Positions 1 to 64,000 of a stretch of 64,000 nucleotides of DNA are shown here, piece by piece. The first letter of the stretch is position 1. Each line of letters starts with the position of its first letter. The stretch is taken from assembly GCA_963829055.1 (NCBI GenBank), contig CAWHHI010000004.1, forward strand, positions 224,001 through 288,000. Reading direction: 5' to 3'. The translations under genes and the position numbers were made by a program. Below the pieces are notes generated by a model. That model did not search any database. It had not been told where the DNA came from and saw nothing but the letters and a program-made list of their open reading frames with translations. The DNA comes from an uncultured Gemmatimonadaceae bacterium. GTDB lineage: Bacteria > Gemmatimonadota > Gemmatimonadetes > Gemmatimonadales > Gemmatimonadaceae.

Positions 1-1229
1 CCCCGTCGTGATGAGCAGCGTGCCCTGCTTCCCGACCTCGAGCGAGCCGACCTTGTCCGCAATGCCCATCATCTCGGCGGCGTTGATCGTCACCGCCTTG
101 AGCGCCTCCTCCTCCGGTAGCCCGAACGCCACCGCGACGCCCGCGTCCCACGGCAACCGGTTGCTGTACAGCGCCCCCGACCCGCCGGCGATCGCGAACT
201 TCACCCCCGCCGCGTGCAGCTTCGCCGGCAGGCTGTAGACGGCATCGTAGCCCTCGTACTCCCTGTCCGGCGCGGCCATCGTCGACGTCAGGATCACCGG
301 GACGTTCTCCGCCTTGAGCCGACGGCGCAACGTGAATCGCGTCGGCGCCGCCACGGATCACGAGCTTCAGGCCCTCCTGCTTCGCCCACGTGATGGCGTC
401 GTTCATCTGCGCGACGCCGTCGGCTGCAACGACGACAGGGATCGCGCCGTCGAGCGCAGGAATCATCGCCGCGTATTTCACATCGGAGCGCACCGTCTGC
501 CCGGCCTTCACCGCATCGCGATACGCGCGCGCCTCGGCGAAGAAGTTCTTGAGCTCCTGCACGCGCTCGGCGTAGCTCTTGGGTGGCTGACGATTGGCGG
601 CGTTAGGTCCGCCCGGGCCACCACCACCAAAACCGCCGCCCGGACGCGCGTTAGGGTCGGGCCAGCGCACGTTGAGCGCGGCCGCGCCCTTCATCGACAT
701 CTCCTCCCACGTCCACCCCTCGAGCGACATCGCCGAGGAGAGGCCCGAGACCACGCCGACCGTCCGGCGTGCTGAACGCGACGAGTACGCCCGCCGAACG
801 CGTCGTGCCGATGTGCCGGCTCTCTGCGTTGAACGCCACCTCGGCGCGCACGTTCGGGTTGAAGTCGCCGCGCTCGGTGATGTCGTTCGACACATCGACC
901 GCGCCGATCTCGGTAATGCCCACCGTGCTGTACGCGTCGATGAGGCCCGGATAGATGTGTTTGCCCGTCAGGTCGACGACCTTCGCGGCGCGCGGCGTCT
1001 GCACATTGGCGCCGCCGATTGCCGTGATCTTGCCGTTCTCGAGCACGATCGTGCCGTTCTGGATCGTCCCCTTGGTGACGGTGTGAATCGTCGCGCCGCG
1101 CAACACGACCGGCTGTGACTGCGGCGCTACCGGCATCATCACCTGCGCGGTCGCGGCGTTAGGCGCGAATGCAGTGGCGCCGAGCAGCGCGATCCCGGCG
1201 GTGCGGGAGAGCATTTTCATGGTCGGCAT
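1..1229 (-). CDS. Secreted amidohydrolase-family protein (imidazolonepropionase-like fold); runs off the window; frameshifted near 700-780 and 300-360
   Basis: Signal peptide, then VLRGATIHTVT...GKHIYPGLIDAYS. Later frames give KFAIAGGSG...GLPEEEALKAVTINAAEMMGIADKVGSLEVGK, a typical amidohydrolase C-terminus. Confidence 0.8.
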
Positions 1230-1230
1230 C

Positions 1231-4200
1231 TCAGCGTCCTCCCCGGCCAGGCGTGCGCGCCGGACGTTCGGTTGACGGGTCGGTGTTGCCCGAGCCGCTG
1301 GCGGCGAGCACCGCCTGAATGAGCTGACTGCGCTGCCGCGCCATGTCGGCCCGCAGCGCCGCGTCCTCCTCGAGCGAGAAGTAGCGACGGCCGTCGACCC
1401 ACGTCTGCTCCGCCTTCGTGAACTGCGAGAGCGGGTTGCCGTTCCAGATCACGAAGTCGGCGTCCTTGCCCGCTTCGAGTGAGCCGACGCGGTCGTCGAT
1501 CGCGATCGCCTTGGCTGCCTGGTTCGTGACGGTGGAGAGCGCCTGAATCTCACCCACACCGGTGCGCAGCAGCTTGCCCGCCTCCCAGTTCATGCGCGTC
1601 GAGATCTCGGCGTTGTCCGAGTGGAGCGACGTCACGACACCCGCCTCCATCAGCATGCGCGCGTTGTAGTTCGTTGCGTCGTAGGCCTCCATCTTGAACG
1701 CGCCCCAGTCGCTCCACACGACCGCGGCGACGCCCGATTTCTTGAGCTCCGAGGCGATCTTGTACGCCTCGACGCCGTGCTGCAGCGTCTGCACGCGGAA
1801 GCCGAACTCCTCCGCCAGGCGCACGAGTGCGAGGAACTCGTCGGCGCGATAACCGTGCGACGACACGAGGAGCTTCTGGTCGAGGATGTCCGACCAGCGC
1901 TTCCATTCGCAGGTCGCGCCGCGGTGGGATCCCGGCTTTGGTGCGGTCGGCCTCCCAGCGCTTCCACACCGCCCGGTAGTCACGCGCGGCCATGAAATGG
2001 TCGCGAATGATTTCCTGCGTTCCCATGCGGGTGTCCGGATACCGATTCGGATTGCGCTTCGGGTTTTCGCCGAGCGCGAACTTCACCGTTCGTGGCGCGT
2101 TTGCGAGCTTCAGCTCGTCGGGGAGCGCGCCCCATCGAATCTTCACGTACACGTTCTCGCCACCGATCGGGTTGGCGGAGCCGTGTTTGATCATCGTCGT
2201 CGTTAGGCCGCCGGCGAGCTGGCGGTAGAACCAGATGTTGTTGTGCGTGAGCACGTCACCCATTTGCACTTCGGGAACGATCGCGAAGCCGCTCTCGTTC
2301 ACCGAGCTCACGCCCGAGTGCGTGTGTGGATCGATGAGGCCCGGGGTGACGTGTTTACCAGTAGCGTCGATGACCATGGCGCCGGCCGGCGCGGTAAGCC
2401 CCTTACCGACCTGCGCGACCTTGCCCGCGCGGAAGAGCACGTCGGTGTTCTCGAGGCGGCCCTGCGGTCCCTGCGTCCAGACGGTACCGTTGCGCACCAG
2501 TACGGCCGGCGGCTGCGTCGGCGGCGCGGCGCGTCCGAACTCCATCGCCGGCCGAATCGCCGGGAGCGTGAGATTCGGAACCTTCATGGCCACGGTGCCG
2601 CGCGCGGGGCCTTCGAACTGCTCGGTGCGCGTCCCGCGGTACGTGGCATCAGCGCCGTTTGGGAGCGACATCCATCCGAAGAAGTTCTCGCCCTGCGACC
2701 GAACCGGTGAGCGAGCACCCGGCCCTGATGGCCGAGCGGTTCACCGTCGAACGTCACCTCGAGGCGGCCGGTCTCCGTGATGATCCGCGCGGACGTGAGC
2801 TTGCATCGGTTTGCCGTTCGGGCGCCGAGATCGTGCCGCGGATCCGGTTGAGCGGCCCCTCGATGCGCAGGGTCGCGGGGAAGCCGTTCACATCGGCCGT
2901 CGCGATCGTCCACGTTCCGCGCGGATCGATCTGCGGCGGGCGCGTGACGCCATAACGCGTTCCCTGCACCCACACGTCTCGGACGCTGGCTTCTTCGGTG
3001 AAGAGGTTGCCGTCGGCGACCACGAGATTCGCGACCTTGCCCGCGGCGATCGTGCCGTGAGTCTTCTCGATTCCGAGCAAGGTGGCGGGCACCGTCGTCA
3101 GCGCCGCGAGCGCCTTGTCGGCAGCGAGCCCGCGTGCGACCGCGATGCGGAGGTTCGGGAGGAACTGCCCGATCGACGATAGGCCGTCCGTGGTGAGCGC
3201 GAAGGTGACTCCCGCACTCGCGAGCTGCGCAGGATTCGTCGGCGCCAGGTACCAGTGGCGGAGTGCCGCGAACGACGCATCCGAGCGCGGCTTCGGGCGT
3301 CGAGACGTCGGGTGCGTCGGGGAAGTTGAGCGGAACGATGAGCGGCTGCGTGCGACCGCGCAGCACATCGAGCAGACGATACTCCTGCCCGCTCCCGCGA
3401 AACCATGGTGTCAGTTTGTAATCGGTCGCGAGGCGGTACGCCCGCAGGTAGTCCTCCTCGCTCTCCGTCTGGAATATCACGGGCTGCCGCCCGCGCACGA
3501 CTTCGGCGAGTGCGTCGAGCGCCTCGCTGGTCTCCGGCGGGAGACCGGCGCGGCCGCCCTTCTCGTACGCGTCGCGTGCGCGGATGTACCAGTCCGCGTC
3601 CATGAAGGTCTGCTTCATCAGTGCGATGGTGCCCATCGAGGAGTTCGGGTAGACGCCGCCGAGCTGGAACGACTGTTGAAGCCGATCGCCTGTATGAGGT
3701 CTGACCTGAGCACCCGCTCACGCGCGCCGAGGTCGCCGAGGTTCACGACGGACGCCCGGCCGCGGAAGATGCCGTGTTTCGGCACGACGAGCGCGGTGCC
3801 GAAGCCGAGCGAGCGCAGCGCGGCTCGACGCGTGGTGTCGTCCTTCAGGCTCGCCGTGGTGCTGAACCACGCACGCACCTGCGGATTCCAGTGCGTCGGG
3901 CCGACATCGCCGCCCTGCGGTACCTCGCCGACGCCGAGATCTGCGTGCGCGTCGATGAAGCCGGGGTAGATGGTCTGGCCGGCGAGATTCCAAACGCGCG
4001 CGCCGGCGGGCGGCTGCACGTTCGCGCCGACGGCGGTGATGAGCCCGTCGCGGATGACGATGGTTGCGTTGGGAAGCACCTGACCGGGGCCGGTCACGAC
4101 GCGGGCGCCGACGAGCGCGTGGAAGCCTGTGCCGTTGTTGCGGAGTCCTGTGACGGGCTCGGTGCGGGAGGTCTGTTGGGCGTCGAGGGTGTTGGCGGCT

Positions 4201-4238
4201 ACGAGAGCGACGCCAACGAGGAGGCGGATACGCGTCAA
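1231..4238 (-). CDS. Large secreted protein with two amidohydrolase domains, broken into 5 ORF pieces by frameshifts
   Basis: Pieces 3618-4238, 2584-3636, 2754-3368, 1550-2671 and 1231-1983 join into one protein with IYPGFIDAHAD, GTIAAGKVANLVV, VTPGLIDPHTH and VGSLEAGKDADFVIW. TTG start with GGAG upstream. Confidence 0.8.
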
Positions 4239-4494
4239 AGGCAGACTCCGTGGGAAGGTCGAGCCGACGTAAGATGTGGCGCGGGCAGCGGGTCGTTGAA
4301 GGCGCCGGCCGTCCGGAAACTGTAGGCTGACGGTTGCCGGCCGCTAGGACCGTTCGACCAGGCGGGTAGCGCCGCGCTTTCGGATCTCGCAGCCGTTCGT
4401 GCGGCGCGCGAGGGGACGGGGTGATGGGTCACTGCACCATGCCCGCGGTACTGCACGGGCGTAGGGTGTGGCTCCCGCAACCCTGGTGCGTGCA

Positions 4495-5056
4495 ATGCCG
4501 CGGTCCCGTCCTGTCCTCACGCTCGTCCCCGCTTCCTCCGACCGCCGAACCGCCGAGCGCCTAACGGTAGCCCCGACGGCGCTGCTCGCTACGTTCGCGG
4601 CGATCGCGCTTCTCACGTTAGGCACGACCGCTGCCGAGGCGCAGGCCGCCGCCGCGACCGACACGCCGCTGCACCTGGCGGAGAGCCGCTTCGATTTCGT
4701 CGCGTCGGGCGACACGCCGCCGCCCGCGAAGCCGCTCCGCGTTCACAACGGCGGCACGGCGCGGTTCACCGACGTGCGACTGACGCGGCTCACGTACGCG
4801 GACTCGGCGCGCGGTGCCGCGTGGCTCGTCGCGCTGCCGCGTCAGTCTGCCGTCGCGCCTAACGAGCTCGCGACGGTCGGCACGCTCTGTGTCGACGCGA
4901 CCGGGCTGCCGGCCGGCACCTACCGCGCGACGGCCGCCGTCGCTGCGCGCGAGGTCCCGGAGCCGGTCGCGATCACGATCACGTCTCGTCGTGAAGGACG
5001 CCGGCGCTGGCGCGGGCCACGCGGCCGGGCGCTGCGGAACGGCCGCCACGAAGTAG
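4495..5056 (+). CDS. Hypothetical exported protein (beta-sandwich-like), frameshift near 4985
   Basis: Hydrophobic signal-like stretch ending AEAQA. GLPAGTYRATAAV...ITIT continues in another frame as LVVKDAG...ATK*. Confidence 0.45.
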
Positions 5057-5208
5057 TCCGGGCACGCGTGACGCGAGCAATCGGCGATGAATCGGACGCG
5101 CGCGCCGCCTCGGGAAGTGGCGGTCCATCGAGTACCCCTACGCGCCTAACGCCGGTCGTCTCGGCAGATTGGGCGCTCGCGATCAACTACATGACACGGA
5201 GACTGAAC

Positions 5209-5880
5209 ATGTCGAAGGTATCTGTTACGAGCCTCATCGTCCTCTGCGCCGCGCTGGCGGCGTGCTCCGACAGCGCCACGACCCGCACGGTGACTGCGCC
5301 GGACGCGCGGCCGGAGTTCAGCGAAGCGCTGGCCGACGTCCGCGTCGGGTTCACGCCGGACGGGCCGTTCGAGCTCGCCCTTCCGTCCGACGACGCGTCT
5401 ACGCAGATGGCCGCATCGGCGCAGGCCGCGAGCGGCAGTCGCGCATCCGGTCACGTCGGGTTTCCCAGCGGCTGGCCGGGCACGACGATCGCGTTCGAGA
5501 AGTATTCCTTCGTGGCGCTGAGCACGGACCCCGCCACGCCATTCGCGACGAAGGGGCAGTACGATTTGTCGCTGGCGACCACGGCGGGGAACACGCTGGA
5601 TGTCCACGGCGACGTGACCTGCATGTTCACGTTCGGTAACACGACGCGGGTCGGCGGGCAGATCACGAAGTTCCTGCGCGACGGCGTGCCGGCGCCGATC
5701 CTTCCGACGGGCACGCACAACATCTGGGTCGTGGTCGACAACGGCGAGGGCGCGGCAACGCCGGACCAGGTGTCGCTGATGCGCTTCGGGAACGCGGCGG
5801 CCGCGCAGACCTATTGCGCCACGGGCTTCCTCTCCTTCGTGTCCGCCAATCAGGAAGGCAACGTTCAGGTACAGCCCTGA
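5209..5880 (+). CDS. Hypothetical lipoprotein
   Basis: GGAG RBS before ATG 5209; lipobox LAAC; GC3-rich codon usage. Confidence 0.7.
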   Translation: MSKVSVTSLIVLCAALAACSDSATTRTVTAPDARPEFSEALADVRVGFTPDGPFELALPSDDASTQMAASAQAASGSRASGHVGFPSGWPGTTIAFEKYSFVALSTDPATPFATKGQYDLSLATTAGNTLDVHGDVTCMFTFGNTTRVGGQITKFLRDGVPAPILPTGTHNIWVVVDNGEGAATPDQVSLMRFGNAAAAQTYCATGFLSFVSANQEGNVQVQP

Positions 5881-5952
5881 GCCCGCGTCAGGGCTGACGA
5901 GCCGCGTGGCGGCGGCTCTCTTCGCCGCCGCGCAGTTCGTGGGTCGCTCCCT

Positions 5953-8452
5953 CTATTCCGCCCGCAGTGCCTCCGTCGGCTGAATGCCGAGCGCCTTTCT
6001 GGTCGGCACAACGCACGCAAGCAGGCACACGCCGAGCATCAGCGCCGCATAACTGATCAGCGTGGCGAGCTGCGAGATGGACAAACCACCGGCGAGCGTA
6101 TGCATGCCCATGTCGGTATCGGGCTGATGGTTCCTCACGACGATGCTCCCGAGGCCCACCAGGAACGACCCGACCAGGATGCCGATGCTGACCTGCGTCA
6201 GCGGACGCTTGAAGATCGTCGTGACGATTCGCCGCGGCGTCGCGCCCACCGCCACGCGCACGCCGATCTCCCGCGTACGCTTCGAGACGATGAACGACAG
6301 CACCGCATAGATCCCCGCGAGCGACAGCAGCACCGCGATGCCCGTCAGGACCATCGTGATCTTTTGCCAGAGGTGAAATGAACCAGACCATCGGGTCCGC
6401 CATCCTGTCCATGCGCGTGATCTCATTCAGTCGGATGGTCGGATCCACCGACTCGGCGATCGCGCGCAGCCGCGCCGTGAGCGTCAACGGATCTCCCGAC
6501 GCGTGGATCATCATGAACGGAGAGCCCATCATCTCCGGCGTCGCCGGCTTGTAGATGCCGGCCGGCGGGCTGCGCTCGATCGGCGAGACCATGCCGAGGT
6601 CCTTCACGACACCGACGATCTCCCACCACGACGAATCGGCCCGGCCGATCTGGATCTGACGTCCGAGCGGATTCATGCCGCCCAGCACGTGTTTCACGAA
6701 TCCAAGGTCGACGATGACGTTGCGCGCGCCGGGAACGAGGTCGCCGCTGTGGAAGCCGCGTCCGGACAGGATCGGAGCGCCAAGCACGCTGAAGTAGTTC
6801 GGCTCCGCGCGCGCGATGCCCACGACCCGGAGACCCTTCGGAAGCTGTGCCGAATCCGCGAGCTGGATGCGGGCGCCGTCATGCGACGTGCCCGGTGGCT
6901 CGGTCACGAATGCCACGCCGCGCACGCCGGGCTCGCTGGCGATACGCTGTCGCAGGGTCTCGAGCATCGCGCCTTCGCGCACGCGCCACGCTTCGCGCGC
7001 CGCGCTCGTCGTGTCGAGCGGTGCGTCCGTCTCCACGTTGACGGTGAGGTATTCCGTCGGCCGGAATCCGAAGTCGTATGACTCGATCCGCGACAACTCG
7101 TTCTGCTCGAGCGCCACGATCGCGGGCAGCAGGACGGTCGCCGCGACCTGCGCGACGATGACGAACGTCCACACGCCGCTGAAGCGCAGGCCGCCGCCGG
7201 TGGTGCCCTGGCGGAGCTTCGACGAGATGCTGCGCGTCACCTTGAGCGCTGGAAGCACGCCGGCGATCACCGCGCCGAAGACCGTCAGGCCGAGCGCATA
7301 CAGCACCGTCGTCGGCGACAGCTGAGGGTCGAACCAGAACGGCAGCGTGTCGTAGTTGATCTCGAGGTAGTGCCTGGCGTACACGCGCAGCGTGATGTCC
7401 GCGGCGCCGAGTCCGATAGCGGCGGCAACTCCACCCAACACGAGCGCTTCGGCAAAGAGCTGCATCACGAGACGCCCGCGGCTCGCGCCTAACGCGCTAC
7501 GCACCGTCAGCTCCGTCTCGCGCGTGGCAGCGCGCGCGAAGAGGAGGAGCGCGACGTTGCCGCAAACCAGCACGAGCAGCGCCATGACCATGCCGTTCAT
7601 CGCAACGGTCATTGCCAGTGTGTCCGGGGACGGGTCGTCGTCGGCGACGTAGGAGATGACGCGCGGCCTGAGGTGCTCGTGCGTCTGCGCGAATTGCGTG
7701 GCCATGCGACGGCCGATCACGTCCAGCTCGGCCTGTGCCTTCTCGTACGATGCGCCGTCGGCCAGTCGGCCAAAGACGGTAATGGAGACTCCGCCGCGAG
7801 GGGTGCGATCGAGCTCGTCGACGCGCAGCGGCATCCACACCTCGTGCGCGATCGGGAAAGCGTATCCCTCATCCATCACGCCAACGACGGTGGCGAAGGA
7901 GTCGCCGATCTTGACCGACTTGCCGAGGATCGCGGGATCGCTGCCGAAGCGGTCCTTCCAGACTTCGTAGCCGATGACGGCGACGGGAGGAGCGCCGGCG
8001 CGCTCGTCGCCTGTGTTGAGCGTGCGACCCATCAGTGCCTTCGCCGACGACACCGCGAAGCCCGATGCAGTCATCTCGGCGATCTTCACCTCGCGGGTCT
8101 GGCCGCCCGGCACCACGAGGTTCCGCGCGACGTCACGGAACGCGCCGAGGTCCTTGACGGAGCGGAGCTCGCTCGCGCCAGACGAGGAACTCGTGAACCA
8201 ATCGCTTCTCGGGAACACTCTCCTTCGTGTCCCAGTTGAAGAGCTGGACGATGCGGTCGCCGTCGGGAAGAGGCAGCTTCGGGTTCACGACGAGCCCGTA
8301 CATCACGAAGGTCACCGTGCCGAACCAGAGGGCGAAGGCCATCGCGATGCCGCCGACGAGCGTGATGACCGGGTATTTGGCGAGCAGCCGGCCGCCGAGC
8401 TTCATGTCGAGGGGAAACCGCTTGCCCAGGAGAGTCGCGCGGGTAGAAGCAT
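5953..8452 (-). CDS. ADOP/MacB-FtsX family duplicated ABC permease (frameshifted; start uncertain, 8405-8452)
   Basis: LDMKLGGRLLAKYP, VCGNVALLLFARAATRETELTVRSALGASRGRLV and KRTREIGVRVAVGA...QPTEALRAE are spread over three frames. Confidence 0.85.
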
Positions 8453-8527
8453 TGACCGAGGTGTGGAGGTATGCGTGCCGTAACGCAACGTCGGCGTTAG
8501 GGTTTCCCGGCGACAGCCTCGATTCGC

Positions 8528-8557
8528 CGAACGGCACATCGAGGGGGTCGAACGGCA
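8528..8557 (-). promoter_or_regulatory. Candidate LytTR box: TGCCGTTCG direct repeat, 21-bp period
   Basis: CGAACGGCA at 8528-8536 and 8549-8557, upstream of the permease and next to a LytS/LytTR pair. Fits the two-helical-turn LytTR repeat architecture. Confidence 0.6.
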
Positions 8558-8698
8558 GACCGGTCGGGTCCGCGCGGCGCTTATCATGAACGGGTGAACT
8601 CCTGATCCATCTGTCACTCGCCATGCCGAGGGTTTCTGCTTTTCGCCCTTCAGGCCCGCCGTAGCAGGCCTACCTGGGTCCCCGGCGAGCTCGAATCG

Positions 8699-9607
8699 AT
8701 GATCGTGCACCTGGTGGTCGGCTGCGCCGTTGCGGTCGCCGTGTTTCGGCTCGTGCCTCGTGTGCCGTGGCCTCGACCGATCGGCTGGCGCTTCGTCGCC
8801 TTTCATATCGTTGCGGCGCCAGCGGCAGCAGCCGTGTGGATCTTCGCGTCGGCGTTGTTCGAGCCGCTGGTCGGCGGGCGCTCAGAGGTCGGCTTCGCCC
8901 GGCGGTTCCAGGAGATGATGGTGATCGGCTGCTTTTTCTACGTCCTCATCGCCGGCCTCTCCTATTCGGCTCACGGGGCGCGCCGCGCCGCACAGGCGGA
9001 AGCCATCGCCGCGCGAACGCAGCTCGCCACGCTGCGTTCGCAGCTGCAGCCGCACTTTCTCTTCAACGCGCTGCACACCATCGTGCAGCTGATTCATATC
9101 GAGCCGCGCCGGGCCACCGAGGCGGCTGAGCTGGTCGCCGATCTCCTTCGGCGAACGCTCGAGGAGCAGAGAGACGAAGTCCCGCTCGGCGATGAATGGC
9201 GCTTCGTGTCACGCTATCTCGCGGTCGAGCAGATGCGCTTCGGAGAACGCCTCGTGGTGACTACGGATCTGCCGCCGGACCTGGAGTCTGAACGCGTTCC
9301 ATCGTTCGCGCTGCAGACCCTCGTCGAGAATGCCGTACAGCATGGAGCCGCGCCGCGCGTCGCGCCGACGGAGATCGCGATCACCGGAACTCGGAGCAAC
9401 TCGGAACTCGTGATTTCGGTGCGCAACAGCTCTGACGGCGAGGCGCCGCGAACCAACGGCAACGGAACGGGCACCGGGCTCGCGCGGCTGCGCGAGCGCT
9501 TATCGGTGCTGTATGGCGACGCGGCCACACTCGTCTCACACCCGACCGCGTCCGGCGGCTACGAGGCCGTGCTGACGATCCCGCAGAAGCGACTGACCGA
9601 CGCGTGA
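8699..9607 (+). CDS. LytS-type sensor histidine kinase (N-terminus uncertain)
   Basis: TM helices, then LRSQLQPHFLFNALHTI, LQTLVENAVQHG and GTGLARLRERL. Confidence 0.9.
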   Translation: MIVHLVVGCAVAVAVFRLVPRVPWPRPIGWRFVAFHIVAAPAAAAVWIFASALFEPLVGGRSEVGFARRFQEMMVIGCFFYVLIAGLSYSAHGARRAAQAEAIAARTQLATLRSQLQPHFLFNALHTIVQLIHIEPRRATEAAELVADLLRRTLEEQRDEVPLGDEWRFVSRYLAVEQMRFGERLVVTTDLPPDLESERVPSFALQTLVENAVQHGAAPRVAPTEIAITGTRSNSELVISVRNSSDGEAPRTNGNGTGTGLARLRERLSVLYGDAATLVSHPTASGGYEAVLTIPQKRLTDA

Positions 9608-10341
9608 AGGTCACAGTCCTCGTCGTTGACGACGAGCCGATCGCCCGTGCCGGCCTCAAAGCCGCGCTATCCGGCTTCGACTGGATCGAAGTCGTCGGCG
9701 AGGCGGCGGACGGCCAATCGGCGGTGCAGGCGATCGACACGCTGAAGCCTGAGCTGGTATTTCTCGACGTGCAGATGCCCGGGCTGCTCGGCACCGACGT
9801 GCTTCGCCACATCGATCACCGACCATTCGTCATTTTCACGACGGCGTACTCGCAGCACGCCGTGACCGCCTTCGAGCTCGGCGCCGTGGATTATCTCGTG
9901 AAGCCATTTGGCCCGGCGCGCCTTGCCGCGGCGATGGAGCGCGTGCGTGGCGCCATCGGTCAGCCATCATCCGTCGATGCCATCGAACGATTGAGCGGCG
10001 CACTTGGCGGCGGTCCGATCACGCGGTTGTTCGTGCGCGTCGGGAATGCGATCGTCCCGGTGCCGCTCGATCGAGTGTCATGGCTCGAGGCAGACGGGGA
10101 CTACGTGGTTGCGCATGTCGGCGGCAGTCGGCACCTGCTTCACCTGTCGCTCAGCAGCCTCGTCACGCGTCTCGATCCCAGGCGCTTTGCCCAGGTTCAT
10201 CGCGCGCACGTCGTGAACCTCGACCACGTCCGCGCATTCAAGCGCGATGGGCGCGGCAATCTCGAGGCGGAGCTCAATGACGGGACGCGCGTGCCAGTCA
10301 GCCGCGCGCGCGCGCAGGAGTTGCGAAGCCTGGGCCGGTAA
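9604..10341 (+). CDS. LytTR-family response regulator
   Basis: Receiver domain VVDDEP...FLDVQMP...DYLVKP; LytTR domain FAQVHRAHVVN...VPVSR. Overlaps the kinase stop (GTGA). Confidence 0.93.
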   Translation: MKVTVLVVDDEPIARAGLKAALSGFDWIEVVGEAADGQSAVQAIDTLKPELVFLDVQMPGLLGTDVLRHIDHRPFVIFTTAYSQHAVTAFELGAVDYLVKPFGPARLAAAMERVRGAIGQPSSVDAIERLSGALGGGPITRLFVRVGNAIVPVPLDRVSWLEADGDYVVAHVGGSRHLLHLSLSSLVTRLDPRRFAQVHRAHVVNLDHVRAFKRDGRGNLEAELNDGTRVPVSRARAQELRSLGR

Positions 10342-10362
10342 GCTCCTGCTTCGCGTCCTCCG

Positions 10363-13080
10363 TCATTCCGCCCTCAGTGCCTCCGTCGGCTGCACCCGCA
10401 GTGCGCGGACGCTAGGCACGACGCAGGCGAGGGTGCAGACACCAAGCATCAGGATCGCGTAGCCACTGAGGAGCGCGATCTCGCCTAACGTCAGCCCCCG
10501 AGGCTGGGCCGCGCGGAACTGCTCCGTGTGCTGAATGCCGATCGCTGCCACAGAGATCAAGACGACACCGGCCATCACGCCCAGGGTGACCTGGGTCAGC
10601 GGGCGTCTGAAGATCGACGTGATCACTCGACGCGCGCTCGCGCCCAGTGCGACACGCACTCCGATCTCCCGTGTACGGCGAGCGACGATGTACGACAGCA
10701 CCGCGTAGATGCCGGCCAGCGAGAGCAGAAGGGCGACTCCCGTCAGGCCGATGATGATCCTCGACCACAGGCCGCAGGAGCCAGAGCAGCGGCGTCATCA
10801 CCTGGTCGACGCGCATCAGCTTCTCGACCCGGAGTGCCGCGTCCACCGCCGTCGTCAGCTCGCGGACGCGCGGCGCGAGCGACAGCGCGTCGCCGCGAGC
10901 GTGCACGATCATGTTGACGTCGCCCTGGCTTCCCGGAACGGTTGGCAGGTACAGGCCGGCCTGCCGTTGCGGCATCGCGGCGCTCGCCATGCCGAGGTCC
11001 TTCACGACGCCGACGATCTCGTACCACGGCAACTGGGCCGCGTTCGAGTCGAGCTGCGCGCTCGAGCCGATGCGCACGCGATGACCGATCGGATTCCGTC
11101 CGGACATCACGAGGTCCACGAAGGCCTGATCGACGATCACGACGCGAGCGTCCGGAGAGAGATCGGAGCTGGTGAACGCGCGACCCGCGAGCACCGGCGC
11201 CCGCAGCACGTCGAAATAGGAAGGATGGATCGATGCGGTCGCCACGACCGAGCGCACGCTTCTCCGGCAGCGACACCACTTCCACGCGCTGATAGTCGTG
11301 ATCGCCTCCCGGCAACCGGTCGACGAATGTCACGCCGGCGACGCCCGGCTCCGCTTCCATCCGGCTGCGCAGCGCCTCGAGCGAGGTGGTGATCCGCGCG
11401 CCTAACGCGGCGCGGGTCTCGGGTGTCAGCGTCTCTTCCGCCGCACCGTCGACGCCGAGGGTCACGCCAAGGTATTCATGCGTTGGAAAGCCGGCGTCGT
11501 ACGACTCGACGCGTTTACTCTCACTGCGCAGGAGCATGACGACCGCCGGCAACGCGACGGTGAGCGCGACCTGCGTGACGATGACCGCCGTCCAGACACC
11601 GCCGAAGCTCACGCCACCGCCGCCGGCGGTTCCCGCGCGGAGTCGCGTCCCGAGTCCGCGGGTGATTTTCCGCGCCGGCATTACCCCCGCCACCACCGCG
11701 CCGATCACCGCGAGCGCGAGCGCGGAGATGATGGCCTTCGGCGACAGATTGAAGTCGAACCAGAAGGGAACACTCGCGGTGTCGAACGCCATCTCGAAGG
11801 TACGGCTTACCCAAGCGGGTCAGTGCCAGCTGGGCCGTCACCAGTCCGACCACCGCCGCAGCGCCGGCGAGCACCAGCGCCTCGGCGAAGAGCTGCGTCA
11901 CGATGCGCCGGCGGCTCGCGCCCAGGGCGCTGCGGACGAGAATCTCAGTCTCCCGCGACGCGGCACGCGCGAACAGGAGCAGCGCCACGGTGCTGCACAC
12001 CACCAGCACGAGCGCGACGACGAAGAAGTAGCTCAGCGCCTTCATCGCCGTCACTTCGCCGTTGTCGACCGACAATTGCGCGTACGGGAGTACGTGCGGC
12101 TGGAGCTGCGCGTGCGTCGTCGGGTGTTCCGCGGCGAGGCGCTTGCCGAAGGCCGTCAGCTCCGCCTGCGCGTTCTCGAGGGACATTCCGCTCGCGAGGC
12201 GGCCGAAGACCTTTATGGCGGTGCCGCGCCGCGGTTCCTCGCGAGCGGCGTTCGTACGCAGCGGTAGCCACAGCTCGTGCGCCACGGGGAACGCATAGCC
12301 TTCCGGCATCACACCGACGACCGTCGCGAAGCTGTTTCCGAGCTTGACGCTGCGTCCGACGATCTGCGGATCACGATCGAAGCGATTCGTCCACACCCCG
12401 TGGCCAAGCAGCACCACGGGCGCCGCACCCGCGGCTTCGTCCGACTCGTCGAGGACGCGGCCGAGCAGCGGACGCTGAGGGGCGATGCGAAATGCGGAGG
12501 CGGTGATCTCCGCTGCCTCCTCGGGCCGCGCACCGCCGTCGGCGCCCACCAGGTTGACGCTCGCGTCGCGATACGCGCCGAGGTCCGTGATCGACCGCGC
12601 GGAGCGCCAGAGCTCGTAGTCGTACAGCACGCGATCCTCGTCCTGGAGCGTCTTCGCATCCCAGTTCTGGATCCTCACGATGCGATCGCCGTCGGGGAGC
12701 GGCAGCTTGGTGCTCGTCAGGAGGCCGACCATCTGGAAGGTGACAGCGCCGAACCAGATACCGAACGCCATCGCAAGGCCACCGATGAGCGTGAGGCCGG
12801 GATACTTGACGAGCATTCGGAAGCCCAGCTTCAGGTCGAGCGACAAGCCGCTGAACCAGGCGGTGCCGCGGCCCTCGCGGAGTGTCTCGCGATGCTGCTG
12901 CACGCCGCCGAAGGTCGCCAGTGCGCGCCGCCTCGCTTCGTCGGGATCGAGCTGCTGCTCGCGCACGAGCCGCTGCGTCTCCATCTCGATGTGGAAGCGG
13001 ATCTCGTCGTCGATCCTGGACTCGGCGGCGCGTGGCGCGAGGAGGCGCAGGCGCGCGCGGGCGGCGTGGAACCACGTCAT
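10363..13080 (-). CDS. ADOP duplicated ABC permease with N-terminal permease-prefix domain (frameshifted)
   Basis: MTWFHAARARL...IDDEIRFHIEME...ARRRALATFGG, LDLKLGFRMLVKYP and RRTREIGVRVALGA...QPTEALRAE across 4 frames. Confidence 0.88.
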
Positions 13081-13127
13081 GGAATGCTCCGGGAATGAAG
13101 AGCGCGCGGCGCGGACGCCGCCCGCGG

Positions 13128-13463
13128 TCACGAAACGTTCAGTACGGCCTCGAGGCCAGCCGCGAAACGACGCCAGTTTTCGAGCTCGTCGCCGAGCGCG
13201 CGCTGTCCGGTGGCGGTAAGTCGGTAGTACCGGGCGCGACGGTTGTTATCGGTCGTGTCCCAGTCGCTGGTCACGAGACCCGCTTTCTCGAGGCGCTGCA
13301 GTGCCGGATACAGCGACCCCTGATTCACCTCCAGCACGCCCTTGGAGATCTGCTGCACGCGCTGGCTGATCCCCCACCCGTGCATGGGGGCGAGGGAAAG
13401 CGTTTTCAGGATCAGCAGGTCCAGCGAGCCCCGCAGGGCGTCCGTCTGTGGCCGTGGCGGCAT
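13128..13463 (-). CDS. PadR-family regulator (acidobacterial type)
   Basis: LRGSLDLLILKTL...HGWGI...NQGSLYPALQRLE...NNRRARYYRLT, directly upstream of an ADOP permease. Confidence 0.93.
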   Translation of the reverse strand: MPPRPQTDALRGSLDLLILKTLSLAPMHGWGISQRVQQISKGVLEVNQGSLYPALQRLEKAGLVTSDWDTTDNNRRARYYRLTATGQRALGDELENWRRFAAGLEAVLNVS

Positions 13464-13479
13464 GTGAGCTCCGGACAGT

Positions 13480-13537
13480 TTCTGTAGCTGTCGACAGAAC
13501 ACCTTATCAGCGTGTTCCTGTCGCTGTCAAGAGGAAC
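13480..13537. promoter_or_regulatory. Two related inverted repeats, candidate PadR operators
   Basis: TTCTGTAGCTGTCGACAGAA (13480-13499) and GTTCCTGTCGCTGTCAAGAGGAAC (13514-13537), just upstream of the padR start. Confidence 0.5.
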
Positions 13538-13628
13538 GGTGCTCGGCGCCGCGAAGGCTCGGTGGGCAATACGACCGTTGCTGTGCAAACAAAGCCGCAA
13601 CGATGCTGCTGTTACCTAACGGTTCGTG

Positions 13629-14605
13629 CTACTGCCGGGCGTCCAGACCAATCTGCTCGCGCAGCCAATCATGCCTGTCGAACAAGGCCTGTTGATTGAG
13701 TCCGTGTCCCGCGTCATACCAGCGAATCGTCTTTGACCGCGGCGCGGCTGTGTGCAACGCCTGCGCATCGGCTGCGGGTACCAGGTTGTCTCATTCGTCC
13801 GTTCTGCAGCAACAACGCGGTGGGCGACGCGTGCGCGATGAATCGAATCGGCTCGATGGGTGCCATGGCCCGGAACCAGCCGACGCGTGTCGCACAGGAC
13901 AGACTGGCCAAGAAGCTGAAATCCTCGGGTCCGGTGAAGTGCGAGACGAGACCGCCGTCTCCTACGACGAGCGCCGCAGCTTTGAGGCGCCGCTCGATCC
14001 CAGCGAACAGCGCACCCATCGCGCCGCCGTAACTGATGCCAAGGTAGGCGATGCGCTCATCGTCGACGTTGGCCCGTGCGCGCAACACATCGACGGCGCG
14101 TTGCAGATCCTTGATCAACTGGATCTGCTCGGCCCGATCCTGAGTGCTGAACCGGACGGGCTCTCCAGCGCGGCGAGCAAACGGGGCATCGATCGCAATC
14201 ACTACGGCACCGAACTGCGCGAGCACCTGCGCGTAAGGCCGCCATGCCGCGCGCGGTGCCGGGCATGCCGTGCATGAGCACGATGCCGGGGCGCAGACTC
14301 GAGCGCGTGACCGGATCGAACAACAATCCGGTTACCGATCCGCCGTCCCGACTATCGAAGGTGATGGCGCTGACCTCCACGCCGTTGTTCGTGGATTCGA
14401 CAGTCTTCTGCAGGTTCAGGGGCGCGTTGACGTCGTAGGCGAACAGGGCGAGGTCTGCGACGGTCGCCGCGCCTCCGAAATCGGGGCGTGCGACTGCACA
14501 GGAATCGGCGACGAGGCTCGGCTTGGTCGGCACGGTGCTCGGGTCGGCCGGGGACCCTGCGCATGCGGACGTGCACAGAGCGGCCAGCACAATCGCGTTT
14601 CTCAT
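13629..14605 (-). CDS. Alpha/beta-hydrolase lipoprotein (acetylxylan-esterase/dienelactone-hydrolase-like), frameshifted
   Basis: Lipobox TSAC; IVLMHGMPG; nucleophile elbow GISYGG; C-terminal WYDAGHGL...GLDARQ* in a third frame. Confidence 0.75.
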
Positions 14606-14802
14606 CGACACTCTCCAACGAAGTTCATCAATTCGATGGTCAAGAGCTGGTTGTGCTGGCTGTCGTGGTTTCCGGGACATCGCCCGGCTGACGTTCACCT
14701 CACGGCATCAGAAGATTCGGCGAGACGCTCGTCCGGACACGGTAGCGATCGCTGCCCGCTCGTGCATGCATGCGCAACATCAGTCGACAGCAACGATCGG
14801 CG

Positions 14803-16059
14803 TCATTCGCAACTCACCGCCGGACGGTAGGCTTGGTTATGCAGGCTACCGGAGGCGCCGCCGATATCGGTGCCGCCGCCGACTGCCCAGATCAGACCGT
14901 CTACAAAGGCTGACCCGACGACTCCATGGATGGGGATGGGCATGTTGGCGAGGCTTGTCCACTTGTCGCTTCGAGGATCGTAGTAGTCATGATCGGGCGT
15001 CATGCCGGTCGGCGCCTCGCCGCCCCAGACGTGGAAGCAGCCCCGGGCCATGACCCCGTTCATGCCGCTGCGGCCGCGCAGCATCGGGGCTGCGGTCGTC
15101 CAAACCCGGGTTCGTGGGTCGAAGACTTCGTTCGCATCCGATTTCAGGGGCGACAGACCGTTGCCGAGACGCCCGCCGACGATGTGAATGCGGCCGTTGA
15201 TCGCCGCACCGGTAATGTGATTGCGCTGGCTGGGTAGGTTCGGCAGCACCTCCCACCGATCGGCCGCCGGGTCGTAGACGGCGAAGTCGTTTCCGCGCGG
15301 CACGCGTCCCCCGGCGACGTAGATCTTGCCGTCGTGCACGACAGCCACCCCCCCGCTGCGCGCGGTGGGCATCCGCGCCTTCTCGACCCATGCACCCTTC
15401 GCGGGATCCAGCTCGTACACCCGGTCGACAGCCGTGGCGCCCTCTTGATCATCCGTGGTTTGGCCGCCGATGAGGTAGACTTTTCCATTGACGCCGGCCG
15501 CCATCCCGTGGTTGTTGGGCTGCGGGAGCTCCGGTCCGAGCTGCCAGCGGTCGCTCGCGATGTCGTAGATCTGCAGCGTACGGGACGTCTGCCGGGAAGC
15601 GGGATAACCGCCCATGACGTAGATCTTGCCGTTCGATTCGGCGAGGGCGAACTCGGAGTTCGCCACGAGCAATCCAGCGCGGAGCCCCCATCCGCCGGGG
15701 GCAACCGGCGCGCGGCTGAGCACAAATGCGGAAGCATTTGCCTCCGCTCCGCCTGCTACCGTGACGGAGGCCGTGCCCGCCGCATCGATGACGAATCCGG
15801 CTGCAGACGTAACCGCCAGCGCATACGTTCCCGGGGGCACCTTCGCAAAGGTGTAGACGCCGTTGGCGCCGCTATTCGCCGTGCGAGCGGCCTGCGCGTT
15901 TCCGGTCAACGTAACCACGGCGTTTGCCACGCCGGCGCCGCCGTTGTCGGTAACGGTGCCTCGGATGCTCCCGGTGGTATCAGGGCTCACCTTGGTCGTA
16001 CCATCACCGCCGCAGGAGGCGAGAATGACGACTGCCGCGAGCCCGAGTGCACGCCGCAT
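14803..16059 (-). CDS. Lipoprotein with carboxypeptidase-regulatory-like domain and Kelch beta-propeller
   Basis: Lipobox LASC; GSIRGTVTD...GVYTFAKVPPGTY; repeated GKIYVxGG...YDP...W Kelch motifs. Confidence 0.85.
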   Translation of the reverse strand: MRRALGLAAVVILASCGGDGTTKVSPDTTGSIRGTVTDNGGAGVANAVVTLTGNAQAARTANSGANGVYTFAKVPPGTYALAVTSAAGFVIDAAGTASVTVAGGAEANASAFVLSRAPVAPGGWGLRAGLLVANSEFALAESNGKIYVMGGYPASRQTSRTLQIYDIASDRWQLGPELPQPNNHGMAAGVNGKVYLIGGQTTDDQEGATAVDRVYELDPAKGAWVEKARMPTARSGGVAVVHDGKIYVAGGRVPRGNDFAVYDPAADRWEVLPNLPSQRNHITGAAINGRIHIVGGRLGNGLSPLKSDANEVFDPRTRVWTTAAPMLRGRSGMNGVMARGCFHVWGGEAPTGMTPDHDYYDPRSDKWTSLANMPIPIHGVVGSAFVDGLIWAVGGGTDIGGASGSLHNQAYRPAVSCE

Positions 16060-16198
16060 GGGACCTCCGACGCCACGGCTTGACGGCGGGGTGCTCGGCT
16101 CGGTCGCAGTGCCGTCGCCGGCGGAAATCAACGCAGTTGCCAGCGCGATTGTCGGTTTCTTCGGTTTCATGCTCGGTCTCCTCGATTCGCACATTGCT

Positions 16199-17407
16199 TC
16201 AGCAAGCACCTACTACGACAGTTCCTCCCGACATCCGCTGCCAACCGAGCGCCGCCTCTCGAGAGGGCAGCCAGCTCGCGCTCGAACGAGCGGAACCGTA
16301 GCACGCGTACGTCGAGATCGCGCCGGTCGACCGGTTGCCGAGCCAGCCGACCGTTTCCGACACTGCACGGAGCGGCGCCCCCGCAGTCGCCGGAAGACGC
16401 GCCGTGAGGACCGCATCGATCCAGTCGAACATCAGAGCGATGTCGACGATCGGTCCGTGACCAAAGGCATCGATGGAAAGCGACCAGGGTGCCCCGGCGG
16501 CTCGACCGGCTTCGAACACGGGCGTGATGTTCGCGGTCCGGTGCGGCTCATCCACTCTTCCGATCAGGAAAAATCCCGGAACGGGGGCCGCCGCCCCCGC
16601 CGGGCCAGGGGCGTGGCAGCCGCCCTTCATGGTGACGAACCCCGCCACCCGGGGACCGTGAGCGCGGCTGAACCCGTACGCGGTGCATCCCCCCTGCGAG
16701 TGCCCGACGAACAGGATGGGAATGTTCGCGAGCTCCGGATGAAGGCTCTGCGCGCCAAACTGGGAGAGTGCCTGTAGCAGCTTTTCGTAGTCTGCAGGCT
16801 GGTCGAGCAGGGTCGTCGTTCCGATGAGCGCCACGTTTCCGCCCGCGAGCTCGAGTGCGCGCCGCTTCACCTCCTCCAGCTCGTTAGGCAAGCACCAGAT
16901 GCTGCATCCTGTGCCCGAGGCGCCGCTCACGAGGCGGCGCGAATCCAGAGGATTGCCGGTGGCAGGGTCTCTCAAGCCAGGCAGGAAAGCGATCGCGACT
17001 TTGTACTCGGCTCTCCCCGCCGGCAGATTCGCGAGAGCGTTCTGGTGCGTGAAAATCGTCTGGTGCGACAACACGACGTCGTGGGCGTTCGTCCCCGCAC
17101 TCAGGCTGACGCTCTCCGACCGTTGATCGAAGCGCGGCGCGCTCGTGATGATCGTTCGATTACCGACCGGCAGATCCCGGAGCTCGAATCGTCCGTCGGT
17201 ACCGGTCGTGCCGGTTGCGCTTCCGATTTTCACCGATGCGCGTTCGATGACGGCTCCGGTGGCCGCCGTCACGACGCCGGACACGGTCGCGGTGGCGGTC
17301 TCGGTCGCAGTCGGGCTGCCAGGGTCACCCTTCCCGCACGCGGCGACGAGAATGGATGTCGCCGCCAACGCAAGCGGGAGCGTAGAGATCGATGTCGAGA
17401 ACTGCAT
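16199..17407 (-). CDS. Lipoprotein with carboxypeptidase-regulatory-like domain and alpha/beta-hydrolase domain
   Basis: Lipobox VAAC; VSGVVT...GRFELRDLPVG; GHSQGG elbow. Confidence 0.75.
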   Translation of the reverse strand: MQFSTSISTLPLALAATSILVAACGKGDPGSPTATETATATVSGVVTAATGAVIERASVKIGSATGTTGTDGRFELRDLPVGNRTIITSAPRFDQRSESVSLSAGTNAHDVVLSHQTIFTHQNALANLPAGRAEYKVAIAFLPGLRDPATGNPLDSRRLVSGASGTGCSIWCLPNELEEVKRRALELAGGNVALIGTTTLLDQPADYEKLLQALSQFGAQSLHPELANIPILFVGHSQGGCTAYGFSRAHGPRVAGFVTMKGGCHAPGPAGAAAPVPGFFLIGRVDEPHRTANITPVFEAGRAAGAPWSLSIDAFGHGPIVDIALMFDWIDAVLTARLPATAGAPLRAVSETVGWLGNRSTGAISTYACYGSARSSASWLPSREAALGWQRMSGGTVVVGAC

Positions 17408-17463
17408 GAGCCTCCCGGACGGGAACTAAGAAGCCAAAACGTGAGTCCACCCGCGCTACGTTC

Positions 17464-19641
17464 CTACTTCGCCAGCGGATCCGGCCGGAGCTGGAAGTGG
17501 ATCGCCTTGCTGGTATTTCCTTTCCCTCCCTCCATGTGGAACGGCGCCCGCGTGCTGATGGAGGCCCAGAGACCACGCCCCTTCCAGCCCGCGTTAGGGT
17601 CGTCGATCCGGCCGTCGAGCCACTTGGCGTAGAATCCCATGGGGTAGGGAACGCGCAGGACAACCCACTTTCCGTCCTTGAGCACCAGGAGCCCCTCGGA
17701 CTGATTCCCGGTGTTGATCGGGATGTTGGCGCCGAGGCCTAACGTGTTGAACTGGTCCACCCAGGTGAAGTAGCTGCCTTCGCCGCTCCCCTGGCCGGCG
17801 ACGTTGCCGAGCTGCGGCAGCGGCTCGGCGTAGAAGCGCCACCCCTCGGGACAGTGCTGGCCCGTGGCAGTCGGTCCGTTCAACGGACCTTTGCACTTGC
17901 GACGGTCGAAGCTCGCCAGGTGCCCGCTCGCCAGGGCGGCCCAGTACACCCCGTTCCGGTCCACGTCCCCGCCGCGCGGGGAGAAGCCCACGTTAGGCGC
18001 TGCCGGGTTGTTCCACGGGATCTCGAACACCTCGGTGAGCGCGGTCTCCGGCGGGTTCGCGCCCGGCGTCAGGCGGAATATCGCGCCGGGGAACCCGAAC
18101 ATCGTGCCCCACACCGATCCGTCCGGCGCCGGCGCCAGCGCATACGGACCGCCTCCGTACTGCCCGGGTTGAATGCGCCTGTCCCTGGCCGGATCCACGG
18201 GCGCGTTAGGCTCCACGTACTCGTCGCGGCGGCCGTTCCCGTTCAGGTCCATGATCAGCGCGGTCCATCCCTGCGCTTTCTCCTCGTCGGCCGTCTGGTC
18301 CCACAGCTTCGTATTCAACCATCCCACCACCGGGCCGCCACCGCTCGTCCAGAGCGTGCGGTTCGCGTCTTCGGCGAACATCAGGTGGTGCGTCCCGTAG
18401 CAGGTGGAGATGTGCTTCATCTCCTTCCTCTTCGGATCGTAGACCGCGAGGTGACGGCCCGAGTTATTGAGGGGGAAGAGGCGCGCCGACGGATGGCTCG
18501 ACCCCGCCTTGCAGAAGTCCGGGTTCGCCGGACCACGCACTCTGGAGGTGAGCCACACGCGTCCCGTCTCGTCGAACATCGGATTGTGCACGTTCGCCTT
18601 GCTGGTCCAGATCGGCTCGGTGCCCCAGTACGGCGAGGCGAACGGGACCTGCTGCGGTGACGACGGCGGGATGTTCGGGTCGCTGAGCGTGACGGGAACC
18701 CGGGTCGCCGTGTGGGTCTTGGGGTCGAGCACCGGCATGTAGTCGGCGCTCGCCTCGAGCACCGCGTAGATCGAGCCGCCCGCGTTGACTGTCGGGTTGC
18801 GTCGGTCTGTGGAGACGAGATCGTGCAGGTACGCCTTCGGGTCCGCCCAGTCCCACATGGTGATGACGACGTTCCGCTCGATCCCCTGCGGGCGGGGCGG
18901 CGTCGGTGGTACCTCGCCGGCGGCGATGCGGTCCGTCCAGTCAGCGAACATCTTGAGCGTGCGCGGCCCCATCTGCTGCACTGGCCCCGCCATCGCCCCT
19001 CCTGCCTGGCCGGACTGTAGCCGACGCTCCCACGCCTTCACGGAGCTCTCGAAGGTGCCTAACGCGGGGTGCAGCTCGCGCGTCCCCTTGCTCCCCAGCT
19101 GATGGCAACCCAGGCAGGAACTGTTCTTGAGCAGGCGCACGTACTCCGCCTGACTCTTGAAGACAGGATTGATCCCGTTCCCCTCCGGGCCCGTGCCGGG
19201 GAACTCGCTCTCGGCTGGGACCTTGAGCAGCGAGTACCAGTACCCGGCCGGGTAGTACTGGGCCGCGGCACGCGGATTCGGCGCGGCGGTCGCACGCAGG
19301 TTCATCATCGCGCCCGGCTTCGCTCGCTGCCTGGGCGAGTCGACGAGCCCGTAGCCGCGCACCCAGACGTCGTAGCTCGCCTTTGGCAGATCGGGGAGCA
19401 GATAGCGCCCCTGCCCGTCGGTGACCACGATCCTGGCGAACTTCGTCGGGAGGTCGGACGTTTCGGCGATAACCCACACACCGGCCTCGGGGCCGCGCGC
19501 TCCCGTCACCACTCCGGCGATGTCGTCGCTATCGATCCTCGTCGCACCGGGGGTCGTCTGCGCGCAGAGCGTGGAGGCTGCCCAGAGCAGCGTTGAAGCC
19601 GCGACCGTCGCAACCACGAACGGTGCCTTCGTCGTTTTCAT
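17464..19641 (-). CDS. Secreted protein: carboxypeptidase-regulatory-like domain, CxxCH heme-c motif and probable beta-propeller
   Basis: Signal peptide; IAGVVTG...GRYLLPDLP...VWVRGYGL; CLGCH; W/G/D-rich strand repeats. Confidence 0.8.
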   Translation of the reverse strand: MKTTKAPFVVATVAASTLLWAASTLCAQTTPGATRIDSDDIAGVVTGARGPEAGVWVIAETSDLPTKFARIVVTDGQGRYLLPDLPKASYDVWVRGYGLVDSPRQRAKPGAMMNLRATAAPNPRAAAQYYPAGYWYSLLKVPAESEFPGTGPEGNGINPVFKSQAEYVRLLKNSSCLGCHQLGSKGTRELHPALGTFESSVKAWERRLQSGQAGGAMAGPVQQMGPRTLKMFADWTDRIAAGEVPPTPPRPQGIERNVVITMWDWADPKAYLHDLVSTDRRNPTVNAGGSIYAVLEASADYMPVLDPKTHTATRVPVTLSDPNIPPSSPQQVPFASPYWGTEPIWTSKANVHNPMFDETGRVWLTSRVRGPANPDFCKAGSSHPSARLFPLNNSGRHLAVYDPKRKEMKHISTCYGTHHLMFAEDANRTLWTSGGGPVVGWLNTKLWDQTADEEKAQGWTALIMDLNGNGRRDEYVEPNAPVDPARDRRIQPGQYGGGPYALAPAPDGSVWGTMFGFPGAIFRLTPGANPPETALTEVFEIPWNNPAAPNVGFSPRGGDVDRNGVYWAALASGHLASFDRRKCKGPLNGPTATGQHCPEGWRFYAEPLPQLGNVAGQGSGEGSYFTWVDQFNTLGLGANIPINTGNQSEGLLVLKDGKWVVLRVPYPMGFYAKWLDGRIDDPNAGWKGRGLWASISTRAPFHMEGGKGNTSKAIHFQLRPDPLAK

Positions 19642-19841
19642 CTGCCAGCTCCAATCTGATGATGTCACGCCACGATAGGCGCGACTCGATCGGGACGAGG
19701 CCGGCCTGGCGTTAGGCGGCCGGGCGTGCCAACCCGTTCCCGACGGGACGGCATCGCGAGAGGCCTCGTTGGGTTGCTGTGCTGAAAGGTCGTATGCGAG
19801 CATGACCGACGCGATGACGCACCCGGCGGGCGGCCCAAATC

Positions 19842-19873
19842 GGCGACGAGCGGAAAATTCTGGCGACGAGCGG
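19842..19873 (-). promoter_or_regulatory. Candidate LytTR box (CCGCTCGTCGCC x2, 20-bp period)
   Basis: GGCGACGAGCGG at 19842 and 19862, upstream of the CxxCH gene. A homologous block lies at 22028-22059. Confidence 0.6.
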
Positions 19874-19905
19874 CAAGCGGACGCGACGTCGTCGCCGCGG
19901 TCGCC

Positions 19906-20637
19906 TCATCCGAACCGGTCTCTGAGCCGAGCCCCGAACCGCCGACTCATGGTCATCGGGTCCGGCAGGCCGCGCAGGTAAACGCGCTGGCTCGCGTGCG
20001 ACCATGGCTCCATCCGCTCGACGAAATCGAGGTTCACGATCGTCGAGCGGTGTATACGTACAAACTGCCGGTCTGGGAGGCGCTGTTCCCATTCCCGGAG
20101 CGACTTCGACGACGGCTTGCGCGTTAGGTGCGGGGCCAGGAGTAGTGTGGAGCCGTCCCCCTCCGCCTCGATGGCCACAATGTCGCGCACCCGGACGAAG
20201 GCGCGCTCCTGGCCGAGGCGCAGGAACAGACGGTCCTCGTAGGTGACTGTCTCGCGGACAGGCGTTGTCGGCTGCGACGCCGCGAGCCGGTTCACCGTCA
20301 CCGCGAGCCGCTCGGGCTCTACCGGCTTGAGCAGGTAATCAAGGGCATTCACCTCGAAGGCGCGGAGCGTGTACTCGTCGTGCGCGGTCACGAACACGAC
20401 GTTCACATCCGCGCCCAGCAGCGGTAGCAGGTCCATCCCCGTCTCGCCCGCGAGCTGGATGTCGAGAAATACCACGTCTGCGTCGGTGGCATGCACGAGT
20501 CGCGCAGCATCGGCCACCGACGCAGCCTCGCCCACGACGTGCAACTGATCGGCGTGCTCCTCGAGCAACGTCCGAAGCTCGAATCGGGCGAGGCGCTCGT
20601 CGTCCACGATCACGGCGTGGCGTCGGCGCGCGCTCAC
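19906..20637 (-). CDS. LytTR-family response regulator
   Basis: IVDDERLAR...FLDIQL...DYLLKP; FVRIHRSTIVN...MSRR. Confidence 0.93.
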   Translation of the reverse strand: MSARRRHAVIVDDERLARFELRTLLEEHADQLHVVGEAASVADAARLVHATDADVVFLDIQLAGETGMDLLPLLGADVNVVFVTAHDEYTLRAFEVNALDYLLKPVEPERLAVTVNRLAASQPTTPVRETVTYEDRLFLRLGQERAFVRVRDIVAIEAEGDGSTLLLAPHLTRKPSSKSLREWEQRLPDRQFVRIHRSTIVNLDFVERMEPWSHASQRVYLRGLPDPMTMSRRFGARLRDRFG

Positions 20638-21809
20638 GTCGCTGCCTCGGCGCGGAAGCGGGCTGGCAACTCCACGACAACGCGCACACGTCCACCCGTC
20701 TCATCGATCTCGATGCGATGGTCCGCGGGATGGAGCGCGGCGAGGCGTGCGCGGACATTGGCGAGCCCCACACCGCCAGGCCGGCCGTCGTCGTCCTCGT
20801 CGGCGTTAGGCGCGGTCGTCTGCTCGCCCGCCCACCGTCCCGTATTTTCGACCACGAGCCTGAGCCGGTCTGGCGGCACCAGCCGCGCCGCCACACGCAG
20901 CACGAGCGGCGCATTGGTGGTGCCGGTGACGCCGTGCTTCACCGCATTCTCCACGAGCGGGTTGAGGAGGAACGCCGGCACCTCGCAGCGCAGCGCGGCG
21001 GGCTCGATCTCCATGTGAGCGTCGAGACGCTCCTCGAAGCGCACCTGCTCTACGGCCAGGTAGCCGCGCACCGACGCCACCTCCTCTTCCAGCAACGCCG
21101 TGTGCAGCGGACGCTCCACCAGTGCGTAGCGAAGATAGCGCGAGAGTGCAGTCACCATCTCGCGGGCGCGCTGACGGTCCTCGTTGATCAGCGCGCGGAT
21201 CGAGTTGAGCGTGTTGAACAGGAAGTGAGGGTTGAGCTGGTACGCGAGCATCCGGAGCTGCGCGTCGCGGGCCGCGGCCACGGCGCGCAGTGCCTGCTCC
21301 CGCTGCTCCCGCAGCGCGGTGTTGTACTGCAGCCCCAGGTGCACGAGGCTCCACCCGAACAGCGGCAGGATGCAGTGTTCCAGCGCGCCGTCGAGGATCC
21401 ATTCGCGCGGGAAGCGGAGCCGCGACGGCGCATCGATGATCACAGAATGGAGGGTGGCGGCGCCGTACTGCCGGTGGTAGTAGAAGGCGACGTTCCACAG
21501 CATCCCTGCCACGATCGACCCCACGACGCTGATGGCGAGCGTCCGGCCGAAGGACGCCGGCCCAACGCCGAGGCGGTCGTATACGCGGCCGAGCAGCATC
21601 GCCAGCAGGAAGCCGATGAGGACGTACACCGACTCGGTCGCCAGGATGACATCCCACGGCATCACGTCGAGCGAGCCGATCATCATCGCGATGCCGAACA
21701 CCAGCCAGCCGCCGACGGTGAGCAACCAATAGCTCCAGGGTCGCTTAACGTCAGGGGCGACCTCGAGGAAATCCGCCGCACCGGCGCGAAGTGTGGACAA
21801 GGGCGTCAT
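20634..21809 (-). CDS. LytS-type sensor histidine kinase
   Basis: Several TM helices; YQLNPHFLFNTLNSI; LVENAVKHG; GVGLANVRARL. Confidence 0.93.
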   Translation of the reverse strand: MTPLSTLRAGAADFLEVAPDVKRPWSYWLLTVGGWLVFGIAMMIGSLDVMPWDVILATESVYVLIGFLLAMLLGRVYDRLGVGPASFGRTLAISVVGSIVAGMLWNVAFYYHRQYGAATLHSVIIDAPSRLRFPREWILDGALEHCILPLFGWSLVHLGLQYNTALREQREQALRAVAAARDAQLRMLAYQLNPHFLFNTLNSIRALINEDRQRAREMVTALSRYLRYALVERPLHTALLEEEVASVRGYLAVEQVRFEERLDAHMEIEPAALRCEVPAFLLNPLVENAVKHGVTGTTNAPLVLRVAARLVPPDRLRLVVENTGRWAGEQTTAPNADEDDDGRPGGVGLANVRARLAALHPADHRIEIDETGGRVRVVVELPARFRAEAAT

Positions 21810-22027
21810 CGCTGCAGGGAATCGTTGGCGAAGTTGCGATCGCGGGTAAGGTAGAAGTCGGCCCTCCTCTCCATCATTGCAAGATCGCTACGAACGCCTG
21901 GCGTGGTGGTTAGGAACGCGAGACGTCCTAACGAGTCTCTCGACCGCGGTGTCGGGCTCGGTATCGCGGCAAGGTCGCATCGCAATCATCCGCGGCGCGA
22001 TGACGCAGCCGGCAGGCGGCGCAAATC

Positions 22028-22059
22028 GGCGACGAGCGGATCGCCCTGGCGACGAGCGG
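22028..22059 (-). promoter_or_regulatory. Candidate LytTR box upstream of the kinase (autoregulation)
   Basis: GGCGACGAGCGG at 22028 and 22048, preceded by the same GCGATGACGCA...CAAATC context as at 19811-19841. Confidence 0.55.
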
Positions 22060-22227
22060 TGCTGGCGCACCATCCCGCTCTGCGCTCGCAGCGAACGGCG
22101 CCGGCTCGTTGCTCTATCGCGCGGTCGCCCTGTGCCATATCGTGCACATCGCCATCGCCCCCGCCCCCGCCTGGCCGTCGGTCCCGGGGCGAGAAGCGCA
22201 ACGCCGGCATGACTGCCGGCAGGACCC

Positions 22228-22910
22228 ATGGAGGTCCACTTGTCCCACAGCCGCATCGTTGTCGCCCAGCTCGCCACTGCCCTCGTCACCCTACTCGCCG
22301 CATGCGCGCCCGACGCGCCCACCGGTCCCGACGCTCTAGCGCATCTGCGGCCCGCACAAGCCGCGCACTAACCAGCCAAGGTGCCGCCGGCGCGGGCGGG
22401 TCAGGTGGCGCCATCTTCGTGATCGGCACCGACGACTTCTTCGCAATCATCACCAACGACCCGCAGCGGCAACTCACGACGACGCTGGGGACCACGCTGG
22501 CGGCCACCGAGCTCTTTTGCAGCGGCGGGCCGTTTGAAGCCGACGTGTTCACCTATCGCACGCTGACGACGCCCTCCGGCAAGGTACTCGAGCACTTGCA
22601 GGCGGAGGACGTCGCCGTGGTGGTGTGGGACGGGTACTACGAGTTCAACACCGACTTCTGCGCGTTCGTCGCAAGTACGCCGGTGCTGGCGGTCGGCACC
22701 GCGGACTACGTGATCACGAGCAACAACTTGCTCGCGCCAGCCGGCGCCCCGGGCGCGACCGAGGACAACACGCGCGCCCACGGCACGGTGACCAACGTGC
22801 AGACCGGGGAGTTGCTGCACTACGTCGTGCGGTCAGGCAGCCTCGTGACCGGCGGCGGCACCAACAAGGGCTTCAACAACAACATCCTGCTCACGCCAAT
22901 GAAGCGGTGA
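22228..22910 (+). CDS. Hypothetical lipoprotein (frameshift near 22340)
   Basis: ALVTLLAACAPDAPTGP in one frame continues into GGAIFVIGTDDFF...ILLTPMKR in another. Confidence 0.55.
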
Positions 22911-23043
22911 GTCGATGGTGCGTCGGCGAGCCGCGCGGAGCTCGCCGGCGCACGCGGTAGGCGGCGGCTGTCCCGCCGCCGACGCCGCTTCGAGAAGCGT
23001 TAGGCACGAGCACGGAAGTGCACCGTGTTGCACGGCCCTGCAC

Positions 23044-24723
23044 CTAACGACCGCCGCTTCCCGTCGTATCGCTCCCGACCGCCGCGACGTTGTCGTCGCG
23101 CACGCGCTCGATGAACGTCCGATACGGATCGATCCCGGCCTGCGTGGGCCGGCGCGGCACGATGACGGTGATCGTCTGCTTGCCGCTGCGTATGCGGTGC
23201 TGCTTGAGGTACAGAGTGTCGCCCAGGCCATCCGGACTCCCGGTTCGCTTGGCGAAGACCCCCACGTCCACGAGGTCGTCCATCGGGATCGGCGTCTTGT
23301 TGCCGATGCTGTCCGCGCGCGCTTTCGACGCGTCGACGAACAGCCTAACGCGGTACGCCCCGCCCCCCGCGGGCTCGGCTTTCGCCGAATCGGCGCGGAC
23401 ATCCCAGATCGTGATGTGCTCGAACAGGTCCGACAGCAGTGGCTTGAGCGAGTCCGGGGTGGCTGCCTTGAGCTCGGCGTAGAGCGCGCGCGATGTCGGC
23501 GGCGGCGCGTTCGCGCCGGCGTACTTGTCGTGGAAGCGGCGCAGCGCGCCGTTCACCGCGTCGGCGCCGAGGCGCTCGCGCAGGGTGTACATTGCGACGG
23601 CGCCTTTCATGTAATAGACGTAGCTCTGGTTCACCACGTCGAGCAGCGGCACCTCGCGGTTCGTGTAGACGGTCCGGCCGGAGAGGTACGTCTTCATGAC
23701 GTAGTCGTAGAAGTCGCGCACCATCGCCTCGCCGTACTCCTTCTCCAGCACCATCATCGAGCTGTACTGCGCAAGCGTCTCGGAGACGAAGCTGGCGCCG
23801 GGCGCCGACGCGGGGATCACCTGCCCGCCCCACCACTGGTGGGCGGTCTCGTGCGCGACGACGAAGAACGTGCGGTCGACGCCGCCGGAGTCGATGCGCG
23901 TGAGGAACGCGCTACCCTCGGAGAACGCGATCGTGCCGGGGTGCGCCCGAGCCCCCGCCGCGTACAGCGGGAACTCGACGACGCGGAGCTCATTGAACTG
24001 ATACGGGCCGAAGTGCTCGCCGTAGTACGCGAGCGAGGCGCGCATGCTGCGGATCATCCGGTCGACGTTCACGTCGTGCGCCGGATGATAGTAGACGGCG
24101 AGCGCCACGCCCTGCGCCGTGTCCCTGCGGACCGCGTACTCCGCGGACAGGACGGCGGTGCCGAAGCGGGTGGGCTGGTCGGTCCGGTAGTGGAAGTAGC
24201 GGCGGCCATTCTCGGTCCATTCGCGGACGAGCCTTCCGGGCGAGATGGCCGTGTGGCGCGGGTCGGTCCCGATGATCGTCTCGCCGTCCACCAGCTGCAC
24301 CGGCTTCAATCCCGCTCGCGTCTCCACGTCCCCCGCGCTCGGCGCCACCGCACGGGGAGGGAGGCCGAGCTCGCGGCGCTTCGTCTCGTCGGTGAGCTCT
24401 CGGCTGGGTGAGTAGCCCAGGACCGGCATCCAGGGGGCATCCTGGCGCTCGGGCACATAGCCTACCTGTGCCCTCACCCCCGGCCCATCCCGCCCGGTAT
24501 CGAGCCCGAAGACCTCCGCGGTGCCAGCGTCGGGACGCTCCAGGTTCATGAGCACCTTGAACAGGGTGCTCTTGCCGGCGCCGTTGACCCCGACGAGGAC
24601 GTATACCGCCCCTTCAGGGACTCGCAGGTCCACCTCGTGAAGCGCGGACTCGCGGCCGTAGCGCTTGGACAACCCGTGCGTGGCCACCGCGTAGTCGCCA
24701 ATCCGTGGGTCGGTGTAGATCAC
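23044..24723 (-). CDS. Chimeric ORF: N-terminal ABC ATPase fragment fused to a C-terminal M1 aminopeptidase domain
   Basis: Walker A GVNGAGKST and GYVPE but no signature or Walker B motif; then VVAHETAHQWWG...SETLAQY...YYMKG. Confidence 0.75.
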   Translation of the reverse strand: MIYTDPRIGDYAVATHGLSKRYGRESALHEVDLRVPEGAVYVLVGVNGAGKSTLFKVLMNLERPDAGTAEVFGLDTGRDGPGVRAQVGYVPERQDAPWMPVLGYSPSRELTDETKRRELGLPPRAVAPSAGDVETRAGLKPVQLVDGETIIGTDPRHTAISPGRLVREWTENGRRYFHYRTDQPTRFGTAVLSAEYAVRRDTAQGVALAVYYHPAHDVNVDRMIRSMRASLAYYGEHFGPYQFNELRVVEFPLYAAGARAHPGTIAFSEGSAFLTRIDSGGVDRTFFVVAHETAHQWWGGQVIPASAPGASFVSETLAQYSSMMVLEKEYGEAMVRDFYDYVMKTYLSGRTVYTNREVPLLDVVNQSYVYYMKGAVAMYTLRERLGADAVNGALRRFHDKYAGANAPPPTSRALYAELKAATPDSLKPLLSDLFEHITIWDVRADSAKAEPAGGGAYRVRLFVDASKARADSIGNKTPIPMDDLVDVGVFAKRTGSPDGLGDTLYLKQHRIRSGKQTITVIVPRRPTQAGIDPYRTFIERVRDDNVAAVGSDTTGSGGR

Positions 24724-25145
24724 GCGGCTCCTTCCTCCTCACCAGGTGCGATGGCAGAGGTCGACGGCGATCCTTCCCCCTCGGCCGCCACTTCCCAGAT
24801 CATTGGGACCAGCTCGTCTACCCCGAGCCCGTTGCGCCGCGCCTCGACCACCGCGCGCTCGGCCACTCCGCGGACGAGGGCACGCCGTTCTCGGCGGTCG
24901 GGGTGAATGGTGGGCGCCACGAAGGTCCCCTGTCCCCGCCGTACGTAGATCACGCCCTCGCCCTCCAACTCCCGGTAAGCCTGCGACACTGTGCGCGGAT
25001 TGACCACCAGCTGGCCGGCGAGCTCCCGGACGGACGGCAGGGGGTCCTCGGCCCGGAGCGTGCCGTCCAGGAGCGCGCGCCGGACCTGATCCACGATCTG
25101 CACGTACAGTGGCCGCTCGTCGCGAGGATCAAGGGTGACAAGCAT
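24720..25145 (-). CDS. GntR-family (YtrA subfamily) regulator
   Basis: PLYVQIVDQV...LPSVRELA...VNPRTVSQAYRELE...RRGQGTFV; overlaps the ABC start. Confidence 0.92.
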   Translation of the reverse strand: MLVTLDPRDERPLYVQIVDQVRRALLDGTLRAEDPLPSVRELAGQLVVNPRTVSQAYRELEGEGVIYVRRGQGTFVAPTIHPDRRERRALVRGVAERAVVEARRNGLGVDELVPMIWEVAAEGEGSPSTSAIAPGEEEGAA

Positions 25146-25161
25146 CAGTGCTCGGTGTTGC

Positions 25162-25178
25162 AGTGTGTATGCTACACT
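25162..25178. promoter_or_regulatory. Candidate YtrA/GntR operator
   Basis: AGTGT-GTATGCT-ACACT inverted repeat about 17 nt upstream of the gntR start. Confidence 0.45.
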
Positions 25179-25770
25179 AGATCTTTCCGCAGTGCCGCGC
25201 AAGCGCGGGGTGCTCAGGCCGACGCTGCAGGGCTTTCGCTGCGCCCCCGCGTCCGTGCACTACCGGTGCGGCACACCGACACGGTGGTCCCGATGCACAC
25301 GCTCCACGTCGCGACGCGGGGCTATTGACGCCCGGCACGACGTGCGCGCGTCCCTGGTGCCTAGCGCCTCACCAAGCGCGTGTGGCGAACCGTCAGCCAG
25401 CGGGGTTCGCGAAGCGCTGATTCCACGGACGCACGTCGTGGGTAGTGTCGTAGGCGTTCCATGACGCCGATGCGTGGCACGGAGACCGTCGATCACGAAT
25501 CGACCGCGCGGTCGCCTTGAAACTCGCGCGCGGACTGCGCGTGCGGATGATCCTCTAGGCGCAGCGTCTAGAAAGACGCATGGGCCCGAGTTGGTCATGG
25601 GCAGCTAGAGCAGAAAGCTTCGGCGGTGCAGCCTGGTGCCGATTGTGGTGCCACTTCAACGTGGCAAACTACGACATTGAGGCCGTCGAAAACGGCAGAT
25701 CGCGCCGGCCATCCCCCAAGTTTGTCTGTTCGGTTAATCGCTCCCACTTCATAGGAAACGTCTACATCCC

Positions 25771-26148
25771 ATGCCTGCTCTCGTGTCGTCCGTCGTGGTC
25801 CGCACGATCGTGCTACTCACGTGCTCGAACGTCTTCATGACGTTCGCCTGGTACGCGCACCTCCGGAATCTGAGTGGGCGTCCGTGGTACGTGGCGGCGC
25901 TGGTGAGCTGGGGGATCGCGCTGTTCGAGTACCTGCTGCAGGTGCCCGCGAACCGCATCGGCTACACGCAGCTCAGCCTCGCGCAGCTCAAGATCCTGCA
26001 GGAAGTGATCACGTTAGGCGTATTCGTCCCGTTTGCCGTGTTCTACATGCGGCAGCCACTGCGCTGGGACTACCTCTGGGCGGCGTTATGCATCCTCGGC
26101 GCCGTGTACTTCATGTTTCGCGGCGGCGCCGGCGCGCACGCCGGATGA
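25771..26148 (+). CDS. DMT-superfamily small membrane protein (DUF486-like)
   Basis: SNVFMTFAWYAHL...SWGIALFEYLLQVPANRIG...QLKILQEVITL. Confidence 0.88.
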   Translation: MPALVSSVVVRTIVLLTCSNVFMTFAWYAHLRNLSGRPWYVAALVSWGIALFEYLLQVPANRIGYTQLSLAQLKILQEVITLGVFVPFAVFYMRQPLRWDYLWAALCILGAVYFMFRGGAGAHAG

Positions 26149-26150
26149 AA

Positions 26151-26269
26151 AAAAGGCCTGGTCATCAGTCAGAAAAGGCCCGGTCATCAGTCGTGGGTCG
26201 TATAGTCGTCAGTTTTCAGTCGGTAACTGACTACTGATCACTATATGACCCATGACTGATGACCAGGCC
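26151..26269. repeat. Long intergenic hairpin (~44-bp arms) between convergent genes; possible bidirectional terminator
   Basis: 26177-26220 is the near reverse complement of 26226-26269. The left-arm start is duplicated at 26151-26170. Confidence 0.8.
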
Positions 26270-26276
26270 GTTCAAG

Positions 26277-27287
26277 CTACGGTGCTACGATGGTTCCCAT
26301 CTTGACGAGCTCGAAGTTCGCGGCGGTGAGCTGCCCGAGCTTGGCGAGGTTGTCGTCGCTCCAGCGTGAGTCGGGCGCGCCGCTGATGTAGAAGCCGCTG
26401 CCGTTGTCGGCGAGGAACATCCCGTACTTCTTGAGCGCCGTGAGGATCACGCGCACCTCGGGCGGATACGTCGAGATGTCGAAGTCCGCCTTGAGGCGGA
26501 CGCGCGCGCCCATCGGCATGTAGCTCGTGCTCGTTTGCGAGCTCGCCCAGTGACGCGCGGGCGAGATGTATGCCTTGCGCGTCGTCGGACAGGTGAACCG
26601 CAGCGCGTGGTTGATCGCGCCCTTGATCACCGCTTCGTCATAGCGCACGAGTCCGGGGAAGATCGGAAGCCCCGCAGCGTCGGCGGACGTCCAGCCGGCC
26701 GGGCGCAGCGCGTTCGAGCTCAGATCCCAGGTCGCGCCGGAACCTGCGTGCCAGCTCGTGCCACCGTTGAGTGGGTGCGAATCGAACGTCTCGTAGAGCT
26801 TCCAGGCGATCGTGTCGATGACGATCACGTGCCGATCGCCCGTGCCGTTCGGTCCGCCCTCGATGGGCGCGTTCGCCGGGATCGGATACGGTCCGGGGTC
26901 GCTCTCATCCGCGTAGTCGAACGAGACCGGCACCTTGGGCTGCGTTCCGCCCACGAGCACGTACGGAATGCCGTTAGGTGCGCCGTCCCAGACCGTTCCG
27001 AAGTCGGGGTGCACGCGTCGCGTGGAGCCGCCGCAGCTGTTGATGAGCGTCGTGGAGTTCGGATCGACTGGCTGCGCTGAGATGTCCGTGTTCCACGGGT
27101 TGTCCGCGGGGAACACGAGTCGAGCGCCGACGCTGCCGCCTCCGGTCCCAGGCGGCGCGGTGGTGCCGCCGCCTTTCCTGCCATCGGCTGACAGCGTGTC
27201 GGCACCGGGTGACATTGACGTATCACCCGCGCAGGCGGTGCCTAACGTCAGCGCGGCCAGGACTGCGACTGCTGCTTCACGACGCAT
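26277..27287 (-). CDS. Conserved hypothetical lipoprotein
   Basis: Lipobox GTAC; FPADNPWNTDIS, GDRHVIV, WTSADAAGLPIFPGLVRYDE, ALKKYGMFLADNG. Confidence 0.75.
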   Translation of the reverse strand: MRREAAVAVLAALTLGTACAGDTSMSPGADTLSADGRKGGGTTAPPGTGGGSVGARLVFPADNPWNTDISAQPVDPNSTTLINSCGGSTRRVHPDFGTVWDGAPNGIPYVLVGGTQPKVPVSFDYADESDPGPYPIPANAPIEGGPNGTGDRHVIVIDTIAWKLYETFDSHPLNGGTSWHAGSGATWDLSSNALRPAGWTSADAAGLPIFPGLVRYDEAVIKGAINHALRFTCPTTRKAYISPARHWASSQTSTSYMPMGARVRLKADFDISTYPPEVRVILTALKKYGMFLADNGSGFYISGAPDSRWSDDNLAKLGQLTAANFELVKMGTIVAP

Positions 27288-27675
27288 TGCGATACTCCAG
27301 TCGAGGGTTCGTGCACCCGGTGGCCCACGATAACAGTTCGGTTCCGGGCGCGGTGGGCGGCACCGCACGCCTGTGGCGCGTCCGAAGTCGTGTGGCCGAC
27401 GTGCATCAGATCACGGTCGTGCGCGCGTCCGTTCACGCGATGCGTGCACGCGGCACTGTCGTCCGGTTGTGGGACGCTGCGTCCGCCTCTGCGACGCACC
27501 AGCGGCTTCGCGGATCTCCATAGACGACCGCAATGCGTTATCCAGCTTGCGGTTGGCGGAATCGTGATCTGTGGCACCGGCCGTGCCTTTCATGAGAAGA
27601 CAGCCTAGCCGCGTATCAGCGAACGAGCACCCCGCACGCGACGCGATTGTCGCGCGCGTCTATCCGGCCAGCCAA

Positions 27676-30105
27676 ATGTCGAACGATTTTCGTTTCGCGC
27701 TGCGGTCGCTCCGCCGGCGACCCGCGTTTACCGCCGCCGTGTTTCTCACCCTCGCGCTTGGCATCGGCACGAGCACGGCCGTGTTCAGTCTGCTCGATGC
27801 GGCACTGATCCGGCCGCTGCCATTCGCCGATCCATCACGCATCGTGATGCTGTCAGGGGTCTACGGGCCCGAGCGCGCGGTTCGCGGCGCATCTCATCGC
27901 GAGATCCTCGATTGGCGCGAGCTCAACCACTCGTTCAGCGACGTCGCCGCGTACGACGACATCTCGCTCAACCTCCGCACGACCGGCGAACCGCGGCGCG
28001 TAGAGGCGGAGATGGTGTCCGCGAGCTATTTCGACATCGTTGGGGCGACGGCGGCGCGCGGGAGAACGTTCACGCCCGACGAGGACCGTGTTCCCGACGA
28101 GCGGCCAGTCGCCGTGATCAGCCACGCGATGTGGACCACGCGGTTCGGAAGCGACCCAGGCATCATCGGTCGATCCATCACGCTCAACGACCGCCCACTC
28201 ACCATCGTCGGCGTCATGCGCGACGGCTTCCGAGGGATCTCGTTCGACGCCGACGTCTGGGTGCCGATGATGATGATCTCGCTCACCACCGCGCCTTCCA
28301 CGCTCGAGAATCGCGGCAACCGCTGGCTCGGCGCGATCGGACGGATGAAGCCGGGCGTCACGATGTCCGGAGCGCAGCGCGACATGGACGCCGTCGCGGC
28401 GCGCCTCGCGACGGCGTTCCCGGAATCGAACCAGGAACGCGGCGTTAGGCTCTCGACGCTCCAGGACGCCGCGCTCGGCTCCACGCGCGACCTGCTCATC
28501 GCACTGTTCGCCGCGGTGATGGTGTTTCTCGCCATCGCCTGTGCGAACGTCATGAATCTCCAGCTTGTGCGCGCGACGTCGCGTCGTCGCGAGATGGCGC
28601 TGCGTGTCGCCGTGGGCGCCGACCGCGGTGCCTTGCTTCGACAGCTGCTGGCCGAAGGGCTGACGCTGGCAGTGCTCGGCGCAGCGGGCGGCCTAACGCT
28701 CGCGGTGTGGGCGCTCGCCGCCCTGCTGCCACTGCTTCCCACTGGCGCGCTGCCGCCCTGGGTGACGCCCTCGGTGGACTGGCGCGTGATGGCGTTCACG
28801 ACGGTGATGACTCTGGCGTGTGGCGTGTTGTTCGGGCTCGCGCCCGCGTTCCAGGCGCGGCGACTCGTCATCGCCGATTCGCTCAAGGAAGGGGCGCGGT
28901 CTGCCGCCGGCGGCATCACGACGCTGCGTCGCTTCGGCGCCCAACAGCTTCTCGTCGTGTGCGAGGTCGCCCTGGCGCTGATGCTGCTCGTGGGTGGTGG
29001 CCTGATGCTGCGCAGCCTGCAGCGTCAGCTCGGCGTCGAGCCCGGCTTCCGCGCGAACGGCGTCGTGACCGCGCAGATCTCACTGCCGCGTCAGTACAGT
29101 CGATCGGTGCGCACCGACATCGCTCGCCGGTTGGTCGAACGCGTGCGCGCACTTCCGCAGGTCCAGTCCGTCGCCCTCGGGTCGGACGTTCCGCTCGACG
29201 GCAACACCAGCGCCGCGAACATCTTCATCGACGGCGTGACGGACACGCCCATTCGCTTCTACCGCCATCGCGTCACGCCGGACTACTTCGCGACGCTCGG
29301 CATCCCGCTACTTCGCGGTCGCACGTTCGGCGCGGCGGACCGCGACAGCACGCCTCTCGTCGTGGTCATCACGGAGGCGATGGCGCGCCGCTACTGGCCG
29401 AACGACGACGCCGTCGGCCGCCGCATTCGATTCGGCGATGCGACCGGCGTCGAAGCGACCGTGGTCGGCGTCGTTGGGACCGCGCGCTTTCGCGATCTCA
29501 CGTCGAGCGTGATCGCGCCGCGCAGCGAACCCAATGTCTTCGTGTCGTTCGACCAGCGACCGGACATCGATTTTTCGCTGATCGTGCGGACGACGGACGA
29601 GCCGGCTACGTTGGTGAGCGCAATGCAGCGGGAGCTCTCCGCGATCGATCCGGGAATCCCGCTGTACCACGCGGCGCCGCTCGCCGACCTCCTCGGTCGT
29701 CAGACGGCGGCGGCCCGGTTCGGGTCCACTCTTCTCGGGACGTTCAGCATTGTGGCCCTGCTGCTCGCGGCGATCGGCATCTACGGCGTCCTGTCGTTCG
29801 TCATCGGACTGAGCCGACGCGAGATCGCGATCCGCCTCGCACTCGGCGCGACAGTCGGGCGCGTCATCACGCTCATCGTCACGCAGAGCATGCGTCTCGT
29901 CGCCGTGGGTCTCGCGGTTGGTCTCGCCGGCGCGTACCTCACGAGCGGCCTGCTGTCGACGCAGCTGTTCGGCATCTCCGCCACCGATCCGGCGACGTTC
30001 GCCGGCGTCGCCCTCATCGTGCTCGGCGTCGCAGTCGTTGCCAGCTACCTCCCGTCGCGCCTGGCCGCGCGCATCGATCCCCAGCACGCCCTCAAATCCG
30101 ACTGA
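27676..30105 (+). CDS. ADOP duplicated ABC permease (intact, no N-terminal prefix)
   Basis: DFRFALRSLRRRPAF...LALGIG; IACANVMNLQL...RRREMALRVAVGA; RREIAIRLALGA...RIDP. Confidence 0.93.
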   Translation: MSNDFRFALRSLRRRPAFTAAVFLTLALGIGTSTAVFSLLDAALIRPLPFADPSRIVMLSGVYGPERAVRGASHREILDWRELNHSFSDVAAYDDISLNLRTTGEPRRVEAEMVSASYFDIVGATAARGRTFTPDEDRVPDERPVAVISHAMWTTRFGSDPGIIGRSITLNDRPLTIVGVMRDGFRGISFDADVWVPMMMISLTTAPSTLENRGNRWLGAIGRMKPGVTMSGAQRDMDAVAARLATAFPESNQERGVRLSTLQDAALGSTRDLLIALFAAVMVFLAIACANVMNLQLVRATSRRREMALRVAVGADRGALLRQLLAEGLTLAVLGAAGGLTLAVWALAALLPLLPTGALPPWVTPSVDWRVMAFTTVMTLACGVLFGLAPAFQARRLVIADSLKEGARSAAGGITTLRRFGAQQLLVVCEVALALMLLVGGGLMLRSLQRQLGVEPGFRANGVVTAQISLPRQYSRSVRTDIARRLVERVRALPQVQSVALGSDVPLDGNTSAANIFIDGVTDTPIRFYRHRVTPDYFATLGIPLLRGRTFGAADRDSTPLVVVITEAMARRYWPNDDAVGRRIRFGDATGVEATVVGVVGTARFRDLTSSVIAPRSEPNVFVSFDQRPDIDFSLIVRTTDEPATLVSAMQRELSAIDPGIPLYHAAPLADLLGRQTAAARFGSTLLGTFSIVALLLAAIGIYGVLSFVIGLSRREIAIRLALGATVGRVITLIVTQSMRLVAVGLAVGLAGAYLTSGLLSTQLFGISATDPATFAGVALIVLGVAVVASYLPSRLAARIDPQHALKSD

Positions 30106-30108
30106 CCG

Positions 30109-30935
30109 TTGACCACGTTAGGTGGAACCCGACCATCATCGGTCTGCCGTACGATGCCAGCTCTTCCTTTCAACGCGGTCCCGCCGACGCGCCCCCGCTA
30201 ATACGTGAGGCGCTGTGGAGCCCGAGCGCGAACAGCTGGACGGAGCTCGGTGTGAACATTGGGCTCGAAGGCAGGGTGGCTGATGCCGGGGACCTCGAGC
30301 TCGGGACCTGTGCGCCGGCGGATGCGCGTCGCACCATCCAGAATGGCATTGCGCGCCTGCTCGCCATCGGAGCGCGTCCCGTCTCACTCGGCGGCGATCA
30401 CTCGGTGACGTACCCGGTGCTTCGCGCCGTTCGGGCGCATGCGCCCAAGCTCACGATCATCCATGTGGACGCGCACCCCGATCTCTACGATGAGTTCGAG
30501 GGCGACCGGTTTTCGCACGCCTGTCCATTCGCCCGCATCATGGAGGAGGGGCTCGCCGACCGACTTGTGCAGGTGGGCATCCGTACGGCGACGGGGCACC
30601 AGCGGGCGCAGGCCCGTCGGTTCGGCGTCGAGGTCATCGACATGCGGCACGTCCGCGACGACTTGCGCATCGCGCTGGATACGCCGGTCTACATCTCCGT
30701 CGATCTCGACGTTCTCGATCCTGCGTTCGTGCCCGGCGTTTCCCACCGCGAACCGGGCGGCATGTCCGTACGACAACTACTCTCGTTGCTGCAATCGCTC
30801 GAGGCGCCGGTCGTCGCCGCCGACGTCGTGGAGCTGAACCCGAGAAACGACCCAACCGGCGGCTCGGCGATCGTTGCCGGGAAGGTGCTCCGCGAGCTGT
30901 TGGGCGTCATGCTGGGTCGCGATGCCCTCGCGTGA
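30109..30935 (+). CDS. speB: Agmatinase/arginase-family ureohydrolase (start uncertain, probable 5' frameshift)
   Basis: GLPYDASSSF, LGGDHSVT, HVDAHPD, SHACPF, SVDLDVLDP and VVELNP motifs. Confidence 0.85.
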
Positions 30936-31293
30936 GCTCAGCCCGGCCTATCGGACACACGAGATCAACGGGCGAGCAGCGCGCGAGCCGCGCCGAGCCG
31001 GCGGCAGTCCGCGCAGCAACGCCAGCACCAGCCAGGCCCCGGGTCGCCAGTTCAGGCTGCGAAAGCGCACGGAGCGTACCGGGCGATCTCGGCACGAAGC
31101 AATTCGCGGCGTCTGGCGCGCGATCGTCCCAGCGGGGCACCATTCGTCACTCGGCCCTGCGTGCGGCGGGTAATTGGGCTTAGGATGATCGAAGCGGTGA
31201 CTTGCCTATCGCATGTCCCTTGCACGATACTGTATCACTAGGCGCCCGAATCGGGACGTACCGAACGGGCATCCGTTTACGGGAGGAGGCCTC

Positions 31294-31998
31294 ATGCTTC
31301 GCCTCTTGCTCGAGTCCAATACGAGGGGCTTTCAGTTTCGACCGGGCGCCCTCGTGAGCCTCGCGGCTCATTCCATCCTCATCTCGGTCTCCGTGCTCGC
31401 CACACGGGAAGGACCGGTCGAACTCATTGAGGAGGCGCAGGAAAAGGTCGTCTTCCTCGTCCCCATGAACCGCACGAACTCGCCGCCGCCGCGCGAGGAG
31501 AGTGTGCGATTCCTGCGAGTGGGCGAGAAGGCTGGCACTGGCGGATCCGAGGAAAAGATCGTCGACAAGACCGCGACGCGAACAGCGGCAGTCGTCGGAA
31601 AGGGAAAGGAAGAAGGCAAGCCGGAAGAGAAGGCGGAGGAGATCGTTCCCAACGCCATCTGATGACACGGTCGCGACAGCAGTCGATGTCGATTCGACGG
31701 TCACCCGATTTGCCGACAGCGCGGCACCGGCATACCCGCCGAAGCTCCTGGACCTGAAGGTCGAGGGCGGCGCCTACGTCCAGTTTGTCGTAGACACGAC
31801 GGGCCTTCCCAGACACGTCGTCGTTCCGCGTGATCAGCACGACGCACCCGGAGTTTGCCGAGTCGGTGCGCGAGGCGTTACCGGGCAGGCGGGTTCCACC
31901 CGGCGATTCTGCGATCCCGCAAAGTCCGGCAGCTGGTGGAGCAGCCATTCATGTTCAAGATCCTCGCACCGGTGACGCAGGCGTCGGCAAAACCGTAG
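31294..31998 (+). CDS. tonB: Energy transducer TonB-family protein (frameshifted)
   Basis: TM anchor SLAAH; PAYPPKLLDLKVEGGAYVQFVVDTTG; HPEFAESVREALP; VRQLVEQPFMFKI across frames. Confidence 0.75.
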
Positions 31999-32027
31999 GG
32001 AATAGGGAATCGGGAATCGGGAATCGG
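31998..32027 (+). repeat. Heptamer tandem repeat (GGGAATC)x4
   Basis: GGGAATA GGGAATC GGGAATC GGGAATC GG right after the tonB stop. Confidence 0.85.
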
Positions 32028-32039
32028 AGTTGCGGCTTG

Positions 32040-32152
32040 TAGCTGGCAGCTCGTGCTGGTCGCTGGTCGAGAGCAAAGAACCCCCGGGACGCCACGAACT
32101 GGCTTCCCGGGGTTTGCTTTTCCGACCAGCGACCAGCACGAGCGACCAGCTA
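32040..32152. repeat. Long hairpin with GCTGGTC-heptamer arms upstream of the ECF sigma gene
   Basis: TAGCTGGCAGCTCGTGCTGGTCGCTGGTCG...CCCCGGGA/TCCCGGGG...CGACCAGCGACCAGCACGAGCGACCAGCTA. Confidence 0.8.
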
Positions 32153-32250
32153 CCAGCTTCTCGTTGTTCGTGTATCGAACGGTATTTCGTCGAATCGTGT
32201 CTGACCTTCCGAAGCCGATGCCAAGAGCCGCGATCGCACGTGACGAGACG

Positions 32251-32790
32251 GTGACGCTGGACGAACGGGCGTTGATCGCCCGTGTCCTCGAAGGAGACCG
32301 GGTTGCCGGGCGCCAGTTGTATGAGGCGCACGCGACCCGGGTGCACCGGCTCGTCTATCGGCTCTGTGGGGACGCGGAATTGGCGCAGGATTTCACGCAG
32401 GACACGTTCGTACGCGCGTTCGACCAGCTGAGCCGCTTTCGCGGCGACGCGGCGTTCGGCACCTGGATCCATCGGATCGCAGTCACAGTCACGCTGAATG
32501 GGATGCGCAAGGTGAAGCGACTACGCGAACGGGAAACGACGCTCGACGATGACCCGGGAATCGGCACCGTATCGCATTGGGCCGACCCGGATCTCCGGAG
32601 CCGGATCGCCGCGGCGATCGACGCGCTCCCCGAAGGGACACGGATGACGCTGATCATGCACGACATAGAGGGGTACACCCATGCCGAGATCGCCGAGTCG
32701 TTAGGCATCGCGGAGGGGACGAGCAAGTCACGGTTGTTCGATGCGCGCGGCAAGCTCCGATTGGCGCTCGCTGCGTTCGTGAAGGAGTAA
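32251..32790 (+). CDS. ECF (sigma-70 group 4) RNA polymerase sigma factor (alternative start 32218)
   Basis: AQDFTQDTFVRAF...FGTWIHRIAV; LPEGTR...EGYTHAEIAESLGIAEGTSKSRLFDAR. Confidence 0.92.
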   Translation: MTLDERALIARVLEGDRVAGRQLYEAHATRVHRLVYRLCGDAELAQDFTQDTFVRAFDQLSRFRGDAAFGTWIHRIAVTVTLNGMRKVKRLRERETTLDDDPGIGTVSHWADPDLRSRIAAAIDALPEGTRMTLIMHDIEGYTHAEIAESLGIAEGTSKSRLFDARGKLRLALAAFVKE

Positions 32791-33472
32791 TGGATATGAC
32801 GGAAGACGAGATGGACGAACGGACTCGTGAGGCGCTGCGCGGCTACCGCGTGCCGCCCGAGCCACCGCTCGACGAATGTGGGACGCGATCGAAGCGCGGC
32901 ATTTCGGCGCGCCGGTCGTCGCTCCTCACCGACCGCGCGCCTGCCCGCGGTCGCTCCTCACGACGTTGGCGCCTCGGCGCACCGTCATGGGGTGTGCTGG
33001 TGGTCGGCATGGCCGCGACGTTGCTGCTCGGGGTAGGCGTCGGACGGATGTCGCGGACCATCGCGCCGACATATGACGCAGAACGATGTCCGGCGACGGT
33101 CGGTACGACTACTGGACAGCCAACGCGAGCCGTATCGCCGGGCGACCACGGAATACCTGGGAGAGACGGTGGCGCTGTTGACCGCGCTTCCGGCGGCCGC
33201 TCGTGACGGTCAGCCCGACGCGCGCTTCGTCACCCAGGCCGGCGATCTGCTCTCGACCACGCGGCTGCTGCTGGACTCACCAGCTGCGGCCTCCGATCCG
33301 CGGCTCAAGAGCCTGCTCGAAGATCTCGAGCTCGTGCTCGGCGCAGCTCGCGCGGCTGCCGGCCGAGCACGGGGGACCCGAGCTCAATCTGATCACCGAA
33401 GCGCTCGTGCAGCGCGACGTCGTGCCGCGGTTGCGGTCGGCCGTCGTGAGCATTTCGAGCAGCGACGACTAG
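32790..33472 (+). CDS. Putative membrane-anchored anti-sigma factor (frameshifted)
   Basis: Overlaps the sigma stop. PPLDEMWDAIEAR, one TM helix (MAATLLLGVGVGR) and a helical C-terminus LLEDLELVLAQLARL. Confidence 0.6.
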
Positions 33473-33510
33473 CCCTACTCGCTTACACACTCGCCTACCG
33501 GGACGTGACG

Positions 33511-35298
33511 ATGATCTCCGCCCTTCGCCTAACGACGCTGTTACTGTTGGTGCCCGTGGTGCCCGCGCTCTCACTGCAGGCGACGCCGCCTCGCGTGCCT
33601 GCCCCTCGTACCGAGCCACGCCGCGCCGAGAGTCCGCGTGTTCCGGTGACGCCGCGGCCTCCGACGCCTCCGCTCGATAAGTCGGACCTCGATGGCCCGC
33701 GTGACCTCGACCGCAGCATGTACGACCTGGACTTCAAGCTGCGGAATCTCGATCACGATCTGCAGTTCCGTACGATGCCGGAAATGCCCGAGATGTCCCT
33801 GTTCGCGCTCGACAAGCTCAAGATCGCTAACGACAAGCCCGACAAGTGGGACAAGCTCGACGATGGACATGGACATGAAGCGGTTCGACATGGCCATGAA
33901 GATGGACATGGACCGCGATCGCTTCGAATCCAAGGCTCGCGATTTCGAGCATGCGGATGGGCGACTTCCCTCGGCCCATGGAGCCTTTTGCGAAGGCACC
34001 ACGATTCGGTGCCGACTGGCGCAGCGAGTCGTTCGCGACGTCTCCACGCGCCGCGTGGCTGCAGGGCGATGCCGCTGATTCGCTCTACAAGAGCGCATAC
34101 GAGCTGCTGAACCGTGGCGAATGGCGCCGAGCGGCGGCGACGTTCGGCAACATCCCGCAGCGCTACCCGAATTCCGGGTACGCGGCGGACGCGCTCTACT
34201 GGCAGGCGTTCTCGCTCTATCGGATCGGGAACACCGAGGACCTCAATGCCGCGCTCCGGTCGCTCGAGACGATGCGAGCCAAGTACCCGCAGGCAAAAAC
34301 ACAGTCCGACGCCGCCGCGCTCACGACGCGCATTCGCGGTACGCTCGCGTCGCGCGGCGACCGCAATGCCGAGCAAGCGCTCAAGAAGACCATGAGCGAG
34401 CAGGGGGAGCAGTGCGACCGCGAGGACCAGGCCGTCCGCAGCGAGGCGCTCAAGGCGCTCGCGCAGACGGATCCGGCGTCGCTCGCCACGAGCGTGAAGC
34501 GCGTGCTCGCGAAGAAGGATGCCTGCTCGGCGCCGCTCCGCCGCACGGCCGTCTACTTGATAGGCAACTCCGGCGACAACTCGGCCCCCGCCATGCTGCG
34601 CGACGTCGCGCTCAACGACTCGGAACCGGAGGTTCGCAGCACCGCGATTCAGTACCTGGCCCGCTCTCCGAGCGACATTGCGGTGAACACGCTCGACGAG
34701 ATCCTGCGGACGTCGACCGATCAGAACGTGCTGCGCACCGCGGCGCGCGCGCTGGCGGCGAACCCGAACCCACGCGCCAGGCAGTCCGTTCGAACTCTGA
34801 TCGAACGTGCCGACGCGCCCGAGCGGCTGCGCATCGAGGCGATCGGTGGCTTCGAGGACTCGCAGCGGACCACGGATGAGGACGCGGCGTACCTGCGTGG
34901 GGTCTATGGGAAGATCGACAACCCACGCATCAAGGCGCGCATCGCTCGCGTCATCGGCCAACTCGGCGGTGAGCAGAACGATGCGTGGCTGTTCGCGCTG
35001 ATGCGCAACAACGATGAGCCGCTCGAGGTGCGCACTGCGGCGCTGTCGCGTGTGGCGTCGAGCAAGATGCCGATCGCTGACGCAGTGAAGCTCTACGGCA
35101 CCGTGGCCGACCGGCAGATGCGCGAGCAGCTGATCAACGTGTACGCCCAGCGTCGTGAGCCCGAGGCGACTGACAAGCTGCTCGACATTGTGAAGAACGA
35201 CACCGACTACAACCTTCGCAGCAGGGCGATCAACGCGCTGACGCGAAAGAACGATCCACGCGCAAACAAGCTTCTGCTGGAGATCATTCGACAAATGA
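33511..35298 (+). CDS. Secreted TPR plus HEAT-repeat protein (frameshifted)
   Basis: Signal peptide; low-complexity D/M/K linker; ADSLYKSAYELLN...ADALYWQAF (TPR-like); repeated EVRxxAIxxL HEAT units. Probable true end EIIDK*. Confidence 0.7.
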
Positions 35299-36575
35299 CC
35301 GCGACCTCTCGGCTCGTTGCCGCTGCCGCCGTGTTCCTGATTCCGCCGGCGGCGCGCGCTCAGAACCTTGCGCAGCGCGTTGCGTCTGCGCCCGACGGCG
35401 CCGTTCAGTTCACGTTTGCCGCGCGCCCGGGCGTCTGTGGGAACGGCCGCAGCTACTACTCGATCGACGGATCGTCGTGGTACGGGACCGTGAACGACAA
35501 CACGATGCGTTCCGACCCGTGTCAGCCAGGGCCCGTGCGCGTGGTACTCGGACGCGCGGGCAAGGAAATCGTCGACGTGAACGTCTACGTCGGCCCGGTG
35601 CAGGCGAGTCAAGGTGTGACGGATCTCGGTGCTGTGCCCGGGCGTGAGGCGGCAGACTATCTGCTCTCACTCGCGGCACGTGTGGACGGTCGACCCGGTC
35701 GAGACGCCATCGGACCGGCAATGCTCGCGGACAGTGCGACGGTGACGCCGCAGCTGCTCGCCATTGCCCGCGACCAGTCGCGTGCTCGCGAGACGCGCAG
35801 CACCGCGATCAATTGGCTGAGCCGCGCCGGCGAGGAGCGCGGGGGCGTGTCGCCGAGCCAGCTCGCGAAGGCGTTAGGCGACATTGCGCGGGACGAGAAC
35901 GACAACCAGCAGGTTCGCTCGAGCGCGCTTCGTGTGCTGTCGCGGCAGGACAACGGGGAGGGCATCCCGGCGCTCATCGAGATCTCCCGCACCACGCAGG
36001 ACATTCGGCTTGGCAAGCAGGCGCTTGGCACGCTCGCGCAGTCTGGTGACCCGCGAGCGCGCACATACCTCCGCACGGCGGTGCAGCGCGACGACCTGAA
36101 CGATGACATGCGCGTCGCAGCCATTCGTGGTATCGGTCGCGACTACGCGACGAGCCAGGACGCGGAGTTCCTGCGCGGCCTGTACGCGAAGCTGCCGAGC
36201 GAGAAGACGAAGGAGGCAGTGCTGTCGTCGCTGGGCGAGATGGGCGGCACGGCGAACGCGAAATGGCTGATGACGATCGCCGGGAACAACGATGAGTCGA
36301 TCCGGCTGCGTCGTCGGGCGGTGCAGCTGACGGACCGCGCGGGTATTCCAGTCGCCGAGCTCGGGCAGCTCTACGATAAGGTCGAGGATCCGCAGATGAA
36401 GGACGCGATCATCTCGACGCTGTCGAACAACGGCACGAAGGCGGCGACGGACAAACTGCTGGCGATCGCGAAAACCGATCAGAACTACACGATGCGGCGG
36501 CGAGCGGTCAACGCGTTAGGCAGGTCGGAGGACCCGCGGGTCAAGGACGCGCTGAAGGACATCGTCGAGAAATAG
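35295..36575 (+). CDS. Secreted HEAT-repeat protein
   Basis: New signal peptide MTATSRLVAAAAVFLIPPAARAQ; two Cys (GVCG, DPCQPG); HEAT repeats ending DIVEK*. Confidence 0.75.
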   Translation: MTATSRLVAAAAVFLIPPAARAQNLAQRVASAPDGAVQFTFAARPGVCGNGRSYYSIDGSSWYGTVNDNTMRSDPCQPGPVRVVLGRAGKEIVDVNVYVGPVQASQGVTDLGAVPGREAADYLLSLAARVDGRPGRDAIGPAMLADSATVTPQLLAIARDQSRARETRSTAINWLSRAGEERGGVSPSQLAKALGDIARDENDNQQVRSSALRVLSRQDNGEGIPALIEISRTTQDIRLGKQALGTLAQSGDPRARTYLRTAVQRDDLNDDMRVAAIRGIGRDYATSQDAEFLRGLYAKLPSEKTKEAVLSSLGEMGGTANAKWLMTIAGNNDESIRLRRRAVQLTDRAGIPVAELGQLYDKVEDPQMKDAIISTLSNNGTKAATDKLLAIAKTDQNYTMRRRAVNALGRSEDPRVKDALKDIVEK

Positions 36576-36600
36576 CCGTCATTCCGAGCGGTCTGTCACA

Positions 36601-36706
36601 TGTCATCCCGAGCGTCAGCGAGGGACCTGGCGTGAAGTTCTCGTGGCCAGCCTTCCCACGATGACGTCACAGCAGGTCCTCGTCGCTGCCGCTCCTCGGG
36701 ATGACA
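36601..36706. repeat. REP/MITE-like element (TGTCATYCCGAG...CTCGGRATGACA family)
   Basis: Terminal inverted repeats; lies between convergent genes; partial extra end at 36578-36590. Confidence 0.8.
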
Positions 36707-36747
36707 CCCCTACTGCTCCTCCTTCCTCCTTCCTGCGGCCTCCGTCG

Positions 36748-37566
36748 TCAGTGCGTCTGAATATTCACCCCTACAGCCACGCCGCCGTCCGGCTTCTTCT
36801 GCACGGTTGGGCGCAGTAGCCACTTGTCGATGCGGTTGCCCGGATGCGAGTGGTGATAGCGGACCACCTTCGTGCCCGCGAACGTACCGATCGCGGCGCC
36901 CATGACGACGTCGCTCGCCCAGTGCTTGTTGTTGTACATGCGCGAGACCGCAATCATCGTCGCGCCGCCATACATCACCGGGGCGATGTACCACGTCGAG
37001 CCCGGCCACCACTTCGACGTCTCGCTCGTCACCGCGGCCGCCGCCGCGAATCCCGCCGCCGAGTGGCCGGAAGGGAACGAGCGATAGACGTCGTTGTGCT
37101 TGAACCCGCGCGCGAACACGAAGCTCCGGGGATCTGTGATGTCCGCTTCGGGTCTCGCCCGACCAGCCAGCCCCTTCGTGACCGCAACGACACCGTTCGC
37201 AATGAGCAGCGCTTCGGTGCCGTGGAGCCCGAGGTCGGCCATGCGATCCACGCGTGCGATGCGGCCGACGCTGTACATGGTCACGCCGATGATGGTTGCT
37301 CCAGGGTTGCCCATCCAACGGAAGTAGTCGGCCGCGCTGCTGAGAAACTGGTTCTGCTGGTTGCCAGGCGACTGCAGCTTGCCCGCGAAGTAGCGATCGG
37401 CTGGGTAGAGGGCCACGGTGCCGGCGACGAACCCCGCGGCGATCCACGCGTCCTTCGACGTGAACAGCGGTTCGTGCGAGATGTGGGTCGTGTCGGACGG
37501 CTGCGCCTCCGCCACCGAACCGACCGCCATGGCCAATGCCGCTGTCAAAGTAAGGAGCTTCGTCAC
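36748..37566 (-). CDS. PAP2-family phosphatase
   Basis: KGLAGRARP, SFPSGH and SRMYNNKHWASDV; GTG start with a GGAG RBS. Confidence 0.9.
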   Translation of the reverse strand: MTKLLTLTAALAMAVGSVAEAQPSDTTHISHEPLFTSKDAWIAAGFVAGTVALYPADRYFAGKLQSPGNQQNQFLSSAADYFRWMGNPGATIIGVTMYSVGRIARVDRMADLGLHGTEALLIANGVVAVTKGLAGRARPEADITDPRSFVFARGFKHNDVYRSFPSGHSAAGFAAAAAVTSETSKWWPGSTWYIAPVMYGGATMIAVSRMYNNKHWASDVVMGAAIGTFAGTKVVRYHHSHPGNRIDKWLLRPTVQKKPDGGVAVGVNIQTH

Positions 37567-37813
37567 TCGTCCCCTCCGTCGTGCTGCCAGTTGATTGGCA
37601 TTAGTTCGCTTGTGCGTTGGTTCAGTTCTACTCGTGCTGCTCACAGCGCGGCCCGGTTGGCGGCGCTCCGATGTACAAAGGCAACCTGTGCGCCGCGGAA
37701 CGGGCCAACGGGCCCATGAGAGCGGTTCGCTCAGAAGTCTGAATAAGCGCACTCGACAATAAAGTCGGTTCGTTGCGTCATCGGGTGGTTGACGACAACC
37801 GAACCCGTCGACA

Positions 37814-37834
37814 CTATACCGCGACGCGGTATAG
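37814..37834. promoter_or_regulatory. Perfect palindrome, candidate PadR operator
   Basis: CTATACCGCG-A-CGCGGTATAG, 35 nt upstream of the padR ATG. Confidence 0.65.
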
Positions 37835-37868
37835 CATCCGACGACACAGTGATCCGGGAGTGACTCGA

Positions 37869-38261
37869 ATGGCCGGCAATCAGGAGAGCGAATCCGAATC
37901 ACAGACGGCCCTCAGCGCGCAGGTCTTTCAGATCCTTCTCTCGTTGCTCGACGAGGACCTGCACGGCTACGCCTTGATTCAGGACATTCGTCGACGCACG
38001 GACGGCGAGGTCGTACTCACCGCGAGCACGCTGTACGCGGCGACCAAACGACTGGTCAGCGCAGGCTGGATCCAGGAGGTGGAGCTTGCATCGCCGCCGC
38101 CAGACCACGACGCGCGACGTCGCTACTATCGCATCACGGACCGGGGGCGGGCGGCGGCGCGAGCCGAAGCGCTCCGCCTCGAGCGGCTCACCGCGATGGC
38201 GCGCGACAAGCGACTGCTCGGCGCATTCGGCACCGCGCCGCAGCCCAAGGGGTCGCGATGA
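37869..38261 (+). CDS. PadR-family regulator
   Basis: FQILLSL...HGYALIQDI...STLYAATKRL...RRRYYRITDRGR. Confidence 0.9.
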   Translation: MAGNQESESESQTALSAQVFQILLSLLDEDLHGYALIQDIRRRTDGEVVLTASTLYAATKRLVSAGWIQEVELASPPPDHDARRRYYRITDRGRAAARAEALRLERLTAMARDKRLLGAFGTAPQPKGSR

Positions 38262-40972
38262 CCACGCCACGAGGATCGGCGGCGCCCCGCACGCTCACGT
38301 CGCGGATGTTTGGCGCCCTGACACGACTGCTTCCGGCGGCCATCCGCGATCGCGACGCCGACGAGCTCCGTGATGTCTACGCCGCCCTCGAGGCCGACGC
38401 CCGCCGCGTGCGCGGCTGGCGCGGTGGCGTGGCGACGTTCGCATCGGAACTGCCCGGGTTCTTCGAGCTGGCCGTCCGAGAGCACGCGGCTGGCTGGCGC
38501 GCGCGGCGGGTGCACCGCCGTCGCCAACGGACGATCGCGTCGTACCAACTCCCGTACTCCGAGGACACGTCCATGATGGAGTCGCTGCACCAGGATGTCC
38601 GGTACGCCGTGCGCGCGCTGCGGAAGAGTGCGTCGTTCACAGCCATCGCCACGGCGACGCTCGCGTTAGGAATCGGGGCCAACACGGCGATCTTCTCGGT
38701 CGTGAACGGCGTGCTGCTCAAGCCGCTCGCGTTCGCGGAGCCTGATCGCATCGTCACCGTGATGGACCAGCCGGCGACCGGGGCGCCCGGCGTGTACGGG
38801 TCGTCGCCCGCGAACTTCGTGGACGTGCGTCGCGATACTCGCGCCGCCAGGCCGGTCGCGGGTTTCTCCACTCAGCGAGTGACGCTGATCGGACGCGGTG
38901 AGCCCGAGTCGGTGCAGGCCGTGAACACGGTCGGCGACGTGTTCGGCGTCCTCGGGGTCCGCGCCTTCATTGGCCGGACGCTCGTGCCTAACGATGACGA
39001 TCCCGCTTCCGCTCCGGCCGTCGTGCTCGGCTACGGAACGTGGCAGCGCCTGTTCGACTCGGACCGGTCGATCGTCGGGAAAACCGTGACGATCAACCGC
39101 ACGCCGCGGGTCGTGGTCGGTGTGATGCCGCGACGCTTCGTGTTCGCGCCCGCCCCGGCCGATGTCTGGATCCCGGAACAATGGACTCCGGAATACGCCG
39201 CGAACCAGGACCAGTACTACATCCAGATCATCGCGCGGCTGGCGCCGACCGCGACGGTCGCGCGCTTCTCGGCCGAGCTCGAGACGATCTCGGCTCGACT
39301 CCGCACCGATCGCGCGGAGTTCAACACCGGGCTCCGACTGAGTGCAACGCCGCTCAAGGACACGATCGTGTCGAACGTGCGCACGCGTCTCCTCGTGCTC
39401 ATGAGCGCCGTCGCCTTCCTGCTGCTCATCACGTGCACGAACCTGGCGAATCTGATGCTCGCCCGGGCGTCTTCTCGGCACGGCGAGTTCGCGGTGCGCC
39501 GCGCGTTAGGGGCGCACCGCGGCCGGATCGTCAGGCAGTTGCTGACCGAGAGCTTGCTGCTCGCGATGATCGGTGGCGCGTTAGGGCTGCTCGTTGGCCA
39601 GCTTCTGCTCCGAGCGATTGTCGCGGCCGAACAGACATCGCTGCCGCGCGTGGACGAGGTCGGGCTCGACCTGACGACGTTCGCGTTCGCGGTCCTGGCG
39701 TCGCTGATTGCCGGTGCGTCCGTGGGAATTCTACCGGCCTTGCGCGCGTCGTCGACCCACTCGATGGAAGTGCTCCGTCAGGGACTTCGAGGCAGCGGGA
39801 CGCATCAACGCGCGCGCAGCGTGCTGGTCGTGGCCGAACTGGCGCTTGCGCTCATGCTGCTCACGGGCGCGGGGCTGCTGCTGCGGAGCTTCGGTCGCCT
39901 GCTCGAGGTCGACACGGGAGTTGCCGCGAGCGGAGTGCTCACGTTGCAGATGAACGTCGGCAACCGCGCTGCTCAGACTGTGGAGGAAAGCCTCGACCGG
40001 ATTCGCGCCATTCCCGGCGTCCGTGCGGCCGCGGTGACGAGCCAGCTCCCGGTCACCGGGCGAGGCACGGGTGCGTGGCTGAACATCGTCGACCGCCCGA
40101 CGAAGCCTAACGAGACTCCACCCGCGGAAGCGTACCGCGTCGTCACGCCCGACTACTTCTCGACCATGGGCATCCGGCTGCTGCGCGGTCGCCTTCCCAC
40201 GCCCGATGACCGCGCCGATCACACGCCGGCCGTGGTGGTGAACGAGGCGTTGGCGAAGCGCTACTGGCCGAACGAGGATCCGATCGGGAAGCAGGTTCAA
40301 CTCGGGGCGCCCGGCAACTATCTCATTCCACCGTCGCCGATCGTGGGAATCGTGGCCAACACGCCGGACGGCGGGCTGGACGCGCCACCGCTACCAGCGG
40401 TGTTCCTGCCATTGCGCGTTGCGCCGTGGTGGCCGGCGTTCTCGTACGTGATCCGGACCAACGGTCGCCCGACGGCGGTCACGTCTGCCGTTCGCCGCGA
40501 GTTGCGGGCGCTATTCCCGGCCATGGCGATTCGCAACGTGCAGACGATGGATGACGTGCTCTACGATTCGGCGGCGCCGGCGCGGCTGTCCGCGCGACTC
40601 ATCGGCGCGTTCGCCATCGTCGCGCTGATCACGGCGGCGCTCGGCGTGTTCGGCGTGCTTTCGTTCGTCGTCGCTCAGCGCACGAGAGAGCTCGGCATCC
40701 GCATGGCACTCGGCGCCGCTCCGGGCGACGTCCGGCGCATGGTCCTCGGCTACGGCAGCCGACTGGCGCTGGCCGGCCTCGCGATCGGGCTCCTCGGGTC
40801 GTTCGCGCTGACACGCCTCATCTCGGGCGTGCTGTTCGGCGTGACACCGACGGACCCACTCACGTTCGGTGTGGTGTCGGCGATCTTGTTAGGCATCGGC
40901 GTCCTGGCGAGCTGGCTGCCGGCGCGTCGCGCGACGCGCATCGACCCGATCGTGGCGCTCCGCGCCGACTGA
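38258..40972 (+). CDS. ADOP duplicated ABC permease (intact, with N-terminal extension)
   Basis: QDVRYAVRALRKS...LALGIGANTAIFSVVNGVLLKPL; QRTRELGIRMALGA; RIDPIVALRAD. Confidence 0.95.
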   Translation: MTTPRGSAAPRTLTSRMFGALTRLLPAAIRDRDADELRDVYAALEADARRVRGWRGGVATFASELPGFFELAVREHAAGWRARRVHRRRQRTIASYQLPYSEDTSMMESLHQDVRYAVRALRKSASFTAIATATLALGIGANTAIFSVVNGVLLKPLAFAEPDRIVTVMDQPATGAPGVYGSSPANFVDVRRDTRAARPVAGFSTQRVTLIGRGEPESVQAVNTVGDVFGVLGVRAFIGRTLVPNDDDPASAPAVVLGYGTWQRLFDSDRSIVGKTVTINRTPRVVVGVMPRRFVFAPAPADVWIPEQWTPEYAANQDQYYIQIIARLAPTATVARFSAELETISARLRTDRAEFNTGLRLSATPLKDTIVSNVRTRLLVLMSAVAFLLLITCTNLANLMLARASSRHGEFAVRRALGAHRGRIVRQLLTESLLLAMIGGALGLLVGQLLLRAIVAAEQTSLPRVDEVGLDLTTFAFAVLASLIAGASVGILPALRASSTHSMEVLRQGLRGSGTHQRARSVLVVAELALALMLLTGAGLLLRSFGRLLEVDTGVAASGVLTLQMNVGNRAAQTVEESLDRIRAIPGVRAAAVTSQLPVTGRGTGAWLNIVDRPTKPNETPPAEAYRVVTPDYFSTMGIRLLRGRLPTPDDRADHTPAVVVNEALAKRYWPNEDPIGKQVQLGAPGNYLIPPSPIVGIVANTPDGGLDAPPLPAVFLPLRVAPWWPAFSYVIRTNGRPTAVTSAVRRELRALFPAMAIRNVQTMDDVLYDSAAPARLSARLIGAFAIVALITAALGVFGVLSFVVAQRTRELGIRMALGAAPGDVRRMVLGYGSRLALAGLAIGLLGSFALTRLISGVLFGVTPTDPLTFGVVSAILLGIGVLASWLPARRATRIDPIVALRAD

Positions 40973-41041
40973 GGAAGGAGGAAGGAGGCCTTAGGAAGGA
41001 GAGGACGGCGGACGGCGGAGGGCGGACGGCGGAGAACGGCG

Positions 41042-41157
41042 TGTCATCCCGAGCGCCAGCGACAGCGGCAGCGAGGGATCTCTGTGAGGTCATCGTGGCC
41101 GGTCTGGCCACGAATACCGTTCGAGAAGATCCCTCCGCTGCGCTCCGCGGGATGACA
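41042..41157. repeat. REP/MITE-like element (TGTCATYCCGAG family), preceded by GGAGGAA/GGACGGC heptamers (40972-41040)
   Basis: TGTCATCCCGAGCG...GGGATCT...AGATCCCT...GGGATGACA. Confidence 0.8.
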
Positions 41158-41235
41158 GAGATGAAAAAGGACGCAAGGAGATCGTGATCCCCTTGCGTCC
41201 TTTCCGCGCCCACGCGGCTCGCGCCGCGTCGAGCG

Positions 41236-41496
41236 CTACACTGTTCTTCGTGCGCCGCGTATCAGTCGGAGCAGGAAGAGCAGAACCACGGCGCCGATGA
41301 ACGCGACGAAGATCGTTCCCGGCAGCCCACCCCATGGCGACGAAACACCGAGCGAGCTGAAGATCCAGCCGCCGACGAACGCGCCCACGATCCCGATGAT
41401 GATATCGCCGACCAGTCCGTACCCGGTGCCGCCCATCACGAGCGACGCGAGCACGCCGGCAATCAATCCGACGATGATCCAGGTGAGAATAGTCAT
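41236..41496 (-). CDS. GlsB/YeaQ/YmgE (transglycosylase-associated) membrane protein
   Basis: WIIVGLIAGVLA...IIIGIVGAFVGG...AFIGAVVLL. Confidence 0.92.
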   Translation of the reverse strand: MTILTWIIVGLIAGVLASLVMGGTGYGLVGDIIIGIVGAFVGGWIFSSLGVSSPWGGLPGTIFVAFIGAVVLLFLLRLIRGARRTV

Positions 41497-41669
41497 GACG
41501 TCTCCTGAGCTTGTGCGATAACCGAGTCAATGACGTGAAAGGCAACTCGCGTGCCTTGCCGACTCGCACCGAAAACGCCACATCTCCGCGCTGCGCAGCC
41601 GCCTGATCGGACGACGCCGGTGTCGTCCGATCGGCCGGCACTTACGGTGTTGCCACGAGCCCAGCATCG

Positions 41670-43352
41670 ATGTCTCGGACTCCTCTCTTTCGCCTCCTCC
41701 AGCGCTCGTACCGCGCTGCGTCGTACTCCATCACGCACGCCGAGCCCGTCGACGAGCTGCTCGACCGACGCGACGAGAGCCGCCGCGCCCGCGTCGCCCT
41801 TCAGGGCGAGCATGGGATGTCGCGCCGACAGTTCGTCGCCGGCACCGCCGCCGTTGCCGCCGTCGCCGCGCTCGACGCGTGTGCCCCTCGCGTGCCTTCC
41901 ACCGGCGGCGTCACCCCGCGCCCCGACGACAGCAGCTCACCGGTGCTCATCATCGGCGCGGGCATTGCCGGCCTCACCGCCGGGTATCGGCTCAGACAGG
42001 CCGGAGTGCCGGTGCGCATCATTGAAGCCCAGAACCGCATCGGCGGACGGATGTTTTCGCTGCGCAACTTCTTCGCCGACGGCCAGGTCTGCGAGCTCGG
42101 CGGCGAGTTGATCGACACGAACCAGACGCACATTCAAGCGTTGGCCGGGGAGCTCGGGATCCCGCTCGACGATCTCTCGAAGGACGACGCCCTCGTGCGG
42201 GACATGTTCTACTTCGACGGCGCGCTTCGCTCGGAGCGTGACGTCGTCGAGGCGTTCGTACCCGTCGCGCGTCGTGTCAGCGCCGAGCTCGCGACGCTCG
42301 GCGCCGACCCCGAGGTTGGCTATCAGACCGCTACGCCCGCAGCCGTCGCGCTCGACCGCATGTCGATCGCGCAGTGGCTCGACAAGGCCGGCGTGAACGG
42401 ATGGTTCCGCCGGCTTCTCGATGTCGCGTACACCACCGAGTACGGCCTCCCGACCGACCGCCAGTCGTCGCTCAACTTCCTGCTCATGATCGATCCCGAG
42501 CCGGATCCCTTCCGCATGTTCGGCGAGAGCGACGAGCGCTATCACGTGCATGCCGGCAACGATCTCATCCCCAAAACGCTCGCCGAGAAGCTGTCGGACG
42601 CGATCGAGACGAACACGGTGCTCGAGTCGATCGACCGTCGCTCGGACGGCAGGTACGTGTGCTCGCTCCGTCGCGGTTCGTCGAGCACCACGGCGACGGC
42701 GTCGCAGGTGCTCGTGGCGATCCCGTTCACACTGCTGCGCGACGTGCGGATCAACGTGCCGCTGCCCGCCCAGAAAAAGCGGGCGATCGCGGAGTTGGGC
42801 TACGGCACGAACGCGAAGCTCATGGTCGGATTTTCCTCACGCGTGTGGCGTGAGCGACTGAAGTCGAACGGCAGCACGCTCACCGACCTGCCATACCAGC
42901 TCACGTGGGAGACGAGTCGGGCGCAGTCGGGAAGTGCTGGCATCCTCACGAACTTCACAGGTGGCGCACACGGCGTGGAGCTGGGGCAGGGCACCGACTC
43001 CGAGCAGGCGGCGCGCATGGTCGCCGATCTGGAGCGCATCTTCCCTGGTGTGACGGCGGCACGCGCGGGGATGAAGGAGGTGCGGTTCCACTGGCCGTCG
43101 TTCCCCTGGACGCGCGGCAGCTACGCGAGCTACCTGACAGGCCAGTGGACTGCGTTCTCTGGCGCGGAAGGCGAAGCAGTGGAGGGACTCCACTTCGCGG
43201 GTGAGCACTGCTCGCGCGACGCGCAGGGTTTCATGGAGGGAGGATGCGAGACCGGAGAGCGCGCGGCGAAGGAGATCGCCGAGGCGCGCGGCAAGCGTGT
43301 TGGCAGCATTCGACGCTTCGAGCCTCGTCGCCTGCTCGTGGCGGCCCGGTGA
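41670..43352 (+). CDS. Flavin monoamine oxidase family protein
   Basis: IIGAGIAGL...EAQNRIGGR; ELGGELID; HFAGEH...GFMEGGCETGERAA; internal SRRQFV Tat-like motif. Confidence 0.9.
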   Translation: MSRTPLFRLLQRSYRAASYSITHAEPVDELLDRRDESRRARVALQGEHGMSRRQFVAGTAAVAAVAALDACAPRVPSTGGVTPRPDDSSSPVLIIGAGIAGLTAGYRLRQAGVPVRIIEAQNRIGGRMFSLRNFFADGQVCELGGELIDTNQTHIQALAGELGIPLDDLSKDDALVRDMFYFDGALRSERDVVEAFVPVARRVSAELATLGADPEVGYQTATPAAVALDRMSIAQWLDKAGVNGWFRRLLDVAYTTEYGLPTDRQSSLNFLLMIDPEPDPFRMFGESDERYHVHAGNDLIPKTLAEKLSDAIETNTVLESIDRRSDGRYVCSLRRGSSSTTATASQVLVAIPFTLLRDVRINVPLPAQKKRAIAELGYGTNAKLMVGFSSRVWRERLKSNGSTLTDLPYQLTWETSRAQSGSAGILTNFTGGAHGVELGQGTDSEQAARMVADLERIFPGVTAARAGMKEVRFHWPSFPWTRGSYASYLTGQWTAFSGAEGEAVEGLHFAGEHCSRDAQGFMEGGCETGERAAKEIAEARGKRVGSIRRFEPRRLLVAAR

Positions 43353-43409
43353 GCCTCGGGCGGCCTAACGAGAGGTCCGACGCCGCATGAGTGGCGTCGG
43401 AGACGTCTG

Positions 43410-44264
43410 ATGAGGATTCTCTGCTGTCTCAACGCTGACGTGGTGAGCAACGTCGCGCTGAACCTGCTGCTGCCCGCGCTCGCGCCTCATGAAGTGCACG
43501 TCGCGCTGAGCGCGCGCGTTGGCGGTGGCGCCGATCATCTGGAACCGCCGCCTCGGCGCGAGCTGCGTGTGGCCGAGCAGGGTTTTGCGAACGACGTGCT
43601 GTTCCCGCTCGTGGAACGAGCAGGGTTCGCCGACGACGGACGGTACCTCACGTTCCGCGAGATCGAGCGCTATCGCGGCATCGCCGTCTCTCGACTCCCG
43701 AATCCTAACGATGCGGATGGCCTGACATTCGTTCAGCGGTTCGCACCGGACCTCGTGCTGTCGATTCGCTACGGCGGCATATTCAAGTCGGCCGTGATCG
43801 CGGTGCCGCGCCTTGGCGTGCTCAACCTCCACGCAGGGCTTCTCCCCGCCTACCGCGGCGTGATCGCGACGTTTCGTGCGCTCATGGCCGAAGATGAGGA
43901 GATTGGATGCACGCTCCACTACATCGCCGACGGGACCATCGACACCGGCCCCGTGGTTGGGCAGGCACGGGTAGCTGTCGATCGTGCGCGGTCGCTCTAC
44001 TGGCACGTGCTGTCGTTGTACCCGCCGGGTATCGCGATGATGGCGGATGCGCTGCGGCGGATCGCCGTCGGCGAAACGTTAGGCGTGGCGGCGCAGACCG
44101 GCGGCGCGTACTACTCGTACCCGAGCGCTGACGAGTGGAGCGAGTTCCTGCGACGAGGGTGGAGGGTCACCGATCCCAGTGACCTCCACGCGCTGATGCT
44201 CAGGTATCTCCCGCCTGCGGCAGCCGCCGCCGGTCCCCCCGAAGCACTCTCCGCTCATGCCTAA
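43410..44264 (+). CDS. Formyltransferase-family protein (Fmt-like N-terminal domain)
   Basis: PDLVLSIRY...LNLHAGLLPAYRG...GCTLHYIADGTIDTG. Confidence 0.85.
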   Translation: MRILCCLNADVVSNVALNLLLPALAPHEVHVALSARVGGGADHLEPPPRRELRVAEQGFANDVLFPLVERAGFADDGRYLTFREIERYRGIAVSRLPNPNDADGLTFVQRFAPDLVLSIRYGGIFKSAVIAVPRLGVLNLHAGLLPAYRGVIATFRALMAEDEEIGCTLHYIADGTIDTGPVVGQARVAVDRARSLYWHVLSLYPPGIAMMADALRRIAVGETLGVAAQTGGAYYSYPSADEWSEFLRRGWRVTDPSDLHALMLRYLPPAAAAAGPPEALSAHA

Positions 44265-45985
44265 CGCGTCGTCGGTTCGAGGCTCACCGTGTACCGTGGT
44301 TCGCCCGGCTGGATTGCGACTTCTCGCCATTGCAGCCGCGATCGGATCGCTCAGCACTGGAACGGCGACCATGACGCGTGCGATGCCGCAGACGTCCGCT
44401 CAGCAGGCGTCGGAGCCGACCGCGGCGGTTGCGATCATCCCTCGACCGGAGAGCCTGACAATCGGGCGGGGGCGCTTCAAGCTCTCGGCCGCTACGGTGA
44501 TCTACGCTGACGCCGCAACGGCGGACATCGCGCGGCGATTTGCGGCGTCGATCGCTCCCGCGACGGGGCTGTCGATCCCCGTTCGCGTTGGTACGACGCC
44601 CGGCGCCACCGGCATTGTCGTCTCGCGCAACGCACGCCTGACGCGACTCGGCGACGAAGGCTACGAAGTCACGGCGACAACGCGCCTGCTCACGATTCGC
44701 GCGCGCGAACGCGCCGGCGTTTTCTACGGACTTCAGACCGTGCGGCAGATGCTCCCGCCAGAAATTTTCCGCGAGGCGCGCGTGGATAGCGTCTCGTGGA
44801 GCATTCCGGCCGTCCGGATCACGGATCGCCCGCGGTTCACGTGGCGCGGCGCCCACCTCGATGTCGGCCGGCACTTCATGCCGAAGGAGTTCGTGAAGAA
44901 GTACATCGACCTCCTCGCGCTCCAGAAGATGAACCGCTTCCACTGGCATCTCACGGAGGATCAGGGCTGGCGCATCGAGATCCTCAAGTATCCGCGCCTA
45001 ACGCAGGTCGGTGCCTGGCGGACGCAGACGGTCGTGGGACATCAGCAGAGTGGCGACTCGACGGCGTGGCAGTACGACGGGCAGAAGCACGGCGGCTTCT
45101 ACACGCAGGACGATGTGCGGGAGATCGTCGCGTACGCGCGCGACCGCTTCGTGACCGTCGTGCCGGAGATCGAGATGCCCGGGCACGCGCTCGCGGCCAT
45201 CGCCGCGTATCCGCAGCTCGGGGTGACGGGCACGTCGGCAGATGTCGGAATGCGATGGGGCGTGTACGCGAACATCCTCAATGCCGACGAATCCACCGTC
45301 ACGTTCATGCAGGACGTGCTCACGGAAGTCATGGCGCTGTTTCCCGGACCATTCATTCACATCGGCGGCGACGAGGCCGACAAGGCGCTCTGGAAAACAA
45401 CCCCGCGGATTCAGGATCGCATTCGCGAGCTCGGGCTCAAGGACGAGCACGAGCTGCAGAGCTGGTTCATCCGCCGTATGGATGCGTTTCTCGCCCAGCA
45501 TGGACGCCGACTCGTCGGGTGGGACGAGATTCTCGAGGGTGGTCTCGCGGAGGGCGCGACGGTGATGTCGTGGCGCGGGACCAAAGGCGGCATCGACGCG
45601 GCGCGCGCTGGCCACGATGTCGTGATGGCTCCAACGGGCAATACGTACCTCGATTACTACCAATCCCGCAACACGACGGGCGAGCCACTCGCGATAGGCG
45701 GCTTCCTGCCGCTCGAGACGGTGTACGCGTTCGAGCCCGTGCCGGCCGACCTCGAGCCGCAGTTTCGCGCTCACATCCTCGGTGCCCAGGGCCAGCTGTG
45801 GACGGAGTACATGCCGGGGCCGAAGCAGGTGGAGTACATGGCGTTCCCGCGCCTAACGGCACTGGCGGAAGTGCTGTGGACTGTGCCGGAGCGGAAGGAC
45901 TACGGCGACTTCCTCACGCGGTTGGACGAGCATCTGCGGACGGCTCGCGATGCTCGACGTGGCGTATCGACCTGTTGGGCCATAG
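44257..45985 (+). CDS. Beta-N-acetylhexosaminidase (GH20); frameshift close to the C-terminus
   Basis: DRPRFTWRGAHLDVGRHF, HWHLTEDQGWR, PEIEMPGH, HIGGDE, LWTEY, AFPRLTALAEVLW. Confidence 0.93.
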
Positions 45986-46060
45986 AGGCTGAGGAAGGAG
46001 GCCTGAGGAAGGAGGCCAGGCAACGCCGTGATCCGCGGCCGCGTACGAGAAGTCAGTGGT

Positions 46061-46093
46061 TCCCAGTCCCCAGTCCCTAGTCCCCAGTCCCCA
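46061..46093 (+). repeat. Heptamer tandem repeat (CCCAGTC), STRR1-like
   Basis: CCCAGTC CCCAGTC CCTAGTC CCCAGTC CCCA directly before ATG 46094. Confidence 0.8.
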
Positions 46094-47668
46094 ATGCACA
46101 CACTTCGTCATTCGTTCATCGCCCTCGCGTTGCTCGCTGCGCCGCTTGCCGCGCAGGAAAAGATCGACGCCGACGCCCTCAACCGGATCAAGACCGAAGA
46201 GCAGAATCGCTCGCAGGTCATGGAGATCGCCAGCTGGCTCACCGACGTCTACGGCGCGCGGCTCACCGGGTCGCCGAGCGCGAAGGCGGCCGGCGACTGG
46301 ACGGTGAAAAAGCTGAACGACTGGGGAATGGCGAACGCCAAGATGGAATCCTGGGGCCCGTTCGGACGTGGCTGGTCGAACGAGCGTATGGTCGCGCAGG
46401 TCGTCTCCCCGCGGCCGTTCCCCATCATCGCGTACCCGGCAGCGTGGACGCCGGGAACGAATGGCCCCGTGAAAGCGGAAGTCACCCTGATGAAGGCGGA
46501 CAGCGCGCCGGATCTCGAGAAGTACCGAGGGAAGCTTCGCGGCAAGATCGTGTTCACCCAGGCGCCGCGCGATTCGGTCCCGCCGCATTTCACCGCGGAC
46601 GCCTCGCGCCTCGCGGACTCGTCGCTCTCGAAGATGGCGGAAGTGCCGTTCACCGCTGACCCGCCGCGTGCCCAGGGTGGTCCGGGAGGGCCAAACGCCG
46701 GCAACAATCCGCAGGCGAATCGCTTCCAGGCGGCGCGCGCTTTTCAGCAGGCGCTCTCCTCGTTCCTCGTGGATGAAGGTGTGGTCGCCGTCGTCACACC
46801 CGGTCGCGGCGATGACGGGACGGTCTTCAGCGGTGCGAGCGGCTCACGCGATCCGAGCAACCCGACCAAGGTGCCGGGGCTGATCTTCTCGACCGAGCAC
46901 TATGGACGCATCGCGCGCATGGTCGAGAAGGGCGTACCGGTGACGGTGGAGCTCGACGTGAAGAACACGTTCTACGACGACAACCAGAACTCCTTCAACA
47001 TCGTCGCCGAGATCCCCGGGACCGATCCGAAGTTGAAGGACGAAGTCGTCATGCTCGGCGCCCACTTCGATTCGTGGCACACTGGCACTGGCGCGACGGA
47101 CAACGCGGCCGGATCAGCGGTGATGCTGGAAGCGCTTCGCCTGATCAAGGCGACGGGGCTCAAACCACGCCGCACGATTCGCATCGGTCTCTGGACCGGT
47201 GAGGAAGAAGGGCTCCTCGGTTCCCGCGCGTACGTGAAGGAGCACTTCGGCGATCCGCAGACGATGCAGCTCAAGCAGCCGGTGCACGAACGCTTTGCCG
47301 GCTACTTCAACGTCGACAACGGCACCGGCGCCATTCGTGGCGTCTACCTGCAGAAGAACGAGGCGGTCGCGCCGATCTTCAAGTCGTGGATGGCGGCGTT
47401 CAATGATCCGCGTCTCAAGACGGTCACCGCGAGCAACACGGGCGGCACGGACCACCTGTCATTCGATGCCGTCGGCCTTCCGGGCTTCCAGTTCATTCAG
47501 GATCCGGTCGACTACGGCTCGCGGACGCACCACTCGAACATGGATCTCTACGAGCGCCTGATCCCGGACGACATGAAGCACAACGCGGCGGTGGTGGCGG
47601 CGTTCGTGTATCTCACGGCGAATCGCGATCAGAAGCTGCCGCGCAAGGCGGCGCCGACGGTGCAATAG
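46094..47668 (+). CDS. M28-family (carboxypeptidase Q-like) secreted metallopeptidase
   Basis: Signal peptide; GAHFDSW, GATDNAAG, GEEEGLLGS, GGTDHLSF, THHSNMD. Confidence 0.92.
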   Translation: MHTLRHSFIALALLAAPLAAQEKIDADALNRIKTEEQNRSQVMEIASWLTDVYGARLTGSPSAKAAGDWTVKKLNDWGMANAKMESWGPFGRGWSNERMVAQVVSPRPFPIIAYPAAWTPGTNGPVKAEVTLMKADSAPDLEKYRGKLRGKIVFTQAPRDSVPPHFTADASRLADSSLSKMAEVPFTADPPRAQGGPGGPNAGNNPQANRFQAARAFQQALSSFLVDEGVVAVVTPGRGDDGTVFSGASGSRDPSNPTKVPGLIFSTEHYGRIARMVEKGVPVTVELDVKNTFYDDNQNSFNIVAEIPGTDPKLKDEVVMLGAHFDSWHTGTGATDNAAGSAVMLEALRLIKATGLKPRRTIRIGLWTGEEEGLLGSRAYVKEHFGDPQTMQLKQPVHERFAGYFNVDNGTGAIRGVYLQKNEAVAPIFKSWMAAFNDPRLKTVTASNTGGTDHLSFDAVGLPGFQFIQDPVDYGSRTHHSNMDLYERLIPDDMKHNAAVVAAFVYLTANRDQKLPRKAAPTVQ

Positions 47669-47696
47669 CGAGGCGGACGGCGGACGGCGGAAGACC

Positions 47697-47798
47697 TGTC
47701 ATCCCGAGGAGTGAAACGACGAGGGACCTTCTGAACAACCGTGGCCAGATCAGCTACGATGGCTTCACAGAGGGTCCCTCGCTGGCGCTCGGGATGAC
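47697..47798. repeat. REP/MITE-like element (TGTCATYCCGAG family) nested within inverted GGACGGC/GCCGTCC heptamer arms (47670-47835)
   Basis: TGTCATCCCGAG...GAGGGACC...GGTCCCTC...CTCGGGATGAC, between convergent genes. Confidence 0.8.
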
Positions 47799-47840
47799 CA
47801 ACACCTCTCACCGCCCTCCGCCGTCCGCCCTCCGGCCCGG

Positions 47841-48155
47841 CTATTCGTAGTACGCCTTGATACACGCGGTAACCAGCTCGTCGAGACGACGATGCCCTGA
47901 GCCGCTGGAATGTGGGGTGTTCGCGGTCCCGCCGACGTCGAACCACGTCGCCTTGAGCGCCACGAGTAACTCCTCCGCGCGAACGCCGCGCTCGCGCGCC
48001 TCGATCGCGGCAGCACGCAGCGCGTCGCCAAGCGCCGCGCCATCGGAACCCTTCCCATGCACCCAGTGCTCCAGTGTCTCGCGGAGCCGCGCTACTGCTT
48101 CCGGCGAGAGCGAAGCCATTGGTGACTGATCCTTGGTCGATTCGTTCAAACTCAT
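47841..48155 (-). CDS. Small hypothetical protein
   Basis: Helical ORF ...EARERGVRAEELLVALKATW...LDELVTACIKAYYE with plausible codon usage. Confidence 0.6.
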   Translation of the reverse strand: MSLNESTKDQSPMASLSPEAVARLRETLEHWVHGKGSDGAALGDALRAAAIEARERGVRAEELLVALKATWFDVGGTANTPHSSGSGHRRLDELVTACIKAYYE

Positions 48156-48545
48156 TGCACCTGAAACCGCCGCACCGCGGATGGGGGTCATGGGATCGGC
48201 GACCGACCCGGACAGCGGCCAGCGCTGTCGGTCAGCCGCAAACATATGACGCTCAATCCTGCGACTCCGCGCTCCCCGCGTCAAGCCATCCCGGGTTGCA
48301 ACCCAATCGATGTCTGGTGGCGTAGCCGAAGCGTGATCGCTGGCGCCAGGCCGCTGCCGGACTCAGGGGCGCGCGTTGGCCGAACGGTCGCCTCGGCCGA
48401 TCGAGCCTAACGAGAAACCGCTCGGGAACATCGGACCGACGTCATTCCGGATCCCCTCGGCCACACGATCGGCGAGCGCCATGATCGTGAGGTACATGCC
48501 GCTTGAGTCCTCGCGATCGACCGTCTGAACTCGCGTGACAAGCTA

Positions 48546-49010
48546 CTACTGCTCGGCTCCGGAGCGCGCTGCCTCTTCCGCGTGGCGTTTGATCCGCCCG
48601 AGCATCGCATTCAAGCCCACTTCGCGCGTACCGAGTCCGAGACTGTCCATGATGGTGCGAACGAAGTCCTCAGGGATCGCGAGCGTCGTCTCGGGCGGCT
48701 CGTCGTTGATCGCGCTGAACAGGATGCTGAGGAACGCCGCGATCGTCGGTGACTGACGCGTGTTGACGTCCGCATAGAAGTGCAGTTTCCCGTCGTGATA
48801 CTCCGGGAAAAGATCGACGCGCGTCTGGCACTCGGGCACCGTGAACGCACCGCGGTCGAGCGCCAGGAATCGCTCCGGGACCGGCTCGAGCTTCTTCGCG
48901 TACTGCACGAGCGCCTGCATTTTCTCCTCCCGTCCCAGCGCGCGAAATCGGCGCAGGACGCGCTCGATGGATGGCGGGATCGTTGGCTGCTGCGTGGAAT
49001 CGGGAGTCAC
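48546..49010 (-). CDS. sufE: SufE-family sulfur-acceptor protein
   Basis: VPECQTRVDL (catalytic Cys), LHFYAD, LGLGTREVGLNAML. Confidence 0.75.
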   Translation of the reverse strand: MTPDSTQQPTIPPSIERVLRRFRALGREEKMQALVQYAKKLEPVPERFLALDRGAFTVPECQTRVDLFPEYHDGKLHFYADVNTRQSPTIAAFLSILFSAINDEPPETTLAIPEDFVRTIMDSLGLGTREVGLNAMLGRIKRHAEEAARSGAEQ

Positions 49011-49054
49011 GCCAAAAAGAATAAACGACGATACGGTTGCACGTTGTGCCGCAC

Positions 49055-49084
49055 TTGACGCCGCTAATTAATCGTTTAATTAAT
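49055..49084 (+). promoter_or_regulatory. Sigma70-like promoter with an overlapping TetR operator
   Basis: TTGACG (49055-49060), then the palindrome TAATTAA-TCGT-TTAATTA (49065-49082), 7 nt before the tetR GTG. Confidence 0.65.
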
Positions 49085-49089
49085 ACAGC

Positions 49090-49728
49090 GTGACCGCACC
49101 GACACAGACCTCCGACCTCATCCTCGATGCCGCCGAGCGGTTGTTCGCTCGGCAGGGATTCACGGCGACGACCATCAAGCAGATCGGCAAAGAGGCCAAC
49201 GTGAATCCCGCACTCCTTTACTACTACTACGACAGCAAGGAGACGCTCTACCGGGCGATGCTCCAGCGCATACTCGGCCAGCTGCTGGCGCGCGGGACGG
49301 ACGCCATGCAGCGGGCCACCTCCCACGCCGAACGCATTCGCGCCTTCGTACGCGCTCAGGTGAAGCTCCTCGCCGAGCACCCGCACTTTCCGCAGCTGTT
49401 CGTCCGCGAGATGATCGACCACCAGGCCGCACACGCCGAACAAGCGTTCACCGGCACAGCCGCCGCGGCGTTCAAAGGACTGTGTGAGGTCATCGAGGCG
49501 GGGCAGCGGGACGGCGTATTTCGCCGTTCGCTCGACCCGAGGTTCGCGGCCATCTCGACCATCGCGCAGATCGCGTACTTCGTCATCGCGCGGCCTGCCG
49601 TCGGATTGCTGCTGGGCCACGGCACGGACGGTCCTCCGCCAGAATTATCGGAGTTGTTCTTCGCCCATGCCGAGGCGTTCGCGCTCGATGCTCTTCTGGT
49701 GGATCGCGCGGAGGACGCACTCTCATGA
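49090..49728 (+). CDS. TetR/AcrR-family regulator
   Basis: ILDAAERLFARQGFTATTIKQIGKEANVNPALLYYYYDSKETLY. Confidence 0.93.
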   Translation: MTAPTQTSDLILDAAERLFARQGFTATTIKQIGKEANVNPALLYYYYDSKETLYRAMLQRILGQLLARGTDAMQRATSHAERIRAFVRAQVKLLAEHPHFPQLFVREMIDHQAAHAEQAFTGTAAAAFKGLCEVIEAGQRDGVFRRSLDPRFAAISTIAQIAYFVIARPAVGLLLGHGTDGPPPELSELFFAHAEAFALDALLVDRAEDALS

Positions 49729-50750
49729 CGCCCACCTCGGCGCTCCAGCGCTCGCTGGCGCGGCTGCCTGCGTTAGGCGCAATCATCGGTGCGACGATGC
49801 TGGCAACGGTGATTGCGTGCTCGCGCAAGGCGACGAACCAGCTGACCGCCGATGGCACGATCGAGCTGACGCAGGTGGACGTCGCGCCATTCGTGTCGGG
49901 CCGCGTGGTAGCCGTGCGCGTAGACGAAGGCGGCAGCGTTCATCGCGGGGATACGCTCGTCATCCTCGCGCAGTCCGCGTTACCGGCGGACATCGACCAG
50001 CGCCGCTCGCGCGTCGTGTCGGCTGAAGCTCGACTGCGTGACCTGCAGGCCGGGGCACGTCCCGCCGAGGTGGAGCGGGCCGAAGCCGATCTCCGGTCAG
50101 CGACCGCGGAAGCCGACCGCGCGGAGCGGGAGCGAGCGCGCCTGGAACCGCTCGTGGCCGCGGCGACGATCAGTCGATCGCAATACGATGCGGCGGTGAC
50201 GGCGGCGCGAGCGGCGGCGGCGCGTCGCGATGCGGCGGCCGAGGCGGTGCACCTGCTTCGTCAGGGTGCGCGGCCCGCGCAGCTAGCGGGTGCGCAGGCC
50301 GAAGTCGAGACTGCGCGCGGGGCACTGGCCGCGGGGCGAGCGACCGAGGGTGACCTCGTGCTCACCGCACCGCTGGATGCAACGGTGCTCGGCCGGTACG
50401 TGGAGCCGGGTGAGATCGTCGGCGCGGGACAGGTCGCCATCACGTTAGGTGACACCAGGCGGCCATGGGTTCGCGTGTACCTGTCCGCGCCGGCAGTGCC
50501 GTTCGTGAGAGTGGGACAGGCGGCTCGCGTGACGGTGCAGGGGCTCGGCGATCGCTTCGCACCGGCGCGCGTCGCGACGGTGGCGACGCAGGCCGAGTTC
50601 ACCCCGCGCGTCGCGCTCACGGACAAGGAGCGTGCGGATCTGCTGTTCGGCGTGAAGCTCGACATCCAGGATACGACTGGCACATTCAAGCCCGGGCTGC
50701 CTGCCACCGTCACGATAGACACCTCGTCTGCCGGACGGCGCGCGCCATGA
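49725..50750 (+). CDS. HlyD-family periplasmic adaptor (YbhG-like)
   Basis: GTIELTQVDVAP...GRVVAVRVDEG; coiled coil; AEFTPR...FKPGLPATV. Confidence 0.9.
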   Translation: MTPTSALQRSLARLPALGAIIGATMLATVIACSRKATNQLTADGTIELTQVDVAPFVSGRVVAVRVDEGGSVHRGDTLVILAQSALPADIDQRRSRVVSAEARLRDLQAGARPAEVERAEADLRSATAEADRAERERARLEPLVAAATISRSQYDAAVTAARAAAARRDAAAEAVHLLRQGARPAQLAGAQAEVETARGALAAGRATEGDLVLTAPLDATVLGRYVEPGEIVGAGQVAITLGDTRRPWVRVYLSAPAVPFVRVGQAARVTVQGLGDRFAPARVATVATQAEFTPRVALTDKERADLLFGVKLDIQDTTGTFKPGLPATVTIDTSSAGRRAP

Positions 50751-51592
50751 CCGAACCTCATGGCGTCGCGATGCTGGAGTCCTCCGACGGCGCTGGCGGG
50801 CCGGCGGTCCAGACGGAACGCCTCCGCAAGACGTTCGGCGCGCTCGTGGCCGTCGACGCGCTCGACCTGACGATTCACCGCGGCGAGGTGTTCGGGCTGC
50901 TCGGGCCTAACGGGTCCGGCAAGACGACGACGATTCGCATGCTGTGTGGCCTCATGGCGCCGACGTCCGGGCGCGCCCAGGTTGCCGGCATCGACGTCGC
51001 GGAAGATCCGGAAGGCGTTAGGCACCGGATCGGCTACATGTCGCAGAAGTTCGGGTTGTACGACGACCTCACGGTGCAGGAGAACCTCCGGTTCTACGCG
51101 TCGGTGTACGGTCTTCGTGGCGCGGAACGCGTGGCGCGCGTGAAGGAGCAGCTCCACGACCTTGGTCTGGAGGAGCGACAGCATCAGCTCGCGGGCACGT
51201 TGAGCGGCGGCTGGAAGCAACGACTCGCGCTCGCGTCGGCTACATCGCACAAGCCGGAGGTGCTGTTCCTCGACGAGCCCACCGCGGGCGTCGATCCGGC
51301 GTCGCGACGGTTGTTCTGGGACTGGATCTACGCGCTCGCGAAGTCGGGCACGACGATTCTCGTGACGACGCACTATATGGACGAGGCGGCGCGTTGCAGT
51401 CGTCTCGCGTTCCTCTCACGGGGCCACCTGATTGCCGTGGGCACTCAGGAGGAGATCACGCGACACTTCGGAACGGAGACGGTCGAGGACGCGTTCATCG
51501 AGCTGCAGCGGCGGGACGAAACGCCGGAGGGCGGCAAACGTCCGGACGGCGGAAGGCGGCCCGCGGAAGGCGGAGGGAGCAATCGTGCCTAA
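50747..51592 (+). CDS. ABC transporter ATP-binding protein (YbhF-like)
   Basis: GPNGSGKT, GYMSQKF, LSGGWKQR, LFLDEPT, TTHYMDEA. Confidence 0.95.
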   Translation: MTEPHGVAMLESSDGAGGPAVQTERLRKTFGALVAVDALDLTIHRGEVFGLLGPNGSGKTTTIRMLCGLMAPTSGRAQVAGIDVAEDPEGVRHRIGYMSQKFGLYDDLTVQENLRFYASVYGLRGAERVARVKEQLHDLGLEERQHQLAGTLSGGWKQRLALASATSHKPEVLFLDEPTAGVDPASRRLFWDWIYALAKSGTTILVTTHYMDEAARCSRLAFLSRGHLIAVGTQEEITRHFGTETVEDAFIELQRRDETPEGGKRPDGGRRPAEGGGSNRA

Positions 51593-52757
51593 CGTTCTCC
51601 GCCGTCCGCCATCCGCCATCCGCCGTCCGAGCTTCCGTGAGCGAATTACCCGCAGTACGCTCTGGCCGATGCTGTGGAAGGAATTCGTCCAGATGCGGCG
51701 GGATCGCTTCACGCTCGGGATGATGATCGGCCTGCCCGGAATTCAGCTGCTGCTGTTCGGGTTCGCGATCCGGACCGAGGTGCGGCATCTGCCCACGGTC
51801 GTGCTCGATGAGTCGCGCACGATGGAGAGCCGAGCGTTCGTCGATGCGATCAGGAACACGGGGAACTTCGACATCGTGGGTTCCGTCGGAAGCCGCGAGG
51901 ACATGCGACGCCAGATCGAGCGCGGCACGGCGCGCGCTGCCGTCATCATCCCACCCGACTACGAGGCGGACATCAAGCGGCACCGCACCGCGCAGACGCA
52001 GGTGATCGTCGACGCAGCCGATCCATTGGCGTCGTCCGCGGCCATCGCCGGCGCGACACTCGCGGGACAGGCGCGCTCGGCCGCCCTCGGCGCGCAGAAC
52101 GCGCCGCGTCAGGCACCGATCGACGTGCGGGTGCGTCCGTGGTACAACCCGGGCCTCGAGAGCTCGATCTACATCGTGCCAGGCGTCATCGGCCTGCTGC
52201 TCACGCTCACGCTGCTCATGATCACGGCCATGGCGCTCGTGCGCGAGCGTGAGCGCGGCACGCTGGAGCAGCTCATCGTGACCCCCATATCGAAGACCGG
52301 ACTGATGCTCGGCAAGGTGCTACCGTTCGCGCTCGTGGGCTACGTGCAGGTGACGGTGATCCTGCTGCTCGGTCGCTTCGTGTTCAACGTGCCCATCCGC
52401 GGCAGTCTCGGCTTGCTGTACCTCGTCACCGCACCGTTCATCGTCGCGAGCCTCGCGCTCGGCCTGTTCGTGTCGACGGTCGTGCGGACACAGGTGCAGG
52501 CGATGCAGCTCTCGTTCGTGTTCATCCTGCCGACGGTGCTGTTGTCGGGCTTCATGTTTCCGCGCGAGGCGATGCCGCCGTTCGCGCAGTGGCTCGGGGC
52601 GATCTTCCCGATCACGTACTATCTGCGGGTGTTGCGCGGGATTCTGCTGAAGGGCGTGGGCATGGACGCGTTGTGGCAGGACACGCTCGCGCTCGCCGCG
52701 TTCGCGCTGGTGCTGCTGGCGTTCAGCGTGCGGAGATTCCAGAAGAACATCGAGTAG
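51585..52757 (+). CDS. ABC-2 type permease (YbhR/YbhS-like)
   Basis: KEFVQMRRDR, WYNPGL, RERERGTLEQLIVTP, LSGFMFP. Confidence 0.92.
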   Translation: MPNVLRRPPSAIRRPSFRERITRSTLWPMLWKEFVQMRRDRFTLGMMIGLPGIQLLLFGFAIRTEVRHLPTVVLDESRTMESRAFVDAIRNTGNFDIVGSVGSREDMRRQIERGTARAAVIIPPDYEADIKRHRTAQTQVIVDAADPLASSAAIAGATLAGQARSAALGAQNAPRQAPIDVRVRPWYNPGLESSIYIVPGVIGLLLTLTLLMITAMALVRERERGTLEQLIVTPISKTGLMLGKVLPFALVGYVQVTVILLLGRFVFNVPIRGSLGLLYLVTAPFIVASLALGLFVSTVVRTQVQAMQLSFVFILPTVLLSGFMFPREAMPPFAQWLGAIFPITYYLRVLRGILLKGVGMDALWQDTLALAAFALVLLAFSVRRFQKNIE

Positions 52758-52822
52758 TGCAGACTGCATCGGTCCTCCGCCCCTGGCTACTTTTCACGAA
52801 ACTCGAAACGGAGAATCGACGG

Positions 52823-53338
52823 ATGCCGAACCGAAAGGCGAGCGCGGTGTGGGAAGGTGGGCTCAAGGGTGGCAAGGGTACGTTCAAGGGCAGCAGCGAC
52901 TCGATCAATGGGCAGTACTCGTTCTCGTCACGCTTCGAGGAGGGGACCGGCTCGAATCCGGAAGAGTTGATGGCTGCCGCTCACGCGGCGTGCTTCAGCA
53001 TGGCGCTGAGCGCTCAGCTGGAGGGGAACGGGACGCCACCGAAGCGTGTCGAGACCACGGCCGTGTGCACCGTCGAGAAATCCGGCCCGGGCTTCAAGAT
53101 CACGACGATGAAGCTGACCACACGCGCGACGGTCCCTAACGTGGACGCGGCGAAGTTCCAGGAGCTCGCGTCCGCGGCGGTCGAGGGATGCCCGGTCTCG
53201 CAGGCCCTGAAGGGCAATGTGAACATTGTGCTGGATGCAGCGCTGACCTGCGGCGCGTCGGACGGAGGGAGGAAGGCGCGGTCGCTACGGGGTCGCGAGC
53301 GTCAGTCGAAGGCATCGTGCGGTTCCGCCATTCGCTAG
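52823..53338 (+). CDS. osmC: OsmC-family peroxiredoxin (true stop probably near 53250)
   Basis: AVWEGGLKGGKG...YSFSSRFEEGTGSNPEELMAAAHAACFSMALS...CPVSQAL. Confidence 0.9.
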   Translation: MPNRKASAVWEGGLKGGKGTFKGSSDSINGQYSFSSRFEEGTGSNPEELMAAAHAACFSMALSAQLEGNGTPPKRVETTAVCTVEKSGPGFKITTMKLTTRATVPNVDAAKFQELASAAVEGCPVSQALKGNVNIVLDAALTCGASDGGRKARSLRGRERQSKASCGSAIR

Positions 53339-53670
53339 CCGTCCGTCCTCCGCGCCACGGCAACCCATTGAACAACAGCGTGTACCCAGCCTAACGCCAG
53401 GCCAAAGCGTGGCGTCGAGTGCGCAGCCTGCTGCGCCGCTGCCCTCGACGGTGCAAAGGCGCCGAGAGTGACGAGGACGATCGCCCAGCGCATCCAGCGC
53501 CGTCCGTGAGCTCGAGCGGGAAGGTGCGGGCGAAAAGGACGTGACAGAATCGGCGCGATTGAAAAGGGCAGGGAGCTGATCGACGGTAAATACAACACGG
53601 CGCATCCGACGCGGGACAACCGGCCATGCACGTCACATCAGACTCACTCACGCCCGGCCGGCGCTCGGCG

Positions 53671-55962
53671 CTACCACCCGTACAGCGCCTTGTAGGTCGC
53701 CTGATTGCGCAGCAGGATGCGCACGTAGTCCCGCGTCTCCTCGTACGGAATGCGCTCGATGAAGAGCTCGGGGTCATCCGCGCCCCGCTTCTGGCGCCAC
53801 CGCCGCACCGGCGAGCCGCCTGCATTGTATGCGGCCAACGCGTACTCGACGCGCGGATACTGGCGAAGCATCGCGTCGAGGTGCGCCATGCCGAGCGGCA
53901 CGTTCACGTCGGGCTGGAACAGCAGCACGCGGTCGAAGCCCGAGATTCCACGCGACTTCGCGATCGACGCACCCACGCTCGGGAGCACCTGCATGAGGCC
54001 AAGCGCGCCGGCTCGCGATGCCGCACGCGGGTTGAAGCTCGACTCCTGGTGGATCAGCGCGGCGGCGAGTGCGGGATCGACGTGGCGCGCCGTGGCTTCG
54101 GTGCGAATCACGTCGGCGAACGCGAGCGGGTAGAGCAGATGAAAGAGGCGTGTGTCGCGGGTGGCTGACGCAGCGAGCGCGCGGCGCGCCAGGCCCATCG
54201 CTCGCGACAGCTCGCCGCGTTTCCGCAGGGCGTCCGCGGCGGCGAGTAAGGAGTCGGGTGAGCGACCGGCGGCCGACACGATCGCATCGTACTCGAATCC
54301 CTCTTCCGTATTCATGCCGACGTCATCGAGCAGCGCCGCCCGCGCGACCGCGCGGGAGAGCTGCGGTGTCGTCGCGATCGAGTCGGGACTCGGTATGGGC
54401 CGCCAGGGCGCGGTGCCTAACCGTGCCGCGCTCTTCGTCGCGTAGTACGAGAGCGGGTCCGTGGCGATGACGTCGCGCCAACGTTGTGTGGCGCGTTGCT
54501 TGTCTCCCATGCGCTCGCGCGCGCGGCCTGACCAGTAGCGCGCGGCGGACGCGTCGACGCTCCGCGGATAGCGCTGGACGAGCGCGTCGAAATCACGGGC
54601 GGCTGCCTCGAACGTCCCGCCTGCATACGCGATGACCGCCGCATGAAACAACGCGGACGACGCGAGCACGCTCGTCGGAAACCGTCGCGCAATCTCATTG
54701 AACCCGGCGCGTGCATCCGTGTCTCGCCCATCATCGGTGGCGAGATCGGCCAACAGAAAGAGCGCGGGCGCGGCGACGGTGGTGTCGCGCGGAAATGCCT
54801 CGGTCACTCGGCGAAGCGCCGTGCGTGCTGCCGCTGTCTGACCAGCCTTCAACAGGGATCGTGCGCGTTGATAGGCAGCCGACGCGCCAACAGGAGCACT
54901 GGATGGAATGCGGGCGAGTTGTGTCGCGGCGTCCGCGTCGCGGCCGAGCCGCGAGAGCACCATTCCGTATGCATAACGATCCTGTACGTCGAGCGACTTC
55001 TCCAACCTGGAGAAGCCAGTTGCCGCGCGTGCGAGTAGACCAGCGCTGTTCGCGGCGCGCGCCGTGGCGATCTCCTCGCTCGCTGACAGCGGACCGAGAG
55101 AAGAATCGACGAGTGTGATCGCGACGCGGGCGTCGGCGGCGGAAGGATTGGCGGCGAGGAGCGCGAACGTCTCGCGTCGTATCGTCGTGCGCGACGCGGC
55201 AGACGTGTCGGCCATGAGCTGGAGGCGGAGTGACTGCCCCTTTTCGCCCAACGCCGCGTACGCGCGCGACGCGCCCGAGAAATCGCGCCACCGTTCCAGT
55301 GCCTGCGCTTCGGACGGCGCGATGCGCGCGCGCGCGACCGGGGTCGACACGCGTGCGTAGTCGCGTTGTCGACGTGACGCGTCGGCGGTCGCTCCCGCGG
55401 CGCGGAGGCCGAGCCATTCACCGATCAGCGGTAGGTGCGTCGCGGCACGGCGGTACGTGGCGGCCGCGCTGTCGCCAATGGCTTGCCGGTCCAATGCGCG
55501 AGCCAGTAGCACCTCGCGCGTGCCACGCTCAGGATCGGTTTTCGCCAACGCCACGGCACGCTCAGCGTGACCTCGGGCGACGGAATCCGCTCCGCGCGCC
55601 AGTGCTGATCGTGCGAGGAGCTCACGGGCGCGCCCGTCGAATAGGGAATCGATCCATGGCGCCATCGCGAGCTCACGGTCCACGCGCGACCACCCGCCCC
55701 ACGCCGCGGCCGCCGTGGCGGAGAGGAGCACGACGTCAGGGCTTCGAACGACTGGTGGCCGATAGGCCGAGTCGAGGATCGCGGTCGCCCGCCACGGCCT
55801 TCCGGCGTTCATGGCCGCGACTGCCACATTCACCGCGGGTTCCTTGCTCGACGCGAAAGGCGCCAGCGCGTTGTCCGATTGCGCGGGCGCTGCGTCGGGT
55901 CGCGAGCAAGCAACCAGGAACGCCACGAATGCGAGGCGAACGCACGGCGTGGATGATTTCAT
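53671..55962 (-). CDS. Soluble lytic transglycosylase (SLT) lipoprotein with TPR repeats
   Basis: Lipobox LVAC; TPR helices; IHQESSF, GALGLMQV, AAYNAG, IPYEETRDYV. Confidence 0.92.
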   Translation of the reverse strand: MKSSTPCVRLAFVAFLVACSRPDAAPAQSDNALAPFASSKEPAVNVAVAAMNAGRPWRATAILDSAYRPPVVRSPDVVLLSATAAAAWGGWSRVDRELAMAPWIDSLFDGRARELLARSALARGADSVARGHAERAVALAKTDPERGTREVLLARALDRQAIGDSAAATYRRAATHLPLIGEWLGLRAAGATADASRRQRDYARVSTPVARARIAPSEAQALERWRDFSGASRAYAALGEKGQSLRLQLMADTSAASRTTIRRETFALLAANPSAADARVAITLVDSSLGPLSASEEIATARAANSAGLLARAATGFSRLEKSLDVQDRYAYGMVLSRLGRDADAATQLARIPSSAPVGASAAYQRARSLLKAGQTAAARTALRRVTEAFPRDTTVAAPALFLLADLATDDGRDTDARAGFNEIARRFPTSVLASSALFHAAVIAYAGGTFEAAARDFDALVQRYPRSVDASAARYWSGRARERMGDKQRATQRWRDVIATDPLSYYATKSAARLGTAPWRPIPSPDSIATTPQLSRAVARAALLDDVGMNTEEGFEYDAIVSAAGRSPDSLLAAADALRKRGELSRAMGLARRALAASATRDTRLFHLLYPLAFADVIRTEATARHVDPALAAALIHQESSFNPRAASRAGALGLMQVLPSVGASIAKSRGISGFDRVLLFQPDVNVPLGMAHLDAMLRQYPRVEYALAAYNAGGSPVRRWRQKRGADDPELFIERIPYEETRDYVRILLRNQATYKALYGW

Positions 55963-56210
55963 GGCCAAGGAAGAACTCAGCTTCTGTACCACGTTGCGTC
56001 ACGGTTGTGGGCTCGGCCTCGGCACTCGTGTCGTCGCGCCGTGTAGGATTGTGGTACGACGACTATGATGTCTCGTGATGTCTCGATTGGCGGCATCAAT
56101 GCGGCGACTGGTGACGAATCCGCCGCATCAGGTGTCGAACGTAGAAGATGGGCGACTCCGAAGCCGTGCGATTGCGCCAGCTGACGAAGTCCGAGGATTA
56201 AGTTGTCATC

Positions 56211-58535
56211 ATGATCCGTAACTCTCGCGTCGCGATTACCGGATTGCTGCTCGTCGTGCTCGTGGCCGCCGTGTCCTGGGCGATCGCGACGCGCGGCTCG
56301 CGCCGCGTGCCAATGACGCCCGAAGTGGCGAGAGAGATGCGGGCGGGAAGCGAGTTCGCGTCGTTGCTCGAGCGCTCCACCGCCTCAATGCCTGCCGAAT
56401 CTATTTCGGTTCCGAACGCGGTGGCGCTGGGCTACCTCGAGCGGCTGCGCCTGGGGTTGAGCAGCCCATTCCGGCTGATCGACTACGCATTGGCTGACCG
56501 GATGCTGCCCGACTCGCTTCGTCATCTCGTCGCGTACGCGGTGCTGCAACGCACGCTCGACGGTGATACCTACCACGCTCCGCCCGCGGCGCTGTCGCTG
56601 GCCGGCGCGGCGATGCCCCAACTCCCGCCCGATCTCGCGGCGCGACACGTCGCGCTGATCGACAGCGTGATCGGCAAGGCGTCAGATCCGCGTGGGGGTG
56701 AGCTCACCGTCCGTGAGGCGTACCGTCTCGCGGGTGCCGCGGGTTCCATCGGGCGGCGCGGTCCGTGGCTCGGCACCCAGGTGGCGGCGCTCGCACGTGA
56801 TCGGGCGTTGGCCCGTACGGACGTGGTCGCTTTGCTCGCGACCGCGCGTCGCAATCGCGTCGACCCACTCGGGCTGATCCCTGTCTGGCGTCTCGAGCGG
56901 CGCTTCGAGGTCGAGCGTCCACTGATGAGCGCACTCCGCCCCGATGTCGAGCGCGACGCACTGGGCCATGTTCGGTCGCTCGTTCGCGAGCTGGACTCGC
57001 TGGCCGCCCGCGAGCGCCGCGCGGATGCAGACTCGACGCACCCGCGCTACGCGGTGACGTCGACGCTTTCCGCCGAGGCGGCGCGCCGGCTGGCGTCGGT
57101 CGCGGCAGTGCGGGCAGCGCCACCGCAAGCGCCGATCACGGTGGCCGTTACGAGCACCGTTCGCCCATCGCGGCTCACCGCGGGCGTGCTGTCCCCCGCG
57201 GATGAGCGGACGAAGGACGCGCTCACCCGGTTCGCCGACCGTGCCGTGAACGAGGAGTCGCTCGCAGGAGAGTACTCGCTGTTTCTGGCGCACGATTCGG
57301 TGCACGTGGCGCAGCCGTCGCTCGCCGTGTTGTGGGCCGCTGTCTCAATGCGTGCCTATTCCCAGGAGCGCGTCTGGTTCCCTGGCGACGGCGGACCATC
57401 TGTCCCCGATCTCAAGGACCGGTTCGGTCTGGCCGCGGTGAGCTTCGACGCCGACGTGCCAACGACGTGGCGCCCGTACTATCTCCGCATGCTCGGCTCG
57501 ACATTGTCGGACCTGCAGCGCGTCCTTCCGGCGTTCGGCGTTCGCGGTCTGGGCGTGCATTTCGGTGAGAGCCCGATGCGCGACGCGGCGCTCGCGATGC
57601 ACGATCCAGCGACGCGAACGATCTTCCTGCCGGTCGGGACCAGCGCCGGCGTGATCGCGCACGAGCTTGCGCACGACCTCGATTGGCAGACGGCGCGAAC
57701 GCGCTACGGTTTACGCGGTACGTACAGCACGGATCGCGCGGTTCGCCAGTATCGCGATCGCCTGGCGGCATCGATGCTCGAGCTCAGCGACGCCGGTCCC
57801 GGCGAGAGCTCGTTAGGCACGGACGGTGCCCGCGTGGTGCCGAGCGCCCGGCCGACGGAAGTGTTCGCGCGGAACGTCGATTGGTTCGTGAGTGCGGTGC
57901 TGGCGCGAGACGGGCGGATGAACGGGTATCTGTCCGCGGTGCAGGACGGCGTGCTCACGGGTTATGGCGCGGTGGCGGCTCCGGAGGTTGCGCGCGATGG
58001 CGCGCAGGCCATGATCCGCGCGCTCGATGAGATGACGCTCGTGGCGCCGGCGACGCGCGCCTGGTTCCTCGAGACGCATGGTCGCGCCCGGGCGATCCCG
58101 CTGCCTGAGCTCACGCGGCGCGTGCTCGAAGTGCCGCTCTCCTCGGCCGATCGACGCCTGGCGTCGGGCCCGCGCACGGCCGCGGACGTGGTCGCACCGT
58201 CGGGCGATGCGAGTGCGCGTGCACTCATCGCGTTAGGTGGTGGATGTCGCGGCGCGGTCGCGGGCGATCGGCTCGCGGACGAGCGGGCCCGTGTGCTCGT
58301 GGAGGCGGCGGACGCGCGCGCCCGAGGCCTGCTGGCGCGGCGCGCCCATTACGCGGCGACGTCCGAGCGCGCCCCATGGCAGGCGCGGGCGCTGTTAGGC
58401 AATGCGTGGACGCCGATGTACGCGGATCATGCGCAAACGGAGCTGCGCGATATCATCCTGCGTCGCGCGGTCCTGGCCGCGGCGCCGCGCGGTTCTGCGG
58501 CGGTGGTCGCCGCGGCGCCGCTGGGATGTCGATGA
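56211..58535 (+). CDS. Hypothetical membrane-anchored protein with a HExxH zincin motif
   Basis: N-terminal TM helix; VIAHELAHDLD and downstream RPTEVFAR. Confidence 0.65.
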   Translation: MIRNSRVAITGLLLVVLVAAVSWAIATRGSRRVPMTPEVAREMRAGSEFASLLERSTASMPAESISVPNAVALGYLERLRLGLSSPFRLIDYALADRMLPDSLRHLVAYAVLQRTLDGDTYHAPPAALSLAGAAMPQLPPDLAARHVALIDSVIGKASDPRGGELTVREAYRLAGAAGSIGRRGPWLGTQVAALARDRALARTDVVALLATARRNRVDPLGLIPVWRLERRFEVERPLMSALRPDVERDALGHVRSLVRELDSLAARERRADADSTHPRYAVTSTLSAEAARRLASVAAVRAAPPQAPITVAVTSTVRPSRLTAGVLSPADERTKDALTRFADRAVNEESLAGEYSLFLAHDSVHVAQPSLAVLWAAVSMRAYSQERVWFPGDGGPSVPDLKDRFGLAAVSFDADVPTTWRPYYLRMLGSTLSDLQRVLPAFGVRGLGVHFGESPMRDAALAMHDPATRTIFLPVGTSAGVIAHELAHDLDWQTARTRYGLRGTYSTDRAVRQYRDRLAASMLELSDAGPGESSLGTDGARVVPSARPTEVFARNVDWFVSAVLARDGRMNGYLSAVQDGVLTGYGAVAAPEVARDGAQAMIRALDEMTLVAPATRAWFLETHGRARAIPLPELTRRVLEVPLSSADRRLASGPRTAADVVAPSGDASARALIALGGGCRGAVAGDRLADERARVLVEAADARARGLLARRAHYAATSERAPWQARALLGNAWTPMYADHAQTELRDIILRRAVLAAAPRGSAAVVAAAPLGCR

Positions 58536-58562
58536 CTGCGAACTACGCGAGGTAGAGTTCGT

Positions 58563-58972
58563 CGCGTCGGGCCGGTGGGAACTACGATTTTGCGGATGAA
58601 CTGCAAAACGGCCGGATACGGCTTTGCATTCAGGCATCATCGCGCCGCGGCCAACGGGAACGGCGATCGCGCGGATGACGCGGAAGAAGCAGGATACTGC
58701 TCGGTAGGTCCGGCTCCTCACGCCACGAGCCGTGAATTCTTGGGGACGGCCGCTCGGGAGACTCCTGCGTCCCGGGCGGCCGTTGCCATTGTTCAATCAA
58801 GGCCCGGCGAGGGCCAGTGTCAATGCAAAGCCGTATCCGGCCGTTTTCCCATCATCCGCGTCATCGTTGTTCCCACCGACCGCGGCGCGGCAATGCGTGG
58901 ATGCAAAGCCGGATCCGGTAGTTTCGCGGTACAGATCCGCCCAATCGCCGTCTCCCACCGGCCCCGGCGCGC
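58563..58972. repeat. Composite inverted repeat: 2 reverse and 2 forward copies of a ~75-bp unit around a GC hairpin
   Basis: Unit TGCAAAGCCGKATCCGG...ATCCGC...TCCCACCGGCCCCGGCGCG at about 58563, 58633 (partial), 58819 and 58901; hairpin 58746-58783. Confidence 0.75.
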
Positions 58973-58977
58973 CAATG

Positions 58978-60081
58978 CTAGGTCGGTGCCTCGACTTTGC
59001 TAGGCTCACCCAATTCCGGCAGGTCCGTTCGCTTTACGACCAGCGTCCTCGTCGGGTAGGCGAATTGGATTTTCTCGGCCGCGAACTGGCGGAGGATCGT
59101 TAGGTTGATTGCCTGCTGCGCATTGACGTACGAGAGATAGTCCGCCGTCAACACGAAGTAGACCGTTTCGAAGTTGAGCGTCGAATCGCCGTAGCTGATG
59201 AAATGCGAGCGGTCGAAGCGGACCTGTTGCTGAGACTGTACTGCCTCTCGAATCATCGTAGGAATGCGCGCGACGGTGTCGGGCGGCGTGTCGTAGCTCA
59301 CGCCGATCATGAACACGATTCGCCGTTCCTGCATCCGCTTGAAGTTGCGGAGGCGGCTTCGCAGCAGGTCGGCGTTCGAGAATATCAGGAGCTCTCCGTT
59401 CAGGCTCCGGACTCGCGTCGTCTTGAGTCCCACGTTCTCGACCGTTCCCGTGAACGTATCGACGCCGATCGTATCGCCGACGACGAATGGCTTGTCGAGC
59501 ACGATCGCGAGCGCCGCGAACAGATCGCCGAGCACGTTCTGCACCGCGAGCGCGATCGCGATACCACCAACGCCGAGTCCCGTGATGAGCGCCGTGACGT
59601 CGTAGCCGAGTCGATTGAGTCCCACGAGCGAGAGCATGATCCAGAGGATCGCGCGCGCGACAAAGCTGAACGCGGCGACCGTCGTGCGGCTCGCGATGTC
59701 CGACTCGGCCTTCCGCTCGGCGTAGTTGCGGAACCAGAACGTAATGAGCCCATTGCCCCAGATCGCGATCTGCAGGATGAGCGCGATGGTGCCTAACACG
59801 CGCCCGACGGCGCGCGTTCGTTCCGGGAGGTCGAGGAACAGCATGCCGCTCGCGGCGGCGGCAGTGACGATGAAGAAGTACCGCGTGCGTCGCAGCAGAT
59901 CGACGATCGCATCGTCCGCTGTCGTCGCCGTGCGCTCGGCCATCTTCGCCAGTCGTCGCGAGATTATGGTGCGGGCGAGGAAGAGCGCTGTTCCCACGAC
60001 GGCGAAAACGATGCCGGCGACGGTCCACGCCTGCAGCGAGTTGTGGTAGAACCGCCACTCCAGGAAGTTCGATGGCTGCAT
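58978..60081 (-). CDS. mscS: Small-conductance mechanosensitive channel (MscS family)
   Basis: LITGLGVGGIAIALAVQNVLGDLFA...DKPFVVGD...GLKTTRVRSLNGE...FAYPTR. Confidence 0.93.
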   Translation of the reverse strand: MQPSNFLEWRFYHNSLQAWTVAGIVFAVVGTALFLARTIISRRLAKMAERTATTADDAIVDLLRRTRYFFIVTAAAASGMLFLDLPERTRAVGRVLGTIALILQIAIWGNGLITFWFRNYAERKAESDIASRTTVAAFSFVARAILWIMLSLVGLNRLGYDVTALITGLGVGGIAIALAVQNVLGDLFAALAIVLDKPFVVGDTIGVDTFTGTVENVGLKTTRVRSLNGELLIFSNADLLRSRLRNFKRMQERRIVFMIGVSYDTPPDTVARIPTMIREAVQSQQQVRFDRSHFISYGDSTLNFETVYFVLTADYLSYVNAQQAINLTILRQFAAEKIQFAYPTRTLVVKRTDLPELGEPSKVEAPT

Positions 60082-60137
60082 GCTCTGGATCGTGATTTCG
60101 GGTTACGGAGATTCCCGAATCTAAGCGGTCTGGTTCA

Positions 60138-60503
60138 GCGCGCCGGGGCCGGTGAGAACTACGATTGGGCGAATGAACTGCAAAACTGCCACGGCTGTCA
60201 TTCCGAGCGAAGGCCGCAGGCCGGAGTCGAGGAATCGAGACACTGCCCGGTAGAGAGCCCTCTACGCCGACAATCGGGATTCCTCGACTCCGCCGCTCTG
60301 CGGCTCCGCTCGGAATGACAACTTCGCGCAACGACTCGGGATTTCTTCGGAACGGCCGCTCGGGACGCAGGAGTCTCCCGAGCGGCCGTGTTCCTATTCA
60401 TTCACGGTCCGCCACGAGCCAGCGTCAATGCAAAGCCGGATCCGGCCGTTTTGCAGTTCATCCGCCCAATCGCCGTTCCCACCGGCCCCGGCGCGATGAT
60501 GCC
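60138..60503. repeat. Second copy of the composite repeat, interrupted by a REP/MITE-like element
   Basis: Reverse unit 60138-60195, hairpin 60352-60389, forward unit 60424-60503. Confidence 0.75.
60196..60320. repeat. REP/MITE-like element (TGTCATTCCGAG family)
   Basis: TGTCATTCCGAGCG...GAGTCGAGGAATC...GATTCCTCGACTC...CGCTCGGAATGACA. Confidence 0.85.
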
Positions 60504-60526
60504 AGAAAGCAAAGCACCCGCGTCAA

Positions 60527-61030
60527 TCAATCCTCTAGGACGGGCTCGTACTGCTCCGCTGGCCGCGGGCGCAGGTGGTCATCCGCCGCGAGCATCCGCG
60601 CGCACGTGTTCCACCTCAGGATCGCTTCGTCGTTACCCGCCGGTCGCATCGCCTCCGCGGTCTCGTACCACTCCATGGCTTCGCGGAAGGACTCGTAGGC
60701 CATCGAGCCCGAGCCCGGCACCGACTGACGACGCTGCACCTTCGCGCGGCGTTCGCAGATGATGCCCGAGTAGTACGCGCGCTTGTACTCGTCACGTAGA
60801 CGCGGCAGTACTTCGCGTGCGCGTCGCAAGCCGTCGCCGAGGTCATCGATGAACTGATCCGTGATGGAGAGCAGCAGCACGATCAGCGCTTGCTGGTTCT
60901 CGGGATCGATCTCGACGATGTCGCGGCAAATGCTCTCCGCCGCGGACGAATCGTTCAGCAGACGGTAGCGCTCCGCTTTCTGGAGCGCCGCGGCGACGCC
61001 GGATGGCGAAATGCGTTTGAGCGTGAACAC
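60527..61030 (-). CDS. Hypothetical TPR-like helical protein downstream of sdhB
   Basis: KAERYRLLN...AESICRD...YYSGIICERRAK...NDEAILRWNTCAR; AGGAG RBS. Confidence 0.75.
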   Translation of the reverse strand: MFTLKRISPSGVAAALQKAERYRLLNDSSAAESICRDIVEIDPENQQALIVLLLSITDQFIDDLGDGLRRAREVLPRLRDEYKRAYYSGIICERRAKVQRRQSVPGSGSMAYESFREAMEWYETAEAMRPAGNDEAILRWNTCARMLAADDHLRPRPAEQYEPVLED

Positions 61031-61068
61031 GAAAACTCCTGGTTGAGTGCTCGAGTAGAGCGCTCGAG

Positions 61069-61860
61069 TCAGACGTCTTTCTTTCGTCGCGAGAAAATCT
61101 TCACCAGCTTGCCGAGCGGATCGTAGAACTCATCCACCACGCGTTCTTTCAGCGGAATGATCGCGTTGTCGGTGATCGTGATCCCCTCGGGGCACACCTT
61201 CGTGCAGCACTTCGTGATGTTGCAGTAGCCGATGCCATGCTCACGCTTGAGGTCGGCCACGCGATCCTCGACATCGAGCGGATGCATTTCGAGCGCCGCC
61301 ACGTACGTGAGGAAACGCGGACCGATGAACTGCTCGTGCTTCTTGTGATCGCGGAGGACGTGGCAGACGTCCTGACAGAGAAAGCACTCGATGCACTTCC
61401 GGAACTCCTGGACGCGATCGACGTCGTCCTGAGAGATCCGCCACGTTCCGTCCGGCGCGTCCGGCTTTCTCGGCTTGAACGGCTTGATCTCCTTCTTCAC
61501 CCGGAAATTCCACGACACGTCCGTGACGAGATCACGGATGGGCGGGAACGCGCGCATCGGCTCGACGGTCACGGGCTTGTCGAGCGGAATCTCGCTCAGA
61601 CGCGCCATGCACATGAGCTTCGGACTGCCGTTGATCTCGGCCGAGCACGAGCCGCACTTGCCGGCCTTGCAGTTCCAGCGCACGGCGAGGTCGTTCGCCT
61701 GTTCGGCCTGAATCTGATGGATGGCGTCGAGGACGACCATCCCTTCTTCGACGGGCGTGGTGTAGTCCACGAGCTTGCCGCTCTTGTCGTCGCCGCGCCA
61801 CACGCGGAACGTCGCGGTCGCGGGAGAAGGCGCGGTGCTGGCGGACGAGTGATTCGACAT
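61069..61860 (-). CDS. sdhB: Succinate dehydrogenase/fumarate reductase Fe-S subunit (Sdh1/Rv0247c type)
   Basis: VWRGD...RWNCKAGKCGSC...LMC; CIECFLCQDVC; CNITKCCTKVCP. Confidence 0.95.
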   Translation of the reverse strand: MSNHSSASTAPSPATATFRVWRGDDKSGKLVDYTTPVEEGMVVLDAIHQIQAEQANDLAVRWNCKAGKCGSCSAEINGSPKLMCMARLSEIPLDKPVTVEPMRAFPPIRDLVTDVSWNFRVKKEIKPFKPRKPDAPDGTWRISQDDVDRVQEFRKCIECFLCQDVCHVLRDHKKHEQFIGPRFLTYVAALEMHPLDVEDRVADLKREHGIGYCNITKCCTKVCPEGITITDNAIIPLKERVVDEFYDPLGKLVKIFSRRKKDV

Positions 61861-61884
61861 TCGTTAGAGCTCCTCGATCGACTG

Positions 61885-61993
61885 TGTCATTCCGAGCGTC
61901 AGCGAGGGAGCTGACTGTCCCTTCATCATGGCGAATCTGGCCACAATCACGTTCGAGAAGGTTCCTCGGTCGCTTCGCTTCCTCGGGATGACA
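61885..61993. repeat. REP/MITE-like element between sdhA and sdhB
   Basis: TGTCATTCCGAGCG...CTCGGGATGACA, with the shared core CATCATGG...CTGGCCAC...GTTCGAGAAG. Confidence 0.8.
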
Positions 61994-61998
61994 GTGCC

Positions 61999-63828
61999 TC
62001 ACTTCATTTCCTCGATGACGGCCTTCAACTCCGCGGGCATCGGCGCGATCGGCACGCGCTCCAGCTGCATCGAGCCGTCGGCCGCCTTCCTGAGCGTGAT
62101 GTTGAACGTTCCGAACTGCGCATCCTTGTCCGGATAGTCCTCGCGGAAATGACCGCCGCGACTTTCCCGTCGCTCGATCGCCGCGCGCGCGACCGCTTCG
62201 GAGATGGTGAGCAGGTTGCGTAGATCGAGCGCCGTGTGCCACCCGGGGTTGTACTCGCGATTCCCCGGCACTGTGACACGCGCCGCCTGCTCCTCCATCT
62301 CCTTCACCTGCTCGAGCGCTCGCATCATCTCCGGCTCGCGGCGCACGATGCCGACGCCGTCCTGCATGATGCCCTGCAGCTTGTGCTGAATCTGATACGG
62401 TCCGTCCCCTGCGTTTCCATTGCCTGCGGCCGCTCGCTCGAACGGGGCGAGCGCGAAGCGCGCGGCGTCATCGACAGCGGCCTTGTCCACTTTCGCCGCG
62501 CCACGTTCCTGGGCGAACTTCGCCGCGTACTCGCCGGCGCGCTTGCCGAAGACCACGAGATCCGACAGTGAGTTGCCGCCGAGCCGGTTCGCGCCGTGCA
62601 GTCCAGCGGCACACTCGCCCGCGGCGAACAGCCCCGGGACTGAAGACATCTGCGAGTCGCCGTCGACGCGAATGCCGCCCATGACGTAGTGCGTGGTCGG
62701 GCCGACTTCCATCGGCGTCGTGGTGATGTCGATGTCCGCCAGCTGCTTGAACTGGTGATACATGCTCGGCAGCTTCTTCTTGATGTGCTCCGGCGCGTTA
62801 GGCATCCGGGCCTTGATCCACGAGATGTCGAGGAAGACGCCGCCGTGCGGGCTGCCGCGCCCTTCCTTCACCTCGCGCATGATGCACCGCGCGACGTGAT
62901 CTCGCGTGAGCAGCTCGGGCGGGCGACGCGCGTTCTTGTCGCCCTGCACGTAGCGCCAGCCCTCTTCCTCGTTGTCCGCCGTCTGCGACTTGTAGTTGTC
63001 GGGAATGTCGTCGAACATGAAACGACGGCCATTCTTGTTCGTGAGGACCCCGCCTTCGCCGCGCACGCCTTCCGTCACGAGAATGCCCTTCACGCTCGGC
63101 GGCCAGACCATGCCCGTGGGATGGAACTGCACGAACTCCATGTCCTGCAGGACGGCGCCCGCGTGATACGCGAGCGAATGACCGTCGGCCGTGTACTCCC
63201 AGCTGTTGCTGGTGATGCTGTAGGCGCGACCGATGCCGCCGGTCGCGAGCACGACCGCCTTCGCGCGGAAGACGCGGAAGCGTCCGCGCTCACGATCGTA
63301 CGCGAACGCGCCGCTCACGCGTTCGCCGTCCTTGAACAACGTGACGACGGTGGACTCCATGTGCACATCGATGCCGCGATGGATGGCGTGATCCTGTAGC
63401 GTGCGGATCATCTCCAGTCCCGTTCTGTCGCCGACGTGCGCGAGTCGCGGATAACGATGGCCACCGAAGTTCCGCTGCAGGATGCGTCCGTCGGGCGTGC
63501 GATCGAACAGCGCGCCCCACGCCTCGAGCTCGCGCACGCGATCCGCCGCTTCCTTCGCGTGCAGCTCGGCCATCCGCCAGTTGTTGACGTACTGACCGCC
63601 ACGCATGGTGTCGGCGAAGTGGACGCGCCAGTTGTCGCGATCGTCCACGTTGCCGAGTGACGCGGCCATGCCGCCCTCGGCCATGACGGTGTGCGCTTTG
63701 CCGAGCAGCGACTTGCACACGAGCCCGACCTTCACACCGCCTTCTGCGGCGGCGATGGCGGCGCGCAGTCCTGCCCCGCCGGCGCCGATGACAAGAACAT
63801 CGTGATCTATGGATTCGTAGTCAGGCAT
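61999..63828 (-). CDS. sdhA: Succinate dehydrogenase/fumarate reductase flavoprotein subunit (Sdh1/Rv0248c type)
   Basis: VIGAGGAGLRAA...CKSLLGKAHTVMAEGG (FAD His), QFHPTG, EGVRGEGG, HYVMGG, HGANRLGGNSL, RRESRGGH. Confidence 0.96.
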   Translation of the reverse strand: MPDYESIDHDVLVIGAGGAGLRAAIAAAEGGVKVGLVCKSLLGKAHTVMAEGGMAASLGNVDDRDNWRVHFADTMRGGQYVNNWRMAELHAKEAADRVRELEAWGALFDRTPDGRILQRNFGGHRYPRLAHVGDRTGLEMIRTLQDHAIHRGIDVHMESTVVTLFKDGERVSGAFAYDRERGRFRVFRAKAVVLATGGIGRAYSITSNSWEYTADGHSLAYHAGAVLQDMEFVQFHPTGMVWPPSVKGILVTEGVRGEGGVLTNKNGRRFMFDDIPDNYKSQTADNEEEGWRYVQGDKNARRPPELLTRDHVARCIMREVKEGRGSPHGGVFLDISWIKARMPNAPEHIKKKLPSMYHQFKQLADIDITTTPMEVGPTTHYVMGGIRVDGDSQMSSVPGLFAAGECAAGLHGANRLGGNSLSDLVVFGKRAGEYAAKFAQERGAAKVDKAAVDDAARFALAPFERAAAGNGNAGDGPYQIQHKLQGIMQDGVGIVRREPEMMRALEQVKEMEEQAARVTVPGNREYNPGWHTALDLRNLLTISEAVARAAIERRESRGGHFREDYPDKDAQFGTFNITLRKAADGSMQLERVPIAPMPAELKAVIEEMK

Positions 63829-63855
63829 GCATTCCGAAAGAAGGGCAGGCTTGTT

Positions 63856-63939
63856 GCTGGGTGGTCGTGCTGGTTGCTGGGTGTTGCTGGATGCGGCTGG
63901 TCACTCAGCGTCACCCAGCTACAAGCACGACCACCCAGC
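63856..63939. repeat. Long intergenic hairpin with GCTGG-based heptamer arms upstream of sdhA
   Basis: GCTGGGTGGTCGTGCTGGTTGCTGGGTG pairs with CACCCAGCTACAAGCACGACCACCCAGC. Confidence 0.75.
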
Positions 63940-63971
63940 CACCAGCTCGTAGTTGCGAGAGTGCTTGCGGC

Positions 63972-64000
63972 TCAGATGATCCTGATGTCGCTCCAGATTC
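63972..64000 (-). CDS. 3' end of an upstream gene, probably the Sdh1 membrane anchor (Rv0249c-like)
   Basis: ...IWSDIRII* in operon position. The identity is inferred from context only. Confidence 0.45.

What the first reader, a model, noticed from the sequence alone, without database searches (positions are those of the whole stretch)
601..62802. Pervasive non-palindromic heptamer CCTAACG/CGTTAGG written into coding sequence: candidate undescribed genome-wide DNA signal
Seen: by eye, 27 CCTAACG (e.g. 4560, 4858, 5145, 7488, 10484, 11401, 17738, 19058, 23043, 27241, 28692, 33528, 38987, 43364, 44260, 44997, 45852, 50906, 51588, 53135) and 32 CGTTAGG (e.g. 601, 649, 1157, 2201, 8495, 17592, 17991, 18204, 20122, 26012, 28443, 32699, 35872, 36514, 38664, 39504, 39579, 49771, 51016, 57811, 59098, 62796), plus a few variants. 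That is about 1 per 1.1 kb. A rough base-composition estimate at ~68% GC gives about 7. The copies are single, have unrelated flanks, and sit mostly inside genes in every frame: GCG TTA GGC (A-L-G), CGC CTA ACG (R-L-T), GGC GTT AGG (G-V-R) and CCT AAC (P-N, even in a Walker A motif and in sdhA). TTA, CTA and AGG are otherwise rare codons here. Inference: selection or a mutational drive acts at the DNA level. The near-equal strand split argues against Chi/KOPS-like polar motifs. It fits better with a DNA-uptake sequence (as in Neisseria or Pasteurellaceae), a cyanobacterial HIP1-like motif, a nucleoid-protein site, or the target of a DNA-modification system. I know of no description of this motif.
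Basis: partly seen in the sequence, partly recalled or inferred. Interest (0 to 1): 0.9.

Follow-up and report, generated by a model that had tools for sequence, protein, structure and literature searches.

The report
Genome-wide integron-core DNA word, Gemmatimonadaceae
This soil bacterium and scattered relatives have written one eight-letter DNA word, identical to the recombination box of their integron gene cassettes, thousands of times through ordinary genes against their own codon habits, which points to an unknown protein that reads the word.

Summary
The window holds 59 CCTAACG/CGTTAGG (27+/32-) against 2.9 expected. The full word is the octamer GCCTAACG/CGTTAGGC. The 7.78-Mb genome carries 5004 copies, 20-50 times Markov expectation, and it is the genome's top word.

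Copies are single sites on both strands, with no replication polarity. They arise by point substitutions, often synonymous changes to rare codons: 44% of all TTA codons lie in the word and 19-25% of [ATSP]-L-G tripeptides are encoded by it. Sites closer than 200 bp are depleted. Sites are conserved above background between species but also turn over.

The organism is an uncultured Gemmatimonadaceae. The same word, with no dialects, is abundant in a patchy set of genera.

The word is the R'' box plus one base of the order's integron attC sites. Only about 1-2% of the genomic copies have attC geometry.

Presence of integron integrase, the one recognisable DNA methyltransferase, and pilin-like genes does not track the word.

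Best reading, at moderate confidence: a uptake-sequence-like kin-DNA tag whose unknown reader has attC R-box specificity. I found it in no paper searched.

The parts
601..607 (-). heptamer CGTTAGG, variant (next base T)
649..655 (-). heptamer CGTTAGG, variant (next base G)
1157..1164 (-). full octamer CGTTAGGC
2201..2208 (-). full octamer CGTTAGGC
4559..4566 (+). full octamer GCCTAACG
4616..4623 (-). full octamer CGTTAGGC
4857..4864 (+). full octamer GCCTAACG
5144..5151 (+). full octamer GCCTAACG
7487..7494 (+). full octamer GCCTAACG
8495..8501 (-). heptamer CGTTAGG, variant (next base G)
10483..10490 (+). full octamer GCCTAACG
11400..11407 (+). full octamer GCCTAACG
13615..13621 (+). heptamer CCTAACG, variant ACCTAACG (the commonest tolerated variant genome-wide)
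16882..16889 (-). full octamer CGTTAGGC; not the word in the one aligned species (G004)
17592..17598 (-). heptamer CGTTAGG, variant (next base G)
17737..17744 (+). full octamer GCCTAACG
17991..17998 (-). full octamer CGTTAGGC
18204..18211 (-). full octamer CGTTAGGC
19057..19064 (+). full octamer GCCTAACG
19710..19717 (-). full octamer CGTTAGGC
20122..20128 (-). heptamer CGTTAGG, variant (next base T)
20804..20811 (-). full octamer CGTTAGGC
21927..21933 (+). heptamer CCTAACG, variant TCCTAACG
22998..23005 (-). full octamer CGTTAGGC
23043..23049 (+). heptamer CCTAACG, variant ACCTAACG
23343..23350 (+). full octamer GCCTAACG
26012..26019 (-). full octamer CGTTAGGC; conserved in G001 and G002, different in G004
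26972..26978 (-). heptamer CGTTAGG, variant (next base T)
27240..27247 (+). full octamer GCCTAACG; conserved in G001 and G002
28443..28450 (-). full octamer CGTTAGGC; not the word in G002
28691..28698 (+). full octamer GCCTAACG; not the word in G002
30116..30122 (-). heptamer CGTTAGG, variant (next base T)
32699..32706 (-). full octamer CGTTAGGC; three aligned species have CGCTCGGG or CACTCGGC
33527..33534 (+). full octamer GCCTAACG; conserved in all three aligned species
35872..35879 (-). full octamer CGTTAGGC; conserved in G004, one-off in G001 and G002
36514..36521 (-). full octamer CGTTAGGC; conserved in all three aligned species
38664..38670 (-). heptamer CGTTAGG, variant (next base A)
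38986..38993 (+). full octamer GCCTAACG; ACCTAACG in G001, CCCTAACG in G002
39504..39510 (-). heptamer CGTTAGG, variant (next base G)
39579..39585 (-). heptamer CGTTAGG, variant (next base G)
40105..40112 (+). full octamer GCCTAACG; conserved in G002, ACCTAACG in G001
43363..43370 (+). full octamer GCCTAACG; ACCTAACG in G004
43704..43710 (+). heptamer CCTAACG, variant TCCTAACG
44077..44084 (-). full octamer CGTTAGGC; not the word in three aligned species
44259..44266 (+). full octamer GCCTAACG across the start of the sdhA-like ORF (ATG CCT AAC G); polymorphic, with A>G at 44264 in contigs of runs X1, X2 and X5
44996..45003 (+). full octamer in sdhA, read xGC CTA ACG; all six aligned species have CTC or CTG (Leu) here, so this is a synonymous gain through the rare codon CTA
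45851..45858 (+). full octamer in sdhA (Leu CTA); conserved in 4 of 6 aligned species, CTG or CTC in the other two
48405..48412 (+). full octamer GCCTAACG
49771..49778 (-). full octamer CGTTAGGC; conserved in G002
50443..50449 (-). heptamer CGTTAGG, variant (next base T)
50905..50912 (+). full octamer in the Walker A loop of an ABC-type ATPase (GLLGPNGSGKTT; Pro CCT, Asn AAC); conserved in 4 species; G001 has CCA and G009 has CCG for the same Pro
51016..51023 (-). full octamer CGTTAGGC; not the word in any of five aligned species
51587..51594 (+). full octamer GCCTAACG; GCCTGACG or ACCTGACG in two species
53135..53141 (+). heptamer CCTAACG, variant CCCTAACG
53389..53396 (+). full octamer GCCTAACG
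57811..57818 (-). full octamer CGTTAGGC; conserved in G002, one-off in G004 and G003
58231..58237 (-). heptamer CGTTAGG, variant (next base T)
59098..59104 (-). heptamer CGTTAGG, variant (next base T)
62796..62803 (-). full octamer CGTTAGGC; conserved in G001, one-off in G004

Best explanation
GCCTAACG/CGTTAGGC is a real recognition word that works at the DNA level and is kept against codon and protein preferences. Shown: it is made by point substitutions at single sites. It occupies both strands, all four stop-free frames, and coding and non-coding DNA alike. In a complete relative it occupies every replicon. It is conserved between species above background. Sites avoid each other within about 200 bp. 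It is identical to the R'' box plus one base (RYYYAAC + G) of the integron attC sites of this bacterial order. Inferred: a protein with attC R-box specificity reads single double-stranded copies. The most likely process is that of the DNA uptake sequences of Neisseriaceae and Pasteurellaceae. DNA fragments carrying at least one copy would be preferentially taken up or transferred and then recombined. New copies would spread by biased transmission, and one copy per fragment would be enough. A receptor tuned to the attC box would also favour import of integron cassettes from kin. The reader protein, competence itself and any uptake bias are not shown.
For: Abundance: 5004 copies against 100-260 expected, and 2967 in genes against 122-161 in synonymous-codon shuffles. 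Strand symmetry and no polarity: 2457 against 2547 overall; 919/975 in bins with positive GC skew and 1382/1385 in bins with negative skew. Orientation of neighbouring pairs is random: about 50% direct, 25% convergent and 25% divergent at all distances. Spacing: gaps under 100 bp are at 0.16-0.26 of Poisson, gaps of 100-200 bp at 0.49, gaps of 500-1500 bp at 1.27. This interference is not expected from a purely mutational bias. It parallels the even spacing reported for uptake sequences (passage in PMC1939737). Proteome imprint resembles that of uptake sequences (passages in PMC2817400). 19-25% of [ATSP]LG, 10-42% of [RGSC]LT and 26% of PN are encoded by the word, against 0.4-1% expected (7% for PN). 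PN has O/E 1.38, and ALG 2520 against the reversed GLA 1626. Near-cognates at positions 2 and 7 are depleted, 9-58 copies against 35-131 expected. Of 63 aligned sites in six species of the genus, 23 are conserved and 15 are one-off, against 13-16% identical background 8-mers. Gains are seen as CTC/CTG to CTA and CCA/CCG to CCT. Density falls in windows of atypical GC: 2.1-3.7 per 10 kb against 5.7-7.1. All four replicons of the complete genome G299 carry it: 0.60, 0.76, 0.77 and 0.85 per kb in the samples, including a 21-kb replicon. ComEC, DprA, a ComEA-like HHH fragment, two secretins and seven pilin-like genes are present. attC identity: in G021, which has 65 copies in all, about 41 lie in one-strand arrays on four contigs. 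For 12 of the 12 sites on contigs C43 and C80 that could be examined, the octamer starts a 95-125-nt imperfect palindrome ending in GTTAGGC (9) or GTTAGAC (3). Chromosomal integrons recruit cassettes from single-stranded DNA taken up by natural transformation (abstract of PMC12614218).
Against: Nothing shows that any Gemmatimonadota is naturally competent. The competence genes found are near-universal. No receptor was identified: two stand-alone pilin-like proteins have homologues in word-rich and word-poor genomes alike. No dialects were found. Intermediate genomes carry the same word at lower density, and five word-poor genomes sampled (67-100 kb each) have no other hyper-abundant word. In Neisseriaceae, by contrast, related lineages carry DUS dialects (PMC3630211, listing only). 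The interference scale of about 200 bp is shorter than typical transforming fragments. The identity with the integron R box points as readily to an intracellular reader such as IntI. A 21-kb replicon at full density fits any process acting on resident DNA.
Confidence: 0.35

Rival explanations
1. The copies are half-sites (R boxes) for the integron integrase or a related tyrosine recombinase acting inside the cell. They would form a genome-wide net of secondary or attG-like sites, kept because binding, nicking or cassette insertion there is useful or self-propagating.
For: The word fits RYYYAAC/GTTRRRY (passages in PMC3053210). It is the R'' box of attC sites in G021 and the R' end of attC-like hairpins beside intI in G000 (C20:205101 and 207188). 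IntI acts on double-stranded genomic attG and secondary sites (passages in 10.1101/2022.09.11.507474 and 10.1101/2022.04.29.490043). A random 8-mer would match the 7-bp core consensus with a probability under 1% (my estimate). The same word in separate genera and families, without dialects, fits a reader as conserved as IntI.
Against: intI at E<=1e-40 is found in 33 of 42 genomes, with no relation to the word. Word-poor G288, G007, G008, G009, G011, G016, G088, G123 and G241 have it, while word-rich G002, G004 and G396 gave no match. IntI sequences do not group by word status (11 of 13 loci usable). Only 79 of 5004 sites have a CTAACG partner 40-150 nt upstream, against 72 in the downstream control. 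Orthologue alignments show substitutions, not insertion scars. attG needs only GWT, so a full R box is not required. Thousands of perfect secondary sites in random orientation should be hazardous if IntI acted on them (passages in 10.1101/2022.04.29.490043).
Confidence: 0.2
2. This is a HIP1-like intracellular signal. The word would be a site for DNA modification, strand discrimination in repair, or nucleoid organisation, unrelated to DNA transfer. Its likeness to the integron box would be secondary.
For: HIP1 is also an octamer, 15-300 times over-represented, conserved within and between ORFs, and of unsettled function (abstract of PMC5861425). A Type IIG-like N6-adenine methyltransferase of about 1060 aa sits next to an SNF2 helicase and is conserved across the family. 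The word contains adenines. It is present on every replicon.
Against: The word is not palindromic. G000 (86% complete) shows no PF02384, PF01555 or PF00145 match. None of 20 xPP[YFW] candidates is a DNA methyltransferase. The one methyltransferase is present in 41 of 42 genomes whatever their word count. Its sequence shows no target-recognition block that differs between word-rich G235 or G001 and word-poor G288. No modification data are available.
Confidence: 0.2
3. This is a Chi-like self marker. The word would tame a nuclease or helicase such as RecBCD or AddAB, or a defence system, so that DNA lacking it is degraded.
For: It is over-represented in resident DNA and depleted in compositionally atypical DNA. 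It is present on plasmid-sized replicons.
Against: There is no strand polarity at all relative to GC skew, although GC skew does track gene orientation here (rho 0.46). This reading gives no reason for the match to the attC box.
Confidence: 0.07
4. There is no function: the word is a by-product of a context-specific mutation or repair bias, or an assembly artefact.
For: G000 does carry single-base indel errors.
Against: The word is present in many independent assemblies. Near-cognates are depleted at several different positions, which needs several different substitution types. Close pairs are depleted. Sites are conserved above background.
Confidence: 0.03

Closest known systems
DNA uptake sequences: USS of Pasteurellaceae and DUS of Neisseriaceae
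   Same: Both are short non-palindromic words at about 0.6-1 per kb on both strands without polarity. Both are single sites made by point substitutions, lie inside genes with frame bias, and enrich the peptides they encode. Both are spaced evenly, are scarce in foreign DNA, and show modest excess of some one-off variants.
   Different: Competence and uptake bias are unknown here. No receptor was found. No dialects were found. The phyletic distribution is patchy across genera and two or three families. The word equals the integron attC R box, which has no counterpart in USS or DUS. Over-representation (20-50 times) is lower than for the 9-10-mers of USS and DUS (183 and 392 in Table 1 of PMC1939737).
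HIP1 (GCGATCGC) of cyanobacteria
   Same: Both are hyper-abundant octamers written through coding sequence and conserved between genomes. In both, some lineages have lost the word. Neither has an agreed function.
   Different: HIP1 is a palindrome tied to orphan methyltransferases (DmtA, DmtC; passages in PMC4390886). This word is non-palindromic, and no methyltransferase tracks it.
Integron attC R box (inverse core RYYYAAC, core GTTRRRY) and secondary/attG sites of integron integrases
   Same: The sequences are identical: GCCTAAC fits RYYYAAC and GTTAGGC fits GTTRRRY. The octamer is the first 8 nt of attC sites in G021 and the last 8 nt of attC-like sites in G000.
   Different: attC sites are 57-141-nt hairpins in one-strand arrays next to intI. 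Here about 98% of copies are lone double-stranded sites inside ordinary genes on either strand. No integron is known to spread its core site genome-wide.
Chi and KOPS/AIMS polar motifs
   Same: Both are over-represented oligomers of resident DNA.
   Different: Chi and KOPS are strongly skewed with replication direction. This word shows none.

Membership tests
DNA uptake sequences (USS/DUS) | Short non-palindromic word, hundreds to thousands of copies, far above expectation | tested here: met
   5004 copies against 100-260 expected
DNA uptake sequences (USS/DUS) | Both strands, no replication or transcription polarity | tested here: met
   1375 sense against 1592 antisense copies in genes
DNA uptake sequences (USS/DUS) | Accumulates in coding DNA with frame bias and enriches the encoded peptides | tested here: met
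   compared with passages in PMC2817400
DNA uptake sequences (USS/DUS) | More even spacing than random | tested here: met
   Gaps under 200 bp are at 0.16-0.49 of Poisson
DNA uptake sequences (USS/DUS) | Scarce in recently acquired DNA | tested here: inconclusive
   Density is lower in windows of outlying GC. The one 49.6-kb desert holds housekeeping genes and may be a chimeric stretch.
DNA uptake sequences (USS/DUS) | Related lineages carry dialects of the word | tested here: not met
   The same word occurs at lower density in G114, G318 and G206. No other hyper-abundant word was found in G288, G008, G088, G123 or G294.
DNA uptake sequences (USS/DUS) | Natural competence with uptake biased towards the word | not testable with these tools
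   Only gene presence could be checked: ComEC, DprA, a ComEA-like fragment, secretins and pilins
DNA uptake sequences (USS/DUS) | A dedicated receptor (ComP-type minor pilin) | tested here: inconclusive
   Two stand-alone pilin-like genes show no phyletic link to the word
HIP1-type iterated palindromes | Palindromic word | tested here: not met
   GCCTAACG is not its own reverse complement
HIP1-type iterated palindromes | Cognate orphan methyltransferase co-distributed with the word | tested here: not met
Chi / KOPS | Strand skew with the direction of replication | tested here: not met
Integron attC sites | Word matches RYYYAAC / GTTRRRY and sits at the ends of attC hairpins in cassette arrays | tested here: met
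   12 of 12 examinable sites on G021 contigs C43 and C80; two sites beside intI in G000
Integron attC sites | The genome-wide copies are themselves attC sites (paired inverse core 40-150 nt away, one-strand arrays) | tested here: not met
   79 of 5004 against 72 in the control. Same-strand runs of 9 or more are near chance, 12 runs.
Integron attC sites | Presence or type of intI tracks the word | tested here: not met
REP / MITE-type dispersed repeats | Conserved flanks beyond the core | tested here: not met
   No information outside positions -2 to +7
Restriction-modification target | Base modification at the word | not testable with these tools
   All 24 runs listed for the window are kept as Logan's contigs, not raw reads, and the four that were laid are contigs

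The most novel reading that the evidence does not exclude
Some Gemmatimonadales have evolved a DNA-import or DNA-exchange system whose receptor reads the integron attC R box. It would have arisen to harvest gene cassettes from kin, because integrons can recruit cassettes from transformed single-stranded DNA. Molecular drive would then have written that box about once per 1.5 kb through the whole genome, rewriting a fifth of all compatible peptides. This would be a third, independent family of uptake sequences, the first outside Proteobacteria, and the first functional tie between an uptake signal and a site-specific recombination system.
Probability: 0.25. Interest if true: 0.92.

Novelty: new variant of a known kind. 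Interest (0 to 1): 0.8.

Why it matters
Hyper-abundant genomic words are rare, and each known case (USS, DUS, Chi, HIP1) exposed a DNA-reading machine. This word is as strong as HIP1. It lies in a little-studied soil phylum, visibly reshapes codon use and protein sequence, and coincides with the recombination box of integrons, the main gene-capture system of bacteria. The patchy distribution includes sister lineages with and without the word. That makes the reader protein findable by phylogenetic profiling. The complete four-replicon genome G299 suggests that a cultured carrier may exist for direct tests. In practice, the word is a sharp compositional marker for binning and for spotting foreign DNA in these genomes.

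Tried and rejected
1. Methylation driver. Pfam N6_Mtase, N6_N4_Mtase and C5 methylase searches of G000 gave nothing. The single Eco57I/Type IIG-like gene is family-wide and shows no specificity-region divergence. 20 motif-IV candidates turned out to be rRNA or protein methyltransferases or unrelated proteins.

2. Receptor hunt. A four-pilin cluster on C12 lies in an operon of T2SS-like layout. This is my reading of ORF sizes and order, and it was not scanned against families. Two orphan pilin-like proteins were profiled over 42 genomes without a pattern.

3. intI presence and IntI phylogeny showed no pattern.

4. Dialects: none found. The apparent word in G288 is a tandem heptamer repeat.

5. 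Rfam holds no attC model. The only hit in the arrays was a tRNA.

6. I tried to read a named Gemmatirosa plasmid by an accession recalled from memory. It is not in the collection. A PLSDB search with locus L040 gave only distant housekeeping hits.

7. Earlier notes of this scan mention a second phylum with the word. In 401 genomes of the phylum of G415 I found no genome-wide enrichment. The highest symmetric count was G473, 151/148. I did find strongly one-strand counts that look like cassette arrays, such as G582 6/168 and G784 100/5. Other phyla were not surveyed.

8. Read laying used contigs only, so it gave no information on modification or depth.

9. Same-strand runs on the right side of intI in G000 (C20:209.8-218.2 kb) did not fold as attC and lie in coding-like sequence.

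10. Structure prediction, fold search, complex prediction, the protein-atlas search and the search for homologous proteins were not used, because no candidate reader emerged.

Full report
**Observation.** The window (G000:C4:224001-288000) holds 59 CCTAACG, 27 on + and 32 on -. Dinucleotide-preserving shuffles give 2.9 (sd 1.7, maximum 8). The window's GC is 0.64-0.69. The genome is 7,784,024 bp in 20 contigs and holds 3154 + 3237 heptamers.

Low-order Markov nulls show that the real unit is an octamer. GCCTAACG occurs 2457 times and CGTTAGGC 2547 times, against 50-130 expected for each under orders 1-3. It is the most over-represented 8-mer under every order. Around 7103 CCTAAC cores, position -1 is G in 79% (A in 12%) and position +6 is G in 90%. 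There are only weak preferences at -2 and +7 and nothing further out. The copies are therefore single sites and not parts of a longer repeat.

One-off variants behave unevenly:
- Changes at positions 2 and 7 are depleted, at 9-58 copies against 35-131 expected.
- ACCTAACG (827), CCCTAACG (428), GCATAACG (583), GCCTGACG (1763 against 736) and GCCTAACA (435) are in excess.

**Coding context.** I made crude gene calls with a codon log-odds score, giving 5322 genes over 5.30 Mb. Many true genes were missed, because this assembly has frameshifts (see below). In these genes there are 2967 octamers. Ten shuffles that permute synonymous codons within each gene give 122-161. All four frames without a stop are used:
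- xCG TTA GGC ([ATSP]-L-G): 1163
- xxG CCT AAC Gxx (P-N): 826
- xGC CTA ACG ([RGSC]-L-T): 549
- xxC GTT AGG Cxx (V-R): 429

The word holds 1163 of 2644 TTA codons (44%). It encodes 19-25% of all [ATSP]LG, 10-42% of [RGSC]LT and 26% of PN, against 0.4-1% (7% for PN) expected from codon usage. The peptides themselves are only mildly enriched: PN O/E 1.38, and ALG 2520 against the reversed GLA 1626. So most sites are synonymous choices and some involve amino-acid change. The same has been described for uptake sequences (passages in PMC2817400).

Density is about the same in sequence with and without codon periodicity (ratio about 1.1) and is flat along genes.

**Distribution along the genome.** There is no polarity. 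In 50-kb bins with positive GC skew the counts are 919 against 975, and in bins with negative skew 1382 against 1385. GC skew does track gene orientation in this genome (rho 0.46). Neighbouring sites are direct, convergent or divergent in about 2:1:1 proportions at all distances.

Spacing is not Poisson. Gaps under 100 bp occur at 0.16-0.26 of expectation, gaps of 100-200 bp at 0.49, and gaps of 500-1500 bp at 1.27.

Windows of 10 kb with GC below 0.64 or above 0.70 hold 2.1-3.7 sites, against 5.7-7.1 elsewhere.

One 49.6-kb desert (C6:5440-55037, GC 0.699) holds housekeeping genes, many of them in pieces. I read it as a chimeric or foreign stretch. I did not test that reading.

**Not an artefact.** Logan contigs of runs from four studies cover window 44000-52000 at 95-99% likeness. 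Among the 40 listed differences (206 more were not shown), only one touches a motif (44264 A>G). The same contigs disagree with G000 by single-base indels at 45941, 48293 and 49015.

**Who has it.** The sdhA-like gene places the window in Gemmatimonadaceae. The best named hit is 80% identical.

In the first survey, all six other species of the genus have 2501-5112 copies. One other genus of the family (G014) has 6360 in 5.1 Mb. G010 has 605. Most relatives have 6-50 (31 genomes).

A phylum survey covered 401 genomes of at least 80% completeness:
- Eight have more than 1000 copies: G000, G235, G292, G396, G299, G318, G159 and G206.
- Nine have 400-1000: G114, G124, G188, G287, G293, G344, G167, G213 and G358.
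- The rest have mostly fewer than 100.
- G288, placed in the same genus as G235, G292 and G396, has 66.
- G206, G167, G213 and G358 belong to one genus of a second family.

G418, the genome in which the named Gemmatimonadales locus L030 lies, has 1396 copies.

In 67-100-kb samples, the same octamer is the top or near-top word in the intermediate genomes G114, G318 and G206. The word-poor genomes G288, G008, G088, G123 and G294 have no comparable word. So I found no dialects.

On a quick sdhA tree (79 rows; SH-aLRT support only; the careful search did not finish), the word-bearing loci fall in one 17-row clade. These are G000 with L001, and L030 with L040 (labelled Gemmatirosa sp.). Each pair is sister to word-free loci: L013 and L015 for the first pair, and L031 (Roseisolibacter sp.) and L037 for the second. 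The 31-row clade that contains Gemmatimonas has 1 octamer (in L018) among its 31 loci. The distribution is therefore patchy. It is one gene and one quick tree.

In the complete genome G299, samples of the four replicons give these densities:
- 5.31 Mb: 0.60 per kb
- 1.11 Mb: 0.76 per kb
- 1.04 Mb: 0.77 per kb
- 21 kb: 0.85 per kb

**Turnover.** I aligned syntenic DNA of six species of the genus, at 75-77% DNA identity, to the window. Of 63 aligned G000 sites, 23 are the exact word in the other species and 15 differ by one letter. Only 13-16% of background 8-mers are identical. These pairs are not independent.

Species-specific sites show how the word arises:
- At 44996, all six species have CTC or CTG where G000 has CTA.
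- At 50905, in the Walker A loop, G001 has CCA and G009 has CCG where G000 has CCT.

**The integron link.** Notes from earlier agents of this scan led me to this, and I then tested it myself. GCCTAAC fits the inverse core RYYYAAC of integron attC sites, and GTTAGGC fits the core GTTRRRY (consensus as quoted in passages of PMC3053210).

In G021, a word-poor genome of another family with 65 copies, 26 of 27 sites on the first 24 kb of contig C95 lie on one strand, about 600 bp apart. All 6 on C43, all 7 on C80 and 2 on C70 also lie on one strand. For the 12 sites on C43 and C80 that could be examined, the octamer opens a 95-125-nt imperfect palindrome that ends in GTTAGGC (9) or GTTAGAC (3). The DNA fold pairs the two boxes in 11 of the 12. 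This is the anatomy of attC sites in a cassette array.

G000 has an integron integrase at C20:208041-208958 (265.7 bits; curated cut-off 265). On its 3' side, 11 of 12 heptamer sites over 10 kb share one orientation. Two of them (205101 and 207188) fold as attC-like hairpins ending in CGTTAGGC.

The genome-wide copies are not attC sites. Only 79 of 5004 have a CTAACG partner 40-150 nt upstream, against 72 in the downstream control.

Integrase does not track the word. 33 of 42 chosen genomes have a match at E<=1e-40, including nine word-poor ones, while word-rich G002, G004 and G396 gave none. The IntI sequences do not group by word status (11 of 13 loci usable).

**Other candidate readers.** G000 is 86% complete. 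It has no match to three DNA methyltransferase families. It has one Type IIG-like enzyme, which is frameshifted in this assembly. In relatives this enzyme is an intact protein of about 1060 aa next to an SNF2 helicase. It occurs in 41 of 42 genomes whatever their word count. No segment of it differs specially between word-rich and word-poor genomes.

ComEC, DprA, a ComEA-like fragment, two secretins and seven pilin-like genes exist. Phyletic tests of two pilin-like genes told nothing.

**Reading.** The combination of evidence argues for a protein that recognises the whole word on double-stranded DNA. It also argues for selection or biased transmission with diminishing returns per segment. The evidence is:
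- strong excess under a codon-preserving null;
- depletion of near-cognates at several positions;
- conservation above background;
- avoidance of close pairs;
- presence on all replicons.

Every sequence-level property that defines uptake sequences and that I could test is met, except dialects. The functional properties (competence, uptake bias, receptor) could not be tested.

The exact match to the attC R box is unlikely to be chance. The second idea gains some plausibility from the finding that chromosomal integrons recruit cassettes from transformed single-stranded DNA (abstract of PMC12614218). I rank the uptake-like reading first (0.35), the IntI-site reading and a HIP1-like intracellular reading next (0.2 each), and Chi-like (0.07) and no-function (0.03) last.

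**Literature.**
- Whole-word searches for the two octamers found 0 papers.
- Searches for the heptamers and hexamers found 65 papers. The 25 listed concern telomere repeats and unrelated matters.
- GTTAGGC/GCCTAAC with the consensus words found 29 papers. Those listed deal with integrons or unrelated matters, and none, by title and abstract start, with genome-wide abundance.
- A search on 'DNA uptake sequence', 'overrepresented' and 'Gemmatimonad' listed no paper holding 'DNA uptake sequence' together with 'Gemmatimonad' (15 of 265 listed).

These searches cover only the held open-access library and bioRxiv.

The tallies include the unpublished genomes G013, G078, G117, G198, G441, G466 and G564, all word-poor. 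No specific claim rests on them.

Noticed in passing
G000:C6:5440-55037 (outside the window): A 49.6-kb stretch has no octamer and GC 0.699. It carries housekeeping genes (chorismate synthase, trp genes, DAHP synthase, FtsK), many split into fragments. It is possibly a chimeric join or DNA of another organism in this assembly.
   Followed up: partly
window 45941, 48293, 49015; also L144 (G000:C8:73862-77248): Logan contigs of two or more runs lack one base at each of these window positions. The Type IIG-like gene is broken into three frames in G000 but intact in six sister species. G000 therefore seems to carry frequent single-base indel errors.
   Followed up: partly
L151:2141-6999 (G001); G000:C8:73872-76800: A Type IIG/DrmMI-like N6-adenine methyltransferase (about 1060 aa) lies next to an SNF2/DrmD-like helicase. 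The methyltransferase (its N-terminal 332 aa were the query) is found in 41 of 42 Gemmatimonadales genomes searched; the adjacent helicase was seen in the three relatives examined (G001, G235, G288). That is unusually stable for a restriction-like gene.
   Followed up: partly
G000 genome-wide (e.g. 12-mer GCTCGGAATGAC, 669 copies): A second abundant element has the core TGTCATTCCGAGCG(R)AGCG...GAGTCGAGGAATC, with about 650-900 copies. It looks like a REP/MITE-type palindromic repeat.
   Followed up: no
G000 genome-wide; L085 (G288); L177-L181 (G294); L096-L100 (G206): Short tandem heptamer repeats recur in this family, with a different unit in each genome: GGGAATC and GGGGACT in G000, GCAGAAA in G288. 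Word counts in G294 (GACGTTR) and G206 (AGTCTTG) suggest the same, but only the G288 repeats were looked at in sequence.
   Followed up: no
window 46015-47845: Contigs of several runs join across this stretch, with other letters in between. The ORF here (46028-47668) therefore seems to be a strain-variable insertion or replacement.
   Followed up: no
G000:C20:207951-207977 and 208041-208958: The integron integrase has an inverted repeat, GTTAGGCGGC...GCCGCCTAAC, 70-90 nt beyond its 3' end. Cassette-like sites lie on that same side. G007 and G016 also show a core-site word about 90-100 nt beyond the 3' end of intI. The layout looks like the 'inverted integrase' type of integron; that name is recalled from memory.
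   Followed up: partly
G582, G784, G481, G686, G710, G453: Genomes of the phylum of G415 have strongly one-strand counts of the octamer, for example 6/168 and 100/5. These are probably large integron cassette arrays that use the same R'' box.
   Followed up: no
sdhA tree, loci L002-L005, L008, L009, L021: sdhA genes of records labelled Vicinamibacterales or Acidobacteriota nest inside a Gemmatimonadaceae clade. This could be gene transfer or mislabelled bins.
   Followed up: no
the word itself: The hexamer core GTTAGG/CCTAAC is a circular permutation of the vertebrate telomere repeat TTAGGG. Literature hits for the short words are nearly all about telomeres. I take this as coincidence.
   Followed up: no
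G000:C12:395001-406000 (L208): An operon on the minus strand holds a 538-aa and a 388-aa ORF, four pilin-like genes and further ORFs upstream of a secretin. By layout it is T2SS-like. It was not annotated by family search.
   Followed up: no
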